Origin: a virus
IMG/VR virus record: IMGVR_UViG_3300003690_000003
Coordinates: 64,001 to 128,000 of that record
DNA: 64,000 nt
Strand: one strand, 5' to 3'
A model generated the notes under the pieces. That model worked only from the letters and a program-made list of their open reading frames with translations. It was not told the DNA's origin and searched no databases. The position numbers and the translations under genes were made by a program. Positions 1 to 64,000 of the stretch are shown here, piece after piece; position 1 is the stretch's first letter, and each line of letters begins with the position of its first letter.

Positions 1-798
1 AATCGTTAAGCCAAAGCTTACTTCCACATGAGTGGGAACTAAAGCTAGCTGGCCATTTCTATCAATAAGGCGCGTCACGTTGAGCTCACCTCCTCGTATC
101 CCTGCTGTATACGTAAGATATTTAAATGAATCCACAATCGCTAGTAAACCCTCCGTCGTAGCACCAGGAGATGTATTTCTCATGAGATTTAGGTTTCCCC
201 CTGATGCATTGCTTAATCTAAAACGCAAAAGAGGGGGTGCTACCAATGTCCCTGTGCCCATCTTTTTACCATCAGCCGTCTGATAAACCGGATACATAAA
301 CTTAGCCAAGTCTCCAACTGCCTTTAGCATCCCATCTGTTTGAGAGGGATCCCCTAAAATATCTATAGTCCATGCAAAGTCAACCGTACGAGTGGTTCCT
401 TGATAAGTGGCAACAGGATCCATGCGGCCGTATACATTTTCTTTATGGAATCTGGGCAAGAAGTTGTCGGTAAAAGTAGCTAGCGCTCCTGGCAGTTTAA
501 GGTTTTTCTTTAAAGCCACATATTCAATAGTTAAAATATCCGGGTTAAACTTTGTCGTTTTGAGTGTATCGGTTGGACTGTATTCGAACTGCGAAGCAAG
601 AAGGGCCTGCGCTTGTTCGATCGAATGTACATCATCAGCATCACGAGCCGATCGTTTGAGGTCCTCTAGTTCATTCCATGACCACGTTACTTTACCGCCA
701 CTCCAGTGCCCGGCAATGTCGAAAAGCCCTTTGGAACCATATTGCTTCTCCCAAAGGTCTTTAAGATTACCTGTTTCGCTTTTATTTCTGCCGCCCAT
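1..798 (-). CDS. Baseplate/tail-tube initiator-like protein (gp48/gp54-like), 3' end runs off window
   Basis: Not in ORF track. ATG at 798 with AGGA upstream; frame open to position 1 (MGGRNKSETG...FHKENVYGRMDPVATYQGTTRTVDFAW...FMYPVY...APPLLRFRL); YGRMDP motif and position right after the tape measure gene. Confidence 0.65.
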   Translation of the reverse strand, partial: MGGRNKSETGNLKDLWEKQYGSKGLFDIAGHWSGGKVTWSWNELEDLKRSARDADDVHSIEQAQALLASQFEYSPTDTLKTTKFNPDILTIEYVALKKNLKLPGALATFTDNFLPRFHKENVYGRMDPVATYQGTTRTVDFAWTIDILGDPSQTDGMLKAVGDLAKFMYPVYQTADGKKMGTGTLVAPPLLRFRLSNASGGNLNLMRNTSPGATTEGLLAIVDSFKYLTYTAGIRGGELNVTRLIDRNGQLALVPTHVEVSFGLTI

Positions 799-807
799 TT
801 TAATCCT

Positions 808-3225
808 TTAGCTAAGTACTCCGAGCTGCTGGTCCACTTTATTAACGGCGAACTCCCCAACTACGTTGCCATCAAGTTCAATAACGATAGGCTGCTGAGA
901 GCCCCCGCCACCTTGACCCATATTATCTAGTCGCATAGACAAATTTAGGATCGCATCTTTTAACTCTCCCATTCCGGCGGCGCCTCCTCCACCAAGCATG
1001 TCTTCGGTGCCCTTATTATTTACTACGGTTCCACTTTGTGTGGGTACCACCACCTCGCGGCCCTCTTCGCCTACGAGATATGGCTGGTCTGCCTCTACGG
1101 GACCCCCGAGTTGCCGTCGTGGGATGCTCTGTGCTTTGGTGGCGGCACTGTATATGCCGGCGGCAAAGACGCCTAAGCCGGCAGCAGCAACCATCGGGCC
1201 GGCCACCGGGCCAAGGAGGGCTGCCATGGGGCCCCACTTCATAGCCGCAATGGCTACGGCGAGGCCTGCGAATGCCGCTGTAGCCCCGTAGGCCCAGTGT
1301 TTTGTGTTCTTCAACAGGGCATTTACAGCCACAAAGCCTAGCGTTGCGGCGCCTAGCACCCCTACAAGCTGACCAAACGACGTACTTAGTACCCTAACGG
1401 GGCCGGCCGCAGCGGCGGCGCCGGTGCCGGCCGCCTGAGTTAGACCTACGTGTCGAGCCATGATGGGTTGAGACGCCAGCAACTCGATGCGACGGTGAGC
1501 CTCTGCTAAGGTTAATCGCCTAGTTGACGCGGTAGCCATATTGTTAGCACGAGACAGACCACCCAAAGCTGTAATGTTTCTACCAGTCAAAGCAAGAAGG
1601 AGTTGTTCCATCGCTTGAGAGGCTACTCTGGCGCGCCTGAAATTCCGAATCGCTAATGTAGCCGGAATAACGGCCGCAGTTAAACTCATAAACCATTTAC
1701 CACCAGGTAAGCTAGTAAGATAAGCGATTCCCGAGGCTATGTTAGACACCAAATCTACCAGAGGTTCTACCGCAATCGCAAGTCCGTATGCAGCCATCTG
1801 CAACTTCCTCATAGCAGATTGTGCCTCTATAGCGCGGTCCTCCAAAGCTTTTTGGCTTGCCGCAACTTCTGCAAACTGCCGGCTTGTGCCTCCAAAGAGC
1901 TGCGCAGCTACAGTCATGTCTCTAATGCCAGCCGCGGTCGCGATTGTTTGTCTTTCGTGACGACTAAGACTCTCCCACATCATGCCCGACAAAGATAAAG
2001 ATTCTCGCAGGGCTTGAATACGCTGAGTTTCAGTCATATACACCATTTCGATGGCATTCAGGTAGGGACCCCCCAAGATGGCATTTAAACGCCCTACGGC
2101 GCGCCCTGCGCTGTCAAACTCATCGAACTGCTTAGCTATGCTTATAAGCTGAGACATGTTAAGGCCTGTATTCTTTGCCTGGGCAGAAAGGCCCATGAAT
2201 ACTTCAGTCATTCCTGCGCCATATTTTGCCAGCTCACTAGAAGCGGCTTGCCAATCTCTAAAGATTACTTGTGGAGGCACTTTAAGTGCTTTCGCCAATC
2301 CGAAAAGTTTATTGCTCAAAGAAATCGAGTCCGCCGCCGACAAACGTAATCCTTTATCCATAAAGTTAAAAGCCTGTGCAGCGGTTTGAGAATCTACCCC
2401 TACCTGTTTAAGCAGTCCCACTTGACGCTGGAGGGCCATGGCGGTAGTGGGAAGCAAATGAGAGAAAGAAGCCATCGATGTATACAAAGTATTGGTCACT
2501 TCACCAGACTCTTTAATACCCATACCGTACTGAAGGTTTGCTCGGTGTACCGCGTAAGTTTGGCGCGCTAAATCGTTCATTCCGGACGCGGTGCCGGCGA
2601 TCCTATGTACCGCAGCGGCCATGTTATCGTATTCCAGCGCAGCCTTCATTGAAATCTCGGCTATCTTCATCCATGTAGACATGAGAGTGTCAGAAGTATT
2701 AAGTGAGCTACGGAGGCCAGCGCTGACGCCTTTGAGACTTCCTCCGAAAGCGATCGATCCTACTAAACTTTTCTTCCACGCATCACTAATGCCTAGTGTG
2801 GTTCGAACAGCTCTCTGTGTTGCTGCTACGGTGTTCTCCGTGGCTTGCCGGCCTTGTTTAGCCAGGTTGAGAGTCATCGTACGTTGTTTAACCTCATCCG
2901 CCAGCCCTTGCTGTATGCGTTCACCGAGCTCAGCCAGTCTACCGGTCTCCGCGACTGTCAAGCTCGTTGCAGTTCGAAGTCGATTGTACTCAGCCACCTG
3001 TGCCTGCATTTTTTCTAGCACTTGTTGTTCGGCCTGAATAGCGTTACGATTTAGTTCTAAATTCTTTTGTACTATTAATCTTGCTTTGTCGGCAATCCCA
3101 GATTGCCGCTCAAGAATTCTGATTTCACTAGCAAGGGCAGCGGCTCTCTGCTTATAAAGATCTAAATGTCTTTCTAGAAGTGCACTTAAACGCTCAGCAC
3201 TCGCAATGTCATCTCCGGCTGCCAT
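808..3225 (-). CDS. Tail tape measure protein
   Basis: 805 aa, Ala/Leu-rich and helical, hydrophobic segments near the C-terminus, C-terminal RQLGGPV...YLVGEEGREVVVP...GTVV motif typical of TMPs; downstream of tube and chaperone genes. Confidence 0.85.
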   Translation of the reverse strand: MAAGDDIASAERLSALLERHLDLYKQRAAALASEIRILERQSGIADKARLIVQKNLELNRNAIQAEQQVLEKMQAQVAEYNRLRTATSLTVAETGRLAELGERIQQGLADEVKQRTMTLNLAKQGRQATENTVAATQRAVRTTLGISDAWKKSLVGSIAFGGSLKGVSAGLRSSLNTSDTLMSTWMKIAEISMKAALEYDNMAAAVHRIAGTASGMNDLARQTYAVHRANLQYGMGIKESGEVTNTLYTSMASFSHLLPTTAMALQRQVGLLKQVGVDSQTAAQAFNFMDKGLRLSAADSISLSNKLFGLAKALKVPPQVIFRDWQAASSELAKYGAGMTEVFMGLSAQAKNTGLNMSQLISIAKQFDEFDSAGRAVGRLNAILGGPYLNAIEMVYMTETQRIQALRESLSLSGMMWESLSRHERQTIATAAGIRDMTVAAQLFGGTSRQFAEVAASQKALEDRAIEAQSAMRKLQMAAYGLAIAVEPLVDLVSNIASGIAYLTSLPGGKWFMSLTAAVIPATLAIRNFRRARVASQAMEQLLLALTGRNITALGGLSRANNMATASTRRLTLAEAHRRIELLASQPIMARHVGLTQAAGTGAAAAAGPVRVLSTSFGQLVGVLGAATLGFVAVNALLKNTKHWAYGATAAFAGLAVAIAAMKWGPMAALLGPVAGPMVAAAGLGVFAAGIYSAATKAQSIPRRQLGGPVEADQPYLVGEEGREVVVPTQSGTVVNNKGTEDMLGGGGAAGMGELKDAILNLSMRLDNMGQGGGGSQQPIVIELDGNVVGEFAVNKVDQQLGVLS

Positions 3226-3239
3226 GAGTCGTGGTTATC

Positions 3240-3590
3240 CTATTTGAAAGGCCACTTAATGCCAGTTTCTCTTTCAAAGTTGGCAACAGCGCCCTCAAGT
3301 TTGTGGCGACTACTAAAGCTTCGAGGATCATTAAGTCCATACTTTAGAAACGTTTCCATGTATCTCTTTTCTTGGGAAAGGGCATCTCCGAAAGATGCTA
3401 TTTGTGAAGGGGTCCCGCGTACCACTGTGCTCACTACATCTGTGTGCCCAAACATCTGAGTTAACAGTGTTTCTATGGCTCCCCCAAGCATTGTAAGAAA
3501 GCTCTCATTAAGCTCTCCTTCCTTGACAGCATTTAAATTAACAGTTGTAGGAACCAGCTCTTCATTATTCATGACATGCAAACCTCGCAC
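3240..3590 (-). CDS. Hypothetical phage protein (true start possibly 3572)
   Basis: 116-aa ORF fitting the gap, GAGG upstream of ATG 3572, promoter-like motif at 3601. Confidence 0.7.
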   Translation of the reverse strand: MRGLHVMNNEELVPTTVNLNAVKEGELNESFLTMLGGAIETLLTQMFGHTDVVSTVVRGTPSQIASFGDALSQEKRYMETFLKYGLNDPRSFSSRHKLEGAVANFERETGIKWPFK

Positions 3591-3600
3591 TTGTGCAGAA

Positions 3601-3608
3601 TAATTAGT
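3601..3608 (-). promoter_or_regulatory. Late-promoter-like motif ACTAATTA
   Basis: Recurrent intergenic CTAWWTA motif on the coding strand. Confidence 0.55.
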
Positions 3609-3619
3609 CTTAAAAATAA

Positions 3620-3860
3620 TTAAAGCTTAGGTACTTTAACCCCGGGGCCCAATTGGGTTCTTCCCGCGCTTGATGGCTGGTTTACTTCTTCCATTGCCTC
3701 TTGTTCATCTTTTTTCTGCCTTAAGAGGCGCGCCAAAAACCACTCCCTTAATTTAATAGGTAAATTATATGCTTCTGTAAAGCTCCAGCCGCCATGATAT
3801 TTTAATACGAAGAACTGTTCATAAACGTTCTCCATATACTCAGAGCTGAGGCCAAAAAAA
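3620..3860 (-). CDS. Tail assembly chaperone second frame (gpT-like), probably reached by +1 frameshift
   Basis: Frame open across the U7 run (FFGLSSEYMENVYEQFFVLKYHGGWSFTEAYNLPIKLREWF); overlaps the end of the upstream gene; lies between tube and TMP genes. Confidence 0.65.
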
Positions 3861-4715
3861 GTCGGCTGTAAAGGGAAAGTTAATGTCGTCCTCGTGGTCA
3901 CACTGACTACAGACGAACTCCTTTCGTAGCTCCGTGTTGGGCATTACTTTTTGATAAGTTTCTCTTAAAAATCTGGTATCAGTTAACGTCATAGTCTCCG
4001 CAAACTTTTCTAGTAGCTCACGTTCCGTATAATCATTAACTGACACTATCATCAACTTAAGGTGATCAGTGATTAGGCTTTCTCCTTGTTTCTTTTTCTT
4101 GTGTCTTTCGGTCTGCCTAAGTAAAAAGTTTTCTTCTTTTCCTGTTAGCATTCTAAATTCTACAGCCACTGGATTCTTTGGAAGTTGCACCACAAAGTTG
4201 TTTCTCTCATTGATCTCAATCCCTGCCTCCTGTAACTCTTCTTCAGTAAAGCAATGCGTCATTGTAGCCTCTTCTAAATTGAAATCATGTGTTTCGACTT
4301 CGCCGCAGGAGGGACATGTAATGGTTGTAACATAATCAGCTCCGTAGCCCGACTTACGAGCAGCGATCAGAATAGCATTTCGGTCACCACTTAAAAGCGC
4401 TTCTGGCTTAATCCGCTTATCCACTATAAGATTAGTCATTAAACGCTCTAAGGCCAGCCCTTTTTCTAGAAGACTTTGAGAAGTTAAAATATCTTCTTCC
4501 TTAGCGGTCATATATTTAATCTCAATAGTCTCTTGCCCGTAGAGGGGATGAGTAGTAGGATAAAACTCCCCTCGACTCGGAAGCTCCACAAACTCGGTCG
4601 GAACTACAAAAGAAAACGGATCGCTCTGAGCGGTAGTATCTTGTGTAATCGACGCGGGAGGATCTAAATCGGGCTGTTGTGCCGAAAATCGGTCTTCATT
4701 ATTACGAACTGACAA
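3840..4715 (-). CDS. Baseplate hub assembly / tail assembly chaperone (T4 gp26-like)
   Basis: VELPSRGEFY, IKYMTAKEEDIL, two CxxC pairs (CPSC, CSQC), C-terminal FFWP. Confidence 0.75.
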   Translation of the reverse strand: MSVRNNEDRFSAQQPDLDPPASITQDTTAQSDPFSFVVPTEFVELPSRGEFYPTTHPLYGQETIEIKYMTAKEEDILTSQSLLEKGLALERLMTNLIVDKRIKPEALLSGDRNAILIAARKSGYGADYVTTITCPSCGEVETHDFNLEEATMTHCFTEEELQEAGIEINERNNFVVQLPKNPVAVEFRMLTGKEENFLLRQTERHKKKKQGESLITDHLKLMIVSVNDYTERELLEKFAETMTLTDTRFLRETYQKVMPNTELRKEFVCSQCDHEDDINFPFTADFFWPQL

Positions 4716-4776
4716 AAGTCACCTCTCTTTCAAATATAATTATATCACTAAATAAGTTTTTTTTAAATTATTATTT

Positions 4777-5838
4777 CTACCCGGAGCCGCGGCGAGGGCC
4801 AGCGCCCGGAATGACCGGATCGGGCTGCGAGTTCTGGCTACGTCGTACTTCACGCAAGCCCGAGCTAATCTCTGGGGGTGTACGCCCCTGCTCGCGCCAA
4901 TTCTCCCGAAGATTCTGACGAACTCCCCGGACTTCCTGGCGCTGCTCACGGCGCTGGGCGCGCTCCCCACGACGTTGTTGCCGGCGCAGTCGGCGCCGAT
5001 CTCTGGCCGATATCGGCGCAGAAGGATCATCAGCTAGAGCCTCTGCTTCCTGGGTATCTTGTGTCACAACATCATAATCATAACTATCGTATACTATTTC
5101 GAGCGATACCGTCGAAAGTTCCCTATCCTGGGCATAACTATAAGTTCCAAAGTCTACAGAAGATATGTAGGGATTTTTCAAAATCCATCGCCGCGCGGTC
5201 ATAAATCTAGTTCCATGTTCTGGCTTCACCTGTTGGCCCCCTTCAGCAATCGCTTCGAGCGTCTTGGTGGCCGTAGGGGGAATGGCGCTTAAAAACTCAA
5301 TAATATGAAACTCGTTCGGTGTTGAAGTATTGTGAAAAGGAATTAATTTACCAGGAGTAAAGTGCTGTGCTACCCCATCTATCTGGTTAAAACTTCCCGG
5401 GAGCGTTTGATTGATATCTCCATAAGCATAAAGATAGGCAGTAAGTGTAGAAGCTAGATCGTGACTATACGTATCAATAAGATCGATTTTTATAGGACTA
5501 AACTCATAAGTGGTGGCTTGATTGGGACGTATTATAGGATGCGATGTGGCGCCACCCGGAGTAACTTTATACACTTCTGTTTGAAAACCAGGCTTTGTAC
5601 AAGAGACTGCTAAAAACTGAAAATATTTATCCGCACCGTATCGATTTGTTATATTTAAAGCCGCGGGGTCTACTGGCCCCGCCAAACCGCGCGTAAGCAC
5701 TTTAGAAATCATAGTTAAGCTATTATCACGCGTTCCGTAACTAAGTGGTTTAGGGACATATACGGGGAAGGGCACCACAAAGCGAAATCCACGCTTTGGC
5801 TCTACCCTTGGATCACTCCAACCGCCCCAAAAAGGCAT
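4777..5838 (-). CDS. Tail tube-like paralog with Arg-rich C-terminal extension
   Basis: Shares EPKR.FRF, W.L.NP.I.SV.FG...Y and LE/TL.YD motifs with the adjacent tube gene. Confidence 0.65.
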   Translation of the reverse strand: MPFWGGWSDPRVEPKRGFRFVVPFPVYVPKPLSYGTRDNSLTMISKVLTRGLAGPVDPAALNITNRYGADKYFQFLAVSCTKPGFQTEVYKVTPGGATSHPIIRPNQATTYEFSPIKIDLIDTYSHDLASTLTAYLYAYGDINQTLPGSFNQIDGVAQHFTPGKLIPFHNTSTPNEFHIIEFLSAIPPTATKTLEAIAEGGQQVKPEHGTRFMTARRWILKNPYISSVDFGTYSYAQDRELSTVSLEIVYDSYDYDVVTQDTQEAEALADDPSAPISARDRRRLRRQQRRGERAQRREQRQEVRGVRQNLRENWREQGRTPPEISSGLREVRRSQNSQPDPVIPGAGPRRGSG

Positions 5839-5848
5839 TATTTAATCC

Positions 5849-6400
5849 TTAGCCAGCAGCGACGCCGGGCTCAGTGCTGTAGCTGGCCCAATCATAACGC
5901 AGTGTAATATTAATAGTCTGAAGTTCCTCAGAGGTGTAGTCCAAATCCCCAAAAGAGACGGATTTTATCCAAGGATTATGAAGCGTATATTTCCCGATGA
6001 TCCGGCCGTCGCCATCTAGCTCTTTGATTAGGACAGAACCATCCAGCGCTGCTACAGCGGCTCCTTTACTTATGGTACCCGCATCAGTCACTGAATTCCC
6101 AGAAGTGGAAACATTATCCGGACTTACATAACCGGATGTAGCAAGCATAATGTGCATTAAAGCATCAAAATCAGGCGTCATGGAGTTAATCAAAGTACAG
6201 CTCACATCGCTCCAAGTAATCGCTGATGGATAATAATATGTCTGTCCTAAAAACTTGTGTTCGCTCTGACCGATATCAAAGGATGGCTTGCTTACATTAC
6301 GCGCATATACCTGTGTAGTAGTTCCATCCGGTAACGTAAACTCAAACAAAAACCGATGTGAACGCTTCGGTTCTATATTAGCATTACTCCAAAAAGCCAT
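5849..6400 (-). CDS. Tail tube protein (gp19-like)
   Basis: 183 aa directly after sheath; EPKRSHRF, ITWSDV, NPWIKSVSFGDLDY, ITLRYDWA. Confidence 0.85.
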   Translation of the reverse strand: MAFWSNANIEPKRSHRFLFEFTLPDGTTTQVYARNVSKPSFDIGQSEHKFLGQTYYYPSAITWSDVSCTLINSMTPDFDALMHIMLATSGYVSPDNVSTSGNSVTDAGTISKGAAVAALDGSVLIKELDGDGRIIGKYTLHNPWIKSVSFGDLDYTSEELQTINITLRYDWASYSTEPGVAAG

Positions 6401-6422
6401 TTTTATATTCTCCCGTACATTT

Positions 6423-6430
6423 TAAATAGT
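6423..6430 (-). promoter_or_regulatory. Late-promoter-like motif ACTATTTA upstream of tube gene
   Basis: Recurrent motif; upstream context TGGATTTGC resembles that at 9512. Confidence 0.55.
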
Positions 6431-6457
6431 AAAGTACCGCAAATCCACCTTTTTTTA

Positions 6458-9451
6458 TTAGTCATCGAACGATGCTCCGGTTCTGGTAATAACAAAGTCC
6501 AGAGCTATAAACTCGATCGCACGCGTGGGCTTCAAAAAGACCTTAGCATACATGATATTTCTATCAACGAGCTCGGGGGTAGTTGTGGTATCATCAAGAA
6601 TGACACGATACTCTGCCAAACCATATCGGTTCTTCACAGCCATTAAAAGAGGCTCTACCTGGCCCAAGAAACGATCCCAAGTTACTTGAATATTGGGATC
6701 AAACAAGATTCTAGTTGAAATTCTAGAAATCGACTTCTTGAGGAAGATAAGCAGTCGACGAACATTAATCCGATCAAGTGCAGACGGTGTCGCCTGCAGA
6801 GTCTTCTGCCCGAAGACCACAATGCCTTCAGCCGGGAAACTCGCAATGGGATTAATATTACGCTCATACAGCTGGTCACGTTGCTTGCTCGTTAATCGAT
6901 CAACAACGTTAGTTACCGGCATGCCCGCCGCACCTTGACTAAGGCCCCCGCGGTTGAAGCCGGCAGGAGCAAACCACAGCTCAGAAACAGCCTCAGAACT
7001 TGCGTACGTGCCTAGAGCGGCCACAGAAGGTGGCACCCATACACGTTGACCCGTTAGGGTATCGCGCACTTGTACCCAAGGATAGTAACATGCTCCATAA
7101 CTATTGTTGAAAGCGCGCTGTTTAATATACGTAACAGTGTTACTAACATTTCCGGCTCTACTAGAGAATGCATCGGTGTTTTCTGCAGCTGGCAAAAAGC
7201 CACCTTCAAGATCGATAATCGCTAGTGTGTCGGCCCGGGCTTCCGCAACCGTAAGCATATGACTAGTAAGAGTCCGCGCAGTCATGCCGGGAACTGTCAG
7301 GAGATTAATGTCTACCTGGTCAGGATCCCCAACCGCGTCGACACCCCGCTGTGCAGTATAAAGCATAGCGTAGTTGTTTACGCTTCTTGTCTCGCCTGCG
7401 CCTCCTAGAGCGCGCGTGTTGTTGAACGGATCAGCTTCACCAATATCGAAGCCATCAAAACCGCCGGCCATGGGCACTACAAATCGATTATAATCGAGAT
7501 CTAGAACAGCCTCATACGAAGCGCTGACCGCGGTAATAGAAGTGCCTTTCCTTCGGGCGCCCTGGTGTGTACCGGGCGAGGACTCAATATATCCAAAGCC
7601 AGAGCCACTGTGAAACGCAGCATCCTGAGCACCGTTTAATACCAAGTTATCTAAAGAGAAGCCAGGTCCTCTCTCTGAAGGCCCCGTGGCAGGGGGATTG
7701 AGGCGGTTTAAAGAGGGGGGAGGCATGCGAACCAAGTCCACAATCGTTTTGTCCGGCACCAAAGATGTCCGCGTTGTCGTAGTCTGAAGTCCGAAGTAGG
7801 CGTCAGTGTCTAGAGACAAACCACCGTCAGAGGAAGACAGACGTAAAGGTAGCATTGGAAACTGTAGCGAAGCAGTTAGGGCAGCCGGGCCCATGTCGAC
7901 AACGGGGCCGCCGTCGCTTCGGATGTAGATAGGAGTGGCACCAAAAGATGAACTCATAATACTTCCACTACCCGCTGCAACACAATTAGTGTTGGTGGTG
8001 GCCACGCCGGCGGCGAGGTTGCCGGTTAGCGACAATGCCAAAAAGTTGGCCGAGCCTGAAATAATATTAAAGCCCTTATACTTTGGAACACCCTTAAAGC
8101 CGAAGGGGAGCCAGTCTTTGCCGGCTCGTCCCTGAGCGACATCAATATTCATATCCAGTCGAATATAGCGCGATTGATTGTCATATTCCCCGTAATAACG
8201 GAACTTCTTATTGGTACTATCCCAACTAGAATACTGATCACCGATTCGGCGCGCGATATAGTTAGGAGAATTAACATTAATATTAAGATTATTATATTCT
8301 TCGAGGACTATTGGATTATTATCCGTATCCTCCATGCGACGTATCTGAAGTGTGAAAGAGCCATAAGGTTCAAAAGAAGGGCTCATAGATGGCTTTATAT
8401 CTTTAAAGGCTATCTTAAGATGACTCTGGGCCCACTCAGCTTCATCGCGTGCTACCACACTAAACATTTCGCGAACACTTGTATTAATATTAAAGCTGCC
8501 ACTGGGACCTGGGTCTTGAGCAATGATCGGAGGAGTCTGCGGGATTTTATAAGTTGTTTGGAAAGCTGCCATGTTGGCTCGGGTACCTGAGAGCGAACCA
8601 CTTAGGCCTAGGATTACTCCATACTTGGCCTGGGTGGCACTAAAGCGGTCGCGAATAGTTCGATCAAAGGTTTCTCCTAGGAAATAGTACTCTAGACTGG
8701 AAGTCGTAGTAATAGCGTCGTTAACAAGCTGCGGATTTGTATTGAAAACCTTTCGAATATAACGCGAGCTAGTCTTATCAAAGTTAAACGAAGATTCTAC
8801 TTGTAGAGCACCCCCTATTGAAATTCTTATTTTTAGTTCTCCGTCAGTGGCACCACCAAGTGAGTTTAGCACTATCGCATTACCGGCAATCTCGGCGCCG
8901 TCGGCCCCCTCACTAGCGCGGGCTCCAACTAAAGCGATTCTGGCAGACGAACTAAGATAGAAAACTGCGGCCAAAGAACCCGTTAGTGCCGCGGAAGAGC
9001 CCGGTGTGGTGGGAGTGGAACCTGAACTAAATATAAATAGTCCATAAGGACCTCCTTTGGTGTCCTGTACAACTTCGGGATATATCCATCCCGGCTTTGA
9101 TACATTGCTGTCGTCGCCGGCGACCGGGCTTTGCTCACCAAGAAGTCTCACGATTGTGGCCGGCCCATTATTGGCTAAATAGGCCTGCGCGGCAAAGCCT
9201 GCGTACGTCGGAGCGGCACGATTGCCGTCTCTCCAAACATCGCCGGAACCACCACCGGCTATCGGGTTTCCAAAAATTTGAACAAACTCGTCAAACGAGT
9301 TAACCGTTGTTGGTACAAACGCGGGGCCGCGTGCTGTACGTCCGACAATGGCCGGGCCCGTCCGTACCACAGTTTGCTGAGGTACTTGGGATTGATCGAT
9401 TTCATTAATGAAAACACCGGGCGAAACGAATCTAAATCTATCTACAGACAT
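6458..9451 (-). CDS. Contractile tail sheath protein (gp18-like)
   Basis: SPGVFINEIDQS N-terminus; WFAPAGFNRG, INPIASFP, GQKTLQ, LDRINVRRLL, KPTRAIEFIALDF C-terminal core. Confidence 0.95.
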   Translation of the reverse strand: MSVDRFRFVSPGVFINEIDQSQVPQQTVVRTGPAIVGRTARGPAFVPTTVNSFDEFVQIFGNPIAGGGSGDVWRDGNRAAPTYAGFAAQAYLANNGPATIVRLLGEQSPVAGDDSNVSKPGWIYPEVVQDTKGGPYGLFIFSSGSTPTTPGSSAALTGSLAAVFYLSSSARIALVGARASEGADGAEIAGNAIVLNSLGGATDGELKIRISIGGALQVESSFNFDKTSSRYIRKVFNTNPQLVNDAITTTSSLEYYFLGETFDRTIRDRFSATQAKYGVILGLSGSLSGTRANMAAFQTTYKIPQTPPIIAQDPGPSGSFNINTSVREMFSVVARDEAEWAQSHLKIAFKDIKPSMSPSFEPYGSFTLQIRRMEDTDNNPIVLEEYNNLNINVNSPNYIARRIGDQYSSWDSTNKKFRYYGEYDNQSRYIRLDMNIDVAQGRAGKDWLPFGFKGVPKYKGFNIISGSANFLALSLTGNLAAGVATTNTNCVAAGSGSIMSSSFGATPIYIRSDGGPVVDMGPAALTASLQFPMLPLRLSSSDGGLSLDTDAYFGLQTTTTRTSLVPDKTIVDLVRMPPPSLNRLNPPATGPSERGPGFSLDNLVLNGAQDAAFHSGSGFGYIESSPGTHQGARRKGTSITAVSASYEAVLDLDYNRFVVPMAGGFDGFDIGEADPFNNTRALGGAGETRSVNNYAMLYTAQRGVDAVGDPDQVDINLLTVPGMTARTLTSHMLTVAEARADTLAIIDLEGGFLPAAENTDAFSSRAGNVSNTVTYIKQRAFNNSYGACYYPWVQVRDTLTGQRVWVPPSVAALGTYASSEAVSELWFAPAGFNRGGLSQGAAGMPVTNVVDRLTSKQRDQLYERNINPIASFPAEGIVVFGQKTLQATPSALDRINVRRLLIFLKKSISRISTRILFDPNIQVTWDRFLGQVEPLLMAVKNRYGLAEYRVILDDTTTTPELVDRNIMYAKVFLKPTRAIEFIALDFVITRTGASFDD

Positions 9452-9511
9452 TACTTGGCATCTCCTTCATCAAAAAAATTAAACACTTAATTTTTCGCAA
9501 GTTTTCTTAAG

Positions 9512-9519
9512 TAAATAGT
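9512..9519 (-). promoter_or_regulatory. Late-promoter-like motif ACTATTTA upstream of sheath gene
   Basis: Recurrent motif. Confidence 0.55.
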
Positions 9520-9550
9520 AAAGGGAAGCGGCAAAGTCCAACTATTATTA

Positions 9551-10495
9551 CTATTCTCGATAAAATCCCTGCTTCCCTAGGTATTCGTCGATATCCCCTA
9601 ATACTACGTGCTCGCGAGGAATTCTAACCTCGACTGCGTTTTCCCTAATTACAACCTTTGGTCGATCATCGTTGGGACCATCTCCAATAAGGTACCCCAT
9701 TACCTCCATGGTAATAGATGTTTCATAAAGCCGAAGCTCCATTTCAAGCTGCCCGGTATTAGAATTATTAGTGAAACTGCCATTAATAAACGCTTCAAAC
9801 TTGTGGCCGTCACGCTCAAGTCGCCGGGGCATGCTATTAAGACCTCCCTGCCGTAAGAGAGGAGTTGTCAAATCATTCATTTGTTGCTGATATTCAGTCC
9901 GAATACTGATTTCATAAGAAACCGATATCCACACTGGCAGCGGTATTGTTATAGTTTCAAATACAGTCTTCTCATCAACAATTTTGGGAAAAGTGTTCTG
10001 ACCGAACCCTTGACCACTTATGGCACCATTAGCATATTTTCTTCTAGAAATATTATTTTGGAACTCAGCGGTTTTTTTCTGATTTATCCGACGGGCAATT
10101 GTAATAGTGCCCCCTTTTGCATCATTAACAATTGGAATATTGGCATATGGAATAATTCGTTTAGACAATTCCTTGCTAACAGATCTTCTCTCTAAAGTGA
10201 TTAAAGGCAAGATTAGAGTTTCTTCAGGGTCTCGAAGATCTCGATTTTCTTTTATTTGGAAGGCACGTTCAGTGCCCACCCAGATAATAGGTACCTTCTT
10301 AAAGCCCTTATTGGTCATCGTTGACAAATCAAGTCTGTCGTTTATATAATCGAAGACAGCAAAATCTATAGTTTCCAAAGTCGATGGCATTATTTCTATT
10401 TCTTTTAAAATAGAAGGATTTTTTACGCCTGTCCAATCATTCTTTTTTGGATTCTCAATCTGCTGTTGACTTTCGATAGAACGACTACGTGGCAT
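9551..10495 (-). CDS. Tail terminator / sheath stabiliser (gp15-like)
   Basis: Between neck and sheath genes; KVPIIW, LILPLITLER, ISVSYEISIRTEYQQQMN; start reassigned to ATG 10495 with GAGG. Confidence 0.6.
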   Translation of the reverse strand: MPRSRSIESQQQIENPKKNDWTGVKNPSILKEIEIMPSTLETIDFAVFDYINDRLDLSTMTNKGFKKVPIIWVGTERAFQIKENRDLRDPEETLILPLITLERRSVSKELSKRIIPYANIPIVNDAKGGTITIARRINQKKTAEFQNNISRRKYANGAISGQGFGQNTFPKIVDEKTVFETITIPLPVWISVSYEISIRTEYQQQMNDLTTPLLRQGGLNSMPRRLERDGHKFEAFINGSFTNNSNTGQLEMELRLYETSITMEVMGYLIGDGPNDDRPKVVIRENAVEVRIPREHVVLGDIDEYLGKQGFYRE

Positions 10496-10979
10496 CGAAC
10501 TGTCCTCTGCGGGCGCGCTTACATTCAGCACTTACTTGGAACTTATGATTCACCTGGCCAAAATAGTAGCGTGTATCATTATATGTACGAACGATTTCAT
10601 ATAGTCTGTCGCCATATTGTACAAAATCACCGACGCGGACATATAAATCTTGATCTGCAGTTAATCTTTTGCGATTAAAATGAACCGTTAACTGGCTCTG
10701 ATATTCATAACTGTATTTATCGTTAGTTTGAGTGTTCTCCACTTCAACATATGCGTATACGCGAACAGGAGATAAATAAGATTTATTTATACACTCCCCG
10801 TAAAGAGAATGAAAGTCACTTTTATTAATATCAATGGGATAATAAACTATAGTTTGGCCAATCACTCTTTCAAGTAGTTCGTCATTGACCTGTTTAACTA
10901 AATCACGTTCCTTCTCCCCGAAAAACATGGGAGGAGGAGGTGCTGCAGGTTGAGACCATTTATCGTTTGGATTGCCCAT
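10485..10979 (-). CDS. Neck / head-closure protein (gp14-like)
   Basis: IGQTIVYYPID, SLYGE, VRVGDFVQY; follows gp13-like gene. Confidence 0.65.
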   Translation of the reverse strand: MGNPNDKWSQPAAPPPPMFFGEKERDLVKQVNDELLERVIGQTIVYYPIDINKSDFHSLYGECINKSYLSPVRVYAYVEVENTQTNDKYSYEYQSQLTVHFNRKRLTADQDLYVRVGDFVQYGDRLYEIVRTYNDTRYYFGQVNHKFQVSAECKRARRGQFDAT

Positions 10980-10983
10980 CTAA

Positions 10984-12249
10984 CTATCCTACGTAGATGC
11001 CCGCGGGGATATCGGACAAAACTTTTTCCGCATTATCTGAAAGGATACCGTCCTGTTCTGACAACTTGGGATATGTGAGCTCATCAAAAGTAGTTTTCAG
11101 CTCTTCTCTTAGAGCATCCTGCTCTGCTTTAGCTTGTGAGAGTAAATCGGCCGAGTTCAATGTAACAGATTCGCCAGGTATAGGAATAGTAGCAAACTTT
11201 CCACGAATTTGCCCGAGCATTTCTTTTGCCAGTGCTAATGCGAAACGACGAATCCACTGCTTTCCAATCGAATTAATACTATTATAGGCAATATTTTGAA
11301 AAGGTAACGTGTTCATGTTATTAATGCCCTGAACACCCGATCTTCCGGTAGCTTCAGATTCCTCCCATGGGTTTTCTTCAATGGTAAACTGGAACCAATA
11401 TTTGTCCGGGCTGTTCTGGTTCGGGGTAGGATGAATTCTTAGTCTGTTATTTTTAATCTCGTAAGACCAATGGGAAACGCGTGTATTTAAAGCATCTTCA
11501 TATGCCATTGATTGAAGCTTATTTTGCCATACTGGAACAATATCAAATGTTGAATCGTCTGCATATTGTCCGTAGGTACGCAGATTACCCACGACACTGA
11601 AACCACCATAATAACCATAAAATCGCCACATCGCTTGGGGAGTTTTATAAAATACTCTTCGAATAGTAATCCTTCTATTGCCAACTTTGCCATAATAACG
11701 AGCGGTGGTATCCGTCGCCGCTGATGAAGAAATGATACTTTGTAGATCGTAATCGCATACGCTACTCGTAGTAACTACAGAGCCTGAATAGATATTTTGT
11801 GTACCGCCCACGACGGTGTCAGTAGACGCCCTGTCACCAACTCGTTTTAAATAGCCATAATCAAACTTTGGATATCTTAATTCTATTTGTGAACCCGACA
11901 AAGAATCCCCACTTTTGACTTGACCATCCTGATCAAAGGACGCGGTGGTATGCCCCAAAAAGCTAGAGAGGGAATTTTTTGATTGATGAACATTAACTAT
12001 ATAAGAATATTCTAAAACAGCTTCTTCATAGGCCGAATATACATTTCCCGGCGCTAGTTCAATATCTAAAACATCTCCCCCAAGTTTTTTATATGTATAA
12101 GCTACTTGGTCTGCAGCTCCAGATAAAAAATCTGTTGAGCTAGCATAAATTCCAAAGGGAAGCGTGGCAGCTACGCCGCCGGCGGTTCCAGTAACCGGTA
12201 AGACATTCGTATTTGTAGTCGACGCTGGGTATAATTTCGGAAGAGCCAT
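10984..12249 (-). CDS. Neck / head-tail adaptor (gp13-like)
   Basis: KKLGGDVLDIEL, QWIRRFALALAKEMLGQIRGKF, IPGESVTLN. Confidence 0.8.
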   Translation of the reverse strand: MALPKLYPASTTNTNVLPVTGTAGGVAATLPFGIYASSTDFLSGAADQVAYTYKKLGGDVLDIELAPGNVYSAYEEAVLEYSYIVNVHQSKNSLSSFLGHTTASFDQDGQVKSGDSLSGSQIELRYPKFDYGYLKRVGDRASTDTVVGGTQNIYSGSVVTTSSVCDYDLQSIISSSAATDTTARYYGKVGNRRITIRRVFYKTPQAMWRFYGYYGGFSVVGNLRTYGQYADDSTFDIVPVWQNKLQSMAYEDALNTRVSHWSYEIKNNRLRIHPTPNQNSPDKYWFQFTIEENPWEESEATGRSGVQGINNMNTLPFQNIAYNSINSIGKQWIRRFALALAKEMLGQIRGKFATIPIPGESVTLNSADLLSQAKAEQDALREELKTTFDELTYPKLSEQDGILSDNAEKVLSDIPAGIYVG

Positions 12250-12288
12250 TATTAGTCCTCGAAGTAACTAGTGGTACTATCATAAATA

Positions 12289-12319
12289 GGAAGCCCCGAC
12301 TCTATGAGCCGGGGCTTCC
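12289..12319 (-). terminator. Stem-loop terminator after major capsid gene, abutting CCTATTTA motif (12283-12290)
   Basis: GGAAGCCCCGGCTC-ATA-GAGTCGGGGCTTCC followed by TATTTAT on minus strand. Confidence 0.75.
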
Positions 12320-12351
12320 ACATTTATTTGTCTAATAAAAGACTAGACGTA

Positions 12352-14163
12352 TTAACCAATAGTCATATCAGCGATAACAACCAGGCCATACATGTCAGGC
12401 CGCACCATCTTCTTGGCGTAGCGGGTCATGACTCCCTTGCGGGGCACGAAGTCCTCTACTCCGAAGATAGTAGGCGTGGTCTGCAGCGGCACATAGGGAG
12501 CGTAAACATATCCGCTCTCTAGGAAGCTGCCTCCCTTGCGACCTACAAGAACTACGTTCCGTAGGAAGTAAGGATCGACATAAACGTCCCACTTCTTGGA
12601 AAGGCTACCAGCCTTCACAGATCCGACGGTACCTCGCTCACTATCGACAGTGACATTAGCGCGGAAACCAGACGTAAACTCAAGGATATTGGCAACTTCA
12701 GGTGAAACCACGATGAAGTTAGCGCCACCCCGTAGAGTCTTACGGTGGATATTCGCCGACACGTCGTTGATTGTCTCAACGAGAGTCTCATACCACTCGG
12801 AAACGTTGCCGGTGAAGTCCGGAGCAACAGTATTAGCTCCGACCTCAGCGCCCGTAACGCGATCGAGGAACTTACCAGGAGCGCGTGACCAGTAACGAGT
12901 AGCGGCCGTGCCACCCTGAACGAGGTCCTCAAGGATCTCGCGATCAATTTCAAGAGCGATCTGCTCAGATAGAATCTGAGTAAGCTCGACCTCGGCATCC
13001 AGGTTGTGATAGGCATTAAGATCCTGTCCCAACTCTGGGGTCCACTTGGCCTTGAGCTTCTTGGTCATCGCGATAACAGCGACGGAATCGATCTTGATGT
13101 CGATTTCGGGGATGTTGGTGTTATTTTCCAATCCCCACTGCGGGTCACCAACAATCGCACCTTGTGCAAGGCTATTAGGACTATTGATGAAATCATCGTC
13201 CTCGGCCCAGCTAAGGATGTTGGCTGCGCCCGTCAAAGCGTCCGCCACGGTCGCCGCAACACCTGCGGATGACACGGCACCACCATTAGACCCGGTACCA
13301 ATAAATACCAAGTTAATAACGCTGTCACTAGAACCACTAAAACGGGTGTGACGTCGAACGAGCCGAACTGCCGAAGAGCCATTGGCTCCGATGTTCAGAC
13401 CGGTAGCGACACTCTGTGTGGAACTGGAAATCTGAATGGTTACCAAATCCTTAAGATTTAGCTGTGCAAGCGCATCGCCAGTCTTTTGGATACTCGTAAC
13501 AGCAATCTGGGTACTTCCAGACGTAAAGTCCGGATCCCAGTCGACCGCTTTCATATAAGCTAGATCGCTGGTATCACCGAAGGTGAAGTTAAAAACCGCA
13601 GCAACGTTACTAGACACATCGGTGTCGTTACAAGCAACAGAACCTGTCGGAGACGAGTAAGCGTTGTTAAGCGCGTACGGGCCTTGCTCGGCAAGTTGCA
13701 TAGCATCGGCACTCCCGAGATCAACACCACCGGTCAACTGACGACCAACGACGCCGCCACCGAAGAGTGAAGTATCTACTGGATAGCCCAAACGACCTTT
13801 TGCATTGGCGCCAGGACCAATCTCTGCCGAGACCGTAAAGTCTAGGAAGAAGATGAGACCACTAGGTAGACTCATCGGCTGAACGCTAACGAGATCGTTG
13901 GCGATCAGATTGCCGAATACACGGCGAACGAGGGGGAATGCGACAGCCGCAAAACCCTCCACATCTCCACCCGACATGGATGAAGACTCACGGAGTAACT
14001 CTTTTGCCTGGTTCTCAAGCAAGCGAGCCATCCCGTTCCGAAGATGATCAGCTTCGAGACCTTCAAGAAGACCGGTCTTTTCCCACTTAGAGATAAGAGC
14101 GTCGCCTTCCTTAGATAGGTCACGGTTAATGATACCTTCAGTTAACTTTTGTACAATAGACAT
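12352..14163 (-). CDS. Major capsid protein (gp23-like)
   Basis: PLVRRVF, VSVQPMSLPSGLIFFLD, KKLKAKWTPELGQDLNAYH, EIDREIL, GYVYAPYVPL, GVMTRYA; SD AGGAGG at 14174-14179. Confidence 0.97.
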   Translation of the reverse strand: MSIVQKLTEGIINRDLSKEGDALISKWEKTGLLEGLEADHLRNGMARLLENQAKELLRESSSMSGGDVEGFAAVAFPLVRRVFGNLIANDLVSVQPMSLPSGLIFFLDFTVSAEIGPGANAKGRLGYPVDTSLFGGGVVGRQLTGGVDLGSADAMQLAEQGPYALNNAYSSPTGSVACNDTDVSSNVAAVFNFTFGDTSDLAYMKAVDWDPDFTSGSTQIAVTSIQKTGDALAQLNLKDLVTIQISSSTQSVATGLNIGANGSSAVRLVRRHTRFSGSSDSVINLVFIGTGSNGGAVSSAGVAATVADALTGAANILSWAEDDDFINSPNSLAQGAIVGDPQWGLENNTNIPEIDIKIDSVAVIAMTKKLKAKWTPELGQDLNAYHNLDAEVELTQILSEQIALEIDREILEDLVQGGTAATRYWSRAPGKFLDRVTGAEVGANTVAPDFTGNVSEWYETLVETINDVSANIHRKTLRGGANFIVVSPEVANILEFTSGFRANVTVDSERGTVGSVKAGSLSKKWDVYVDPYFLRNVVLVGRKGGSFLESGYVYAPYVPLQTTPTIFGVEDFVPRKGVMTRYAKKMVRPDMYGLVVIADMTIG

Positions 14164-14184
14164 TTTTATATAACCTCCTATATG

Positions 14185-15216
14185 TTATTGTTTTAAACCT
14201 GCCAAACGTAACATTCGATCCATATTCGGATCAACAGTAGTAGAAGCATTGCTACTCCTATTTGAACCTAGAAGCATCGTAGTTGTAGGCTTGCTAACAA
14301 CTTCGCGGAGTGATTCTTTGTGGCCTCTGTGAGGAGCGCCCACTACGCTTTGAAGTGTTTCAAACAACATCTTCGTCTCTTCTACTGAACTGGCGTTACG
14401 AACAGCTTCGACAATCTTTTCTTTTTGTCGCTCATTCAAGGAGGCGCTATTCAAAGCCTTGTTTTGATACAGAAGTTTGGCGTTTTCTAATATCAAAATA
14501 CTTAATTGTTCCTTTGCTTCCATAAGCAAAGATTTTAAACTACCGATCTCAACATGGAGATCAGTAACTCGTGATTCATAAAGTTCTAGATTTTTTTCTT
14601 GAGCAGCAGTAACTTCTTCAGACTGAGCTGCTGCAGCTTCCTCTTCGACACCCATCTCTTGTGCGTGTGACTGGGTTTCGGCGCTAGCAAGCGGCGACCA
14701 TCCCCCTAGTCGGGCCGCAACATCAACTGTCAGTTCCTCAGCGATGGCATCAATAAGTTCGTCTGATACCTCAACCTTTTCAGCCATAACGGGCGAGTCA
14801 GGAGCCGCGGCTTCTTGGTCTGGAAACGCTGCGGGTTGTGCGGGCTCTTCAACGCCAAAAATTTCTTCAGCAGTTTCTTCAGAGCTGAGCATTTCAGAGG
14901 GATCTGGTTCTAGGCCAGCTTCTTCCTCTGCATGAAGACGAGCCTTCAAATCATCGAAATCAATCTCGATTACTTCCTCATCTCCCGGGCCGTCTAGATC
15001 AGAGTCTTCGTGAGCTAGCGGTATATCTTCAATAAAAGAAGCATCTACGGGTGCAGCAGCGTCCAATGGCATACCTATATCCTGTTCTAAAAGAGAACCC
15101 AAAGCGTTTTTAACTTCTGCTGAGTATTTTTCTAATACATCATTTTCAGCAGTTTTAAGAGCCGCCTCTTTTAAAGCCGTGGCATCCACAATAGCTTGTT
15201 CTAACAATGAAGACAT
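14185..15216 (-). CDS. Prohead core scaffold protein (gp22-like)
   Basis: Acidic coiled-coil directly upstream of MCP; many L-x-E motifs; ends RMLRLAGL; start at ATG 15216 with AGGAG. Confidence 0.75.
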   Translation of the reverse strand: MSSLLEQAIVDATALKEAALKTAENDVLEKYSAEVKNALGSLLEQDIGMPLDAAAPVDASFIEDIPLAHEDSDLDGPGDEEVIEIDFDDLKARLHAEEEAGLEPDPSEMLSSEETAEEIFGVEEPAQPAAFPDQEAAAPDSPVMAEKVEVSDELIDAIAEELTVDVAARLGGWSPLASAETQSHAQEMGVEEEAAAAQSEEVTAAQEKNLELYESRVTDLHVEIGSLKSLLMEAKEQLSILILENAKLLYQNKALNSASLNERQKEKIVEAVRNASSVEETKMLFETLQSVVGAPHRGHKESLREVVSKPTTTMLLGSNRSSNASTTVDPNMDRMLRLAGLKQ

Positions 15217-15248
15217 AAAATTACTCCTAATCTGATATGTAATCAAAA

Positions 15249-15256
15249 TAAATAGT
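15249..15256 (-). promoter_or_regulatory. Late-promoter-like motif ACTATTTA upstream of scaffold/capsid
   Basis: Recurrent motif. Confidence 0.55.
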
Positions 15257-15318
15257 TCATAAGATAGGGAAATGACTAATAGTTATTGATTAGGGTACAT
15301 ATAAAGATATATCATTCG

Positions 15319-16092
15319 TTATACACCAGTTAAATCGCCACATAATTTAACATCTTCAAAACACACAGAGCCCGCGCCGGCTGGACTGCCGTAGATCGAA
15401 CCAGATGGTCGACCCGCAATCGAGAAGGCACCCACCAAATTTGAATTGCCTGAAATATCAACGGCCGTGTCTGACGTATAAAATATTGTCTCTGTTGAAA
15501 AATCATCATCGCTATATCTATAGTCAACAGTGCCAGTCACCATATTGACGCGCCACTTTCGGTCCACAGGGTAATCGAGCACGACATTTTTCTTAAGAAC
15601 TCCAGATTCGTATATGGCACTATTGACTTCAAAATAGGCAAATGCATAATCAATCCATGCGTAAGTCGAAGTACCGCTCGTAACCGCATCGTCCTTGTAG
15701 CCTAATCCAATCATAAAAGTCCAGTGATATCCGGACTCCAGACTTTCAGTAGAGTTCATCTCGATATAGCCCTCGTTGTCGCTTTGGAGTTCAGCCACTG
15801 TAATAGCACCACTTGTCCACCCAGTTCCAGTTCCGGCATCCTTAACAATCCCACTACGAAATCCTCCTCCATCAGCAGTGGCGCGGGGGACGCCGCCATC
15901 GGTGGCGTTGGTACCATAATGAAGCTGATTCACTTCTGTTAGTTTGCCTATGGAATCAATGCTTTCACATTGGAGTCCCGCTGCCGCAAAGCCACTCACC
16001 CCATACATGGTCTTGATATTTGCTTTAAGGGTTTCGTTAACCAGTTTAAAACTGCCTTCTCCAACGGAATTAACTGACTTGATGGTGCCCAT
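15319..16092 (-). CDS. Hypothetical virion protein (beta-rich)
   Basis: 257-aa ORF with AAGGAG SD, in head accessory cluster. Confidence 0.6.
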   Translation of the reverse strand: MGTIKSVNSVGEGSFKLVNETLKANIKTMYGVSGFAAAGLQCESIDSIGKLTEVNQLHYGTNATDGGVPRATADGGGFRSGIVKDAGTGTGWTSGAITVAELQSDNEGYIEMNSTESLESGYHWTFMIGLGYKDDAVTSGTSTYAWIDYAFAYFEVNSAIYESGVLKKNVVLDYPVDRKWRVNMVTGTVDYRYSDDDFSTETIFYTSDTAVDISGNSNLVGAFSIAGRPSGSIYGSPAGAGSVCFEDVKLCGDLTGV

Positions 16093-16111
16093 GACTTACT
16101 AGCTCCTTATG

Positions 16112-16738
16112 TTATTCAACCTCAATCTCAACATAAGTAGAATCGGGATTGAAATAAATTACATTGGCTGTATCCGTGCCATAGCCAACTATACGGACAT
16201 AAGCATCGTTATCGGTTGGGGCGGCGCCACTCATCAGGCCGTTGCTTCCCGATTGAATATAAACGGGACCACCTTTTATAAAGGCTCCGGCGTACTGGTC
16301 ACCATGGACATTATAATACCCACGAAGAAGGACCCCGTTTACAGCAGGGTCTGTGCCCAAAGGAATACCCAGCAATTGATTGTGGCCGCTTCCAGTTGTA
16401 TCTGCATATGCATCTGCCCAGCCGCCATCACTATTAAGATACACTACCGAGCCCGACTGCAAATTAGAGCCGGTTCCATAAAATACCACATCACCACCGC
16501 CACTGTTGGTAGAGAGGTTTGTAGGATCTGCAGAACCCGTATAATATATATCTAAAGCAACCTGGGGATTCCCTGTACCAATACCGGCCGTAGAACTCGA
16601 TACAACCAAAAAGCTAACACCTCCTGCAACAACGCCGAATGCATCTTCATTCCAGTTAATATAAGTATTGCGCTGCGTGTCATCTTCGTTATAAATGTCG
16701 CCACGATAAACTTTGCCTTTTGTGTATTTGTATGCCAT
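16112..16738 (-). CDS. Putative head decoration/fibre protein
   Basis: 208 aa; C-terminal VYL...GVLLRG...YVRIVGY...IYFNPD cement-like domain; MAYK N-terminus shared with neighbour. Confidence 0.55.
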   Translation of the reverse strand: MAYKYTKGKVYRGDIYNEDDTQRNTYINWNEDAFGVVAGGVSFLVVSSSTAGIGTGNPQVALDIYYTGSADPTNLSTNSGGGDVVFYGTGSNLQSGSVVYLNSDGGWADAYADTTGSGHNQLLGIPLGTDPAVNGVLLRGYYNVHGDQYAGAFIKGGPVYIQSGSNGLMSGAAPTDNDAYVRIVGYGTDTANVIYFNPDSTYVEIEVE

Positions 16739-16764
16739 ATTATTATAAATAGAATCTCGAATGT

Positions 16765-16798
16765 AAAAAGGATGGGCACCTCGAAAGATACCCGCCCC
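16765..16798 (-). terminator. Intrinsic terminator with UUCG loop
   Basis: GGGCGGGTATCT-TTCG-AGGTGCCCATCC followed by TTTTT on minus strand, after the 443-aa gene. Confidence 0.65.
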
Positions 16799-16833
16799 TA
16801 AACTTATTATTTTAAAAAAACGTTATGCTTATC

Positions 16834-18165
16834 TTAGAAGACATTCCAGACGCTACCGGTGCCTACCAAAAGAAGCGAAGCGTTCGCGGACTCTAAAGTG
16901 ATAGAGCTATCCCCATCGATTGTGTCAGCAGCCGAACATGTAAGAGTTATATCATGTTGCATTCCCAACGTTCCATTTCCTCGGGCTCTCTTAATCCACA
17001 CGGTAGGACCATATTCGCCGGCGTCGCCCCAATCAGTAATGGTAGGCAACCTAACCTCAATAGCTGCTGATCCACTACAAAGAACCACGCCGCTTCCAAC
17101 TGAAGCAGTTCCCGTCGTAGCCGTTATATAATCCACATTATTGATTAGACCCGCTTGAAGTTGAAGCATTCCGGCAGCTTTAAGATCGCCGCTGTTGTGT
17201 CCTAAATTCACAGTGTCGCTAGCATTGGTTCCAATATTGATGGTATCGCTGCCATTGCCAAGATCGACGTTACCGTTGACGTCAAGACTCGTTAGACTCC
17301 CAACACTCGTTAGCGAAGAAGCAATAACCGCACTCCCAAGAGTGGTTGCATTAAGAACAGAAGTGCCATTAACATGATACGCATTACCGGTAATGACGTT
17401 CATGCCGTCAGCATCAACCTCACCTTGTACAGTACCGTTAACGGCAAGGGCGACTCCTGCACTCGTAGGAGCATCAAGAACCAAATCGGTGCCATCGAAG
17501 TATACGGCAGCGTCGGCCCCGGTGCCTAAAGTGAGAGCACCTGCAGCATTAATCGCCGTACCATCAACATCAACGAGTATCTTGCCACCGGTAGTGATAT
17601 TACTCACACCGTTGTCGATCGCACCGAAGCCGGAAGCAATAGAGCCGCCGCCGAGAGCACCAACACTCGTCAGTGAAGAAGCCAGAACGAGCGTGCCTAG
17701 AGTGGTTGCATTGAGAACTGTAGCACCGCCAATATCAATCCCCTCGCCGGCGCCTAGTGCAAGCTCGCCAGAGCCAGAGATATCGCCGGCAACTTTGAGT
17801 TCCGTGTTGGCTAGCGTCAAGAGATTGGTGTCGCCTGCGGTACCAATAATACCGCTCGTATCAATCCGCAAGCCGAATCCATAAACAATACCTGAACCCG
17901 AAATCGTTCCGGCCCCAGCTAGATTGTTGCTGGTGTCCGCAATTGTAATCCCAGAGTTTTGTCCGGTTTTGCCGGCGGTTCCGCTAAACCTAACGATCGC
18001 ATTGTCCGTAGAAGAACCAGGGCCGCTAAAATCGCCGCCTCCGGCGGAACCAGTAACACCTTGTAAGGCAGCTCCATCACCATGAAAGCTAACCGCCGTA
18101 ATAGTTGTCGAACCTGTTATTGGGCCATCGCTTTCAAACGGGCCTGCTTGAAATTTATAAGCCAT
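16834..18165 (-). CDS. Putative head fibre protein
   Basis: 443 aa Gly/Ser/Thr-rich; duplicated VLNATTLG..V.ASSLTSVG.L (17301-17358, 17661-17718); C-terminal domain shared with 913-aa neighbour. Confidence 0.6.
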   Translation of the reverse strand: MAYKFQAGPFESDGPITGSTTITAVSFHGDGAALQGVTGSAGGGDFSGPGSSTDNAIVRFSGTAGKTGQNSGITIADTSNNLAGAGTISGSGIVYGFGLRIDTSGIIGTAGDTNLLTLANTELKVAGDISGSGELALGAGEGIDIGGATVLNATTLGTLVLASSLTSVGALGGGSIASGFGAIDNGVSNITTGGKILVDVDGTAINAAGALTLGTGADAAVYFDGTDLVLDAPTSAGVALAVNGTVQGEVDADGMNVITGNAYHVNGTSVLNATTLGSAVIASSLTSVGSLTSLDVNGNVDLGNGSDTINIGTNASDTVNLGHNSGDLKAAGMLQLQAGLINNVDYITATTGTASVGSGVVLCSGSAAIEVRLPTITDWGDAGEYGPTVWIKRARGNGTLGMQHDITLTCSAADTIDGDSSITLESANASLLLVGTGSVWNVF

Positions 18166-18295
18166 TATTTATACCCTCCACGAAATATATAAATGCATAT
18201 GCATAGACTAGTTATACGAGTTTTCTCATAACATATAGATTCTCAGTCTGTAAAAAAGCAGTTTTATTTTATTAAAAAACCAATATTGATTAATA

Positions 18296-21037
18296 TTAAT
18301 AGACAAACCAATTGTTGCTATCTGTATAAAGATTGATGGCACCAAAAGAGGACTCAATAGTTACCGAACGATAGTTCACATCAATTTTCTGGGCCGAAGA
18401 GGCAGTAAGCGTTATATTGTTTGCATTTGCATTTCCGTTTTCATCTTTTATAACCAATGTTTGACCATCCGCAAATAGAGTGGCATCTAATGATATCGAT
18501 ATCGCCTCAGATGCCGTGTCAACTCCCAAAAAATAATCGCTCGCAGATGCGCTATACGCTCCGGTGACGTAATAGCGCCTGAATCTAACCCCACCACTTA
18601 AATGAGTAGTACCATGTACAGTAGTCGAGCCGGAAAGTGCCACTCCATAGCCAGCTACACTACTGCCGATAACAGCCCTGCGGGCTTCCGTAATCGTAAG
18701 ATCTGAACCGATGGCAAATGAATCTTTACCGGAAACGATCGAGCCACTAGAACCTAAGATAACTGAACGCTGGCCACTCGCCGTGTTGTTGAGACCTCCC
18801 AAAACAGAAGCGTAGTGAGCAGTAGACTTGTTTTGATAGCCCCCTACGACTGTCGTCCAAAAAGCAGACGCTGTGCACTCTTGTCCGGCGCCGATGAAGG
18901 AATAAGAGGCGGCGCCGATTACGTTATCGATCCCGCCCACTATGGCGCTATACTGGCCACGATTGGTGTTGCGCTCGCCGGCCCCAATAAAGGCCTTTGA
19001 ATTCTGCAGCTTATTGGTACTACCGCCGACAAGGACTCCGTCTGCGCCCGCAGCGCTGATATCATTACTCGAACCGCCGCCGATAAAAGATCCTTGGGCC
19101 GCGGTGTCATTACCGTTGCCGCCGACCACCGAAGCGTAGGATGCCGCGGCATTATTTTGTAGGCCGGAGCCTACGAATGTATAAGTTGCTGTCGCTGTAC
19201 TGTCATAGCCTCCCGCGACTACAGCATAATTATTGGTAGCCTCGTTCTGGGCGCCGCCGGCAACCGTAGAAAAAAGACCGCTAGCGACACAGGAAGTACC
19301 AATTTGGAGCTTTTCACCTACATGAACCAAAGCCGAAGAACTCAATGAAGACGAAAGAAGAGTGTCCGAAATCACTAAAACATCAGAGATTGAATCTGTC
19401 TTAAGGGTTAGAAGGGTGCTGCTGTCAGATCCTGTTATAACGAGAGAGCCGGTAATAGCTGCTTCACCAGTGAAGGGGAAGGCGTCAATTCCAGTTAAAG
19501 TAGAGCCATCGCCATAGAAAGCAGATGCAGAAATGTTCAGGGATGCAGACATGTTCAGGGATGCCGTTACGTTCGCGGCGTAGATAATTTTAGCTACATG
19601 CAAATCTCCAGAAGCAGTAACGTTCTGATTTTCATCGAGAGTAAGAGCTGTGACGGCGAGACCGGAGACCAGGTTCGTCGTGCCCCCGGTTATTATAGTC
19701 CCGGCAGTGAACGAGGTATTACTATGATAATACTGCATTCCGGCAGCGTTTGGAGTACCTGGAACGCCCATATAGATGGTATTATAATTCCCCCCTCCTC
19801 CGGGGGTTAATAATGTTATTCCCGCATCGTCATTGCTTTCTATCACCAAATCGTCCGCATATGAATGTGCTGCTCCGCCAGAAGAACCTGAAGCTATATG
19901 AAGCGAGCCTGAAGGATTTACCGTGCCAATACCAACGCGGTGGGTGGGGACGCCGCTGGCAGCGCCAGAGACGATAAGATAACCAGCAGAAGCACTAACA
20001 TTTTGATTCTCATCGATTATCACGGCGTTGAGCGCCGCGGCGGTCGCCAAGGCTAACTTGCCCGCCGCGACATTGGTCCCGACAGTGAGTAGGGTGTTGT
20101 CGTGATAATACTGCACTAAACCAGCATTTGTCCTACCTGGAACTCCCATATAGAGGGAATTAAAGTCCCCCGAGGTGCCCGGGCTTAATAATGATATTCC
20201 TGTATCCCCATCACTTTCTATTACCAAATCATCCGCGAGGCCGGCGGCGGCGACGCCGGCTTCTCCGGTCTGAATGTGAAGCGCACCCGAGGGATTTACC
20301 GTGCCAATACCAACGCGGCCGGTGGGGACGCCGCTGGCAGCACCAGAGACGATTAGGTAGCCGCCAGCCGATATGGCTCCATCAGTTAAGAAGGCAGAGC
20401 CTGTAAGGCCTGATGAGGCGGAGATTGTGCCGGCAACTGTTAACGTGTAGGTCGGATTATTCGTTCCAATGCCGACGTTGCCATCGCTAGCAATCCGCAT
20501 TCTTTCTGCTGTATCGTCATGGAATATAATAACACCGTCAGTGGCTGCATTTTGTATGATTAATTCTGCATTATCCTTTTGCACTATGCTGGTATAAGAA
20601 GTGTCTGACTGTATACGAAGCTCAACTTCTCCAGATGATCCATAAAGGTGAAGAAGCTTCGAAGGACTTAACGTGCCGATTCCAACATACGGGCCCATAA
20701 ACGAAGAAGGATTATCATACGAACTTGTGATTAGGAGTGATCCTGTACGTACATGTACATCATCAAAAGTATCTCCGAAATACGTAGAACCCGTAGAATC
20801 AATCCGCGTAACATCTTTTATATGATAATGACTAGCTGAGATTGTGCCGGTTACAACTAACGTTCCGGTTAAGACTAAAGTACTTGCGGCTAGCTCTCCG
20901 AGAGAGGCCGTATGATACATGAAGTTATAACTGCCAGTAAGGCTCGTTCCAACTCCATGAAATTGAACTGACCCTGTCGGACCGCTGCCCGTAGCAAAGT
21001 CGGAACTCCCGACGTATGCCCAGTTAGTTTGAGCCAT
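18296..21037 (-). CDS. Long fibre/adhesin-like virion protein
   Basis: 913 aa; VGIGT.NP fibre repeats; ~15-residue (V/I)GGG..N.A repeats resembling trimeric-adhesin beta-rolls. Confidence 0.7.
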   Translation of the reverse strand: MAQTNWAYVGSSDFATGSGPTGSVQFHGVGTSLTGSYNFMYHTASLGELAASTLVLTGTLVVTGTISASHYHIKDVTRIDSTGSTYFGDTFDDVHVRTGSLLITSSYDNPSSFMGPYVGIGTLSPSKLLHLYGSSGEVELRIQSDTSYTSIVQKDNAELIIQNAATDGVIIFHDDTAERMRIASDGNVGIGTNNPTYTLTVAGTISASSGLTGSAFLTDGAISAGGYLIVSGAASGVPTGRVGIGTVNPSGALHIQTGEAGVAAAGLADDLVIESDGDTGISLLSPGTSGDFNSLYMGVPGRTNAGLVQYYHDNTLLTVGTNVAAGKLALATAAALNAVIIDENQNVSASAGYLIVSGAASGVPTHRVGIGTVNPSGSLHIASGSSGGAAHSYADDLVIESNDDAGITLLTPGGGGNYNTIYMGVPGTPNAAGMQYYHSNTSFTAGTIITGGTTNLVSGLAVTALTLDENQNVTASGDLHVAKIIYAANVTASLNMSASLNISASAFYGDGSTLTGIDAFPFTGEAAITGSLVITGSDSSTLLTLKTDSISDVLVISDTLLSSSLSSSALVHVGEKLQIGTSCVASGLFSTVAGGAQNEATNNYAVVAGGYDSTATATYTFVGSGLQNNAAASYASVVGGNGNDTAAQGSFIGGGSSNDISAAGADGVLVGGSTNKLQNSKAFIGAGERNTNRGQYSAIVGGIDNVIGAASYSFIGAGQECTASAFWTTVVGGYQNKSTAHYASVLGGLNNTASGQRSVILGSSGSIVSGKDSFAIGSDLTITEARRAVIGSSVAGYGVALSGSTTVHGTTHLSGGVRFRRYYVTGAYSASASDYFLGVDTASEAISISLDATLFADGQTLVIKDENGNANANNITLTASSAQKIDVNYRSVTIESSFGAINLYTDSNNWFVY
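19914..20353. repeat. Direct repeat, 62 nt, 59/62 identical (19914-19975 and 20292-20353)
   Basis: GGATTTACCGTGCCAATACCAACGCGG..GGTGGGGACGCCGCTGGCAGC.CCAGAGACGAT, 378 nt apart. Confidence 0.9.
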
Positions 21038-21043
21038 GGTAGT

Positions 21044-21445
21044 TTAACCGACTCCTGCTGAACCAGTCCAGTTAGATCCGCCCGGTGACATGGCACCATT
21101 ATTGATGGCTGCGGTCTCTATAAAAGTGAGTCCTGCAATAACATCGACGTCGCTAGAACCCGTAAGAAAGACTGCGGTAAGCTTTAGTTCCAGGCGCGGA
21201 CTAACTGATCCGCTATGCACTGTAAAATAGTTACTCCCGGAGGCTACGCCGGCAGCCGAAAAACCAACTTTAAGCAGCTCGTCGGTATTATTTTTTATAA
21301 TAACCCACCGCGTCACTTTAGGAAACGCTACTTCAAACGTGTCGATCGTCGCGGTGGCATCGATTCCCCCGCTCACGAAAGGCTTGCCGGAAACCTGGTA
21401 GGACCCGACGTTCATCAGACCGGCTTTATATTGAAAATTGGGCAT
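21044..21445 (-). CDS. Putative capsid decoration protein
   Basis: 133 aa; NVGSYQVSGKPF, FPKVTRWVII, LKVGFS; small beta protein in head cluster. Confidence 0.55.
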   Translation of the reverse strand: MPNFQYKAGLMNVGSYQVSGKPFVSGGIDATATIDTFEVAFPKVTRWVIIKNNTDELLKVGFSAAGVASGSNYFTVHSGSVSPRLELKLTAVFLTGSSDVDVIAGLTFIETAAINNGAMSPGGSNWTGSAGVG

Positions 21446-21468
21446 ACTTATCTATCTCCAGACTACAT

Positions 21469-21476
21469 TAAATAGT
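21469..21476 (-). promoter_or_regulatory. Late-promoter-like motif ACTATTTA
   Basis: Recurrent motif. Confidence 0.5.
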
Positions 21477-21488
21477 ATTAGATTACAA

Positions 21489-21704
21489 CTATTTCCTTTT
21501 ATTGCGCTTTCTTTCTAAACGCTCCGTTTCTCTCCGTGCTTTTTTAGATTTAATTTTTCTTTTGACCGCTGGTTTAACATGATGGGAACACCTCTCGCGA
21601 TACTTTTCAAGAACACCCGTCCTTTTGACTTTTTTTGTAAATCTTCGGATTAAGCGTTCCGTACTTTCGTTGTGCCGTCGCACAACTATAACATTTATAG
21701 CCAC
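21489..21704 (-). CDS. rpsU: Phage-encoded 30S ribosomal protein bS21
   Basis: 71 aa, highly basic; V.VRRHNES.ERLIRRF.KKV...G.L..YRER..H.KP..KRK matches the S21 pattern; GTG start. Confidence 0.88.
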   Translation of the reverse strand: MAINVIVVRRHNESTERLIRRFTKKVKRTGVLEKYRERCSHHVKPAVKRKIKSKKARRETERLERKRNKRK

Positions 21705-21713
21705 CGAATGTTC

Positions 21714-22169
21714 CTACTTTCCAGAATCCATGTGTGCCTTCCAGTTGTTCCCTACAGAACCAAAGAGGTTTGTTATATCAACCCCAGAGTCAGTCGGAGC
21801 TACCCCGGCAAGAGGGCTCTGGGGAGGCGCGCCTGTTCCTGGAGCCGAAGGTGCAGACGCCAGAGGAGCCGTTCCTTCAAATAAATTAACTCCGTTATAG
21901 GCTTCAGTACCAATAGCCTCAAGTAACTTTTCCTTGTGCTGCTTTACCTTCTGTTTTTGTTCGGTTAATGATTGTTGACGAATAGCAGTAAACCTTTGCT
22001 CGTCTACACGAGGCTTCGGTATTTTTCGGGTTTCCACCAGAGGAGTACCTCCCATTCCCTGAGCCACTTCAGAAACAATTCCAGAAAGAACACCATCTTC
22101 AAATATCACCTCCTTGATACATTCTTTTATTAGTGGCTTGAGTAACTTTTTAAGGTCTGCTTTATTCAT
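21714..22169 (-). CDS. Hypothetical head-associated protein
   Basis: 151 aa; LKKLLKPLIKECIKE; many L/I-x-E motifs; coupled to protease gene (TAATG). Confidence 0.65.
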   Translation of the reverse strand: MNKADLKKLLKPLIKECIKEVIFEDGVLSGIVSEVAQGMGGTPLVETRKIPKPRVDEQRFTAIRQQSLTEQKQKVKQHKEKLLEAIGTEAYNGVNLFEGTAPLASAPSAPGTGAPPQSPLAGVAPTDSGVDITNLFGSVGNNWKAHMDSGK

Positions 22170-22771
22170 TAATCTATTAACACTTCATTCAAGGCGCGAT
22201 TAATACGATCTGCTTTAGTAAACACTTCATTGATTTTGCTTTTGTTTTCTCGTATCATAAACGCACCAGGGGTGGAAGGTTCCGAAACCATATCAAAACA
22301 GATTAGTTGAAAATCATCTTCAACAATAGTTTTGCCTGCATTCTCTTTAACAGATCCGAGACCTCGGGAAGAAATCCCAATAGAAACACCCGAATCCACT
22401 AAAGAACGTAAAATATCACCCGAAGGTGTCTCTAATACTTTCATCTTACCCATCACTTTATTCCCATCCATCCAAATTTCTGTGACCATGTGAGAAACAT
22501 TTTTAAGATTAATAACCGACTCTTCTGGGTGGTCAAGTTCGCCAAGGGCGCGCCTTTCTTCTACAAGCTTTTTGTAGTTTTGGACTTCTCGCTCTAGAAT
22601 CTTCTGGGGATAGACGCGACCATTGCCATTTTGGGTTTCGGCCATTTGCATCATCCCGGAAAGCATCATACCTCCATTAGCAATAAACTTCTTTTCAGCC
22701 TCATTAAGAAGGTCCTGGCATACCCCTCCCTCACATAGCTCATAATATTCTCGTAGAAGTACTTTACTCAT
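22169..22771 (-). CDS. Prohead core protease (gp21-like)
   Basis: NGNGRVYP, ALGELDHP, VSHMV, GISSRGLGS, FDMVSEPSTPGAF. Confidence 0.95.
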   Translation of the reverse strand: MSKVLLREYYELCEGGVCQDLLNEAEKKFIANGGMMLSGMMQMAETQNGNGRVYPQKILEREVQNYKKLVEERRALGELDHPEESVINLKNVSHMVTEIWMDGNKVMGKMKVLETPSGDILRSLVDSGVSIGISSRGLGSVKENAGKTIVEDDFQLICFDMVSEPSTPGAFMIRENKSKINEVFTKADRINRALNEVLID

Positions 22772-22792
22772 TTTACCGTCCTCTTAAAATAG

Positions 22793-22843
22793 TCAGCTGC
22801 CTTTACAGCAGTGTCGGACGGGTTGTAACATCCACTTAATCAT
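22793..22843 (-). CDS. Candidate 16-aa micropeptide MIKWMLQPVRHCCKGS
   Basis: Not in ORF track; AGAGGAG SD ~7 nt upstream of ATG 22843; overlaps the stop of the upstream gene by 8 nt. Confidence 0.5.
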   Translation of the reverse strand: MIKWMLQPVRHCCKGS

Positions 22844-23168
22844 GTCGTTCTCCTCTTCCTATTTGTATACCATCATCGCAGATAATCATATTTAAAGCGT
22901 ATGAAGTACCTGAACTTATACATCCCAGTAAAAATCCAGTCACAACATTACTCCCATCAAAAATAAATAGTTCCGTATGACCATTAACGCCCCACAGAAA
23001 TATGCCTACCCAAAATCCTATACACATAGGGCACGAAAAGAAATAGTGTTTAGGCCTAATCCGATCTAAAATCTTAGAAAAACAAAGAAGTTGTGTGAGG
23101 CCATATGCACATAAAATAAAAAGAAGGAGGTTCTCTAAAGGTAACCACACTATAGCGTGGGGGTCCAT
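22836..23168 (-). CDS. Small membrane protein with CPMC motif (DUF1360-like)
   Basis: Three hydrophobic segments; FFSCPMCIGFWVG. Confidence 0.6.
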   Translation of the reverse strand: MDPHAIVWLPLENLLLFILCAYGLTQLLCFSKILDRIRPKHYFFSCPMCIGFWVGIFLWGVNGHTELFIFDGSNVVTGFLLGCISSGTSYALNMIICDDGIQIGRGERHD

Positions 23169-23674
23169 TACATCTTATAGCGAAGCGGGATGTAGTAATA
23201 TCCAGGCACCATCGCGCCTTTCTGAGCGTGCTGTGGTACTTCTCCCAACTCGGTCGAATCTCGATCGGTTGGCTCTACAAAATACTTTTCAAGATTTCTC
23301 TCATAAGCATCGGCAGCTTTTGTCGCTTCCGCCTCATCGGCTATAAACTCTGAAATGACATAAACCGCTGCTTGTAATGAGTTAGTTTGTTGGCTTTCTG
23401 GAATGATAGCCTCTATAGAGCTAAAAATATTACCGCCCTGTATGGTATCTCGCGCGACTATTCCTTTATCGACTAGAAAATCAAAAAAACGAGCTTGTGT
23501 ACCGTAGGGATCTTCGACTGCTGCGCTTTTAGGAAAAGTTACTACCTTGCTAGTCTCGGGAAGTAGCACAATATCGATAAGCTCGTGATCCATAATTAAG
23601 AGATTTCCCTCCAGCGTCTTTCGAGCTTGAAGACCAACTGTGGCCTGGGGGCCTCCTATCTTGATGTTAATCAT
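23168..23674 (-). CDS. Hypothetical phage protein
   Basis: ORF in operon; start likely ATG 23674 overlapping upstream stop. Confidence 0.65.
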   Translation of the reverse strand: MINIKIGGPQATVGLQARKTLEGNLLIMDHELIDIVLLPETSKVVTFPKSAAVEDPYGTQARFFDFLVDKGIVARDTIQGGNIFSSIEAIIPESQQTNSLQAAVYVISEFIADEAEATKAADAYERNLEKYFVEPTDRDSTELGEVPQHAQKGAMVPGYYYIPLRYKM

Positions 23675-24491
23675 TAGATTGAACTTCCCGGACGAGTTCT
23701 TGTACACTTAATATCTTAGCAACAACGCCTTGGGTGGGGGCTGCATCTTTAAACCCCTCAAGGATAGCGAGAACTTTTTTAGTTTTATCAACCATTTTTT
23801 CATCTGCAAAAATCTCTTCCATTTTTAGAGAAGCTTTTATTTCTTTTTTAAGGCGTCCTACCTCTTCGCTTAAATAAAGCTTTAGTTCTAGACCATTATC
23901 GGCAAAAGAAGCAATATACTTACCAAGCAGCTCTTTCTGCTCTTTTAAAAGAGGTGTATAGCGCTCATTGAACTTCTTGACAAAAGAACGATAAACAATA
24001 TTATCTATGGGCTCAAGTTTGTTGTCTTCCACCTTCTCTGTGGAGTGCATCGACTTAATCACTGTATCCTCGTGCAAAACTCGTTGCTTCACCGGGGTTG
24101 TCGTATTGAATATTGCAGCTACTGTTGCGAGGGACTTAAAGTTGGGAACAAAAGTATTCCAAGCTTCTTTAGAGAGGGCCTTATTAATCTTGTTGATTAT
24201 TTTAGTTTGACTATCAAAAATGTTTCTACCGTCTAAGCGAGTACGAGCGCTCTTGGTCTCATACAAAAGTTTTTCAGCTACATGCAAGTCGAGGCCCGTT
24301 GTTTCTAGAAGTGTTTTATAATGTTCTAACTCTTTTCCAAGAATAGTTCGAGGACCAAAGTTATCTTTTATAAGATTGGCAACAAATCTTTTTCGGTGAG
24401 CGTTTTTGTCAACAATAGCTTTGGTTAGCTCTTTAACGAGCACTTCATACAAGAATGCTGTATTTCTTTTTTTATTGTGCTTTACTCTCAC
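23667..24491 (-). CDS. Hypothetical protein downstream of portal
   Basis: 274 aa helical, KHNKKRNTAFLYE N-terminus. Confidence 0.7.
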   Translation of the reverse strand: MRVKHNKKRNTAFLYEVLVKELTKAIVDKNAHRKRFVANLIKDNFGPRTILGKELEHYKTLLETTGLDLHVAEKLLYETKSARTRLDGRNIFDSQTKIINKINKALSKEAWNTFVPNFKSLATVAAIFNTTTPVKQRVLHEDTVIKSMHSTEKVEDNKLEPIDNIVYRSFVKKFNERYTPLLKEQKELLGKYIASFADNGLELKLYLSEEVGRLKKEIKASLKMEEIFADEKMVDKTKKVLAILEGFKDAAPTQGVVAKILSVQELVREVQSND

Positions 24492-26451
24492 TTGTCGCGG
24501 CCTCCGCTTCTTTTTCTTCTAGTTCTGTAATTAGTTTACGAATCTCTCTAGTACTCTCAAATAATTTTACTTCGTCTTCATCTTCTTTATAACTAGGAAG
24601 TTGTTCCTCATAAAGCTTGTTGATATTTATTAGTTCGCTCTCAACGCGACCCGGGAAAACGCTTCTGGGCGTCGTTTTTCCACCGCCTCTGGCAACGCTA
24701 CGTAACTTTCTAGTGGTGGGGCCTGACTTGTTAGTGCGGCGTGTGTCTAGTTTTGTAGGGTGATACACCTTTCCTTTGGCTCCCGGCGTCAAGTGACCAT
24801 CTTCTTTGCGGGCCGGGGACGCCAGAAGAGAAGATTCATCTCCTTCAACAGGTGCAGCCTCCTCGGGAGGAGCGCCTTCTTCGGGGGGAACGTCTTCTTC
24901 GGGGGGCATCATTTCATCTCCCGGGTCGCCGCCAAGTTCGGGGCCTAGGCCACCTCCGGCAGCCATCGCGGCGCCCGCTTCAGAAATAGCATCCAGAGAA
25001 ACTTGGTACTTGCGATCATAGTAGGCTTCGCGCTGATTACGCAAGAACTCTTCATCGGTCATACGCAAAATATTCTCAGCAATCCAATGCTTACTAAACA
25101 TGCCCTCTACTACATTGTTAGCCAAATCAAACTTGGTACGAATATATTCTATCTCCTGTAACTCAGCTAGCTTAGAGGGATTATTAAGAGAAAGTTTAAA
25201 GGAAATCAAATCCTGGCCGCGGAAACCCAACGTGAATAAATGTACGACCGCAATCTTTTCAAGCTCCGACATAAAGGCGCGCTGGAGTCGCTGAATCGTG
25301 CGCGCAAAGCGAATATCTTTTTGAGCTAAAGTGGTTTTATCTTCATCTCCACCTTCTGTCATCGTCAAATAAGAATGAGGAATCTTGATAGCTGAGAAAA
25401 GCTTATCTCGAATATACTTTACATCATCAATATCATTAAGCTGAGACGCGCCGGCCAGAGTGGTGATGTCCGAGCCGACCCCCCCGCGAATTGGAATAAA
25501 ATAATCTTCTTCCACAGACAAAGGATTGTAACGTAAATCGACTCGGCCTGTCGTCGCGTCTATCAAAGAATTCCTCTTTAATGAGGTTTTAACTTTTTCC
25601 ATATACTGTTCAACGTCTTGCGGAGCAATATTTCCCACATCAATCTTAAACATGCGACGTTCGGGGGCGCGGACTACGCGATATGCTAGCATAGCATCTT
25701 CAATCAGAACTAACTGGCGCCAGATACGTCGAGCTGGGTCGAGAACTGAAGTCCCATATGGTGAATGTTTATCATTACCTAGGATTCTAAAGTGAGCACA
25801 CTGCCAGTTCTCAAAAGTCATGTTGGCTGAGTTCCACTGGAACTGAACATAGTTAGGGTTGGTAGGATCTTGGCCTTCGAGCCTCTCTACCTCTCCAGAT
25901 GGCAAACCAATAACGCTTTTAACTCCCAAAACTTCATCAATATCTAAATATAAAAAGAAATCTCCGAACTTGCACATGGTACGAGCCCAGCCAAATGCGT
26001 TAAACTCAATATTAAGTGCGTCATAAAAAAGTGCCTCTAAAATATTTTTAATCTCATCATTACGACAATCTATTTTAACCAACTTATTAAAAGCGTTGGA
26101 GGTTGTCATCTCATCAGCATAAATATCCATTGCCGAGGCAATCTCTGGCATGAATTCCATTTGATCAAAATCAATATAGCGCTCGTTTCGATTCTGATTC
26201 CGCATTGCCGCGGAAGTAAGCATATTATAGTTACGAGATAAGTTATCAGACGAACGCTTAAACTGATGGCCACTTAAACTCTTGAAGCGATACTGATATT
26301 TATCAAGTGCAGATCGACGTTCTTCGCGTGTAAACTGAGCACGGTAGTTAATAAGAGGACCCGAAAAAAGCCTCGTTAATCTCTTAAAAAGAGGAGATAC
26401 TGGATTTCTCGGGTTATTTCTATGGTCTGGTTTTTTCTTTTGGTCTGCCAT
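24472..26451 (-). CDS. Portal protein (gp20-like)
   Basis: WARTMCKFGDFF, YGTSVL, EDAMLAYRVVRAPERRMFKIDVGN, EDYFIP, KLFSAIKIP. Confidence 0.95.
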   Translation of the reverse strand: MADQKKKPDHRNNPRNPVSPLFKRLTRLFSGPLINYRAQFTREERRSALDKYQYRFKSLSGHQFKRSSDNLSRNYNMLTSAAMRNQNRNERYIDFDQMEFMPEIASAMDIYADEMTTSNAFNKLVKIDCRNDEIKNILEALFYDALNIEFNAFGWARTMCKFGDFFLYLDIDEVLGVKSVIGLPSGEVERLEGQDPTNPNYVQFQWNSANMTFENWQCAHFRILGNDKHSPYGTSVLDPARRIWRQLVLIEDAMLAYRVVRAPERRMFKIDVGNIAPQDVEQYMEKVKTSLKRNSLIDATTGRVDLRYNPLSVEEDYFIPIRGGVGSDITTLAGASQLNDIDDVKYIRDKLFSAIKIPHSYLTMTEGGDEDKTTLAQKDIRFARTIQRLQRAFMSELEKIAVVHLFTLGFRGQDLISFKLSLNNPSKLAELQEIEYIRTKFDLANNVVEGMFSKHWIAENILRMTDEEFLRNQREAYYDRKYQVSLDAISEAGAAMAAGGGLGPELGGDPGDEMMPPEEDVPPEEGAPPEEAAPVEGDESSLLASPARKEDGHLTPGAKGKVYHPTKLDTRRTNKSGPTTRKLRSVARGGGKTTPRSVFPGRVESELININKLYEEQLPSYKEDEDEVKLFESTREIRKLITELEEKEAEAATSESKAQ

Positions 26452-26455
26452 TTAC

Positions 26456-28042
26456 TTATCCTTTAATAATCGCAGCATATTGTTCATTGAACTTCCGAGC
26501 CTCTTCGACCTGAGATTCTCGACTGCTCCTTTTGTGACCTAACATTCCAGGAATGGTAGTACTCATTTTGCGTGAAGAAGTCGACATTGATAGAAGAGCA
26601 CTCTTGTTATACTCTGATAATCTTTGGTTCTCGATCAAAACCGTATCTCTTACCCAACATCCGATTGCAAAAGACATTATTAAATCATCATTATATGATC
26701 TCATCGCTTGTGGGCGTCCATTGTGCCAAATAAAAGTTTTCATCTCTGATAATAAACGATTAGAGTTAATCTTAATTAGTCTATTTCTCATAAACTCTTC
26801 CATCTTTGCAATCACCAAAGGTCTCGTTTTAGATGAGGTTGTAAATCCTGGTACTATGTGTGTCATCCACTGAGCTTGTATGGGATCGACATAATCATGA
26901 GAAGATTTCATAGAATGATAAATATTATTATAACCTTTATCTTTCAGCTTATTAAGTACAGCAAATCCTATATTATTATTTTCAGCAACTATCATACAAG
27001 TTCCATATTCTTTTCCGGCGTCATATAGCATGTCTGCATACTCGTCAGGGTTTGGTTTTCCAATATATTCTGCGACTATTTCCATAGTCTTCAGCCGGAA
27101 AATATGGAATGCTGAGTTGTCTTGTCCATCGCCTCTCGCAATGTCTGCCGAAAGAAGATAAGTATCTTCCTCTTGGTATTCTTCCCAGATCCAATAGTTA
27201 CGATCAAAGCCGGTACGGTATTTAGGTTCTTTGGTCTTCTCTAGATAATGTGTTATATCGTCTGAATGTATAACTGTCTCACCCGAAACATTGAAGTTGC
27301 ATTCTAACTCTTGTGCAATCTGTCGCGTAGACATGTTTTGTGTTTCTTTTTCGTACCACAGCTGATCTCTATCTGGATGGACATCCCACAGCAACGTGGT
27401 CATATGAAATGCATTTATTCCAGCTTCCGCTTCAACACAAACCTTATGGAACCAGTTGCCCACCCCATTGGGGGTAGAAAGGGCGATGCATCGGCCACCA
27501 GTAGACAGGGTGGGATAAAGTGCAGTCCACAACTCACTTAGTGTTTCAACGTGAGCAGCCTCATCAATTACCAATAATGATAGCGCTTCGGAACGGCCAG
27601 CATCAAAAGAAGTTGAGGAGGCTTTAATCTGAGAACCATTAGTAAGTTCAAATGAAGTTCTATTATCAATATGAATCTCAGAAATCTTTATCCATTGCGG
27701 CAGCTGTTTCATAATCTTCTTAACTTTGCGAACAAGGTTGGTCGCAGTTTGAAGCTTCGTAGCTACAACTAAAATATTTTTATCGCGATGGAATAACATT
27801 AACCACACAATATACGCCGCCGTAATAGTGGAAATGCCAAGCTGTCGCGCTTTTAAAACTACATTAAAACGATAATCATTAAAATCTTTTAAGAGATCAT
27901 CCTGAAAATCATAAGTTTTGAATGGGATCTGGCCTCGCTGCGGGTGAGAGATTTTGCAGTAACTGGTAATAAAATGTACCGGGTCTTTGCCGGATTTTAT
28001 TACCTCTTGAAGAATCTCTTGCTTAGTAAGCTGATATCCCAT
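26456..28042 (-). CDS. Terminase large subunit (gp17-like)
   Basis: Walker A KARQLGIST, Walker B LLVIDEAA, STPNG, nuclease ADIARGDGQD and DDLIMS. Confidence 0.95.
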   Translation of the reverse strand: MGYQLTKQEILQEVIKSGKDPVHFITSYCKISHPQRGQIPFKTYDFQDDLLKDFNDYRFNVVLKARQLGISTITAAYIVWLMLFHRDKNILVVATKLQTATNLVRKVKKIMKQLPQWIKISEIHIDNRTSFELTNGSQIKASSTSFDAGRSEALSLLVIDEAAHVETLSELWTALYPTLSTGGRCIALSTPNGVGNWFHKVCVEAEAGINAFHMTTLLWDVHPDRDQLWYEKETQNMSTRQIAQELECNFNVSGETVIHSDDITHYLEKTKEPKYRTGFDRNYWIWEEYQEEDTYLLSADIARGDGQDNSAFHIFRLKTMEIVAEYIGKPNPDEYADMLYDAGKEYGTCMIVAENNNIGFAVLNKLKDKGYNNIYHSMKSSHDYVDPIQAQWMTHIVPGFTTSSKTRPLVIAKMEEFMRNRLIKINSNRLLSEMKTFIWHNGRPQAMRSYNDDLIMSFAIGCWVRDTVLIENQRLSEYNKSALLSMSTSSRKMSTTIPGMLGHKRSSRESQVEEARKFNEQYAAIIKG

Positions 28043-28051
28043 GACACCTGT

Positions 28052-28597
28052 TTACTTACCTTTGCGCGTGTCGTTCTTGGGGCGCTTGTTTTTGGGACCC
28101 AGCGCAAGCCAATCGCGAACTGCTTGGTCTAAACGCTCTTTTGAGGAACCCTCAACTTCTTCAACTCCCGGGAGACCACCAATCTTATAATCAGACATGG
28201 CGCGAACATCAGTGCGATAGTTTGAAAGCTTCTGAACAAGTATATCCGGCTCACCTACCTTTGTTAATGTAAGGGTATCGCCAGTAACAACTTTATATTC
28301 TTTTTTAAGAAAGGACGCTATCTGCGCTATCATAGAAACCATCTCGTTCTCGAAGCCTTTCTTGGCAACATCTTGGAGTCGGATTTCAGAGCTATAGATA
28401 ATCTTCAATAGCGGTCCATTAAATTGTACCTTAAATCCATCGCTGACACGTCGATCATTAATGAGGTGACCTTCCTCACGACGTAGCCCAACCTTACGCG
28501 CGCGCTCGTCTGCATTTAAAGACTCTTCGTGAGAGCCATCATAAGCATTAGCCGCGGCTTGAGCGATTCCGCGAATGATTTCAAGTGTCGTAGCCAT
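28052..28597 (-). CDS. Hypothetical protein upstream of terminase
   Basis: 181-aa ORF, GGAG SD. Confidence 0.7.
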   Translation of the reverse strand: MATTLEIIRGIAQAAANAYDGSHEESLNADERARKVGLRREEGHLINDRRVSDGFKVQFNGPLLKIIYSSEIRLQDVAKKGFENEMVSMIAQIASFLKKEYKVVTGDTLTLTKVGEPDILVQKLSNYRTDVRAMSDYKIGGLPGVEEVEGSSKERLDQAVRDWLALGPKNKRPKNDTRKGK

Positions 28598-28600
28598 TAA

Positions 28601-28987
28601 TTAAATCTCCTTCTCTGGTCGCCATCCGGCTAGCCAACGTTCTTCCCTGTTTTCTACCCATTTAATGTAACAAAGTCGACAACATTCAAACTTATTCATG
28701 TACAAGTTATCGCGCACATCAAACGAATATTCATTACAAACAAGACAAAACCTATTTGTATCCTTACTAAGTAGTTTTTTGTTTATTAAAAATCCGTCTG
28801 TTTCTACTTTCTCAGTATGCCCCTCACTTTTCTTAAGTTTTTCAGCTAACGCCTTAGATTCCTGAATATATCGTTCTTCTTTAGCCTCGTCCCAAAACTT
28901 ACGAGGATTGTCGATTGCTTCGGAGCCATACTTTTGAGCTATGGCTTTCTCTAGCTTGGGGATGTAGTTAGGATCTTTTTCGGTCAT
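28601..28987 (-). CDS. Putative zinc-binding protein
   Basis: CLVC...CCRLC, ends WLAGWRP; start likely 28987. Confidence 0.65.
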   Translation of the reverse strand: MTEKDPNYIPKLEKAIAQKYGSEAIDNPRKFWDEAKEERYIQESKALAEKLKKSEGHTEKVETDGFLINKKLLSKDTNRFCLVCNEYSFDVRDNLYMNKFECCRLCYIKWVENREERWLAGWRPEKEI

Positions 28988-28988
28988 A

Positions 28989-30050
28989 TTATCCACAGTG
29001 GTATGTACAAGCCGCTAAATAAACTTTATAGGAACTACCTCCGTGCTCAACGGTTTCTGTAACAGAACTCCAATCAATGTTTTCTGTACATTTGGCGATG
29101 GTGCTGCTTCTTAACAAGTCATCATCCTGCTTCATGCCATATCCAGAGATCTCGGATGAAACTATATAATCTCCATTTTGTACATTCCCGTTATAGTTGG
29201 TAACCAAAATTAATCCCTCTCCTATGGAATTAACCGCGATGTGCATCTCATCTGGAGCCAAGCCGCCATTGGCAACGTAGCCGTCATAAGAGCCAGAAAG
29301 ATCAGCAACCACCCCATATACAGTTTTAGATTTTTCAGTCGAAGAAAGTTGAACTTTAGGTAATGCAGTGGTTATCGTCTCTGCATTTCTTATCCATATT
29401 TCCCCTGTTGACTCAGCTATCATACCTACTTGATAGCTTCCCGAAACTATTACGGTGGCGTGCTGGCCCGTAAAAGACGTATTAAACGCAACTCCGCCGG
29501 ACCCGTTCCCCGTAACGCTGCCTATCTTCGTCTCCGTATCTAGCGGATTCTCGCGAATAAACTTAATTAAGTAAGCGCTCGTCGACAGGTCGCCGCCTGT
29601 AGAATATTGAGTCAGTTCTAGATTGTCACTGTTAGTGGAATTATATCTATTCAGTATTCTGAAAGCCGGCGTGGTGTTCGAGGCTGGGGTGAGTATGCAA
29701 TCCACTTGATATGCGGCGTCGTGGTCGGAGCCTATCGCGAGATTGCCAGGAATCGTAATCTCATTGTCCCCATCATCGCGACCTATCTGTATTGGCCGAG
29801 ATCCGTATCCGGTTCCGGACACTTGAAAACGAAACTTGTCGGATTCTTGGGTTATACTCAGAACGGGGGTGCCGTCGCCTATACTTAAACCCACCGCGTC
29901 GGTACCTGCACTATTAATAGTAATATTATCAACGACGCTGAGCGTCCCATCAGTAGCCAAAGACACCCTTGTAGTAGTGCCATCATCATCAACTATCTCA
30001 AACGCCTGTCCGCTAAGAGCCCCAATCTTATTAACTCTAATTAGACTCAT
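28989..30050 (-). CDS. Fibre-type protein with probable C-terminal intramolecular chaperone domain
   Basis: MS.IRVNKI N-terminus; SFTGQH...VNSIGEG...NGDYIVSS...GMKQDDD...CTYHCG C-terminal domain. Confidence 0.6.
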   Translation of the reverse strand: MSLIRVNKIGALSGQAFEIVDDDGTTTRVSLATDGTLSVVDNITINSAGTDAVGLSIGDGTPVLSITQESDKFRFQVSGTGYGSRPIQIGRDDGDNEITIPGNLAIGSDHDAAYQVDCILTPASNTTPAFRILNRYNSTNSDNLELTQYSTGGDLSTSAYLIKFIRENPLDTETKIGSVTGNGSGGVAFNTSFTGQHATVIVSGSYQVGMIAESTGEIWIRNAETITTALPKVQLSSTEKSKTVYGVVADLSGSYDGYVANGGLAPDEMHIAVNSIGEGLILVTNYNGNVQNGDYIVSSEISGYGMKQDDDLLRSSTIAKCTENIDWSSVTETVEHGGSSYKVYLAACTYHCG

Positions 30051-30059
30051 TATTTTCTC

Positions 30060-30326
30060 CTAAAAGTCATTCATATTTTTAACTGCTAAAGTTACTCCAG
30101 ATTCAATAGTAAATGTTAGACCATCAGCCACAGTGATATCTGAAAAACATATCGACGATAACGCTAGCGTCTGGCTGCCCAGGAGGGTGGTCGGAGAACT
30201 CGTAAATGAAGTTACTAAATTAATAACCGCTATTTTTTTAGGCTCGTGGCCCGCGGCAGTGCCGAGCAAATACTTTCTAAGAAATGCTATTAGCCTATTT
30301 TTTGAGTCTGCCTCCGGAATCGTCAC
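30060..30326 (-). CDS. Small fibre adaptor-like protein
   Basis: 88 aa ending ITVADGLTFTIESGVTLAV. Confidence 0.45.
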   Translation of the reverse strand: MTIPEADSKNRLIAFLRKYLLGTAAGHEPKKIAVINLVTSFTSSPTTLLGSQTLALSSICFSDITVADGLTFTIESGVTLAVKNMNDF

Positions 30327-30787
30327 TTAACTATCTCCGTGGACAATGCAAAAATACCTAATGAAGTAAGCGTTCCAATACCAAAGCCCAGAGCAACCAT
30401 CCACGGGGCCATAGCGGGCTTTTGTTTCGTTACCAGTTGATAAAGTCGATCATTCTCTGTTGTTTTAAGAATCATCATCTGCTCATAACGCGATTCCCGC
30501 GACTTTATTTCTATATCCTTGTAATCTAACTGTAATTGATAACGCTGTTCTTGAAGATGAAGCTCGTACCCAATACGCAAATCGCACTCAGCGTTCTCAA
30601 ACTTCTTATCTACCGCTATCTTTGCCGCAGCGTCCAGCGATAATAGGACTCCATCAAATGGTGCCGGATCACCCGCGTCCAACGAAATAATATCATATTC
30701 CGCTGTGGTCTCTTCTTCCTCTCCAAACGCATAAGAAGGGAATATGAGATTGAAAATGATTACTAATGATAATAGTTGTTTACCCAT
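30323..30787 (-). CDS. Exported coiled-coil protein with C-terminal TM (spanin-like?)
   Basis: N-terminal signal peptide without lipobox Cys, APFDGVLL, coiled coil, C-terminal hydrophobic helix. Confidence 0.5.
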   Translation of the reverse strand: MGKQLLSLVIIFNLIFPSYAFGEEEETTAEYDIISLDAGDPAPFDGVLLSLDAAAKIAVDKKFENAECDLRIGYELHLQEQRYQLQLDYKDIEIKSRESRYEQMMILKTTENDRLYQLVTKQKPAMAPWMVALGFGIGTLTSLGIFALSTEIVK

Positions 30788-31196
30788 GTTCTAATCCATA
30801 TAATCGAGCTAGCTCTCTCGCCAGTATGTCAGGTTCATTATAACTTTCTTCAATAAGTTTTTTAAGTTCCTTCTTTTTTTCAGAACTTAATGTTTCATTA
30901 CGCGTTGCATATTCTTCTTCTAATGCTTTTAGGTTCTTGTTATATTCTTTTAGAATTTTGCTCTTTTCTTCTGCTTCTTCTTTGTGACTCTCGTTAAGAA
31001 AATCAATCTCGTTTTTATAGCTCTCTCTAGAACCATCGAAGGCCTCCATTACTGTAGTCAAAAAAACCGCGTTTCGTGTGAGAAGATAAAATAAGAAGCC
31101 AACGAACAGTAGTAAAAGCATAATCGGAAGCCAGAAGTGTGCCTTCGTCCAAGCCCACACTTTTTTTAAAACCGTTTTAATCGCTAACCATTTCAT
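30780..31196 (-). CDS. Inner-membrane spanin-like protein
   Basis: N-terminal TM followed by charged coiled coil, directly after holin-like gene. Confidence 0.5.
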   Translation of the reverse strand: MKWLAIKTVLKKVWAWTKAHFWLPIMLLLLFVGFLFYLLTRNAVFLTTVMEAFDGSRESYKNEIDFLNESHKEEAEEKSKILKEYNKNLKALEEEYATRNETLSSEKKKELKKLIEESYNEPDILARELARLYGLEHG

Positions 31197-31381
31197 TATT
31201 TAACCCCTTTTAGCCTCGCCACTGTGTCAACCACTCCTTGCGTCCCAATATATGCTACAGTGATCATCGTCCAATCTGCAGACGCAAGATCCGCAAATGC
31301 TAACAAGCCGGTTGCTGTCGCCCAGACCAAAAGCTTGCGCGACACGATCTTATTTAATCCTTTGTCTATTAAATGTTTCAT
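31196..31381 (-). CDS. Holin-like small membrane protein
   Basis: 61 aa, SRKLLVW, two short TMs, basic C-terminus, AGGAAGGAG SD. Confidence 0.55.
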   Translation of the reverse strand: MKHLIDKGLNKIVSRKLLVWATATGLLAFADLASADWTMITVAYIGTQGVVDTVARLKGVK

Positions 31382-31394
31382 CAGACACTCCTTC

Positions 31395-31407
31395 CTATAT
31401 AATTAGT
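31395..31407. promoter_or_regulatory. Back-to-back CTAWWTA motifs (CTATATA on +, CTAATTA on -)
   Basis: Sequence CTATATAATTAGT between holin start (-) and GTG 31424 (+), each with an SD. Confidence 0.45.
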
Positions 31408-31423
31408 ATAGTGGAGTAAAGAG

Positions 31424-31732
31424 GTGCGCAAACTTAAATTCAAATACCATAGAACAATCAAAAAAGCCGAATTTATGCACGCTGATCTCGCCTATCATGA
31501 AGAGGTTGTCAAAGCCGCCAAAAACGGTTTTCGTCGCCACGCGTGCAGTCGCCTGTTCCGCTGCAGCACGCGTTCAAAAAGCATTAATGCAACGTCTTCA
31601 ACCTCTGAGAAATATGTCCCTGGCGAGACGCGTCTTTCTATAACATATTTCTTCTTAGACTTCGACATGGGCAAATTTGCCTTTTTTCTCAATTATAATT
31701 TGAGTGTCTACACAATCTTTAAGGCTATCTAA
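31424..31732 (+). pseudogene. Probable truncated plus-strand gene (only ~38 N-terminal codons look genuine)
   Basis: GGAG SD + GTG; then runs antisense into the minus-strand ORF 31495-31668 and the end of the Mre11-Rad50 gene. Confidence 0.35.
31495..31668 (-). pseudogene. Short or truncated minus-strand ORF (MSKSKKKYVIERRVSPGTY...)
   Basis: ATG overlaps end of Mre11-Rad50 gene; collides head-on with + ORF. Confidence 0.35.
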
Positions 31733-34700
31733 GTGAGATATTAAAATAACTGTTTTAAAGAAAGACTTAATCAAATCAAGAATGCGAATAAATCCCTCCA
31801 TGTTATCAGCGTCTAGTGCTGTTCCCGGTTCATCGAGAATAAAGATATCTCCCTTTGGAAGATTAGAAACACTCAACAATGCCAAGCGAATAGCCATTGC
31901 AGCAATCGTTTTCTCAGCACCAGAGCCCATTTCTAATGGTCGCGGCTCATGCTTGGGATGTTTAATAAAGATATTAAGCCGCCTTCCGTCATCTTCGAAG
32001 AAAGCTTCAAAAGAAACAATGTTGGCTAAAACCTTAGCAATCTCATCGTTAATCACGGGTAGCTGTTTTTTAATAATATCATAAGCAATGCCGTTGGAAT
32101 GCATACAGCGCATATAAAGATCATAAGCAGCATACTCTTGCTGAATGTCTTTTAACTCTTTTTGCTGTTCCATTAGATTTGTTAACTTCTGTTCTAAAGA
32201 GCCTTTAAGCTTATAATATTCTAAAACCATATTCTGACATGCCTTATGCTCTCCTATAAGACTTTCCATCACATCTAGCACACCCTGTCGCTGATTTGCA
32301 AGATGTTCAAAGTTCTCTATATTTTCTCGATTATCTTTGTATTCTTCGATCTTTATTGCTAGCGTAGCTAGTTCGCTCTCATACGAAACAATCTTATTCT
32401 TCTCTCTCGCATAGGACAACTGTAAATCCTTAAGATTACTTTCATTTATTGAATGACTGGTCGTTAGCTCATCATATTTTTTGCGCTTCAAGGCTGTCTT
32501 TGCAGGGTTTAAATCTTCTAAAAACTTCTTAAGCTCTTTTGCTTCTTTAATACTATCGAGTATTTTGGTTTTAAGATCTGGAGCCTCTTTCTTGGCCTTG
32601 TGAGCATCATGAATAAACTTACATTGTGGATACTCATTTCCACAAGGAACTTCGTCGAGTAACTTGAGTTTTGTACTCTTGGTATGGTAATCCCTTTGTA
32701 GCAATCGGGCTTCGCTAACTATAGATTCCATCTCATCTTGTTTTATATCGATTAAATCTTGCTTCTGATCAAGCTCATCAATATCAAATCTATTAAGAAA
32801 CTCGTCTAGATTACCAATATCGGCTTTAAGTTCTTGTATCTTTTCACCACGTTCTTTATTGGCCTCTTGAGCCCTAGATAGATTCGACTTTAGTTCAGCT
32901 TTTCTTTGTTCAGCATCAATAATATCAACCACTTCGTAAGGAATTGAATCGATTAGATCGTTCACTTCATCTAGCTGGAAATCTTTCGTCGAGATCTCTT
33001 CTTGTACTCTCTCACAGCTTTCTTCTTGTTCCAGAAGCTGGCTGTTTGTCTTTTTGATTTCCTCTTTGGCGGCGCTTATATCCTCTTCGAAGTTACGATC
33101 ACCAATCCTACGCAGAACACCCTTCAGATCGGCGCTATCTTCCTTTGCAAGCTTGTATTTCTTCTCAAATACCTCCAGGTCTAAGAACTTGGCTAGAATC
33201 TCTTTACGGCGCGTAGAGCCCTCTTTAATGAAGGATAGCGAATCCAGTTGAGACGACATCGATGTTAAAAGAAAATCTTCTATCGTACCGAAATGCTTAC
33301 GAATAGCAGCATCGGTTTTCATCCTGGTAGTCTCGTTGAGACTGTGGTTCTCACTCATAACGGGATCGAAATAATCAAAATCTAAATCTGTTTTGGCCTC
33401 GTCGGTTACTTCACCTTTTAGCTTCTTAATATATTTTTCTGAGCGACGATTAATCGTATACACCTTATCGCCTATTTGAAGCTCTACTTTCCCAAAGCAG
33501 GCTGATTTATGCTGGTTGATTATGTTTAGATTTTTGCGCTCATTTTTTGATGTCGTATTGAATATAGTATATAAGAGGCCATCAACAATACTAGACTTGC
33601 CAGAAAAGTTCTTCCCAAAGATTCCGACAATACCGTTTAGCTTTTCGAAATCAACTCTATTATTATCGCCATAGTTAAATAAATTGTCCCACTCAAAGTT
33701 GTTCAGCTTCCAGTTAATGTTTCTTGCTACGTCTTCTGTGGCCTCGGCCATCTTGTTATATTTTTGATTCAGATTATTAACGCGCTCCATCATTTCATCT
33801 GATGCTTCATAGTCTTTAAGATATTCCTTCATTAATCTTTCCTGTACAGAGATATCTCGAAGATTTTCTTTGAAAAAACCATTGCCGTTTACATTAATGC
33901 TTCCTCTTTGGCCCGCAGCCCTATTCAAGAAAGTAATACTCTCCGGACTGAATCTATGCTTAGCAACCTCGACAGCCCTTTTCATTACATTTAAAGGAAG
34001 GTTGTTGTTGCTCACAAGCCGTACACGGGCCCCAGAGGGCATTGTCGTACCCCGGGGCATCCTACCCTTCGGAGTGAGTTCAATGGTCACAAAGGGCTTA
34101 GGATTGAGCAGCTTGACGTGTTTTACACGAAACTCGTCCTTGCTTTCTATCTCCCAAATCAGGAAGCCCTTGTCGTTTGTTTCGCCATGATTTTGCTGTA
34201 CAATCGATCCGCAGTAGCGGACACGACCTTCGGTGTCAAGAATCTGATTGGTCTTATGAATATCCCCAAGCATCGCATAATCATGGTTGGCAAAAATAGA
34301 TACATCATGATCACCATGCTCCATTACCCACCCAATATCTGTCTTTACTCCGGCAATCGATCCGTGGTAAACAGCAATATTAATCTTGGTAGGATCAGAT
34401 GGTTCAACCCAATTCTCCTCATCAAATATAGAAAGTACGTTCATCGTTAAATCTAAATCCATTTCAACTTCGCCTGAGTTTTTTAACAGATGAAGATGTG
34501 GATGCTGAAGTGCTTCGACGATTGGGGTAATCGCATCCTGTCGTGAGGAGTTACGTAGGTTACCATCGTGGTTTCCTAGGATTGCGTAAGTTGGTGCAAT
34601 GTCTGCGAGAGTTGATAAAAACTTCGAGCACATATCAACAAACTCTGGTGATATTTGTGTTTTAGTGTGGGCAATATCTCCACCAATATAAATGAAATCT

Positions 34701-34810
34701 ACTTTTTCTTTTCGTAACGTCTCATACATTTGTTCGAATATCTTCCGATATTCGAAATGATATTTTAAATTTTTGATGTGGATATCTGCGCAATGCGCAA
34801 TCTTATGCAT
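31655..34810 (-). CDS. Fused Mre11/SbcD nuclease - Rad50/SbcC ATPase (gp47-gp46-like)
   Basis: ADIH, GGDIAH, GNHD, GDIH phosphoesterase motifs; Walker A GKNFSGKS, long coiled coil, GSGAEK signature, Walker B IFILDEP, ISH. Confidence 0.92.
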   Translation of the reverse strand: MHKIAHCADIHIKNLKYHFEYRKIFEQMYETLRKEKVDFIYIGGDIAHTKTQISPEFVDMCSKFLSTLADIAPTYAILGNHDGNLRNSSRQDAITPIVEALQHPHLHLLKNSGEVEMDLDLTMNVLSIFDEENWVEPSDPTKINIAVYHGSIAGVKTDIGWVMEHGDHDVSIFANHDYAMLGDIHKTNQILDTEGRVRYCGSIVQQNHGETNDKGFLIWEIESKDEFRVKHVKLLNPKPFVTIELTPKGRMPRGTTMPSGARVRLVSNNNLPLNVMKRAVEVAKHRFSPESITFLNRAAGQRGSINVNGNGFFKENLRDISVQERLMKEYLKDYEASDEMMERVNNLNQKYNKMAEATEDVARNINWKLNNFEWDNLFNYGDNNRVDFEKLNGIVGIFGKNFSGKSSIVDGLLYTIFNTTSKNERKNLNIINQHKSACFGKVELQIGDKVYTINRRSEKYIKKLKGEVTDEAKTDLDFDYFDPVMSENHSLNETTRMKTDAAIRKHFGTIEDFLLTSMSSQLDSLSFIKEGSTRRKEILAKFLDLEVFEKKYKLAKEDSADLKGVLRRIGDRNFEEDISAAKEEIKKTNSQLLEQEESCERVQEEISTKDFQLDEVNDLIDSIPYEVVDIIDAEQRKAELKSNLSRAQEANKERGEKIQELKADIGNLDEFLNRFDIDELDQKQDLIDIKQDEMESIVSEARLLQRDYHTKSTKLKLLDEVPCGNEYPQCKFIHDAHKAKKEAPDLKTKILDSIKEAKELKKFLEDLNPAKTALKRKKYDELTTSHSINESNLKDLQLSYAREKNKIVSYESELATLAIKIEEYKDNRENIENFEHLANQRQGVLDVMESLIGEHKACQNMVLEYYKLKGSLEQKLTNLMEQQKELKDIQQEYAAYDLYMRCMHSNGIAYDIIKKQLPVINDEIAKVLANIVSFEAFFEDDGRRLNIFIKHPKHEPRPLEMGSGAEKTIAAMAIRLALLSVSNLPKGDIFILDEPGTALDADNMEGFIRILDLIKSFFKTVILISHLDSLKDCVDTQIIIEKKGKFAHVEV

Positions 34811-34821
34811 GCATGGGTTCC

Positions 34822-35763
34822 TTAAACCAGTATCGATCGTTGGAGTAGTTCATCGAAGTTCATTCGAGTTGCACTATTTTTTCTAGTCTCGAACTCTTTC
34901 TTCGGCATCTCTCCAAGATCCTTATACGGATCTATATCTATCTTATACAATTCTACATCATATGTCAAGAAGTTTTTGATGATTTCGAGTGCTTTTCTTT
35001 CTGCGTCCGGGTCGAGCGCAATATATACCGACGCGTCTTTCTGTACAATTTTTCTGAAGAGATGCGAATCCATACGCAAAGTAGACCCCAACAAAGGAAT
35101 ACTATTGCGGCTAGCCACAATGGCATCAAACACGCCCTCCACCAAAACTATGTCTGAGGTCCAGTCGATAGAAAGATCATTAAACACAACATCTCTATCG
35201 ACAGGTGGGTTTTTATATTTTGGATAGCCCCCATCGTATGTACGAGCAATAAAGTAATCAGCATTTCCATTCTCATTAAACGAAGGAATGATGATTCGAT
35301 TTTCGTATTCTCCCGATGAGCAGTACCCTATCTTCCACCAAATAATGTCTTTCTTCGCTATACCTCTCTCTTTTAAATACTTCCTCGCCATAAAACCTGT
35401 CGGCGGCATGTCTTTATTTGCCAGAGAAATATACTCTGCGGGGAGCGGAATAACCTGTTCGGGCTTTTTCTTCTTTTCGAAGTGGTCCAGTAGGTCCCAA
35501 CGATCCAAATCGCGATAATCTATTTCTGTCTCTAATCGTAACCAGTTCTGGCGATGTTTATATTCTCCGAACTTCCTAATAACATGATAGATGTTGCGGC
35601 CGCGCGTATCGCACACCCAACACTTATAGACGTTTTTTGCTAGATTAACTGAAAACTTAGGCTTGTGGTGGCTGCAATATGGACAGTTAAAAAGATATTC
35701 CCTGTTAGTTCGCCGGCTCTGGCCAAGTATTTCTCTTAAGATGAAAAGTTTTTGTTCTTCCAT
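34822..35763 (-). CDS. DNA primase (zinc finger + TOPRIM)
   Basis: CPYC...CWVC, YLKERGI, RIIIP, KYKNP, VEGVFDA, LDPD. Confidence 0.88.
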   Translation of the reverse strand: MEEQKLFILREILGQSRRTNREYLFNCPYCSHHKPKFSVNLAKNVYKCWVCDTRGRNIYHVIRKFGEYKHRQNWLRLETEIDYRDLDRWDLLDHFEKKKKPEQVIPLPAEYISLANKDMPPTGFMARKYLKERGIAKKDIIWWKIGYCSSGEYENRIIIPSFNENGNADYFIARTYDGGYPKYKNPPVDRDVVFNDLSIDWTSDIVLVEGVFDAIVASRNSIPLLGSTLRMDSHLFRKIVQKDASVYIALDPDAERKALEIIKNFLTYDVELYKIDIDPYKDLGEMPKKEFETRKNSATRMNFDELLQRSILV

Positions 35764-36269
35764 AAAGTATACCCAGCACGTGCAATAATCACACTATCGG
35801 CTCTATCATAATAGCCGGGCTTCGGATTGCCATGCTTAGTATATTCTACCTTAAACTCGGGTGCTATGTCAAGCAGAAACTTTAAAACTTCTTCTTTAGC
35901 CTTTGTTCCTCTGGGAATTTTAATACCGTTAAGTTTTCTCGCTTGGCTGGCACCTATGTATTGAGGGTCCATGTGAAAAACATCTCTAATCGCTAATGAC
36001 GCCATTCCATTAAATCGCTGCAGGAGAGCCATTGTTTTGCCACTTGAACCGCCGCTATTAAAAAATACAAAGGGTTCCTCAATCCATATCTCTTGCGCTG
36101 CTACTTGTAGAAATCTTACATCGGCCAAAAACTCTCTTAAAGTCTCTATCTTTTCAAAAAGTCCTTTGTTTTTTCGAAGATCACAGTGTTCACAAAAAAT
36201 TATTTCTCCGTGTTTACTAATACACGACACACCTATAATGCTTGTACTAATATCAAAACCTAAAAACAT
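35736..36269 (-). CDS. RuvC-like Holliday junction resolvase
   Basis: LGFDISTSIIG, IWIEE, DRADS acidic catalytic pattern. Confidence 0.8.
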   Translation of the reverse strand: MFLGFDISTSIIGVSCISKHGEIIFCEHCDLRKNKGLFEKIETLREFLADVRFLQVAAQEIWIEEPFVFFNSGGSSGKTMALLQRFNGMASLAIRDVFHMDPQYIGASQARKLNGIKIPRGTKAKEEVLKFLLDIAPEFKVEYTKHGNPKPGYYDRADSVIIARAGYTLWKNKNFSS

Positions 36270-37651
36270 TACATATCTAGCTTAAGCTTGAATGTCATAT
36301 CCCGGGCTTCGGTTTTCTTAACGGGGGTAGCGAGCTTAACAACTCCGATTATGTTCTGCTGTACATCATATAGGACTATTTGACTAATGTACGTTGTTTT
36401 CACAAAACTTCCTGTAGGATCATTATAATCTGAATACGTAGTATTTTTAATCCCTAATGCCTCATTTTCATAAAATCCGATTGGGCCGGCCTCAAAAACA
36501 CCTGCGCCACTTTCAGAAACAAAAGTTGGATTATTTGAATGATTAAGCTCATTTTTTCTAGCATGTGCAAACATGGTTATAGTGGGGGTAACTGTCGTTC
36601 CTTTATAACTCAAATTCCAGCTTGTCTCATCGTGATCTTGAGTTTGAGTGGCCGGGTCGATCGCGCCGTCGATGCCGGCAGCAAAATACTTCCACTGGGG
36701 GGAGTTAATGTCTCCGTCATACGTCTCCTGAAATACCGGGTCTACATCCCAGGAACCGGTTAATACTATAAATCCTTCATTATATAATATAACGCCGGCT
36801 ACAGAACCAGAACCTTCACCTTGAGCATAAGCTGTGCCGGAAACTTGAATAAGATTTCCATTTCTATTCTTATCTTGTAGTTCTGCTACCAAAGTACCAC
36901 TAATATAGGTTTTTAGACTCACAGAGCCTTTTTTAATCGAGGTACCATAAAAAATCGAAGGAATAGAAATAAGTGCAACATCCGTCGCTCCGAGTTCCGC
37001 CCCACTCGCTAACAAGTTTCTTAGAGAAGAAGATACAGCATATTGTGGACTTAGCTTTTTATAATAGTTTAACGTATTCTTTAACGCATATAAATGCGAA
37101 ACCGATCCAGAGCTTGATACTTCCAAAGGGCCGCTGCCATCGGGTCCAGATGCTGTTATAACCGAGGACTCAAGGCGCGACGCGGAGGCTAGCCAATACT
37201 CTCTAGAAATCGAAGCCGTCAGGGGATAAGTATGAGTCATCACATCCCCCAGATTATTATCAGTGTTGAAGCTAGTTGTGCTTACAGTTTTAAATGAAGT
37301 ACGCGTGCCATCTTTAACCACAAACGGCTGAATGATAGGATTGAGACCTTTATAAGTATCTCTCGGGTCTGTTCCGTTTGCGACTGCCGCTTCCAAGGCT
37401 GGGAGCTTTACTCCCAAAGCATTTGCCAAGGCGGGAGGTTGCATAGCGCTTCCAGAACGGTCCACGTTCTCTTCAAAAAGAGAAATATAGCCAGGGGCGC
37501 AACTAAGAACACTGCCCGTGAACGAACCACTCATAGGAATGTTTTTATTATAGTATGCTATTCCCTGATATATATCAAACTCTATCAGAGGGTAAGATCT
37601 GATTGAATTAATAAAAAGATCATTACTTTGAAACTTAAAGATGTATGACAT
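36269..37651 (-). CDS. Baseplate/tail-associated structural protein
   Basis: 460 aa; IKKGS, ELNHSNNPTF, C-terminal YISQIVLYD...KLATPVKK...KLKLD; paralog of 37682-38782. Confidence 0.65.
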   Translation of the reverse strand: MSYIFKFQSNDLFINSIRSYPLIEFDIYQGIAYYNKNIPMSGSFTGSVLSCAPGYISLFEENVDRSGSAMQPPALANALGVKLPALEAAVANGTDPRDTYKGLNPIIQPFVVKDGTRTSFKTVSTTSFNTDNNLGDVMTHTYPLTASISREYWLASASRLESSVITASGPDGSGPLEVSSSGSVSHLYALKNTLNYYKKLSPQYAVSSSLRNLLASGAELGATDVALISIPSIFYGTSIKKGSVSLKTYISGTLVAELQDKNRNGNLIQVSGTAYAQGEGSGSVAGVILYNEGFIVLTGSWDVDPVFQETYDGDINSPQWKYFAAGIDGAIDPATQTQDHDETSWNLSYKGTTVTPTITMFAHARKNELNHSNNPTFVSESGAGVFEAGPIGFYENEALGIKNTTYSDYNDPTGSFVKTTYISQIVLYDVQQNIIGVVKLATPVKKTEARDMTFKLKLDM

Positions 37652-37666
37652 TGTTCTCTACCTTTT

Positions 37667-37674
37667 TAATTAGG
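37667..37674 (-). promoter_or_regulatory. Late-promoter-like motif CCTAATTA
   Basis: Recurrent motif. Confidence 0.45.
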
Positions 37675-37681
37675 TAGAATA

Positions 37682-38782
37682 TTAATAATCCAATCGAACC
37701 CTGAGTGTGAACTCATCATCGGGAGTCTTTTTAAGCGGCTCGGATAACTTTGCAGTTGCTAGAAGTTCGTTATCTGCGGAATAAAGACCTATTGTGGTAA
37801 TATATGAAACAGGACTATCATTGCTATTATTTTTAACTACAAGTTTGCTTGCGTTAAGATAGGTTGGATTAGAGGAATAGTTAAACTCATTGTTGTTTGC
37901 ACGACAGAAATAAATCGTCGAGTTTAGTTCGGTTGTATTGTTGAAAGAAACGTTCACGAACCTATTTCGAAAAGTATCACAAGAGGCGCTAATGTATGAG
38001 CCGGTAAATTGCTGTTCCACCGTGGAGCCGGAAAGATTGCCCGCGGCATGCTCCAGGGCCCGGGTGGTAAAGACGCAATGAGCGGCCGCGGGTTGCTGGA
38101 CGTTGGCGTCGAATAGGGATGCCGTTAAAACGCATATACCAGCTTGATAAAAAACAAGGCCGGCCGGTATTCCGGTGGCGCTGGGCGAAGCTTCGTAGTA
38201 GGAGCCACTATAAAGAAGCCCATATTCGCCGGCCGGAGAATTAATCTTATAAGCATTAAGCCCTCCCACATCTTGAATAAGGCAGCTGCCCGAAGGGTTG
38301 ATCGCGAGACCCCCTGTTAATACCGTAAGTGAAAAACTGCCCTTTTTAATCTCGTCTTTACTAAGAAGTCGAGCAAAGTTAATAAAGATGCATTCCTTTA
38401 CTTTAGTACCCCCCGACAAATCACCGTCTTGGTCGAACTGGCGAATATTGCCGGTTACATCATAGCCAGCTAGCACTTGAGCCATTTCATTATAAATATT
38501 AATCTTCTTAGCCTGCTGAGGGTTGAGAGTTGAGGTAGGGCTTGAGGCCGAATATCCAGAGTTGGGCGAAAAACCAATCGTTAAATCAAAGACATGATTT
38601 GCCGAGGAACTTAAATAGGGATAATCATATACTGATTCAAACATCCCATGAGTGTAGTTTTTAATGTTATTATCGCCATAGGTTCCAGAAACAATCGTTC
38701 CTGTTAATGGAATCGCCTCGTGAAGCATCGTTCTTGTCGAAACTACATCATTGTTTAAAAGTGTTTTAAAAGTACTAGCCAT
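37682..38782 (-). CDS. Baseplate/tail-associated structural protein
   Basis: 366 aa; IKKGS, EFNYSSNPTY, YITTIGLY...AKLSEPLKK...RVRLDY. Confidence 0.65.
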   Translation of the reverse strand: MASTFKTLLNNDVVSTRTMLHEAIPLTGTIVSGTYGDNNIKNYTHGMFESVYDYPYLSSSANHVFDLTIGFSPNSGYSASSPTSTLNPQQAKKINIYNEMAQVLAGYDVTGNIRQFDQDGDLSGGTKVKECIFINFARLLSKDEIKKGSFSLTVLTGGLAINPSGSCLIQDVGGLNAYKINSPAGEYGLLYSGSYYEASPSATGIPAGLVFYQAGICVLTASLFDANVQQPAAAHCVFTTRALEHAAGNLSGSTVEQQFTGSYISASCDTFRNRFVNVSFNNTTELNSTIYFCRANNNEFNYSSNPTYLNASKLVVKNNSNDSPVSYITTIGLYSADNELLATAKLSEPLKKTPDDEFTLRVRLDY

Positions 38783-38791
38783 TATATTATC

Positions 38792-39755
38792 CTATATCTG
38801 CTTTACATATCTAATAGGAACTTCGACCCTATAACCCGTTGTAATCCCAGTTACGGCAATAAACGTATCGATAAACTTATAGGTTTCGCCGGCGGTTGTG
38901 CCGTCCATCGAGCCAATGACGTCGGCGCCAGAGGACCCTAGTACACTAAAAAGATAATCATTTGTTTTTTGTTTTTACTGAAGTAGAAGAGCCGATTCGA
39001 AAGCCAATCCGAGTGCCGCGGGGGCCGTCGAGGGGCGTCGTACTGCCGGCATTCAACGAGCTCACAAAACTAGAATCGCCCTGTGTTAAATAATATGTTG
39101 CTATATTATCATCATCAATAAAACTAACATCTGCCACTGTGGTGTTAACCGCTGACACCAAATAACCAAGTCTATTGTCCATTTCTACCAAATATTGAGT
39201 CTCTATTAAGTCGGGGTCAAGATTTAACTCCTGAGATATATCAGTAGTATTGAGGCCCTGATCTAGCTTAATCGAGTTCGGGCCAACGTCGCTGGCCGCA
39301 CGTGAGCCATTTAAAACTCCATCTAAATCCGCCGGAATATTTACAAAGTTCCCTGCGAGGCCATTAATCGTTGAAACGGTGTTATCATCTACCACAATAA
39401 TATACGTGTCTTCGCCAGCACCTGCGAGAGGAAACCGCGCCGAACCCTGAAAATAGTTAGGTATTATCACTGGTAAATATAACAGATCATCTCTGGAGAT
39501 ACTCAAAAGTTTTGATTTTACCGAGGAGGTGTTGTTAGTAAATGCTTCTAAAACTGGAGTTTGCAAAATCTGTAAGTCGTAATAGGCCGACCCACTGGGA
39601 TTATTTTTATCGTAAAGATTGTAGTTTATTTCATCATCAGCTAAAGCAAATTTGGTGATTTTAAAGGTGCCATCCCCTTTGGCCAATCGCATGCGGCCGG
39701 TATCAGTTAAAACGGCATCTAAAATAATATCGCCAGAGTTGTCTAAAAATGCCAT
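38792..39755 (-). CDS. Baseplate-associated structural protein, interrupted by a 7-bp duplication at 38963-38976
   Basis: ORF 38958-39755 stops right after (TGTTTTT)x2; the +1 frame continues 56 codons (NDYLFSVLG...YKFIDT...TGYRVEVPIRYVKQI) to TAG at 38792. Confidence 0.7.
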
Positions 39756-39773
39756 AGTGTGAATCCTTCTTGT

Positions 39774-39781
39774 TAATTAGT
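39774..39781 (-). promoter_or_regulatory. Late-promoter-like motif ACTAATTA
   Basis: Recurrent motif. Confidence 0.5.
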
Positions 39782-39805
39782 CTTTAATATTAAATAAATC
39801 CCATA

Positions 39806-42800
39806 TTAGGATTGTTCCTCGGGATTAATGATTGGAACCTCTTCTAGCCGCACATTTAAATCGAGCTTTTTACCAGTATTCTTGGATATTATTCTAACCT
39901 TAAATACCTTTTTATTGGTTGAAGCGTGATATTCTCCTAGGCCGTCGAGCCGCGGCGACCAAACACCATCTTCACTGCCTATATGGGTAGAACTTCCCAA
40001 TAAACCCTGTAATCCTGTCAAAGCTGCCGGATTCAACGCTGCAGTTTCAAATGGAGAGCCAGCATCCGCTGAGATAAGCTTTTGCGCAAAGGCTGCCCCG
40101 ATGTGAAGATACTTACGAAAAGGCTTTTTAACACCCTTAATAACTACACTATCATCAATATGATTAGAAATATAAAATACATTTACTATTGGGAACATTC
40201 TTCCGTTATCATCTACTATTTCCAAATGATAAATAGGAGAAGGTATTGATAAGCCTCCGTGATAATCTATGCACCTAAAAGTATAATAATATTTGGTATT
40301 GGGCTCTATAACATCATCGAAACTCATACTTGTCGCCCGGCGGCCACTTGGCAAAACGCCCGGCATTGTCGCATGTAGATGTGGTGCAAAATCTGCATAA
40401 GACATTGGTTTCTCTGTCATTCTATAAATCTCAAATGTTATATCTGTGTCATCAGAACCAAATATAATAGGAGGACCCGTAACCTTGCCGGTGTCAACGT
40501 TGACTACGGCTGGTCGCTGCTGGTACTCTCTTTGCACATCATAGCGAGGCCTGTCCTCCATTTCGTTTATCATAAACTTTTCAGGAGTAAATACATACTT
40601 TACGTTTTGAGTTTGCATTAAAAATCGTACTCTATTATTAACACCCTTAAATGGGACAGTCTCTATTTCGGGAAATACCGGAGGCAAATCTCTCACTTGG
40701 ACTGTATCAAACTCGTAATAAGGAGTTTCTATTATTTTGGCTGATATAAACTGATGTGCATAAAACGACTTTGCATAAATATTTCCAAAGTGAGAAACCT
40801 CCGTATAGTTGTAGCCAGAGGGCCACACCGCGGGGGATCCCGGCAGCTCTATGTTTTCATAACAATATTGATTCCCAATCACAAAGTTATATGCATATAT
40901 GATATATTTATACCTCACGCCATAATGAACTTGTGTATCAAAATATTTAATCTTATCCAACGCCATTACGTTTGGAAAATAGAAAGTTTGAAGAGGGTTA
41001 TTAATATCGTAAAGTGCCTTTCCGGTATTAGGATCCACTCCTGTAACTTTATGTTTGCAAACTTTAAAAGCCAAAGTTTCACTATAAGCTAGTTTTCCAT
41101 TTATCATTTCTAAATAAGATCGAGACTTTTTGCGTATAATGTTCTCAAAAGCCTGTAATATCGACTGAAAAGCTGCCGGGGTGGCCACCGTCTTATAATC
41201 AGCGCCGTCGTATACTATCTTAGGGCTCGACCTGTCCGAATCATAGCTTCCTACTTCGCTAGCGGTACCCGTACTCTGGCGCATGCCTTTTGGGCCCACC
41301 AAAATTCCACGGCCGCGCGCGATGCCCCTATATTTTATTTGACCAACCAGTGCACATGGTGTGGTGGCAGCCGTTGTCGGCGCCTCATTATTTGGTAATA
41401 AACTATCCTCGGTGCTGAGCGCCGGGAATCGGGGCACTTTGCGAGATAAGTTAGCATAATCAAGCATTCTTCCAACATCTAGACATCTAAGATTATACAG
41501 ACCTCTATCCCTATGGGGTCGCAGGCCCGATTCGCTCTCGGGAACTCCTCCCCACGTCATAAAGGGCGCTAGCGCGCCACCGCCATCTACCCAATCAAAC
41601 CCATAATAGGTATGTGTAGGAACGGTTCCCAACTGCATTCCTGGTGTGTCTGGGTCCTGATCCTCTGGAATAAACTCTGTAATTTGATTACTAAAATCTA
41701 TTGATTCATTGTAAGTATTGAAACCTTCTCCTCCGGTAGCCCCGGCATCCCAGTTATTCAGATTCATCAATACAAGATTGTTGGTAATAAAATCTGTTGC
41801 GCCCGGAATGCCTTCCAGACTCTCAATCAATTCTGTATTGACATCAAGGCCTGTCATAATCGTATCAAACTCTATTGCTACCCCGTATGGAAAGTCTTCA
41901 CGATCTTGATATCTAACAAAATCAGATTCCATCATATCTTTTGAAAACCCTATATGAGTATTGAGATATCTTAGCCACTTGGTTCCCGACGGGGCGCCGT
42001 GGGCTTTCAGCTCAGCAGAATACTTTTGAAGATAGCTTCTTTTAGGACTATCGTATCCTAGCTGAGCGATTTGATCGCGGCTGCTGGGCATCCCAAACTT
42101 ATTATATAGAGTACTCTGACGTTTTAAAACCCTTCGTACACCATCTCCGATGCGGTCGCCACCCCCAAAACGCTTTGCGGCGGCGGCGGATTTATAATCT
42201 ATGTAGTTATAAATCATATATGAGTTAGGCAAGAGCCTTTCATCTATATTTGAAGCTGATGTGGCAATCTCATAGTGTTTAGAAAAATAATTATATTTTG
42301 GCTCAATCTTAGCTACCTTAACTGTAGTGGGGGCTCCTGTGGTATGTATAGGGTGATTAGCGCCATAAGGAGTATAAAACTTATAAGCATGATCTTTAAA
42401 AAAACCATTATAATTGCCAACATATTGATGTAAAAAGCCCGGATATTCCGTCAGATCGTCATTGTCGATCCACGGGCTGGGGCTGAGTGTTGGGGGGGCC
42501 GGTCGTCGATGTAAACCCCAGAAGAGGTCCCATTTGGCGCCTTGGAGCGGCGCTCTCGTAAGGGACCATGGTTCTGTAATGCTATTAGTATCATCATCAG
42601 CAAAATTAGGCGGCACCTCCTCTGAAGCCAACACCCAGACCTCGTTGAGAGAATTGACAACAAGATACTTTTTTCGTGTAAGATTATTCATTTCCCGCGT
42701 ACCATTTGGGGGTAGTCCGCCGGCGCCAGTACCACCACCTGTGCCAGTCGTGTGATGGTAGGCGAGAGGAATCGACATGGACGCGTCGCCGAGGGAGGTG

Positions 42801-43381
42801 GGATATCCAATGTATATCCACAACGGCAGGAGGTTAGCCCATGGTTTCACTAGCAAATCAGTTATTCCACCCACAATGTCATTTTCTAAGACAGCAGCTA
42901 GAGCGCCTGCCATGTCGCCAATTCCAACCTCTCCTACTTCTTCTATGGGCCATTCTAAATCAGGTATCGTGGAGTCCGGTGTCAAAGGGTGAATGGTCGT
43001 CGCCAGCGCCGGTGTACGTCCTATTGAAAAAGCTATTTTATTTGTATTAATGTTATTAGGGGTATTTAAAATTTCAAGATCATCTGGTTCAAGACTGCCG
43101 TGATATTGGGTCTGATTCAAATAACCAAAGTCTGCATAGGTATTTGGACCGTCGCCGTCTTTAAAAGACCAATATCGCCCCATCGCGCCACGAAAAAAAT
43201 CTTGTTCTGTATAGTCCGGGCCTCGCGCGCGATCATTAGCACTCATATATGTCGTTCTTAGGCATGCATGATTTAAAGCAAACTTAGGGGATGTAATATC
43301 ATCCCACCTAATTGTACTTGTCCTTTCAAGTTTTGACACCCCGACCAAGCTTCTATCAACTAAAAGGTTTCGTTTACCCAT
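39806..43381 (-). CDS. Large hypothetical virion-region protein
   Basis: 1191 aa; C-terminal fibronectin-III-like strands (YFDTQVHYGVRYKYII, FDDVIEPNTKYYYTFR). Confidence 0.7.
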   Translation of the reverse strand: MGKRNLLVDRSLVGVSKLERTSTIRWDDITSPKFALNHACLRTTYMSANDRARGPDYTEQDFFRGAMGRYWSFKDGDGPNTYADFGYLNQTQYHGSLEPDDLEILNTPNNINTNKIAFSIGRTPALATTIHPLTPDSTIPDLEWPIEEVGEVGIGDMAGALAAVLENDIVGGITDLLVKPWANLLPLWIYIGYPTSLGDASMSIPLAYHHTTGTGGGTGAGGLPPNGTREMNNLTRKKYLVVNSLNEVWVLASEEVPPNFADDDTNSITEPWSLTRAPLQGAKWDLFWGLHRRPAPPTLSPSPWIDNDDLTEYPGFLHQYVGNYNGFFKDHAYKFYTPYGANHPIHTTGAPTTVKVAKIEPKYNYFSKHYEIATSASNIDERLLPNSYMIYNYIDYKSAAAAKRFGGGDRIGDGVRRVLKRQSTLYNKFGMPSSRDQIAQLGYDSPKRSYLQKYSAELKAHGAPSGTKWLRYLNTHIGFSKDMMESDFVRYQDREDFPYGVAIEFDTIMTGLDVNTELIESLEGIPGATDFITNNLVLMNLNNWDAGATGGEGFNTYNESIDFSNQITEFIPEDQDPDTPGMQLGTVPTHTYYGFDWVDGGGALAPFMTWGGVPESESGLRPHRDRGLYNLRCLDVGRMLDYANLSRKVPRFPALSTEDSLLPNNEAPTTAATTPCALVGQIKYRGIARGRGILVGPKGMRQSTGTASEVGSYDSDRSSPKIVYDGADYKTVATPAAFQSILQAFENIIRKKSRSYLEMINGKLAYSETLAFKVCKHKVTGVDPNTGKALYDINNPLQTFYFPNVMALDKIKYFDTQVHYGVRYKYIIYAYNFVIGNQYCYENIELPGSPAVWPSGYNYTEVSHFGNIYAKSFYAHQFISAKIIETPYYEFDTVQVRDLPPVFPEIETVPFKGVNNRVRFLMQTQNVKYVFTPEKFMINEMEDRPRYDVQREYQQRPAVVNVDTGKVTGPPIIFGSDDTDITFEIYRMTEKPMSYADFAPHLHATMPGVLPSGRRATSMSFDDVIEPNTKYYYTFRCIDYHGGLSIPSPIYHLEIVDDNGRMFPIVNVFYISNHIDDSVVIKGVKKPFRKYLHIGAAFAQKLISADAGSPFETAALNPAALTGLQGLLGSSTHIGSEDGVWSPRLDGLGEYHASTNKKVFKVRIISKNTGKKLDLNVRLEEVPIINPEEQS

Positions 43382-43432
43382 TTGATTTTCCTATAGTATA
43401 TAGATTTTTCTTGATATTTTTAAACATATTGA

Positions 43433-46400
43433 TTAGTAATCTTGTCCATTATCGTTCTGCTCAAAAACGCGTGTAGGAATCGTAATCCCTGTTTGGTTTT
43501 CATATATAGTAATAACATTTCGTCTTCGAGGCATCGTGTGCCAACCAAACCATAGTTGCTTAAGAGTTCTAACCCCGCGGTCTCGATCACTATTAGCACT
43601 TCGTGGCGGGGGCCACGCTATAGGTCGATGTGAACCAGCTTGCCAACGTCGTTTGCCGTTGGGCAAGAGTTCCTTATACCACCTATAAAAAGCTATATAA
43701 ACCTGCACTCGTTCAGGCCCAGTAAGTGATGGCGGTGGGCCCGGTGTGGTCGGTGCTTGTTGTTGCGCGGCCGCATAACCAGTAGTAGTAGTGGTCATGG
43801 TAGCCGCGGCAGTTGTAGTGGCAGCCGCGGCAGCTGCTACACGGGTGGCTTCGGCTGCGGCAGCAGCGGCTGCTGCGGCGGCTGCTTGTTGGGCCTGGGC
43901 TGCGGCTGCCGCGGTGGCGCGAGCTGCTGCAGCCTGCTGTGCAGCATATGCAACAGCAGCCGTGGGGTTGGTTCCAACTCTTGTGTCTGTGTCGTATGAG
44001 TTAGCAAACTCGATAGAATCAGAAAATGAATCAATATTTGCAGCAATATTGGATGGGACCCCATATGTTATTGCTACGGCCTGAGTGGGACTTGGATTGG
44101 GTAACTCCAGAACTGCGCCTTCGCCTCCAATCACAAATAGCTCATTATAAATAGGCATCTTTAAGCCATCAAAATTAGCCAAATGTGTTTTGTGTCTTTT
44201 AAGGCGACACATTAAAGATCTATTACCGGTATCTGCGGCTTGTACAACTGATAGAGTAAGCGGATACCAAACCGGTGCCGTAACAATCGATCCCACCCCA
44301 CCGAGCATATAAGCATGCATATATTCTACTATATATACAAATCCATATCGAGCTGCTATCAATGCGGTATTACCCGGATCAATATTTCCGTCAGATACTT
44401 CATTAATAAATGCCATTTCAGAAGGCGCCGGAGGCGGTAAAGGAGTTGTGGCTGGATTAGCAAACGCGGGAGAACTGAGGGCTGGTGAACTAGCCAAACT
44501 AGCCGCCATATTTCCTTGCTCAACCTGGGCCTGAACTTGAGGGAGGCCAGCGCCTCCTACAAAAAAGTTCCCTGCGCTCAGCGTTGTTAGGGCGGGGACT
44601 ATTGGATTGGGCTTTCCATTAAAAAAGTCCCCTTGAGTCAAATAGTTAGAAATCTGAGAAACATTAGCGACGAGTTGAGTTGCCAAATTTGAGGTGCTAC
44701 CACCAGCACCAGGCTGTAAAAGATTTATTGCTGCACTACCACTCAAAGCTTCGGCAGCAGCTTCGCGTTCAGGTTCGGTAATAAACTCTGAGTTTAATGA
44801 AAAAAGGTTGCTGACATCAAGGCCTTTCTCAGCATTAGCGCTCAGGTCCTCCGTGGTTGCAGGGGTGTTAAAAACGTTTTTTATAGGATTTTGTGGAGTA
44901 TTTTGAAATACCGTTGCGACACAGTTATTAAAATGCATTATTCCATTTTGATTTTGAATTAGCCTTGTATTCGTATGTTGCAACGCCGGATTAGTTGCTT
45001 TAAGTCCCGGCGTACTAGCAAAAGTAATAGGAGAGTTTTTATTTATATTGGCCGAAAGAATCTCGTAAAACGCTTCCTCTATGGCATTTTTAGTTGTATT
45101 ATTATCTGAGAAAATGTCCAAAGGCTTCCGACCCGGTATTCTTAAAAAGTTAGGAGTTAAAAATATTGCGCCCTGTTGGGTGACCCCATCATTTTTTCCT
45201 GTCTCGTTGGCGACTAACCGGCCCCATTGATCAAAAGTAAGTCGCTTAATGGTCCCGCCGACCGCGGCGTCGGTAGTCGAACCTACACTTAAAAGTCTCT
45301 TTGTGTTCAAAAAATCCAATCCATAAGGACGCAAAGCATCAGTGTCTATCGATTCCAAAAAGAACTGTCTAATGGTAAATATTTTTTTGCCCCCGGTCGT
45401 GGGTGCGGCGGGCGCCTGGGTCATGCTAGTTGTAGATCCTTTAGTTACTCCTATAGCACTCCTCAACGAAGAAGAAAAATCCCTGAGAAGCCTTATTAAA
45501 AATTCTATACCAGATGGTCCCGTAATCAAGGGGTTCACCGCAATAAATAAATTCATCTGTTCTTGAAGCGTTTGAGGACCAAAAAAGAAACCCATGGCAG
45601 TCAAATATTTGTTAACCGCTATAGACCACGGAGCTCCCACTACGATGGTAATAACTCCGCCTCCGAACTGTCGAGCTCGAATGTTTGCATCACGCGCAAG
45701 AGTTTGGCTGACTAACTCTTGACCCTCAGTTCCTGTAATGACGCCCATGCCGCCAATGGCTGGCTGGCCTCCAAAATCTATAATATTCTGAAGGGCGGCG
45801 CTGTACTGTTGAATAGCACCCTGGGCTACGGCTGCTGTTGTAGTTAAACTTTGTTCAATGGGCCCCATGTCAGAAACTGCACCATAGTCTACATCTCGCG
45901 GGGCACCGGTGGCGGGGTCAATATATTCAAGTGCCTCGCCGCTTTTAATTTTTTCTATAAACAAGGGTGTATAGCGATTAGTCGTAATATTATAGTTACC
46001 AGAAAGTAAAGAGGTGCTCAGAAATCTTTCTAGCTGAACGATTAATAAATCGATGCCCGGGTCAGCAGGATCTGGCTTGGTTAAAATCTGTAAAATTTTA
46101 TCTCTTGACTTATCTTCTATGGTTATCTCAACCCCATATTCATATAATCCAGTTGTAATATCTTTAATACTATTATCGCGGATCTGATATTGCATGACTC
46201 CAGTTGAGGTGTTATAATCCATTCGTTGTGGTTCGCCCACTACTTCTACTCTTTTATCAAACAAACGCAAGGGCGAATCCCCACCGGTTAATTTATTAAA
46301 TACATTAGGCTTATTAACTCTGCGCCTTATAACCCTTATTGATTCCATATTACAACTTGTTAACTTATCATTAACATTATTATATAAAGCTTCATATTTG

Positions 46401-47392
46401 GCGCCATTTACTACAGCTTCTAAATAATCAAAACCGAAATAAAGAGACAAATCATTATTTTCATTTTTCGAAAAATATAAAGGCGAAAGATAAGATGGTT
46501 TTTGTTTTCTAACTTTTTCTAAAGTTTTTAATCTATCGCGAACGGCCTTATTGGCGGTTGTCAAACCACTCAACTTATTAAAATCAAATGAATGTCTTTC
46601 TACTCTCGCAAGATTTCGCTGATCAACTATCTTAGAGTTAATAGTTTTCTGGACTCGGAGAAGATTTCCGGACTCTGAGCCGCCAGAGCCATCTCCAGTG
46701 CGCCAGCGCGCTCCCTGATCTTGGTGAACGTCGCCCACCCATAGGCTCAGGCTTGGATCATCAGAGGAAACACTTGCTGGATAAAACAGATTAGTTTCTA
46801 AGTTGACTATTGAGTTTTTAATGACCAGTTCAGAAACAGTTTTGCCAAATAAAACATCCGCTGGATCAATAACGCTGGTATCATTATCTTCATTTGTATC
46901 AACTATGGGTACCGCAAAAATACTTAAGTACGGAGGAGCGGCGCCGGGTACCTCAAATGATTTTCTAAAAAGCAAATCCGTACCGTACAGATCTCCATAC
47001 TGCTGCGCCTGTGTTGTAGAAAGGCCCGCACTTAGAGCAACGTCCCCTAAAACCGCTTCCTGAAGAGGATAAACTCCCCGCGAAACTTTACCGTTGTCCT
47101 GATTTGAGTTTAGAAAATCTTTAAGTTTCGTACGGTCAGCATATATCGATATTGCCAAAGCATCGTCACTAGTGACAACAACTAAAACATTTAACTTATT
47201 AAAAAATGACTCGCGAGTTCCTATTATAGAAGAATTGCTAGCAGCCGTAGTAAAATACTGCTTTAACACAAACTCCACATCTATCTTGAGCTTGTCGCCT
47301 CGATTATACAATGTAATATTTTTGATATAAACCGGAAATGTGTCTGGATCTTGACCGATAATGCTAAGACTATGTTCTGGGATATGTGCCAT
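43433..47392 (-). CDS. Large hypothetical virion-region protein with Ala-rich linker
   Basis: 1319-aa ORF coupled to upstream gene (TAATG). Confidence 0.7.
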   Translation of the reverse strand: MAHIPEHSLSIIGQDPDTFPVYIKNITLYNRGDKLKIDVEFVLKQYFTTAASNSSIIGTRESFFNKLNVLVVVTSDDALAISIYADRTKLKDFLNSNQDNGKVSRGVYPLQEAVLGDVALSAGLSTTQAQQYGDLYGTDLLFRKSFEVPGAAPPYLSIFAVPIVDTNEDNDTSVIDPADVLFGKTVSELVIKNSIVNLETNLFYPASVSSDDPSLSLWVGDVHQDQGARWRTGDGSGGSESGNLLRVQKTINSKIVDQRNLARVERHSFDFNKLSGLTTANKAVRDRLKTLEKVRKQKPSYLSPLYFSKNENNDLSLYFGFDYLEAVVNGAKYEALYNNVNDKLTSCNMESIRVIRRRVNKPNVFNKLTGGDSPLRLFDKRVEVVGEPQRMDYNTSTGVMQYQIRDNSIKDITTGLYEYGVEITIEDKSRDKILQILTKPDPADPGIDLLIVQLERFLSTSLLSGNYNITTNRYTPLFIEKIKSGEALEYIDPATGAPRDVDYGAVSDMGPIEQSLTTTAAVAQGAIQQYSAALQNIIDFGGQPAIGGMGVITGTEGQELVSQTLARDANIRARQFGGGVITIVVGAPWSIAVNKYLTAMGFFFGPQTLQEQMNLFIAVNPLITGPSGIEFLIRLLRDFSSSLRSAIGVTKGSTTSMTQAPAAPTTGGKKIFTIRQFFLESIDTDALRPYGLDFLNTKRLLSVGSTTDAAVGGTIKRLTFDQWGRLVANETGKNDGVTQQGAIFLTPNFLRIPGRKPLDIFSDNNTTKNAIEEAFYEILSANINKNSPITFASTPGLKATNPALQHTNTRLIQNQNGIMHFNNCVATVFQNTPQNPIKNVFNTPATTEDLSANAEKGLDVSNLFSLNSEFITEPEREAAAEALSGSAAINLLQPGAGGSTSNLATQLVANVSQISNYLTQGDFFNGKPNPIVPALTTLSAGNFFVGGAGLPQVQAQVEQGNMAASLASSPALSSPAFANPATTPLPPPAPSEMAFINEVSDGNIDPGNTALIAARYGFVYIVEYMHAYMLGGVGSIVTAPVWYPLTLSVVQAADTGNRSLMCRLKRHKTHLANFDGLKMPIYNELFVIGGEGAVLELPNPSPTQAVAITYGVPSNIAANIDSFSDSIEFANSYDTDTRVGTNPTAAVAYAAQQAAAARATAAAAAQAQQAAAAAAAAAAAEATRVAAAAAATTTAAATMTTTTTGYAAAQQQAPTTPGPPPSLTGPERVQVYIAFYRWYKELLPNGKRRWQAGSHRPIAWPPPRSANSDRDRGVRTLKQLWFGWHTMPRRRNVITIYENQTGITIPTRVFEQNDNGQDY

Positions 47393-48429
47393 TATTCACA
47401 GATATCCTCTTCTGGTGCATAAAGATCGCGAATGAAATACTCTCTGGTACTTATAACACTAGATCCGGGAGCTGTTCCAAGCGCCGAGAAGTCTTCTATA
47501 TTTGCCTGTCGCAACAAGTCATTACTTATTTCATTATCGACTTCTAGCGTTAAATAATATGGCACTTCTGTATTTGTATGAATAGCCGCCGAATCATCAT
47601 TAAATTTCAAGGGCAATAAGTTGCCAAACAAGGTGCTACTAGATAAATAAACTTCAATATCAAAGTTCTCTTTATTAAAATCTACGTTCTTTTCAGTTAT
47701 TTGAATAATCAAATCTTCTGGGCTAATAACTACATAGGTTCCATCTGGTTTAATAGTTGTCGTTATCGCTTGAATATTGTGTACATTGTGTTGTTGGGTC
47801 AGCGCTTCGTCTGTATATTCAGGACTATCCGCGAGGGCTGGGGACCAATCTTCTATCGCTGCAGCATACGTTCTATATTTGATAGCAATATCAATTTGAG
47901 GAATCTTTTCTATTCCGGCGGAGCTCGTATAAAAAGAAAGTGATGACGAGATCTCGCCGTGGCGCGCCGTTACTGCCCATGCTGGCTGTTTGTTAGAGTT
48001 GAGCCTCGATCTTCCTAATGGTTTTGTAAAAAAATCAATCCTATCTTGAACATATTGTAGTTCTTGGCGATTATAGATTGCACCTGGATCCATGAATAAA
48101 GGATCGTCAAGAAGGGTGCGGTCTTCTTTAAATATGGCACGAATAATCGCTGCGCTAGCACTTTGAGCCGTCTGGATACCAGTAAATACATTTAAGGTTT
48201 TAGTGGAGGGAGTATCATCTTGAATCCTTGGCTCTATACTATTTTGGCCTTCAGTTACAGTAACTTGTGTACTAGTATTATCCCCCCCCGTAAACGCAGA
48301 GTTGTATATTATACCTTCATCAAAAAAAGCATAATAAGCCGGCTTAAAAACGCCCTTGGAAAGCTTATATCTTCCATATGGGGTTAGCTTTACTTCTAAA
48401 ACTTCTTGCTTTTTATTAAAAAACTCCAT
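47392..48429 (-). CDS. Baseplate-associated structural protein
   Basis: N-terminal LTPYGRYKLSKG.FK...F.D..I.Y resembles LTDTGRMRLAKG...FK...DDEINY of 38792-39755. Confidence 0.65.
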   Translation of the reverse strand: MEFFNKKQEVLEVKLTPYGRYKLSKGVFKPAYYAFFDEGIIYNSAFTGGDNTSTQVTVTEGQNSIEPRIQDDTPSTKTLNVFTGIQTAQSASAAIIRAIFKEDRTLLDDPLFMDPGAIYNRQELQYVQDRIDFFTKPLGRSRLNSNKQPAWAVTARHGEISSSLSFYTSSAGIEKIPQIDIAIKYRTYAAAIEDWSPALADSPEYTDEALTQQHNVHNIQAITTTIKPDGTYVVISPEDLIIQITEKNVDFNKENFDIEVYLSSSTLFGNLLPLKFNDDSAAIHTNTEVPYYLTLEVDNEISNDLLRQANIEDFSALGTAPGSSVISTREYFIRDLYAPEEDICE

Positions 48430-48438
48430 TAATCTTTC

Positions 48439-51400
48439 TTACCCTAGAAGGTTCAAGGCTCCTTGTGCTGCGTCGGCGGCAGCCTGATCAGCCAGGTCCT
48501 GCGCCGCTTCGACATCCTCAACCGATTCGCTGGAGGCATACTGTATTCCCATATCCATCTTAACTAGCTCCACAAGAGAGAAATAATCGTATGGCCAGTT
48601 GTAAGTATAAGGAGAATCAATGCTATTTGGAACTGTTGATAAATCATCAGTAAGCCCCGTTGCTTTATATTTGTTATAGTTACTCTTCGCTCTTCGTTTT
48701 ACCTTAAATACCATCCAACGCATGTGCTCGCTAATCTGTCTCTGGTCACTATCGAAAAAGTCTTCTGCCAATAAGGAATGTTGGATTGTTGCCTCTCTAG
48801 CTTGTAGTGATTCTCCGCTAGTCTCAGGAGGTAAGTTTTGCCATATATCGGCTAAATCTTGTTGGGAAAACTTCTTTGTAAACTCAAAAACAAACATCAC
48901 AAACGGATCGATTGTTTCTCGGCCCGTTTCGGTTGTTACAAAATCAAATTTTGGAGGGAACACATAGTCTTTCAAAGCTTTACAAATCTTTAGGACGTCA
49001 GGTTTCACTTGGACTTGAGTTTGCTGACCGGCAAGAATACGAATGGCGCCGTTTCTTTGGTGCTTGCTGAATCTATAGAACTTTCTGCGGCCGTCGAGGG
49101 CAATAGTAAATGGTACCGCTACGACCGCTTCGGATACCACTTTTGCATCGGTTATGGAGCCAATCCGCTTTACGACCGGAGAAAAACCAACTACATCTAG
49201 CAAAGATTGAACATTGTAATTTGCGTCGCCATTTGGTGAACTCTCGATGTGGCCTGGATCGGTTAAAGAGATAAAAATCCCCTCTCTCCCTTGACAGATG
49301 GCCCCCTTCTGATGCCACATCCCCTTGGTCGCTAAAAGGTCGCCGCTGTGAGCGGCCGCAGTCGGAGTGAGCGGCGTCGATGCTGACACGGCAGCAAAAT
49401 TCAACACTGGCGTCTCAAACTTAGTTTGTATAAGCCATCGTTTTGTCGCGGTGGTCGTGTTGGCTATAATAGCGGTTACCTCTCTTGTCAAATCCACACT
49501 TGCACTAATCTGCATCGCCGCAAAGCGTTGTTTGGCGTCAGGGTCGTTCAGAAAAATCGTATTTGTGCTCGCGTCAGGGCTTAAATATTCCCCAGACCTC
49601 TGGTAAGTTATCTCGCTATTAGAAAAAATATCAGCCAGCATAGGCTTCCCATCATATTGCGGTTTAAAAAGAATCGTTGCAACAGCCTCACCATCATAAT
49701 AGGGAGGCGTTACGTGAACCCACGAAGGAATGTTGGCCGTTCCTTCGAAGCTGGCAGACATCGGCCGTCCAAACCCGCTAGCACGATTATACATAGTAAA
49801 AATAGTCGTATCCGCAACTTGTTTAGAAAGTTGAGTTTGCGCTGGGCTGGCGGCGCCAATGATAGATTGTTGAGTGCGGTTCAAGCTCACTTTCATGCCA
49901 TAAACAGAACCAGATTTAACCTCTCTAAATTGATCTTCGCGGGAAGATTTAAATGATTTTAAACCAGTCTGGAAAAAGTCTACCGTCTCACAGACAAAAT
50001 TATCTATAGCCAGTTCATAATTTTTAAGGCCATCTCCTGGCCATCTAACAGCATTCATACAGTTTGCCAACGTCGGATTGGTGGGATTACTAGCTAGGTG
50101 ACCATAACTAGAAGAAATACTTCCCGAGCCCACTCCCCGATCAAATATATATCCTGCATTAAAGTTATCGTAGTTAGCAGCAGGGTTCGGGTCGTCGGCG
50201 GCGGGGACCTGAATGGGGGCGAGGATCCTAGTGCTCATATGCTGCACTGGATGTAGAAGCGCTTCAAAAGGAAGCTTGTGCATATAATAATAATATCCAG
50301 TTTCATCGACCAGGGTCGAGTAAGACGCCGAGGGGTTTAATGGAAGAAGACCTTTCCATCCATAGTATTCCCCAAAATCATCTGAACCGGCGCGAGGACA
50401 GTTCGCCCCGCCGATCTGTTTCGTCTGAGACCGAGCTGAGTATTGAACATCGCGGCCGACGGTATGGCCGAGATAATCTCTGATATAGCCATCCCAAATG
50501 CTCCGAAGGATATAGTTGGAAACGCCAATTCCTGATTTAATCGTATTATACAAGATTCCCGGGCCGGCTAAGGGCTCAACAAAGGCACGAAATGCTGCTT
50601 TCGTCTCCATAAAATCAGACGTTATCCGGCCTCCACCCCTCTTGGGGAGACGACTACCCCCGGCCCAATCTGGACTAGTAGCCTCGTCGTCATTACCGCA
50701 GGCAGCCGCAGTACACTTCATAAACGGTCCATATGAAGATGAAAGTCCCTTGTAAGGCAAGAACTTAACTAACCCGGAGCATCGCAAAGCTAGCTTGTCT
50801 TTCTTCATAATATCGCCATTGACAAGAGATTTGTTATCGTAAGTCTCATCGACTACACTAAAAAATCTCATAAAATCAGAGTTGGAATAAACCTTGAAAA
50901 AATTATTCTCGGAGCTATCAGCTATAGAGGAACCAGTTAAGTCTAAAAAGCTATTATTGGGGGCCCAAAAGTCTTCAGCCGCCGTATTCAGATAATAATC
51001 CATCTGTTCACTAATTCTAAACTCGGGAACTATAGAATAATCTTTACCAATAAGTCTCAAATTCTCACAATATTGATCATAAGTTAAATAAGGCTTTTTG
51101 CCGGCTTGTTCGGCAACCTGGTATTCGGCATCGCCTGGAAAGTTTGCTCTGGGGTTATTGGTATTAAAAGATGTGGGGGCTCCACCGTCACCGGCTGCGC
51201 CGGAGATACCAATCATACATCTTTGAGTGTACATACAACTGGCGGTAATATTTCCTTCACCCCACTGATCAAATCCAGAAAAACAATTTTGAAGAAGCCC
51301 AGAGCCACTAAGGGGATTCGAAGATAAGGTATCTTGAAAGTTTGTATCAGCTGTAGTGCCCGGGCTAGGATAGCCATGACCATCGAGAGGCCAAATACTG

Positions 51401-54400
51401 GCATTTAAGGCAGCGCCCGTAGGCGACATAGGAAGATCCACTTGACTACCGGCATATCCGCGTAGAGTGCGATTATTATTCCATATATTACTAATAGAAT
51501 AGTTTACTCTCCGACGATTTCTATTAAGACCGGCATTCTTAGCTGCGGGATAAACTGTTTGTTTGTAGTTTACAAGTACTTTGTCTATATTTTCGAAAGG
51601 AGAGTTCTCAGTATTTCCAGCGGTATCTTTAAGAAGAAGCTCATTTAGACGATTGAAATACAAATCTCCTCTCTTAGTGTCGAGTTTGAGATTATATCTA
51701 TTTGTGAGTTCAATGTTTGCAAAGTAATCTACTTTATTAGCAAATGAATGATTATAAATCAATGACTGATCGATAAACGTTACATTTCTATCATTATCGA
51801 CCACTCTATTGGTGGAAACAAGAGTGTGAGTCATTACTTTGTGCTGGCTCCCTATAGGAGGTTCTATATAACTAACAATCTCGTTGCCTTTAAGACCGCG
51901 GACGCCAGTGGCCCGGTTTACTATAGTCGGGAGTGTTCTTACAGTTAGGCGGTTGTTCTTTCTTTGTTCTCGCACTAATGGGTGTGAGTGTGGGCCCGCT
52001 TGGATTTGTCGGAATGTAGGCCAGCCATAAGGGCCGTTGCGGTGAAGCATGAGAGCGTTGAACATCTGCGCAGTGCCGGCGCCTTGGCCATAGGTGCCAG
52101 CAGCGGCTTCTCCAGTACCATCGTAAATAAACCCCTCAATATATCCAAAATCTTCAGCATTCCTATTGGCATATTGCGTCTCGATCGCATCGGACTGGGA
52201 CGGGTAAAATAGTTTTACGCGCTGCTGTCCATTAAGTGTAGATAAAATATCCGTGTTTAAAGGAAATCCTAAAGTATTTTGGGACGCAGTAAGCGGATCC
52301 TTAAGAACAGTATTCAGACCCGCAAAATTTGGTCCATAAAACGGATATCCGCCGGCAGCTACGGTCTTTCGTGTAGCGCCCCATCGGTACAGGGGGAACC
52401 ACAGCGGATATGCCCCACCGGCCGGGCCCCTGACCGTGCAGCCAAAATCACTTGCCGAAACAAACTGATCTTCTAGTTTGTAATGGAAAGGTCCATCATA
52501 TCTTGAACCGTCGATAGAAAGATCTGAAGCCACTGCTCCATTAACAGTACCATTGTGACCACCAATCTGATCGATTATCATCGTAGCCGAATCACCCCTT
52601 CCATCGCCCATGCGATACCAAGAGAGCAGACTGGCGGCCGCGCTGTGTTGTTTAAAATTCTTTGCTGTACCATTGTTATATGCCTCTTCGGCCTGGTTTG
52701 CTGATAGTTCAGTGTTCCAAATAGCCACTTCATCGATGTTGCCATCAAAGTAGCCGCCAGGGGCATCAAGTTCGACTCCTATGGTGCCGTTCTCGGTGGC
52801 GATGGCCGCGGGGTTATCCAGCTGGAAGCCGGCACTTGTAGTACGATCGACGCCGTCGAGATACAGTTTCATACCGCCGAGAGAGACCCCTGCAGGATCG
52901 CCCCCCTCAAAGGTTGCCACGACATGGTGCCACTGATTATCATTTAAGTACGCAGTACCCGTCTTAATACGCCCGTTGCTGTCGCTACCATCAATTTGGA
53001 ATCTAATCCCGTCGCTAGAGTTGGTATAAAGAGCACGACCATAAATACCAAAATGTATTAACTGCTGATAGCTGCTCCAGTCCGCGGAATTAAACCACAA
53101 AGAAATCGAAAATGGCTTAGCGCTGGTGCCGCTTCCGCCAATAAGACTGTTCCAGGTAACGGCTGTTCCAATATCAATATAATCATTTGTATCATCAAAA
53201 AACATCGATGAACTGTTCTGAAGATATGCATAGCTTGTTAGACCATCATATCCATAAACCTTCGCGGTAGGAAGGAGTGAACCTGTAATCCATGCATATT
53301 GTCTATCGCTCTGCGGGATTTGATGAGTTACGTAAGCATTGTCATAGGTGTTGGTTTGATAGGTCGGCCATGAAACTCCTCCGGCGGCGAGGGCTTCGAA
53401 GCGCTTAGGAGCATGGGCGTGCTGAAGCACCAAGTCAGTTGCTAGCGAAGCGCTTGCGGCACTACTGCCAATAAGGCCCATTTGATTATCAACGGAAGCG
53501 TTTGTATCGCCGGCGTAGGAGTTGAAACGATACCACGCTTGCAGACTCGTTGGAAGCGTCTCCTTGATATTAACAACAACTCCATTATTATATAAACTCT
53601 TCACTTCGGCTGCAGCCAGGACCTTTGACCAAACCGCAAAATTGCTAATATAAGCGTTGGTATTCGCGGTTCCGCTATCTCTACTCCCAATAGTTAGGCC
53701 TTTTATAATCTGGCCAGAAGTACTCGAATTAGCTACGGTATCATTATCATTGACCCCATTAAGATAAATTGTGGCAGTTTCATCGCCGCCGTTGTCGCTC
53801 CCCCCGTTATAGGTTATAACCACATGATACCACCGATTGGTGGTAAGTGCTGTAGCGTTCAGGACGGTGACGCCTGAACTGTTGTTGCCAAAAAACTTTA
53901 AGAGACCGGTCGAATAAATATTCATATATCTCTGTACACCAAATGCCCAAACCTTGCTGCTGCTCCCGGGGAGAGTCGGAAGCCGCAGCCACAGAGAAAC
54001 ACTAAATGGCAATGCAGCGTTGCCCAAGCCACCTACAAGAGATGTCCAATCACTGGCGATGCCGGCCTCTACATAGCTTGTAGAACCATTGAAATAGCCA
54101 GCCCCCACAGGCGCCTCTTTGATCACACGCTTCGGATTTCGGTTCATCTTATTCCATGAGGGGAGGTTGGAATAAGCAACCTGAGTCAAACCATACTTGC
54201 GGATCCCCGAAGCCGAGCTGCTGGCCGCAACGCCGACTTCCACGCCAAAGCGACCAGAATGTAAAGTAGACCGCTGGTTGAGTCCGCGCGCATAATCAAT
54301 CTGATCTACAACATGGATTGTACCGGATATGCTAGGATCGCCCGGAACCGAGCCGGTGCGTCCATAGTCTATAACTCCACGGTTGCGCCAAGGAAGTGCG

Positions 54401-57400
54401 TTATATACTGACTTCTCTTCGTGAGCGGGATCCATATAGCCGCGAGATGAGACATCCCAGCCACCAGGAGCATTAAACCTGTTAACTATAATAGACTGGT
54501 TAGAGTTTGCGCCGGTACGCGTAGGAAGGGTATATTCTAAGTTGCCCCCCACATTTTGTGTAAGATTTCCAAAGGAAGGAGAGGTCTTTTGTATAGCACT
54601 AGCTGGGAGGCTCTCAGGGGTTCCATTATGAGCGCCCACCTCATCGATCAGCGAGTTTACACCAAGACTGTAGCTCGTTGAACCATCGGTGGCGTCATTG
54701 GCATTATCTCCGAGTTTCCACCAAGATATAAGATTTCCACTGGCGGCGGCAACAGTCTGTTTCAAATTAAGGCGCGCACCGTTATTATATATTTCGGTAA
54801 CATGATCTTGAGAAAGTTCTTTTCTCCAAACGGCAGCATCACATATATGACCGAGCCATTCATCCTGAACACCGGTGCCGCGGGCGCCTATAAAACATTC
54901 CATGCCGCTGATTTCAAGCGGAGCGCTAACAGTGTCTACCAGGTTGGTATCCAGTGTGCCATTAACATATAATTTTTGTGCACCGGTGGTGTCGCCCTCA
55001 AATGTGGCCACAATATGCATCCACACTCCCGTTGTAATCGTACTTGTATTTACTTTACCCGTATCGACGCTGCCAGCAATAGTAAACTCAAAGCGGCCCG
55101 AGTCGCCAGTATCCCAATAAAGACGTCTATCTGAATTTGAAAAATCAAAAATGCGGTCATTGTCACTAATACTAGGATCTACTTTTACCCACGCTGAAAG
55201 GCTGAATGCTTTCGCGCTGCCCCCGGCGCCGCCAATCTCCGCTGCCCAAACCGTGTCCGCCCCAATCAAAACCCTATCGTCGGTGGTCTCACCCCCAAAA
55301 TATACCGAATGAACTTCAGGAGTCTGCAGCGGGAATCGACCTCTCGTGGCCAAAGTCTCAGGATACAACGCAAAGTCAAACGACTGATCTTGGAAGAACG
55401 GATCATTAATGCTTCTTCCAGCGGTTTGTATAATCTGGTAGTTCTTCTGATAGTTTCCTATCCTGCTATGCATTATTGTCCCGGACATTCTCTGGTTCAG
55501 AGAACCGGTTGTCATCAAGATATTCTTGATATTAACTGGACGTTTGGTGCCAACATTCCTCTTAAGATTGGCTTTTGGTCGATTAAATAAGTATGGAGGG
55601 CTTACTGCCGGCGAATCTTCTTGTGGGTATTGAGGGCCTACAATACCGAGGGCGCCCACCTCGGCGTCGGTGGCGGGAGGAAAGATCCGGCCACCGGTCC
55701 AAAGTCCTAATAGAAGCTTAAATCCTTCTGCGCGGTCGTCGGCGTTATCTAAACCACCACCGAGGGGATCGCCCTCCCGATGTGGCCTTGAACTAGAAAC
55801 ATTAAGCTCAATATGACGGTGTTCGCGGCCTCCTACAAACTTCTCAGTAAAAGGTCCCTGCATTGGAACTTCATAGTCGGGCCCATAAACATCGGTATGT
55901 AGATTGGTTAACTGTACGCTTCCTGTAAATCGATTAACTATTTGGAGATTGTAACCGGTGTTAACTGATGAACTATATAAACTAAACGGCGCTATTAATT
56001 GACCGTCATTGGTTGTAAAATATGGAGAATTGGCGGGCTCTTTGTTGATAAATCCCATACCAAAGCCGAGTCTTCTCTTAACTCCCGGGTTTAAATTATC
56101 GGAAATATTTTGCCATTTCTCAACATCGTCTCCAAAAGCTAGCATTATATTAGCAGGAATATTGGTACCAGGAACTCTTGGGCCGGCTGGATATGTTGCT
56201 GCATAAACCACGTCACGCTGTTTTTTGCGAGTATAGTTTACGCCACTACGAATAGTCCGCAGCTTCTTAAAACTATTCTCTATAGTAAATCTATAAGGGG
56301 TCGATTTTTTTCTATTACGAACAGACTCTGTTGTCTTAAGAACCATAGTCCGGCTATGATTGACGCTTGCAACTGAAGAACTAACAGGATTTAATGTCGT
56401 TCCCTCCATACCGGCATATTTTGGATACCTCTCTGCCATCTGCAGCCAATAAGTTGCATTAACACTTTGTGAGAGTACTGTGGGGGGAGGCCCTGTGATA
56501 GGGGTGAGTATCGGATGGTGAGCGTACTTCCAGCCCGGGCTTAATGGAAGCACCGTTAAGAGAGGCCCGATGGGATCCGAGGGCTTCATTTCTAAAGTGG
56601 GGAACTTGTGTTGATATTTATCGCGCGCTAGTATGTGATTTTCCACCATTATTCGAATGCCATCTGCAAAATCTGCAGATGCCGGTACCAACTGTTCAAT
56701 CATCTTACCCAAAGAAGTATCAAACCATTTATAAAACTCAATATATTTATCTAAATCGGGTGTATTCTCAACGCGTTCAAAAAATAGCTCTCTCAGCTTT
56801 CCTAACCGTTTATATTGAGGACGATATTTATTAACTGGCTCTCCAATAAGATTGTTAAAATCGACAATGGAACCAAATATATTAAGCATTTCCTCTGAAA
56901 TGGTTTGATACATGCTCTTTTCGAATGCAAAAAAGAAAGTAATTGGACGTGATTCCCGTGTAAACTCAAGATCGTCTTGCGTGGTCAATACTTTAATCAT
57001 GTCTTGAGCATAAAGATTCTCGGGCAAATTCTGTTTTGCCGAAACTAAGTAATCTACGTCTACCACTTTAACAGAACTAACCGGGAATCCGTAACCTCGG
57101 CCGGTATGTTGAGCATTTAATATATTCCCTAATGCCCCGTAACGAGTAGTTTGAAGTGCTGTTGAACCAGAAGAAAAGTCTGCCACCACAAACTCTCCAG
57201 AAGCATCTGAGCCGGTTACCTGTTCAAAATCCCAGTTTAGTGCCAAAGTTTCTATTTGTGGAACTTCGAAATTGTTTTTACCATCCTGGAACACATAGGC
57301 ACTTCTGTAGGGATGCAGCGCGCCATAGTTTTTAACATCTCTTGCGTGGGCTTTAATCGCATCATTCTCTAAATAATCCAGCCAATATCTGCATGCTGCC

Positions 57401-60400
57401 ATCTTAACATCCGACTTGGCTAAAACAGATCCAGTAAAGTTCTCAACATGAGCGCCCACATATACGCGCTTTGACCCCGTCATAAAACCATCCGGAACTT
57501 CAGATTGAAGTAAAGAACCGCTTACACTAAACTCATTTAATATTACATCAGCATCATACTGCACTCCATATAGCTCAACAATCCAGCTATGCGAAGTAGC
57601 ATCGCTTCCGGTTACAAAATCCATCTCTGGATAGGTACTGGGACGTACGCGGACTGCTAACGACCATTTGCTATTATCATAAACCTGTTCAAATAACGGA
57701 CTTGTCAGGACAGAACCGGTTATACAGCCGCCAGAACTGGCGCTTAAAACGAACCTTGCATTATTATCGCCAGCCGCTCCACGTGCGACAAAGACTTGGA
57801 AGTTAGTCCTGTCAAGAGAGTTCCAAGTTGTTTCATCCGAGAAGAGTATTTCGCTATCGACTGCGGTATGAACTCCAAATATAGAGGCTGATACTTCAGT
57901 AAAGTTCTGAGTTGAATATAAATCGCTCGCTTGAGCGAACTTCTTAGGGAATAATACTTCGGCTTCTAATGTAAAAGCATAACCATTTGCGAGGAAGGCC
58001 CCCCCGGTAATATAATTTACTGAGTTGCTATTGGCGTTAGAAGCGTTTTGAAATACCAAAGAAGAAAAACGATCTGTGTGATTAAAGTCTATCAGACGAT
58101 CACGTGATTCCGCCATCGTTGTATTATCACGAAGTTCATATTCTATATTGTCTCCATATAAGCTCAGCTTAACTACTTCTTCATCTATTCCAAAACAACG
58201 AACCAGATTTCTAAAACTTTTTTCAGTTCCCTTGGACTTATAAATGTGAATCAGATTATTATAAATGTTCTGATATATCATACTCTTAATGTCAGTAAGA
58301 GATTTTACAAAAAGCCTATCTTCGCTTCTATCGGCTAGCTTTTCTAAAACGTCTGCGTCTAGAAATAACTCTGGAGAGAGTAAGCCGCGCGCGTCTAAAA
58401 GTCTATTACTAAAAATATTTGGTTTGTCGGATCCGCTAACATACCCAAAATCTTTAATGGTATTAACGTTTTCTATCTGCAGTTGTAGAGAGTCAAAATA
58501 CATCGCACAAATTTGTGTTAAGTTTTTTAATTCATCGCCACCCTTAGAATCTTCTTCCTGAATCCAAGTGGGAAACATACCAAATAAAGACGAATTATTA
58601 GTATGATCGTAAACAGATCCGGAGGTTTCCAAAGAAGTTAATACGGCTTGGACCTCTGGATGTGAGGGGTACAAAATAGGATCTCGGAACTCAGTGGCTG
58701 CAGCTGAAGCCGATACAATGGCAGAGCCCGTATTTCTAATAGCGGAATAGTATGTCGCATCGCGTGTCCAGGCACCGTTGGTCACGCGGCCTGAAAAGTC
58801 TAGAATAGTTAGGTCTTTACTTTCAACCCCCGTAATACCTTCATTGAACTTATAGTATACTCCCAAATCGGTATTTGCCAGGTCAGTGTTAGTACCCCCT
58901 CCCACTTGAGTAAACCAATAACGACCAATATCCTTCGAACTTCTTTGGGTCTTCCAATAGCGAAACTCGTCTAAAGAACCAGAAAGTTTACCGGCGCCGG
59001 CGGTGACGGTCGACGGTGTCGTTGTACCCGATGGAGCAGTTCTAAGGGCGCCTATATACGCCGCCATAGAGCCGCTAACCTTGTTGAGCCCAGTGGTACC
59101 TAGCAAAAGCTGCTGTTCAAAATCGCCATCAACATAAAATCTAGAGGTGATGCCGGCAGATGCTGACTTAAAAGTAAATGCATAGTGATGCCAGTTTCCA
59201 TCAGCCACTGATGCGGCGATAAAAGTATTCGTAGGTATCAACCCAGAACTATAAGTTAAACCAGCCGGATCAAGTTGAATAGTTGGAAGAGTCGTTGTGG
59301 CCGCAGGAGTCATATGATCCGTTCCAATCTGATCATAAATTGCCGAATTTGTGTCTCTTGAGCCATCGCCCATTCGCCACCAAGAAATAATATTTGACAC
59401 GTCAGAGCGCTGGCCTAAGTTTGTTGGCTCCCCGCTGTTGTAAAGTGCAGTAACTTCGGCTGAACTTAGTACCACCTTCCAAACACTTACCTCGTCTATA
59501 TAACCGGTAAAAGCCTGATCCTTCTCTTCGTCGTTTCCTAAGAAAGCACCATAAGTAGAGATAGTACCCCAATCATTCCTGGCCGTATTATAGCTACTAT
59601 TAAGAGTCTTAACCACACCATCGACATAAACGATTGCTGTTTCTGCCGGACTCGTAGCGGCGTTTCCATCATATGTTACAACTATGTGATGCCATGTATT
59701 ATCACTAATTGCATTATTGTTAGTTCGATTATTTAAATTGGTGCCGGCGGTGTCGGCATAAACTTGAATTCTATTGGCATGACTGATGGCGACCCTAAAA
59801 TCATCATTCCCTAGGGTAAAAATCCTATCTGGTGTACTGCCGCCGCCGTCCGCGGTTTTGTATACCCAAGCCGAAAAAGTGATTCTCCTGTTCGTGAGTG
59901 CCGTATTCCATGTTCCGGCTGAGCGCGTGCCGCCCAATCTAGCCGTAATATCACTATCGCCGCTAAATAGCACCCCCTTGGGCGCTGCTGTCACAGCTGA
60001 CGCGTCCACAAAGCCCATCGTCCCGGACATCATTGTTAGAAGGAAGGGACTCGTTCCATCATCGGAACCGGTTAAATCAATTCTAAAACGACCATAATCT
60101 GCGCTTGATGAGTTGGCATAGTTCCAAAGATCAAAAATAACCTCTTTTCCGGTATTGTTAGTCGTATCAAACGCATCCTTTTTCAGCCAAAACTCTACAG
60201 ATGTCCCATTGGTTAAATCAAGTTCTAGATTTGATTCTCTATTATCCGCCGGCGACCATATATTAGCCGGAGCGGTACGAGGGACCGTGCTTTTAAGATG
60301 AGGGCCTCCGTAAAGGCTAATATATTCAAGATCTTCTGGAAGACCATAGCCATCAACTATACTTCCGTCACGATCGCCCCATCCACCATAAGAAAAGTTA

Positions 60401-60735
60401 ATATATCCTGTAGTTCGTGGATATCTCTCTTCAAAAACGTATAAATCTACATATGAAGAACTATTTTCCCAGCTAAGTCTCTCATATAAAGACCCATCAT
60501 AAGGATAGGCCTTATAAATATTTCTTACTGCGTCCCCATAATATTGTTTAGCAGACCCATATCGCGCAAAGTTTTCAGGTTTTGAATAATCAATAGGAGG
60601 TAGATAGCGGCTTTCTTTAACAATGTCTGCGTCGTGATAGTTAACTGATTCTACATCAGCGCCTACACTTTCTTCTGTTCTGTTTGTTAAAGATTTAGCA
60701 ATCGAAATCTTACTAAATAGATCTTTAAGACTCAC
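48439..60735 (-). CDS. Giant baseplate/fibre protein with multiple LamG (concanavalin A-like) domains
   Basis: 4098 aa; repeated S.S.W, W.H.V.T, Y.NG/DG, IDEV..W, W.R/KMGD motifs; baseplate-like YKSKGTEKS.RNL.RCFG. Confidence 0.8.
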   Translation of the reverse strand: MSLKDLFSKISIAKSLTNRTEESVGADVESVNYHDADIVKESRYLPPIDYSKPENFARYGSAKQYYGDAVRNIYKAYPYDGSLYERLSWENSSSYVDLYVFEERYPRTTGYINFSYGGWGDRDGSIVDGYGLPEDLEYISLYGGPHLKSTVPRTAPANIWSPADNRESNLELDLTNGTSVEFWLKKDAFDTTNNTGKEVIFDLWNYANSSSADYGRFRIDLTGSDDGTSPFLLTMMSGTMGFVDASAVTAAPKGVLFSGDSDITARLGGTRSAGTWNTALTNRRITFSAWVYKTADGGGSTPDRIFTLGNDDFRVAISHANRIQVYADTAGTNLNNRTNNNAISDNTWHHIVVTYDGNAATSPAETAIVYVDGVVKTLNSSYNTARNDWGTISTYGAFLGNDEEKDQAFTGYIDEVSVWKVVLSSAEVTALYNSGEPTNLGQRSDVSNIISWWRMGDGSRDTNSAIYDQIGTDHMTPAATTTLPTIQLDPAGLTYSSGLIPTNTFIAASVADGNWHHYAFTFKSASAGITSRFYVDGDFEQQLLLGTTGLNKVSGSMAAYIGALRTAPSGTTTPSTVTAGAGKLSGSLDEFRYWKTQRSSKDIGRYWFTQVGGGTNTDLANTDLGVYYKFNEGITGVESKDLTILDFSGRVTNGAWTRDATYYSAIRNTGSAIVSASAAATEFRDPILYPSHPEVQAVLTSLETSGSVYDHTNNSSLFGMFPTWIQEEDSKGGDELKNLTQICAMYFDSLQLQIENVNTIKDFGYVSGSDKPNIFSNRLLDARGLLSPELFLDADVLEKLADRSEDRLFVKSLTDIKSMIYQNIYNNLIHIYKSKGTEKSFRNLVRCFGIDEEVVKLSLYGDNIEYELRDNTTMAESRDRLIDFNHTDRFSSLVFQNASNANSNSVNYITGGAFLANGYAFTLEAEVLFPKKFAQASDLYSTQNFTEVSASIFGVHTAVDSEILFSDETTWNSLDRTNFQVFVARGAAGDNNARFVLSASSGGCITGSVLTSPLFEQVYDNSKWSLAVRVRPSTYPEMDFVTGSDATSHSWIVELYGVQYDADVILNEFSVSGSLLQSEVPDGFMTGSKRVYVGAHVENFTGSVLAKSDVKMAACRYWLDYLENDAIKAHARDVKNYGALHPYRSAYVFQDGKNNFEVPQIETLALNWDFEQVTGSDASGEFVVADFSSGSTALQTTRYGALGNILNAQHTGRGYGFPVSSVKVVDVDYLVSAKQNLPENLYAQDMIKVLTTQDDLEFTRESRPITFFFAFEKSMYQTISEEMLNIFGSIVDFNNLIGEPVNKYRPQYKRLGKLRELFFERVENTPDLDKYIEFYKWFDTSLGKMIEQLVPASADFADGIRIMVENHILARDKYQHKFPTLEMKPSDPIGPLLTVLPLSPGWKYAHHPILTPITGPPPTVLSQSVNATYWLQMAERYPKYAGMEGTTLNPVSSSVASVNHSRTMVLKTTESVRNRKKSTPYRFTIENSFKKLRTIRSGVNYTRKKQRDVVYAATYPAGPRVPGTNIPANIMLAFGDDVEKWQNISDNLNPGVKRRLGFGMGFINKEPANSPYFTTNDGQLIAPFSLYSSSVNTGYNLQIVNRFTGSVQLTNLHTDVYGPDYEVPMQGPFTEKFVGGREHRHIELNVSSSRPHREGDPLGGGLDNADDRAEGFKLLLGLWTGGRIFPPATDAEVGALGIVGPQYPQEDSPAVSPPYLFNRPKANLKRNVGTKRPVNIKNILMTTGSLNQRMSGTIMHSRIGNYQKNYQIIQTAGRSINDPFFQDQSFDFALYPETLATRGRFPLQTPEVHSVYFGGETTDDRVLIGADTVWAAEIGGAGGSAKAFSLSAWVKVDPSISDNDRIFDFSNSDRRLYWDTGDSGRFEFTIAGSVDTGKVNTSTITTGVWMHIVATFEGDTTGAQKLYVNGTLDTNLVDTVSAPLEISGMECFIGARGTGVQDEWLGHICDAAVWRKELSQDHVTEIYNNGARLNLKQTVAAASGNLISWWKLGDNANDATDGSTSYSLGVNSLIDEVGAHNGTPESLPASAIQKTSPSFGNLTQNVGGNLEYTLPTRTGANSNQSIIVNRFNAPGGWDVSSRGYMDPAHEEKSVYNALPWRNRGVIDYGRTGSVPGDPSISGTIHVVDQIDYARGLNQRSTLHSGRFGVEVGVAASSSASGIRKYGLTQVAYSNLPSWNKMNRNPKRVIKEAPVGAGYFNGSTSYVEAGIASDWTSLVGGLGNAALPFSVSLWLRLPTLPGSSSKVWAFGVQRYMNIYSTGLLKFFGNNSSGVTVLNATALTTNRWYHVVITYNGGSDNGGDETATIYLNGVNDNDTVANSSTSGQIIKGLTIGSRDSGTANTNAYISNFAVWSKVLAAAEVKSLYNNGVVVNIKETLPTSLQAWYRFNSYAGDTNASVDNQMGLIGSSAASASLATDLVLQHAHAPKRFEALAAGGVSWPTYQTNTYDNAYVTHQIPQSDRQYAWITGSLLPTAKVYGYDGLTSYAYLQNSSSMFFDDTNDYIDIGTAVTWNSLIGGSGTSAKPFSISLWFNSADWSSYQQLIHFGIYGRALYTNSSDGIRFQIDGSDSNGRIKTGTAYLNDNQWHHVVATFEGGDPAGVSLGGMKLYLDGVDRTTSAGFQLDNPAAIATENGTIGVELDAPGGYFDGNIDEVAIWNTELSANQAEEAYNNGTAKNFKQHSAAASLLSWYRMGDGRGDSATMIIDQIGGHNGTVNGAVASDLSIDGSRYDGPFHYKLEDQFVSASDFGCTVRGPAGGAYPLWFPLYRWGATRKTVAAGGYPFYGPNFAGLNTVLKDPLTASQNTLGFPLNTDILSTLNGQQRVKLFYPSQSDAIETQYANRNAEDFGYIEGFIYDGTGEAAAGTYGQGAGTAQMFNALMLHRNGPYGWPTFRQIQAGPHSHPLVREQRKNNRLTVRTLPTIVNRATGVRGLKGNEIVSYIEPPIGSQHKVMTHTLVSTNRVVDNDRNVTFIDQSLIYNHSFANKVDYFANIELTNRYNLKLDTKRGDLYFNRLNELLLKDTAGNTENSPFENIDKVLVNYKQTVYPAAKNAGLNRNRRRVNYSISNIWNNNRTLRGYAGSQVDLPMSPTGAALNASIWPLDGHGYPSPGTTADTNFQDTLSSNPLSGSGLLQNCFSGFDQWGEGNITASCMYTQRCMIGISGAAGDGGAPTSFNTNNPRANFPGDAEYQVAEQAGKKPYLTYDQYCENLRLIGKDYSIVPEFRISEQMDYYLNTAAEDFWAPNNSFLDLTGSSIADSSENNFFKVYSNSDFMRFFSVVDETYDNKSLVNGDIMKKDKLALRCSGLVKFLPYKGLSSSYGPFMKCTAAACGNDDEATSPDWAGGSRLPKRGGGRITSDFMETKAAFRAFVEPLAGPGILYNTIKSGIGVSNYILRSIWDGYIRDYLGHTVGRDVQYSARSQTKQIGGANCPRAGSDDFGEYYGWKGLLPLNPSASYSTLVDETGYYYYMHKLPFEALLHPVQHMSTRILAPIQVPAADDPNPAANYDNFNAGYIFDRGVGSGSISSSYGHLASNPTNPTLANCMNAVRWPGDGLKNYELAIDNFVCETVDFFQTGLKSFKSSREDQFREVKSGSVYGMKVSLNRTQQSIIGAASPAQTQLSKQVADTTIFTMYNRASGFGRPMSASFEGTANIPSWVHVTPPYYDGEAVATILFKPQYDGKPMLADIFSNSEITYQRSGEYLSPDASTNTIFLNDPDAKQRFAAMQISASVDLTREVTAIIANTTTATKRWLIQTKFETPVLNFAAVSASTPLTPTAAAHSGDLLATKGMWHQKGAICQGREGIFISLTDPGHIESSPNGDANYNVQSLLDVVGFSPVVKRIGSITDAKVVSEAVVAVPFTIALDGRRKFYRFSKHQRNGAIRILAGQQTQVQVKPDVLKICKALKDYVFPPKFDFVTTETGRETIDPFVMFVFEFTKKFSQQDLADIWQNLPPETSGESLQAREATIQHSLLAEDFFDSDQRQISEHMRWMVFKVKRRAKSNYNKYKATGLTDDLSTVPNSIDSPYTYNWPYDYFSLVELVKMDMGIQYASSESVEDVEAAQDLADQAAADAAQGALNLLG

Positions 60736-60740
60736 TTTTG

Positions 60741-62282
60741 TTACCCTTCCTCAACCCTAAACTTAAATTCTTCTGACTGTTGGACCCAGTCCTTTGATGA
60801 ATCATTATAGTAAACGAACTTTAGACCATAAGAATAGCCGCCTTCTAATAATGACATGTTTAAATCAAAATAGTTTCCTGATACATCATAAGAAAGATAA
60901 GAATATTTGGTACTGCCAGTTCCATATGGAATCACATTAAGATCGTCTACTACCCGGAAAACACGATAAGATGCGCTTACAATCGTTTCATTAGGAATAA
61001 TCGCTGTCGCTACACTATAAATGGAATCATTTATTGCCTTTGGACGTACATAAAGTCTAAACCTGGCTGTCTCACTTCGGATATAACCATCCTTAAGGTT
61101 GGATATTGCAGTTACATATTGGGTCGATGGCGCATTATCATAAGCCACAAGGGTTTTTGGAGCAACGGAGCCAGTAAAAAGTTCAGTAGTCCCATCATGC
61201 CATACATCGTAAAGCTGTGTTAAAGTACCTGTGGCGGCAAACGATGCTGAGTATATGCCGGTTTTGTACCATCCTCCAGTCACATTGATATCCAAATTGG
61301 CCGCGACATCCCCTCCAACTGGAAGTGCTAACTTAGAGCCCGCAGGGGCTGTTGAACCCGAATATAAGCTAAGCAGTATTGTTCCGGTTCCTACCGATGG
61401 AATGTCAACGAGGCGCCCTCGAACATAGTTATATAAGTATAAAGTATTAAGATTGTCTGTTGCGGTGGCTAGAGAGCTGCTATAATAAAAGCTACCGCGG
61501 TTATCTTTAACACGTGAGTCCCAGCGCGCCTCTAACACCGGGCGCTTGAAGAAAAACTCTGAAGATCTTGCAAAAAACTTTTTAGTATAGTAGGATTCAG
61601 TAGCTCCCACAGTATTTTGAATAAGGCCACCGGTTGTATTAATCCCCGTAGAACTTGAAAAATATGCTTCCTGACTAGCTGTAAGTCGCACACTGAGGCC
61701 ATAATTATCATATTCACCGCCGGACTCGCCGACTATCCAGTTTTCTACGATTTCAGAAATATCTATTTCTAGATCTTCATAGCCATTCGGGAAAGAAGCA
61801 TTATAGGTTGGAGCGCTCAAATAATCGCCACCTACCGTGGTCCACGCGCCAACCTTGCCTCTGCGCATCCAGTTCGAACCACTATTATCATAAGTGCGAT
61901 CAGTATACTCTTCCATATCTAAACCAACGCCTTCTTCCCAAGAAGATGAGATGGGTTCTATTACCAGATTAAATTGGCGAGGCAACGTATAAGCATGCCG
62001 AGCGTTATACATTCTTAGATAAAAACTTACACTCCCGCTAGCAGGAATGGTGCCCGCTGTTCGATCTGTCGAAATCGTCGACACTGGAAACTCAATTATG
62101 GTGCGTGTTAATTCTTGGGAAAGCCCATCCGATCCGGAGGCTTCACCATAAATAGAAAAAACCTCTACTACATCGGCCATTCCCATATTAGACCCCGTTC
62201 CTCTCTGACTTTCCAGCAAAGAAGACTTAAAGGCATTTGTTATAGTATTATCTTTATTAGCCGTATAACGCTTAATAGCCAT
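60741..62282 (-). CDS. Baseplate-region structural protein
   Basis: 513 aa beta-rich; SSSWEEGVG, TKKFFAR, RPVLEARWD; coupled to gp6-like gene. Confidence 0.65.
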   Translation of the reverse strand: MAIKRYTANKDNTITNAFKSSLLESQRGTGSNMGMADVVEVFSIYGEASGSDGLSQELTRTIIEFPVSTISTDRTAGTIPASGSVSFYLRMYNARHAYTLPRQFNLVIEPISSSWEEGVGLDMEEYTDRTYDNSGSNWMRRGKVGAWTTVGGDYLSAPTYNASFPNGYEDLEIDISEIVENWIVGESGGEYDNYGLSVRLTASQEAYFSSSTGINTTGGLIQNTVGATESYYTKKFFARSSEFFFKRPVLEARWDSRVKDNRGSFYYSSSLATATDNLNTLYLYNYVRGRLVDIPSVGTGTILLSLYSGSTAPAGSKLALPVGGDVAANLDINVTGGWYKTGIYSASFAATGTLTQLYDVWHDGTTELFTGSVAPKTLVAYDNAPSTQYVTAISNLKDGYIRSETARFRLYVRPKAINDSIYSVATAIIPNETIVSASYRVFRVVDDLNVIPYGTGSTKYSYLSYDVSGNYFDLNMSLLEGGYSYGLKFVYYNDSSKDWVQQSEEFKFRVEEG

Positions 62283-64000
62283 TAAACCACGCTTCCTTGT
62301 ATATCTACGTTTGGATACTTGATCTCAAATGCTGAATCCCTATCAGCTTTTATATATCTTCCATCGTTTGAAAGGTGTGCATCCAAATCAAAGTTAAAAT
62401 TCGAATAAGGGTCACCGCTTTTTGCTATAAGCTTCACATCTAAAACGTCTATTACGTTGGGTACTTTTTGAAGTTCTTTATAAATATCTCCAATATAAAG
62501 GTCTTCGCCAATGTCGTACGTTGTATTGATAAAGTAGGTTCTCAATCTACTGGTGGCCGTAGCTAAAGCATTGTATTTATTCTCTTCGTAATCAGTTATT
62601 ATAACAAATTCAACTCCAAAATTAACCACTTGAGCATCTAAAATATCAATCGTATCATTTATTACTTTATAACGCGACAGCCATGTTTTTAAATTTTGTT
62701 TAATGGTTGAATTAGTATTCACTAAAAATCCATTATTATCTTCCGATAAAATATACATATTAAGATTTCTTTTGAAGGAATCAAAATCACGTAAAATCGT
62801 ACATCTTTTAACAGCTCCAAAACTAGGAGGCATTGCATAAGAGATTGCCTGATAGTCCTGGATGGTCACGGCCCTGTTTTGAGTTGCATAATAACTGAAC
62901 ACGCGCTGTTTGATTTCTTCTGTTGAGGGAAGTGATACGTCACCTAGGATGGGCTCCTCATTATTAACTTCTAGAGAAGATAAAACAGTATTTCTTTTCG
63001 CTCCGTTAAGAGATCCTTCGTTTTCAAACTGTAAAATAGGAATAGCAACTGTCGTAAGAGTATTGGCTGCAATATTAACATCACTTGCGTCATTAACTCG
63101 ATAGTGAATCGTCAAGGTTGTATTTGCCGGCGCAATGCCAAACTTGTCGGTATCAGTGAGATTAGTAGGATCAAACTCCTTGTCTGTGGTATAATCGCGG
63201 CCGTGGAGTTTCAATGTAATCTTGCTTGGATCTAAAACAGATGCATTTGTTAGCTCAGTATCGCTCCCGTATCCAAACTGTAAAAATGCGTCGGTTCTGC
63301 TTCTCTCTAAAGTAAAACGTCGAATAGCTGGCACAGCCTTTAAAATCGAAGGGACACTATTTTTATCTGCATTGTTGTTTCTGATTGCTTTATAGATTAC
63401 TTCTTGGGCCAGATGTTCTACTTCAAAATATTCATGACCCTCTGAATCTGATACCGACATAATCTCCGTTACAGCCGGTGAGGCAAGCGGAACTTTCAGA
63501 AACCTTTGGTATTCGCCAATAGTTTTGGCCTCGCGTTCCATTCGGCCAGAAATAACCTTTCCGGAAGCTTTAGCCGCAAACCCAGTAGGTGAATTAGTAG
63601 TTCCATCAACGGTTGTGATTATAATTTCATTTCCGGCGGCTCCAAAATAAATATCTTCAGTGAGAGTAAATGTCTTGCCGCCCACGGAAGTAAACTGACT
63701 ACTGGCTCGAAGAGTCGGATAATAATCTGTATCTGGCGCACCTAAAGAGTCGGCCGGTACTGTAACATAAAACTGTGCTGTTCCAACAGAAGTTGCACTA
63801 TCGGTATACTTCCAACCTAATTGGCGCGCTAGCCGTACTACATTATCATATTCTAAAGCACTATCCAAAAAAGACTCATTCACTTGATAATCCAAATAAA
63901 ATGATAAAATATCTCCTATATAAGAAACCGAATCTAATACGAGCGATCCAAAGCCTGCCTCATTGAAATCCTTAAAACTCTCAGGATAATAACGCTTTGC
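62282..64000 (-). CDS. Baseplate wedge protein (gp6-like), 5' end off window
   Basis: Frame open to 64000 (KRYYPESFKDFNEAGFG...YIGDILSFYLDYQVNESFLDSA); ARQLGWK, QNRAVTIQDY. Confidence 0.88.
   Translation of the reverse strand, partial: AKRYYPESFKDFNEAGFGSLVLDSVSYIGDILSFYLDYQVNESFLDSALEYDNVVRLARQLGWKYTDSATSVGTAQFYVTVPADSLGAPDTDYYPTLRASSQFTSVGGKTFTLTEDIYFGAAGNEIIITTVDGTTNSPTGFAAKASGKVISGRMEREAKTIGEYQRFLKVPLASPAVTEIMSVSDSEGHEYFEVEHLAQEVIYKAIRNNNADKNSVPSILKAVPAIRRFTLERSRTDAFLQFGYGSDTELTNASVLDPSKITLKLHGRDYTTDKEFDPTNLTDTDKFGIAPANTTLTIHYRVNDASDVNIAANTLTTVAIPILQFENEGSLNGAKRNTVLSSLEVNNEEPILGDVSLPSTEEIKQRVFSYYATQNRAVTIQDYQAISYAMPPSFGAVKRCTILRDFDSFKRNLNMYILSEDNNGFLVNTNSTIKQNLKTWLSRYKVINDTIDILDAQVVNFGVEFVIITDYEENKYNALATATSRLRTYFINTTYDIGEDLYIGDIYKELQKVPNVIDVLDVKLIAKSGDPYSNFNFDLDAHLSNDGRYIKADRDSAFEIKYPNVDIQGSVV

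Follow-up and report, generated by a model that had tools for sequence, protein, structure and literature searches.

In this marine phage and in many of its relatives, the outer proteins of capsid, tail and fibres carry the short tag [S/T]-[G/A]-S three to eight times as often as expected; its fuller form is phi-[S/T]-[G/A/S]-S-phi (phi, hydrophobic). The tag tracks a phage-specific pair of sugar transferases, and is thus probably the attachment point of a phage-made sugar coat. On balance, we favour the reading of the tag as a sequon for phage-encoded protein O-glycosylation, recognised by a heterodimeric transferase. A glycosylation sequon had been proposed in an earlier note on this DNA; every computational prediction of that proposal that could be tested held, while its description as 'virion-wide' was too broad, and the proposal is thus partly supported overall.

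Statistics and grammar of the tag

The window analysed here is a 64,000-nt stretch of the phage genome. Its 43 open reading frames, taken without selection, contain [S/T]-[G/A]-S 130 times against 47 expected after global shuffling, and the excess survived shuffling within 20-aa blocks (49.6±6.5, maximum 68 in 200 shuffles), whereas the rest of the genome holds 23 against 31. Counting SGS, TGS, SAS, TAS and SSS together, the 913-aa fibre has 28, the 513-aa protein 13, the 460-aa protein 12, the 366-aa protein 8, the sheath 12 (14 including TSS) and the 4098-aa protein 44. None occurs in the 1051-aa protein, the primase, the portal or the tube, while the 805-aa tape measure and the terminase have 2 each (TSS in the latter). 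The hand counts of the earlier note were thereby reproduced. The directionality claimed for the fibre (TGS+TAS 15, SGT+SAT 0) was likewise recovered, and the window proteins together showed TGS 38 times and SGT 12 times.

The strength of the tripeptides followed the order [ST]-G-S > [ST]-A-S > SSS, and TSS was not enriched (4 vs 7.6 expected), which corrects the originally proposed [S/T]-[G/A/S]-S. A residue-preference scan of the enriched proteins found position 3 to be strictly Ser (Thr only 1.1x), with Ser (3.9x) and Thr (3.7x) both favoured at position 1, where the usual turn residues Asp and Asn were not enriched. The hydrophobic residue said to precede the motif was borne out (p 8e-8), position +3 is likewise hydrophobic, and Pro is absent directly after the motif. 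All six Ser codons are used and 121 sites comprise 98 different 9-mers, and the motif is therefore not a DNA repeat.

Distribution among virion proteins

The motif occurs in this genome as dispersed single tripeptides in at least 11 proteins (Table 1), while some relatives do encode GTSGSS-type repeat proteins. All nine sheath motifs lie within inserted domains (residues ~140-650), and those of the major capsid protein (MCP), at 173, 215, 277 and 290, all lie in its insertion domain (~150-345), where a predicted model of poor overall quality (pLDDT 58) places them in hairpin loops or where strands end. This placement in insertion domains points to exposure on the outer surface. Residues 572-810 of the 913-aa fibre, which are UspA1 adhesin-like, are motif-poor (3 vs 1.8), and the 34 motifs of the 4098-aa protein all lie in its scaffold, its four LamG domains (796 aa) holding 0. 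The 460-aa and 366-aa proteins are paralogues, and family searches gave no match for the 208-aa or the 443-aa protein. The tag thus marks a subset of virion proteins and is not virion-wide, since twelve motif-poor proteins of the structural operon, among them the tape measure, tube, portal, gp6-like wedge and the 1191-, 1319- and 2526-aa proteins, together hold 5 motifs against 12.5 expected. Cytoplasmic proteins did not consistently avoid the motif (0.4-1.1x), a point against the sequon reading.

Table 1. Motif-bearing proteins of the window and the glycosyltransferase locus beyond it. Motifs are [ST][GA]S; expected values come from shuffles of each protein's own sequence. Positions are those of the window unless marked as genome.
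Feature	Position	Strand	Motifs	Expected	Remark
Tail sheath, 997 aa	6458..9451	-	9	2.6	PHROG 23
Head-tail adaptor (neck), 421 aa	10984..12249	-	3		
MCP, 603 aa	12352..14163	-	4	1.5	
Putative outer virion protein, 208 aa	16112..16738	-	5	0.6	role assigned from position
Putative fibre or decoration protein, 443 aa	16834..18165	-	7	2.6	
Fibre, 913 aa	18296..21037	-	26	6.5	
133-aa protein	21044..21445	-	4	0.6	
Putative baseplate protein, 460 aa	36269..37651	-	10	1.6	
Putative baseplate protein, 366 aa	37682..38782	-	7	1.2	
Baseplate-associated protein, 4098 aa	48439..60735	-	34	9.9	
513-aa protein	60741..62282	-	10	2.0	adjoins gp6-like wedge
GT4A	genome 152816-154075 (L006:9816-11075)	minus			glycosyltransferase
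GT4B	genome 151572-152819 (L006:8572-9819)	minus			glycosyltransferase
Variable glycan cassette	genome 139939-151575				beyond window end

The motif in relatives

Enrichment was found in 80/80 close loci and in nearly all of 80 more distant ones. Motifs occupied 43 different alignment columns in 71 MCPs and 72 in 40 sheaths, nearly all in insertions with the conserved cores almost free, as the earlier note had claimed for this phage. Density is thus maintained while individual sites turn over, although near-invariant sites exist (MCP 173, 64/71; neck 155, 65/66, the neck sites being kept in relatives). The tag is a protein-level, directional and position-labile feature of outer virion proteins.

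By MCP and sheath, the closest cultured relatives are Flavobacterium phage vB_FspM_immuto_2-6A (Immutovirus; immuto below), Microcystis phage Mel-JY01 and Rhodothermus phage RM378. Both immuto and Mel-JY01 carry the motif, a syntenic GT4A-GT4B pair annotated merely as 'glycosyltransferase', and a sugar cassette. The immuto sheath has 8 motifs against 2.6, while the overall immuto signal is non-directional (T-small-S 34 vs S-small-T 42), which counts against the sequon reading. Homologues of the 366-aa protein are enriched in Mel-JY01 and not in RM378. Our literature search turned up no publication dealing with the motif or with virion glycans of these three phages, and the PDB holds no virion structure of this clade.

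A phage-specific glycosyltransferase pair ahead of a variable sugar cassette

Where the earlier note had looked to the rest of the genome for glycosyltransferase and sugar-nucleotide genes, candidate enzymes were found 12-26 kb past the window end. GT4B directly follows GT4A in 77/77 loci with room, and the cassette after the pair differs in nearly every relative. Profile searches of the genome matched Pfam GT4, GT4-like and GT9 glycosyltransferases, and the nucleotide-sugar-type genes comprise nucleotidyltransferases, PfkB, RpiB, transaldolase, aldolase II and a methyltransferase, the cassette also holding cytidylyltransferase and kinase genes. With five or six glycosyltransferase domains and varied donors, the genome suggests an extended glycan. 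A search of 185,579 prokaryote genomes met full-length GT4B solely on phage-like contigs that had been mis-binned, or next to a gap in the assembly; the pair is phage-specific and stands ahead of a hypervariable sugar cassette.

GT4B was modelled as a GT-B fold (pLDDT 91.5) of two Rossmann domains with only a short hairpin insert, and the invariant residues that it keeps (R193, K194, E280, E288) suggest that it may itself be catalytically active. A model of the GT4A tail with GT4B scored an ipSAE of 0.86 (best control 0.24), with runs agreeing in at least 96% of contacts and a partner pLDDT of 90; the ipSAE mark is reached by 58/80 solved complexes and 2/110 mismatched pairs, although, given the alignments used, these counts hold only approximately. 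The two proteins are thus predicted to form a heterodimer via the C-terminal strand of GT4A. The best PDB match of both by sequence, and of GT4B by fold (Z 29.5, rmsd 3.1, 345 aligned; next Z 26.9), was chlorovirus B736L (PDB 3OY2; 15% identity). Since its function and acceptor are not established (PMC9614988) and it also scores high against the T4 DNA alpha-glucosyltransferase (PMC6024577), this match does not tell the acceptor.

Co-variation of the tag and GT4B

All near-complete motif-positive genomes tested have the pair; of the MCP-selected genomes of the wider clade that are at least 90% complete, 4/4 have both genes, and the sheaths of nine genomes selected by the glycosyltransferases are enriched in the motif. 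Both genes and the motif are absent from two complete outgroup jumbo phages (29/28, 66/61), and likewise from LR756511 and T4. LR756508 and L184, the latter a 37-kb fragment, are motif-negative, and in a tree built from motif-free MCP columns they are nested within the motif-positive clade (support 100/99, AU p 0.0002). LR756508 lacks GT4B and has a GT4A without the predicted docking tail. The earlier note had also envisaged related phages with another tripeptide co-varying with their transferases. RM378 has GT4A and a highly diverged, barely recognisable GT4B (E 3e-8), and its S/T-rich proteins show T-x-S 115 times against 41 for S-x-T (42 expected), with T-x-T not raised; T4, Syn19, LR756508 and LR756511 show no such asymmetry. 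On the sequon reading, RM378 would be a natural specificity variant. The co-variation, examined for glycosyltransferase genes, comprises one loss (or two gains) and one shift, the latter in a single genome of which no diverged relatives were found.

Alternative explanations

The tripeptide might be purely structural, favoured in the beta-rich outer domains of this clade as a tight turn or the end of a beta-strand that presents two hydroxyls on the same face, with no enzyme involved and the pair co-inherited by descent. The hydrophobic -1 and +3 residues match a beta-strand pattern, the modelled capsid sites and the near-invariant positions agree with it, and structural proteins of Syn19, which lacks GT4A and GT4B genes, have a non-directional 1.5x excess. 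However, unrelated folds carry the same tag, its sites shift across the alignment columns, and position 1 shows no enrichment of Asp/Asn, position 3 none of Thr. Moreover, the tag is missing from the sheath, neck and capsid orthologues in T4, Syn19 and LR756508, the LamG beta-sandwiches, though richer in S/T/G/A, are free of it, and its nested loss coincides with that of GT4B; we thus consider a purely structural origin unlikely. Another reader, whether a host enzyme, another phage enzyme transferring phosphate, polyol-phosphate or acyl groups, or a non-modifying decoration or chaperone binder, is also improbable. Sequence statistics do speak to recognition and not to chemistry, the cytidylyltransferase and kinase genes could supply non-sugar donors, and glycosyltransferase genes alone entered the co-variation. 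Against this, a profile search with a positive control found no protein-kinase family gene in the genome, and the tag is common to phages with Flavobacterium and Microcystis as recorded hosts, which argues against a single host enzyme. The GT9-type gene and the donor genes are confined to 1-17 of 80 loci, so that none of them can be the universal reader, while loss and shift of the motif both track GT4B.

That the pair and cassette act on phage DNA or the host surface, unrelated to the motif, seems very unlikely. The pair follows a PD-(D/E)XK nuclease gene in 75/80 loci, T4-type DNA is glucosylated by GT-B enzymes (PMC6024577), and a Tet/JBP search (PF12851) of this 94%-complete genome gave no match with its control silent too. 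The hydroxymethyl-pyrimidine maker (PF00303, dCMP-hydroxymethylase/thymidylate-synthase) is, however, absent from the genome with the control positive in 10/14, and immuto keeps pair and cassette alongside an annotated 7-deazaguanine DNA-modification set. The extended glycan suggested above also speaks against such a role, which would not account for motif and GT4B being missing together.

Comparison with known glycosylation systems

The O-glycosylation reading invites comparison with GtfA/GtfB, the UDP-GlcNAc-using O-GlcNAc system of the serine-rich repeat adhesins Fap1, GspB, PsrP and SraP (PMC6973325). There, a conserved two-gene pair acting as a two-protein complex starts cytoplasmic Ser/Thr O-glycosylation and variable transferases extend it. 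This gene logic is shared here, where the complex model predicts a heterodimer. In contrast, DUF1975, which binds partner and acceptor in GtfA/GtfB, is missing here (no Pfam match, only the short GT4B insert), hardly any sequence similarity to Gtf1 is seen (E 0.6), and both GT4 subunits keep catalytic-type residues, so that GT4B may be active where the second GtfA/GtfB subunit is a non-catalytic chaperone. The pair is also viral, and its substrates would be dispersed tripeptides in folded virion proteins instead of long serine-rich repeats. It seems fairly likely that GT4A-GT4B works like GtfA/GtfB, yet outside that family.

Mycobacteriophages are reported to glycosylate capsid and tail proteins with their own transferases (Freeman et al. 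2023 via PMC12619734), the glycans sitting C-terminally on the capsid and tail tube proteins; the accessible part of that account describes no sequon. The present transferases are likewise phage-encoded, with capsid and tail proteins as candidate acceptors, but the tube is motif-free and the sites are numerous, internal and distributed over at least 11 proteins. A tblastn search with GT4A and GT4B (E 1e-5; 50,697 phage records) matched no mycobacteriophage. Chloroviruses and Mimiviridae glycosylate autonomously, with the GT4 proteins B736L/A546L (PMC9614988), and share soluble virus-encoded transferases and nucleotide-sugar genes with this phage; they are, however, eukaryotic viruses, and chlorovirus capsid glycans are N-linked. 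Within the clade, immuto and Mel-JY01 share pair, cassette and motif, whereas RM378 differs in using T-x-S. The bacterial autotransporter heptosyltransferases TibC and Aah are cytoplasmic and place many sugars at short Ser motifs of beta-structured surface proteins. Heptose/octose-like donor genes and a GT9-like domain exist in the present genome as well, but the GT9-like gene is present in only 12/80 loci and is therefore not the motif reader.

Proposed mechanism and implications

A soluble GT4A-GT4B pair would recognise the tag on new or assembled virion proteins during infection, with peptide specificity probably set by GT4B, and would attach the initial sugar at either of the tag's hydroxyls, the invariant third Ser being a slightly favoured guess. 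The variable cassette would then make rare nucleotide sugars and extend or methylate the glycan, so that coats differ from lineage to lineage. Such a coat could protect the particle against proteases, grazers or sorption, or tune host or particle binding. More broadly, there may be about an even chance that a large, widespread aquatic T4-like clade has its own heterodimeric sequon-reading O-glycosyltransferase marking [S/T]-x-S, a swappable cassette yielding lineage-specific glycans ('serotypes') and a middle residue co-evolving with GT4B. The marked structures in this reading are capsid, neck, sheath, baseplate and fibres.

If this is true, the sequence by itself would reveal the acceptor rule, for which no report was found for any phage, and outward-facing virion proteins could be picked out among genes annotated as hypothetical. 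The pair would also offer glycoengineering an O-glycosyltransferase that is soluble, lipid-free and guided by a tag of three residues, and direct testing is possible, as immuto, Mel-JY01 and RM378 are cultured. It would explain the O-antigen-like hypervariable sugar cassettes of these phages, and a very common group of aquatic phages, of which single scans gave hundreds of contigs, would be glycan-coated, with probably thousands of glycan sites per particle as estimated from per-subunit counts.

Enrichment of a tripeptide in virion proteins

The source contig (170,861 bp, 94% complete) is that of a phage, and the window (bases 64,001-128,000) carries a T4-like myovirus virion operon on the minus strand, in which sheath, major capsid protein (MCP) and neck were identified using PHROG. 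The closest cultured phages are Flavobacterium phage immuto, Microcystis phage Mel-JY01 and Rhodothermus phage RM378, with two uncultured jumbo phages (LR756508, LR756511) as further near relatives.

A recount gave figures almost identical to the hand counts of an earlier note on this DNA, and enrichment of the tripeptide [ST][GA]S (the motif) survived composition-preserving shuffles of each protein, at 2.7- to 8-fold in ten proteins. Across the 43 ORFs of the window, taken unselected, 130 motifs were counted against 47 expected, and against 49.6±6.5 after 20-residue block shuffling; in the rest of the genome, 23 were observed and 31 expected. The directionality described in the earlier note was also recovered, TGS occurring 38 times in the enriched protein set as against 5-14 for each of its five permutations. 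In this set Ser and Thr are equal at position 1, Gly is preferred to Ala and Ala to Ser in the middle, and Ser alone is found at position 3; the preceding residue is hydrophobic, charged residues being avoided there, and Pro never follows. A DNA repeat or codon artefact was ruled out as the source (98 distinct 9-mers among 121 sites), and since every Ser codon is used the motif is a protein-level feature. Local S/G/T richness was ruled out by 20- and 50-aa block shuffles and a LamG control. There was no support for the motif being avoided in cytoplasmic proteins. The motif excess is a real feature.

Location of the motif

The motif had been described as virion-wide, which proved too broad, as the tube, portal, tape measure, gp6-like wedge and three very large proteins are without it. 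Its proposed placement in variable insertions was borne out when homologues from relatives were compared (71 MCPs, 40 sheaths, 66 necks), in which it is confined to insertions and nearly absent from conserved cores. Motif columns number 43, 72 and 23, respectively, the count per protein stays similar, and both S/T and G/A/S swaps are seen at sites common to relatives. Alignment to T4 gp18 and gp23 covers the cores of sheath and MCP only. The insertions presumably point outward as in T4 architecture, and by this analogy those carrying the motif would be exposed. The MCP model was poor overall (pLDDT 58), with the insertion mostly fairly confident, and a fold search with it returned only T4 gp23 matches, which were weak.

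Residues 572-810 of the 913-aa fibre resemble the Moraxella adhesin UspA1 (E 7e-15) and are motif-poor; the UspA1-like and LamG modules are perhaps motif-poor as recent imports or as receptor-binding surfaces. Long SGS-rich repeat proteins of GTSGSS type, similar to serine-rich repeat adhesins, are found in Mel-JY01 and other relatives, and could be heavily glycosylated fibres.

Candidate glycosyltransferases and sugar cassette

The search for glycosyltransferase and sugar-nucleotide genes elsewhere in the genome, proposed in the earlier note, located them at 139.9-154.1 kb, 12-26 kb past the window end. Two adjacent glycosyltransferase genes, GT4A and GT4B, keep catalytic-type residues and precede a cassette of a third GT4-like gene, RpiB-cytidylyltransferase, PfkB kinase, class II aldolase, cupins, transaldolase, HAD phosphatases, a GT4-like+GT9 fusion, a methyltransferase, a nucleotidyltransferase-kinase and a GT-A-like gene; labels are from Pfam, except that cupin, HAD, third GT4 and GT-A were read from sequence motifs. 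Among 80 related loci, GT4B lies directly behind GT4A in all 77 with room for it, a PD-(D/E)XK nuclease gene is upstream of the pair in 75, and the downstream cassette is different in nearly every genome.

Coordinates of genes and features in this genome (DNA pieces L002, L003, L006) and its relatives
Feature	Genome position	DNA piece	Strand	Remarks
GT4A	152816-154075	L006:9816-11075	minus	419 aa, GT4 (Pfam)
GT4B	151572-152819	L006:8572-9819	minus	415 aa, GT4 (Pfam)
Variable cassette	139939-151575		minus	behind GT4B
Six-gene block	147188-150709	L006:4188-7709
HExxH protein	154848-155582	L006:11848-12582		244 aa
Fibre		window 18296-21037		913 aa
Chaperonin, ClpP, IMPDH/GMP reductase, DNA polymerase III alpha subunit, D12 adenine methylase, short PolA-family protein		L002:10080-11651, L002:13603-14196, L002:16662-17696, L003:696-4136, L003:13929-14873, L003:17785-18972		set encoded in this genome
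GTSGSS-type repeat proteins		L091:635-3052 (Mel-JY01), L338-L341 (G002), L192, L261
Split GT4A		L099:33441-34932 (Mel-JY01), L266:1191-2710 (G006)
N-x-S/T-rich protein, LR756508		L094:22764		1579 aa
GT4A and gene run, LR756508		L095:25432-36500
p124, RM378		L098:32985-34136

The HExxH protein lies near the PD-(D/E)XK-GT4A-GT4B block in 73 of the 80 loci, and its PF07737 match is weak, below cut-off. GT4A is split between its Rossmann domains into two genes in Mel-JY01 and in the relative G006, and GT4B bears a fused C-terminal domain of ~250-290 aa (total 660-705 aa) in many relatives (L106, L110, L112, L137, L166 and others). The six-gene block of the cassette (RpiB-cytidylyltransferase, PfkB, AraD-like, cupin, transaldolase, HAD) is a mobile module that may make a heptose- or octose-type donor, a few scattered relatives having all or nearly all of it (L117, L118, L151, L168, L349). 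All full-length GT4B copies found in prokaryote genomes lie on mis-binned, phage-like contigs or beside an assembly gap. The PhoH-nuclease-GT4A-GT4B order of this phage occurs on contigs L342-L354, binned in MAGs labelled Pelagibacter, Thaumarchaeota, Woesearchaeota and others, with a GT4B piece behind an N-gap in the WOR-3 'chromosome' (L342); these bin assignments are probably contamination.

The GT4B model has a GT-B fold (pLDDT 91.5), and its nearest solved relative in a fold search was chlorovirus B736L (Z 29.5, rmsd 3.1, 345 aligned); TibC and Aah were not among the matches listed, which excludes nothing. B736L has no known function (PMC9614988) and is also high-scoring against T4 alpha-glucosyltransferase (PMC6024577), so the fold does not identify the acceptor, and the likeness was not accepted as evidence of a protein acceptor. 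The GT4A-GT4B complex model scored an ipSAE of 0.86 against 0.24 for the best control. Among solved complexes this mark was reached by 58 of 80, and among mismatched pairs by 2 of 110. The model runs shared at least 96% of contacts (pLDDT 90), pairing GT4A 411-418 with GT4B 248-256, and the model supports a heterodimer. The structure of the GtfA-GtfB complex has been solved, and the model's pass may thus reflect likeness to it, though sequence similarity is negligible.

Co-variation of the motif with GT4B

Every one of the 80 close loci is enriched in the motif (1.9-5.0x). Of 80 more distant loci, nearly all have an enriched MCP or neck, and in this set both GT4A and GT4B are present in all four near-complete genomes and in one partial one. 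Sheaths of nine long GT4B-positive genomes hold 5-9 motifs against 2.4-3.2 expected. The pair and the motif excess are jointly absent from LR756511, T4 and two complete outgroup jumbo phages, while Syn19, without the pair, has an excess of only 1.5x, which is non-directional. LR756508 (484 kb) and its relative L184, a 37-kb fragment, are motif-negative; LR756508 has GT4A without GT4B, and this GT4A stops short of the docking tail, the C-terminal strand predicted to contact GT4B, which is kept in all GT4B-bearing genomes. GT4A was thus ruled out as the gene tracking the motif. A GT9/heptose module was ruled out as its universal reader (at most 12 of 80 loci). In a tree built from MCP columns free of the motif, LR756508 and L184 nest inside the motif-positive clade (100/99), and motif-positive genomes as one group were rejected (AU p 0.0002); the history of motif and GT4B appears to be one joint loss or two gains.

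No clear substitute tripeptide was found in LR756508, N-x-S/T being raised in one or two proteins only. Its 1579-aa protein has 25 N-x-S/T against 11.6 expected, and behind its GT4A is a gene run with one CMP-sugar synthetase-like member by eye. A genome-wide shift to [ST][GA]T was not found in close relatives, whose values run as a continuum between 0.3 and 2.7x and do not follow clades. In immuto the motif is raised in the sheath and some tail proteins, yet SGT is as frequent as SGS, and this phage is a weak point of the co-variation case.

The expectation that a related clade would carry a different tripeptide found partial support in RM378, where T-x-S accompanies a diverged GT4B, but this is a single genome, found by an after-the-fact scan. 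In RM378, GT4A is present and GT4B can barely be recognised (E 3e-8); its sheath and MCP have no [ST][GA]S excess, and its S/T-rich proteins contain 115 T-x-S against 41 S-x-T, with 42 expected. These T-x-S sites favour bulky middle residues and lie mostly in five proteins; T-x-T is at no excess. A search for diverged relatives of RM378 found none. Its p124, annotated as UDP-galactopyranose mutase-like, is among the T-x-S-rich genes.

Interpretation

Motif statistics, placement, gene content and co-variation were observed and the heterodimer was modelled, while we infer the transfer of sugar, its acceptor residue, the exposure of the motif and its biological role. The motif is probably an O-glycosylation sequon. 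The soluble GT4A-GT4B pair would prime it in the cytoplasm of the host, independently of any lipid carrier, with GT4B determining peptide specificity and the variable cassette providing sugars and extending the glycan. Motifs in the insertion of the MCP model fall at strand ends and in hairpin loops, as might befit a structural element; the four LamG domains of the 4098-aa protein have none against 34 in the remainder, though they are richer in S/T/G/A, which shows that a beta-rich surface alone is insufficient, and we consider a structural element unlikely. Reading of the motif by another factor, or another modification, is no less unlikely, and the genome contains no protein kinase gene. We give still less credence to action of the glycosyltransferases on DNA or the host surface, as the genome has no PF00303 enzyme and a deazaguanine system is already annotated in immuto.

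The favoured glycosylation by GT4A-GT4B has parallels. GtfA/GtfB is a conserved priming pair with variable extending enzymes (PMC6973325), and a conserved pair followed by a variable cassette of putative extenders is found in this phage too. However, GT4A and GT4B are without DUF1975 and the phage motif sites are dispersed; by analogy, the pair would work like GtfA/GtfB without being a member. Mycobacteriophage virion glycosylation (as cited in PMC12619734) would be of the same kind, although GT4A and GT4B are not orthologous to its glycosyltransferases. The autonomous glycosylation of giant viruses (PMC9614988) would also be of the same kind as the putative phage system. A literature search, with most subscription journals outside it, returned nothing relevant on the motif, on immuto or RM378 glycosylation, or on phage O-glycosylation sequons. 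Glycosylation of virions by virus-encoded enzymes has precedents, and the motif system is probably a novel form of it whose sequon can be read from sequence, a hypothesis directly testable in cultured phages.
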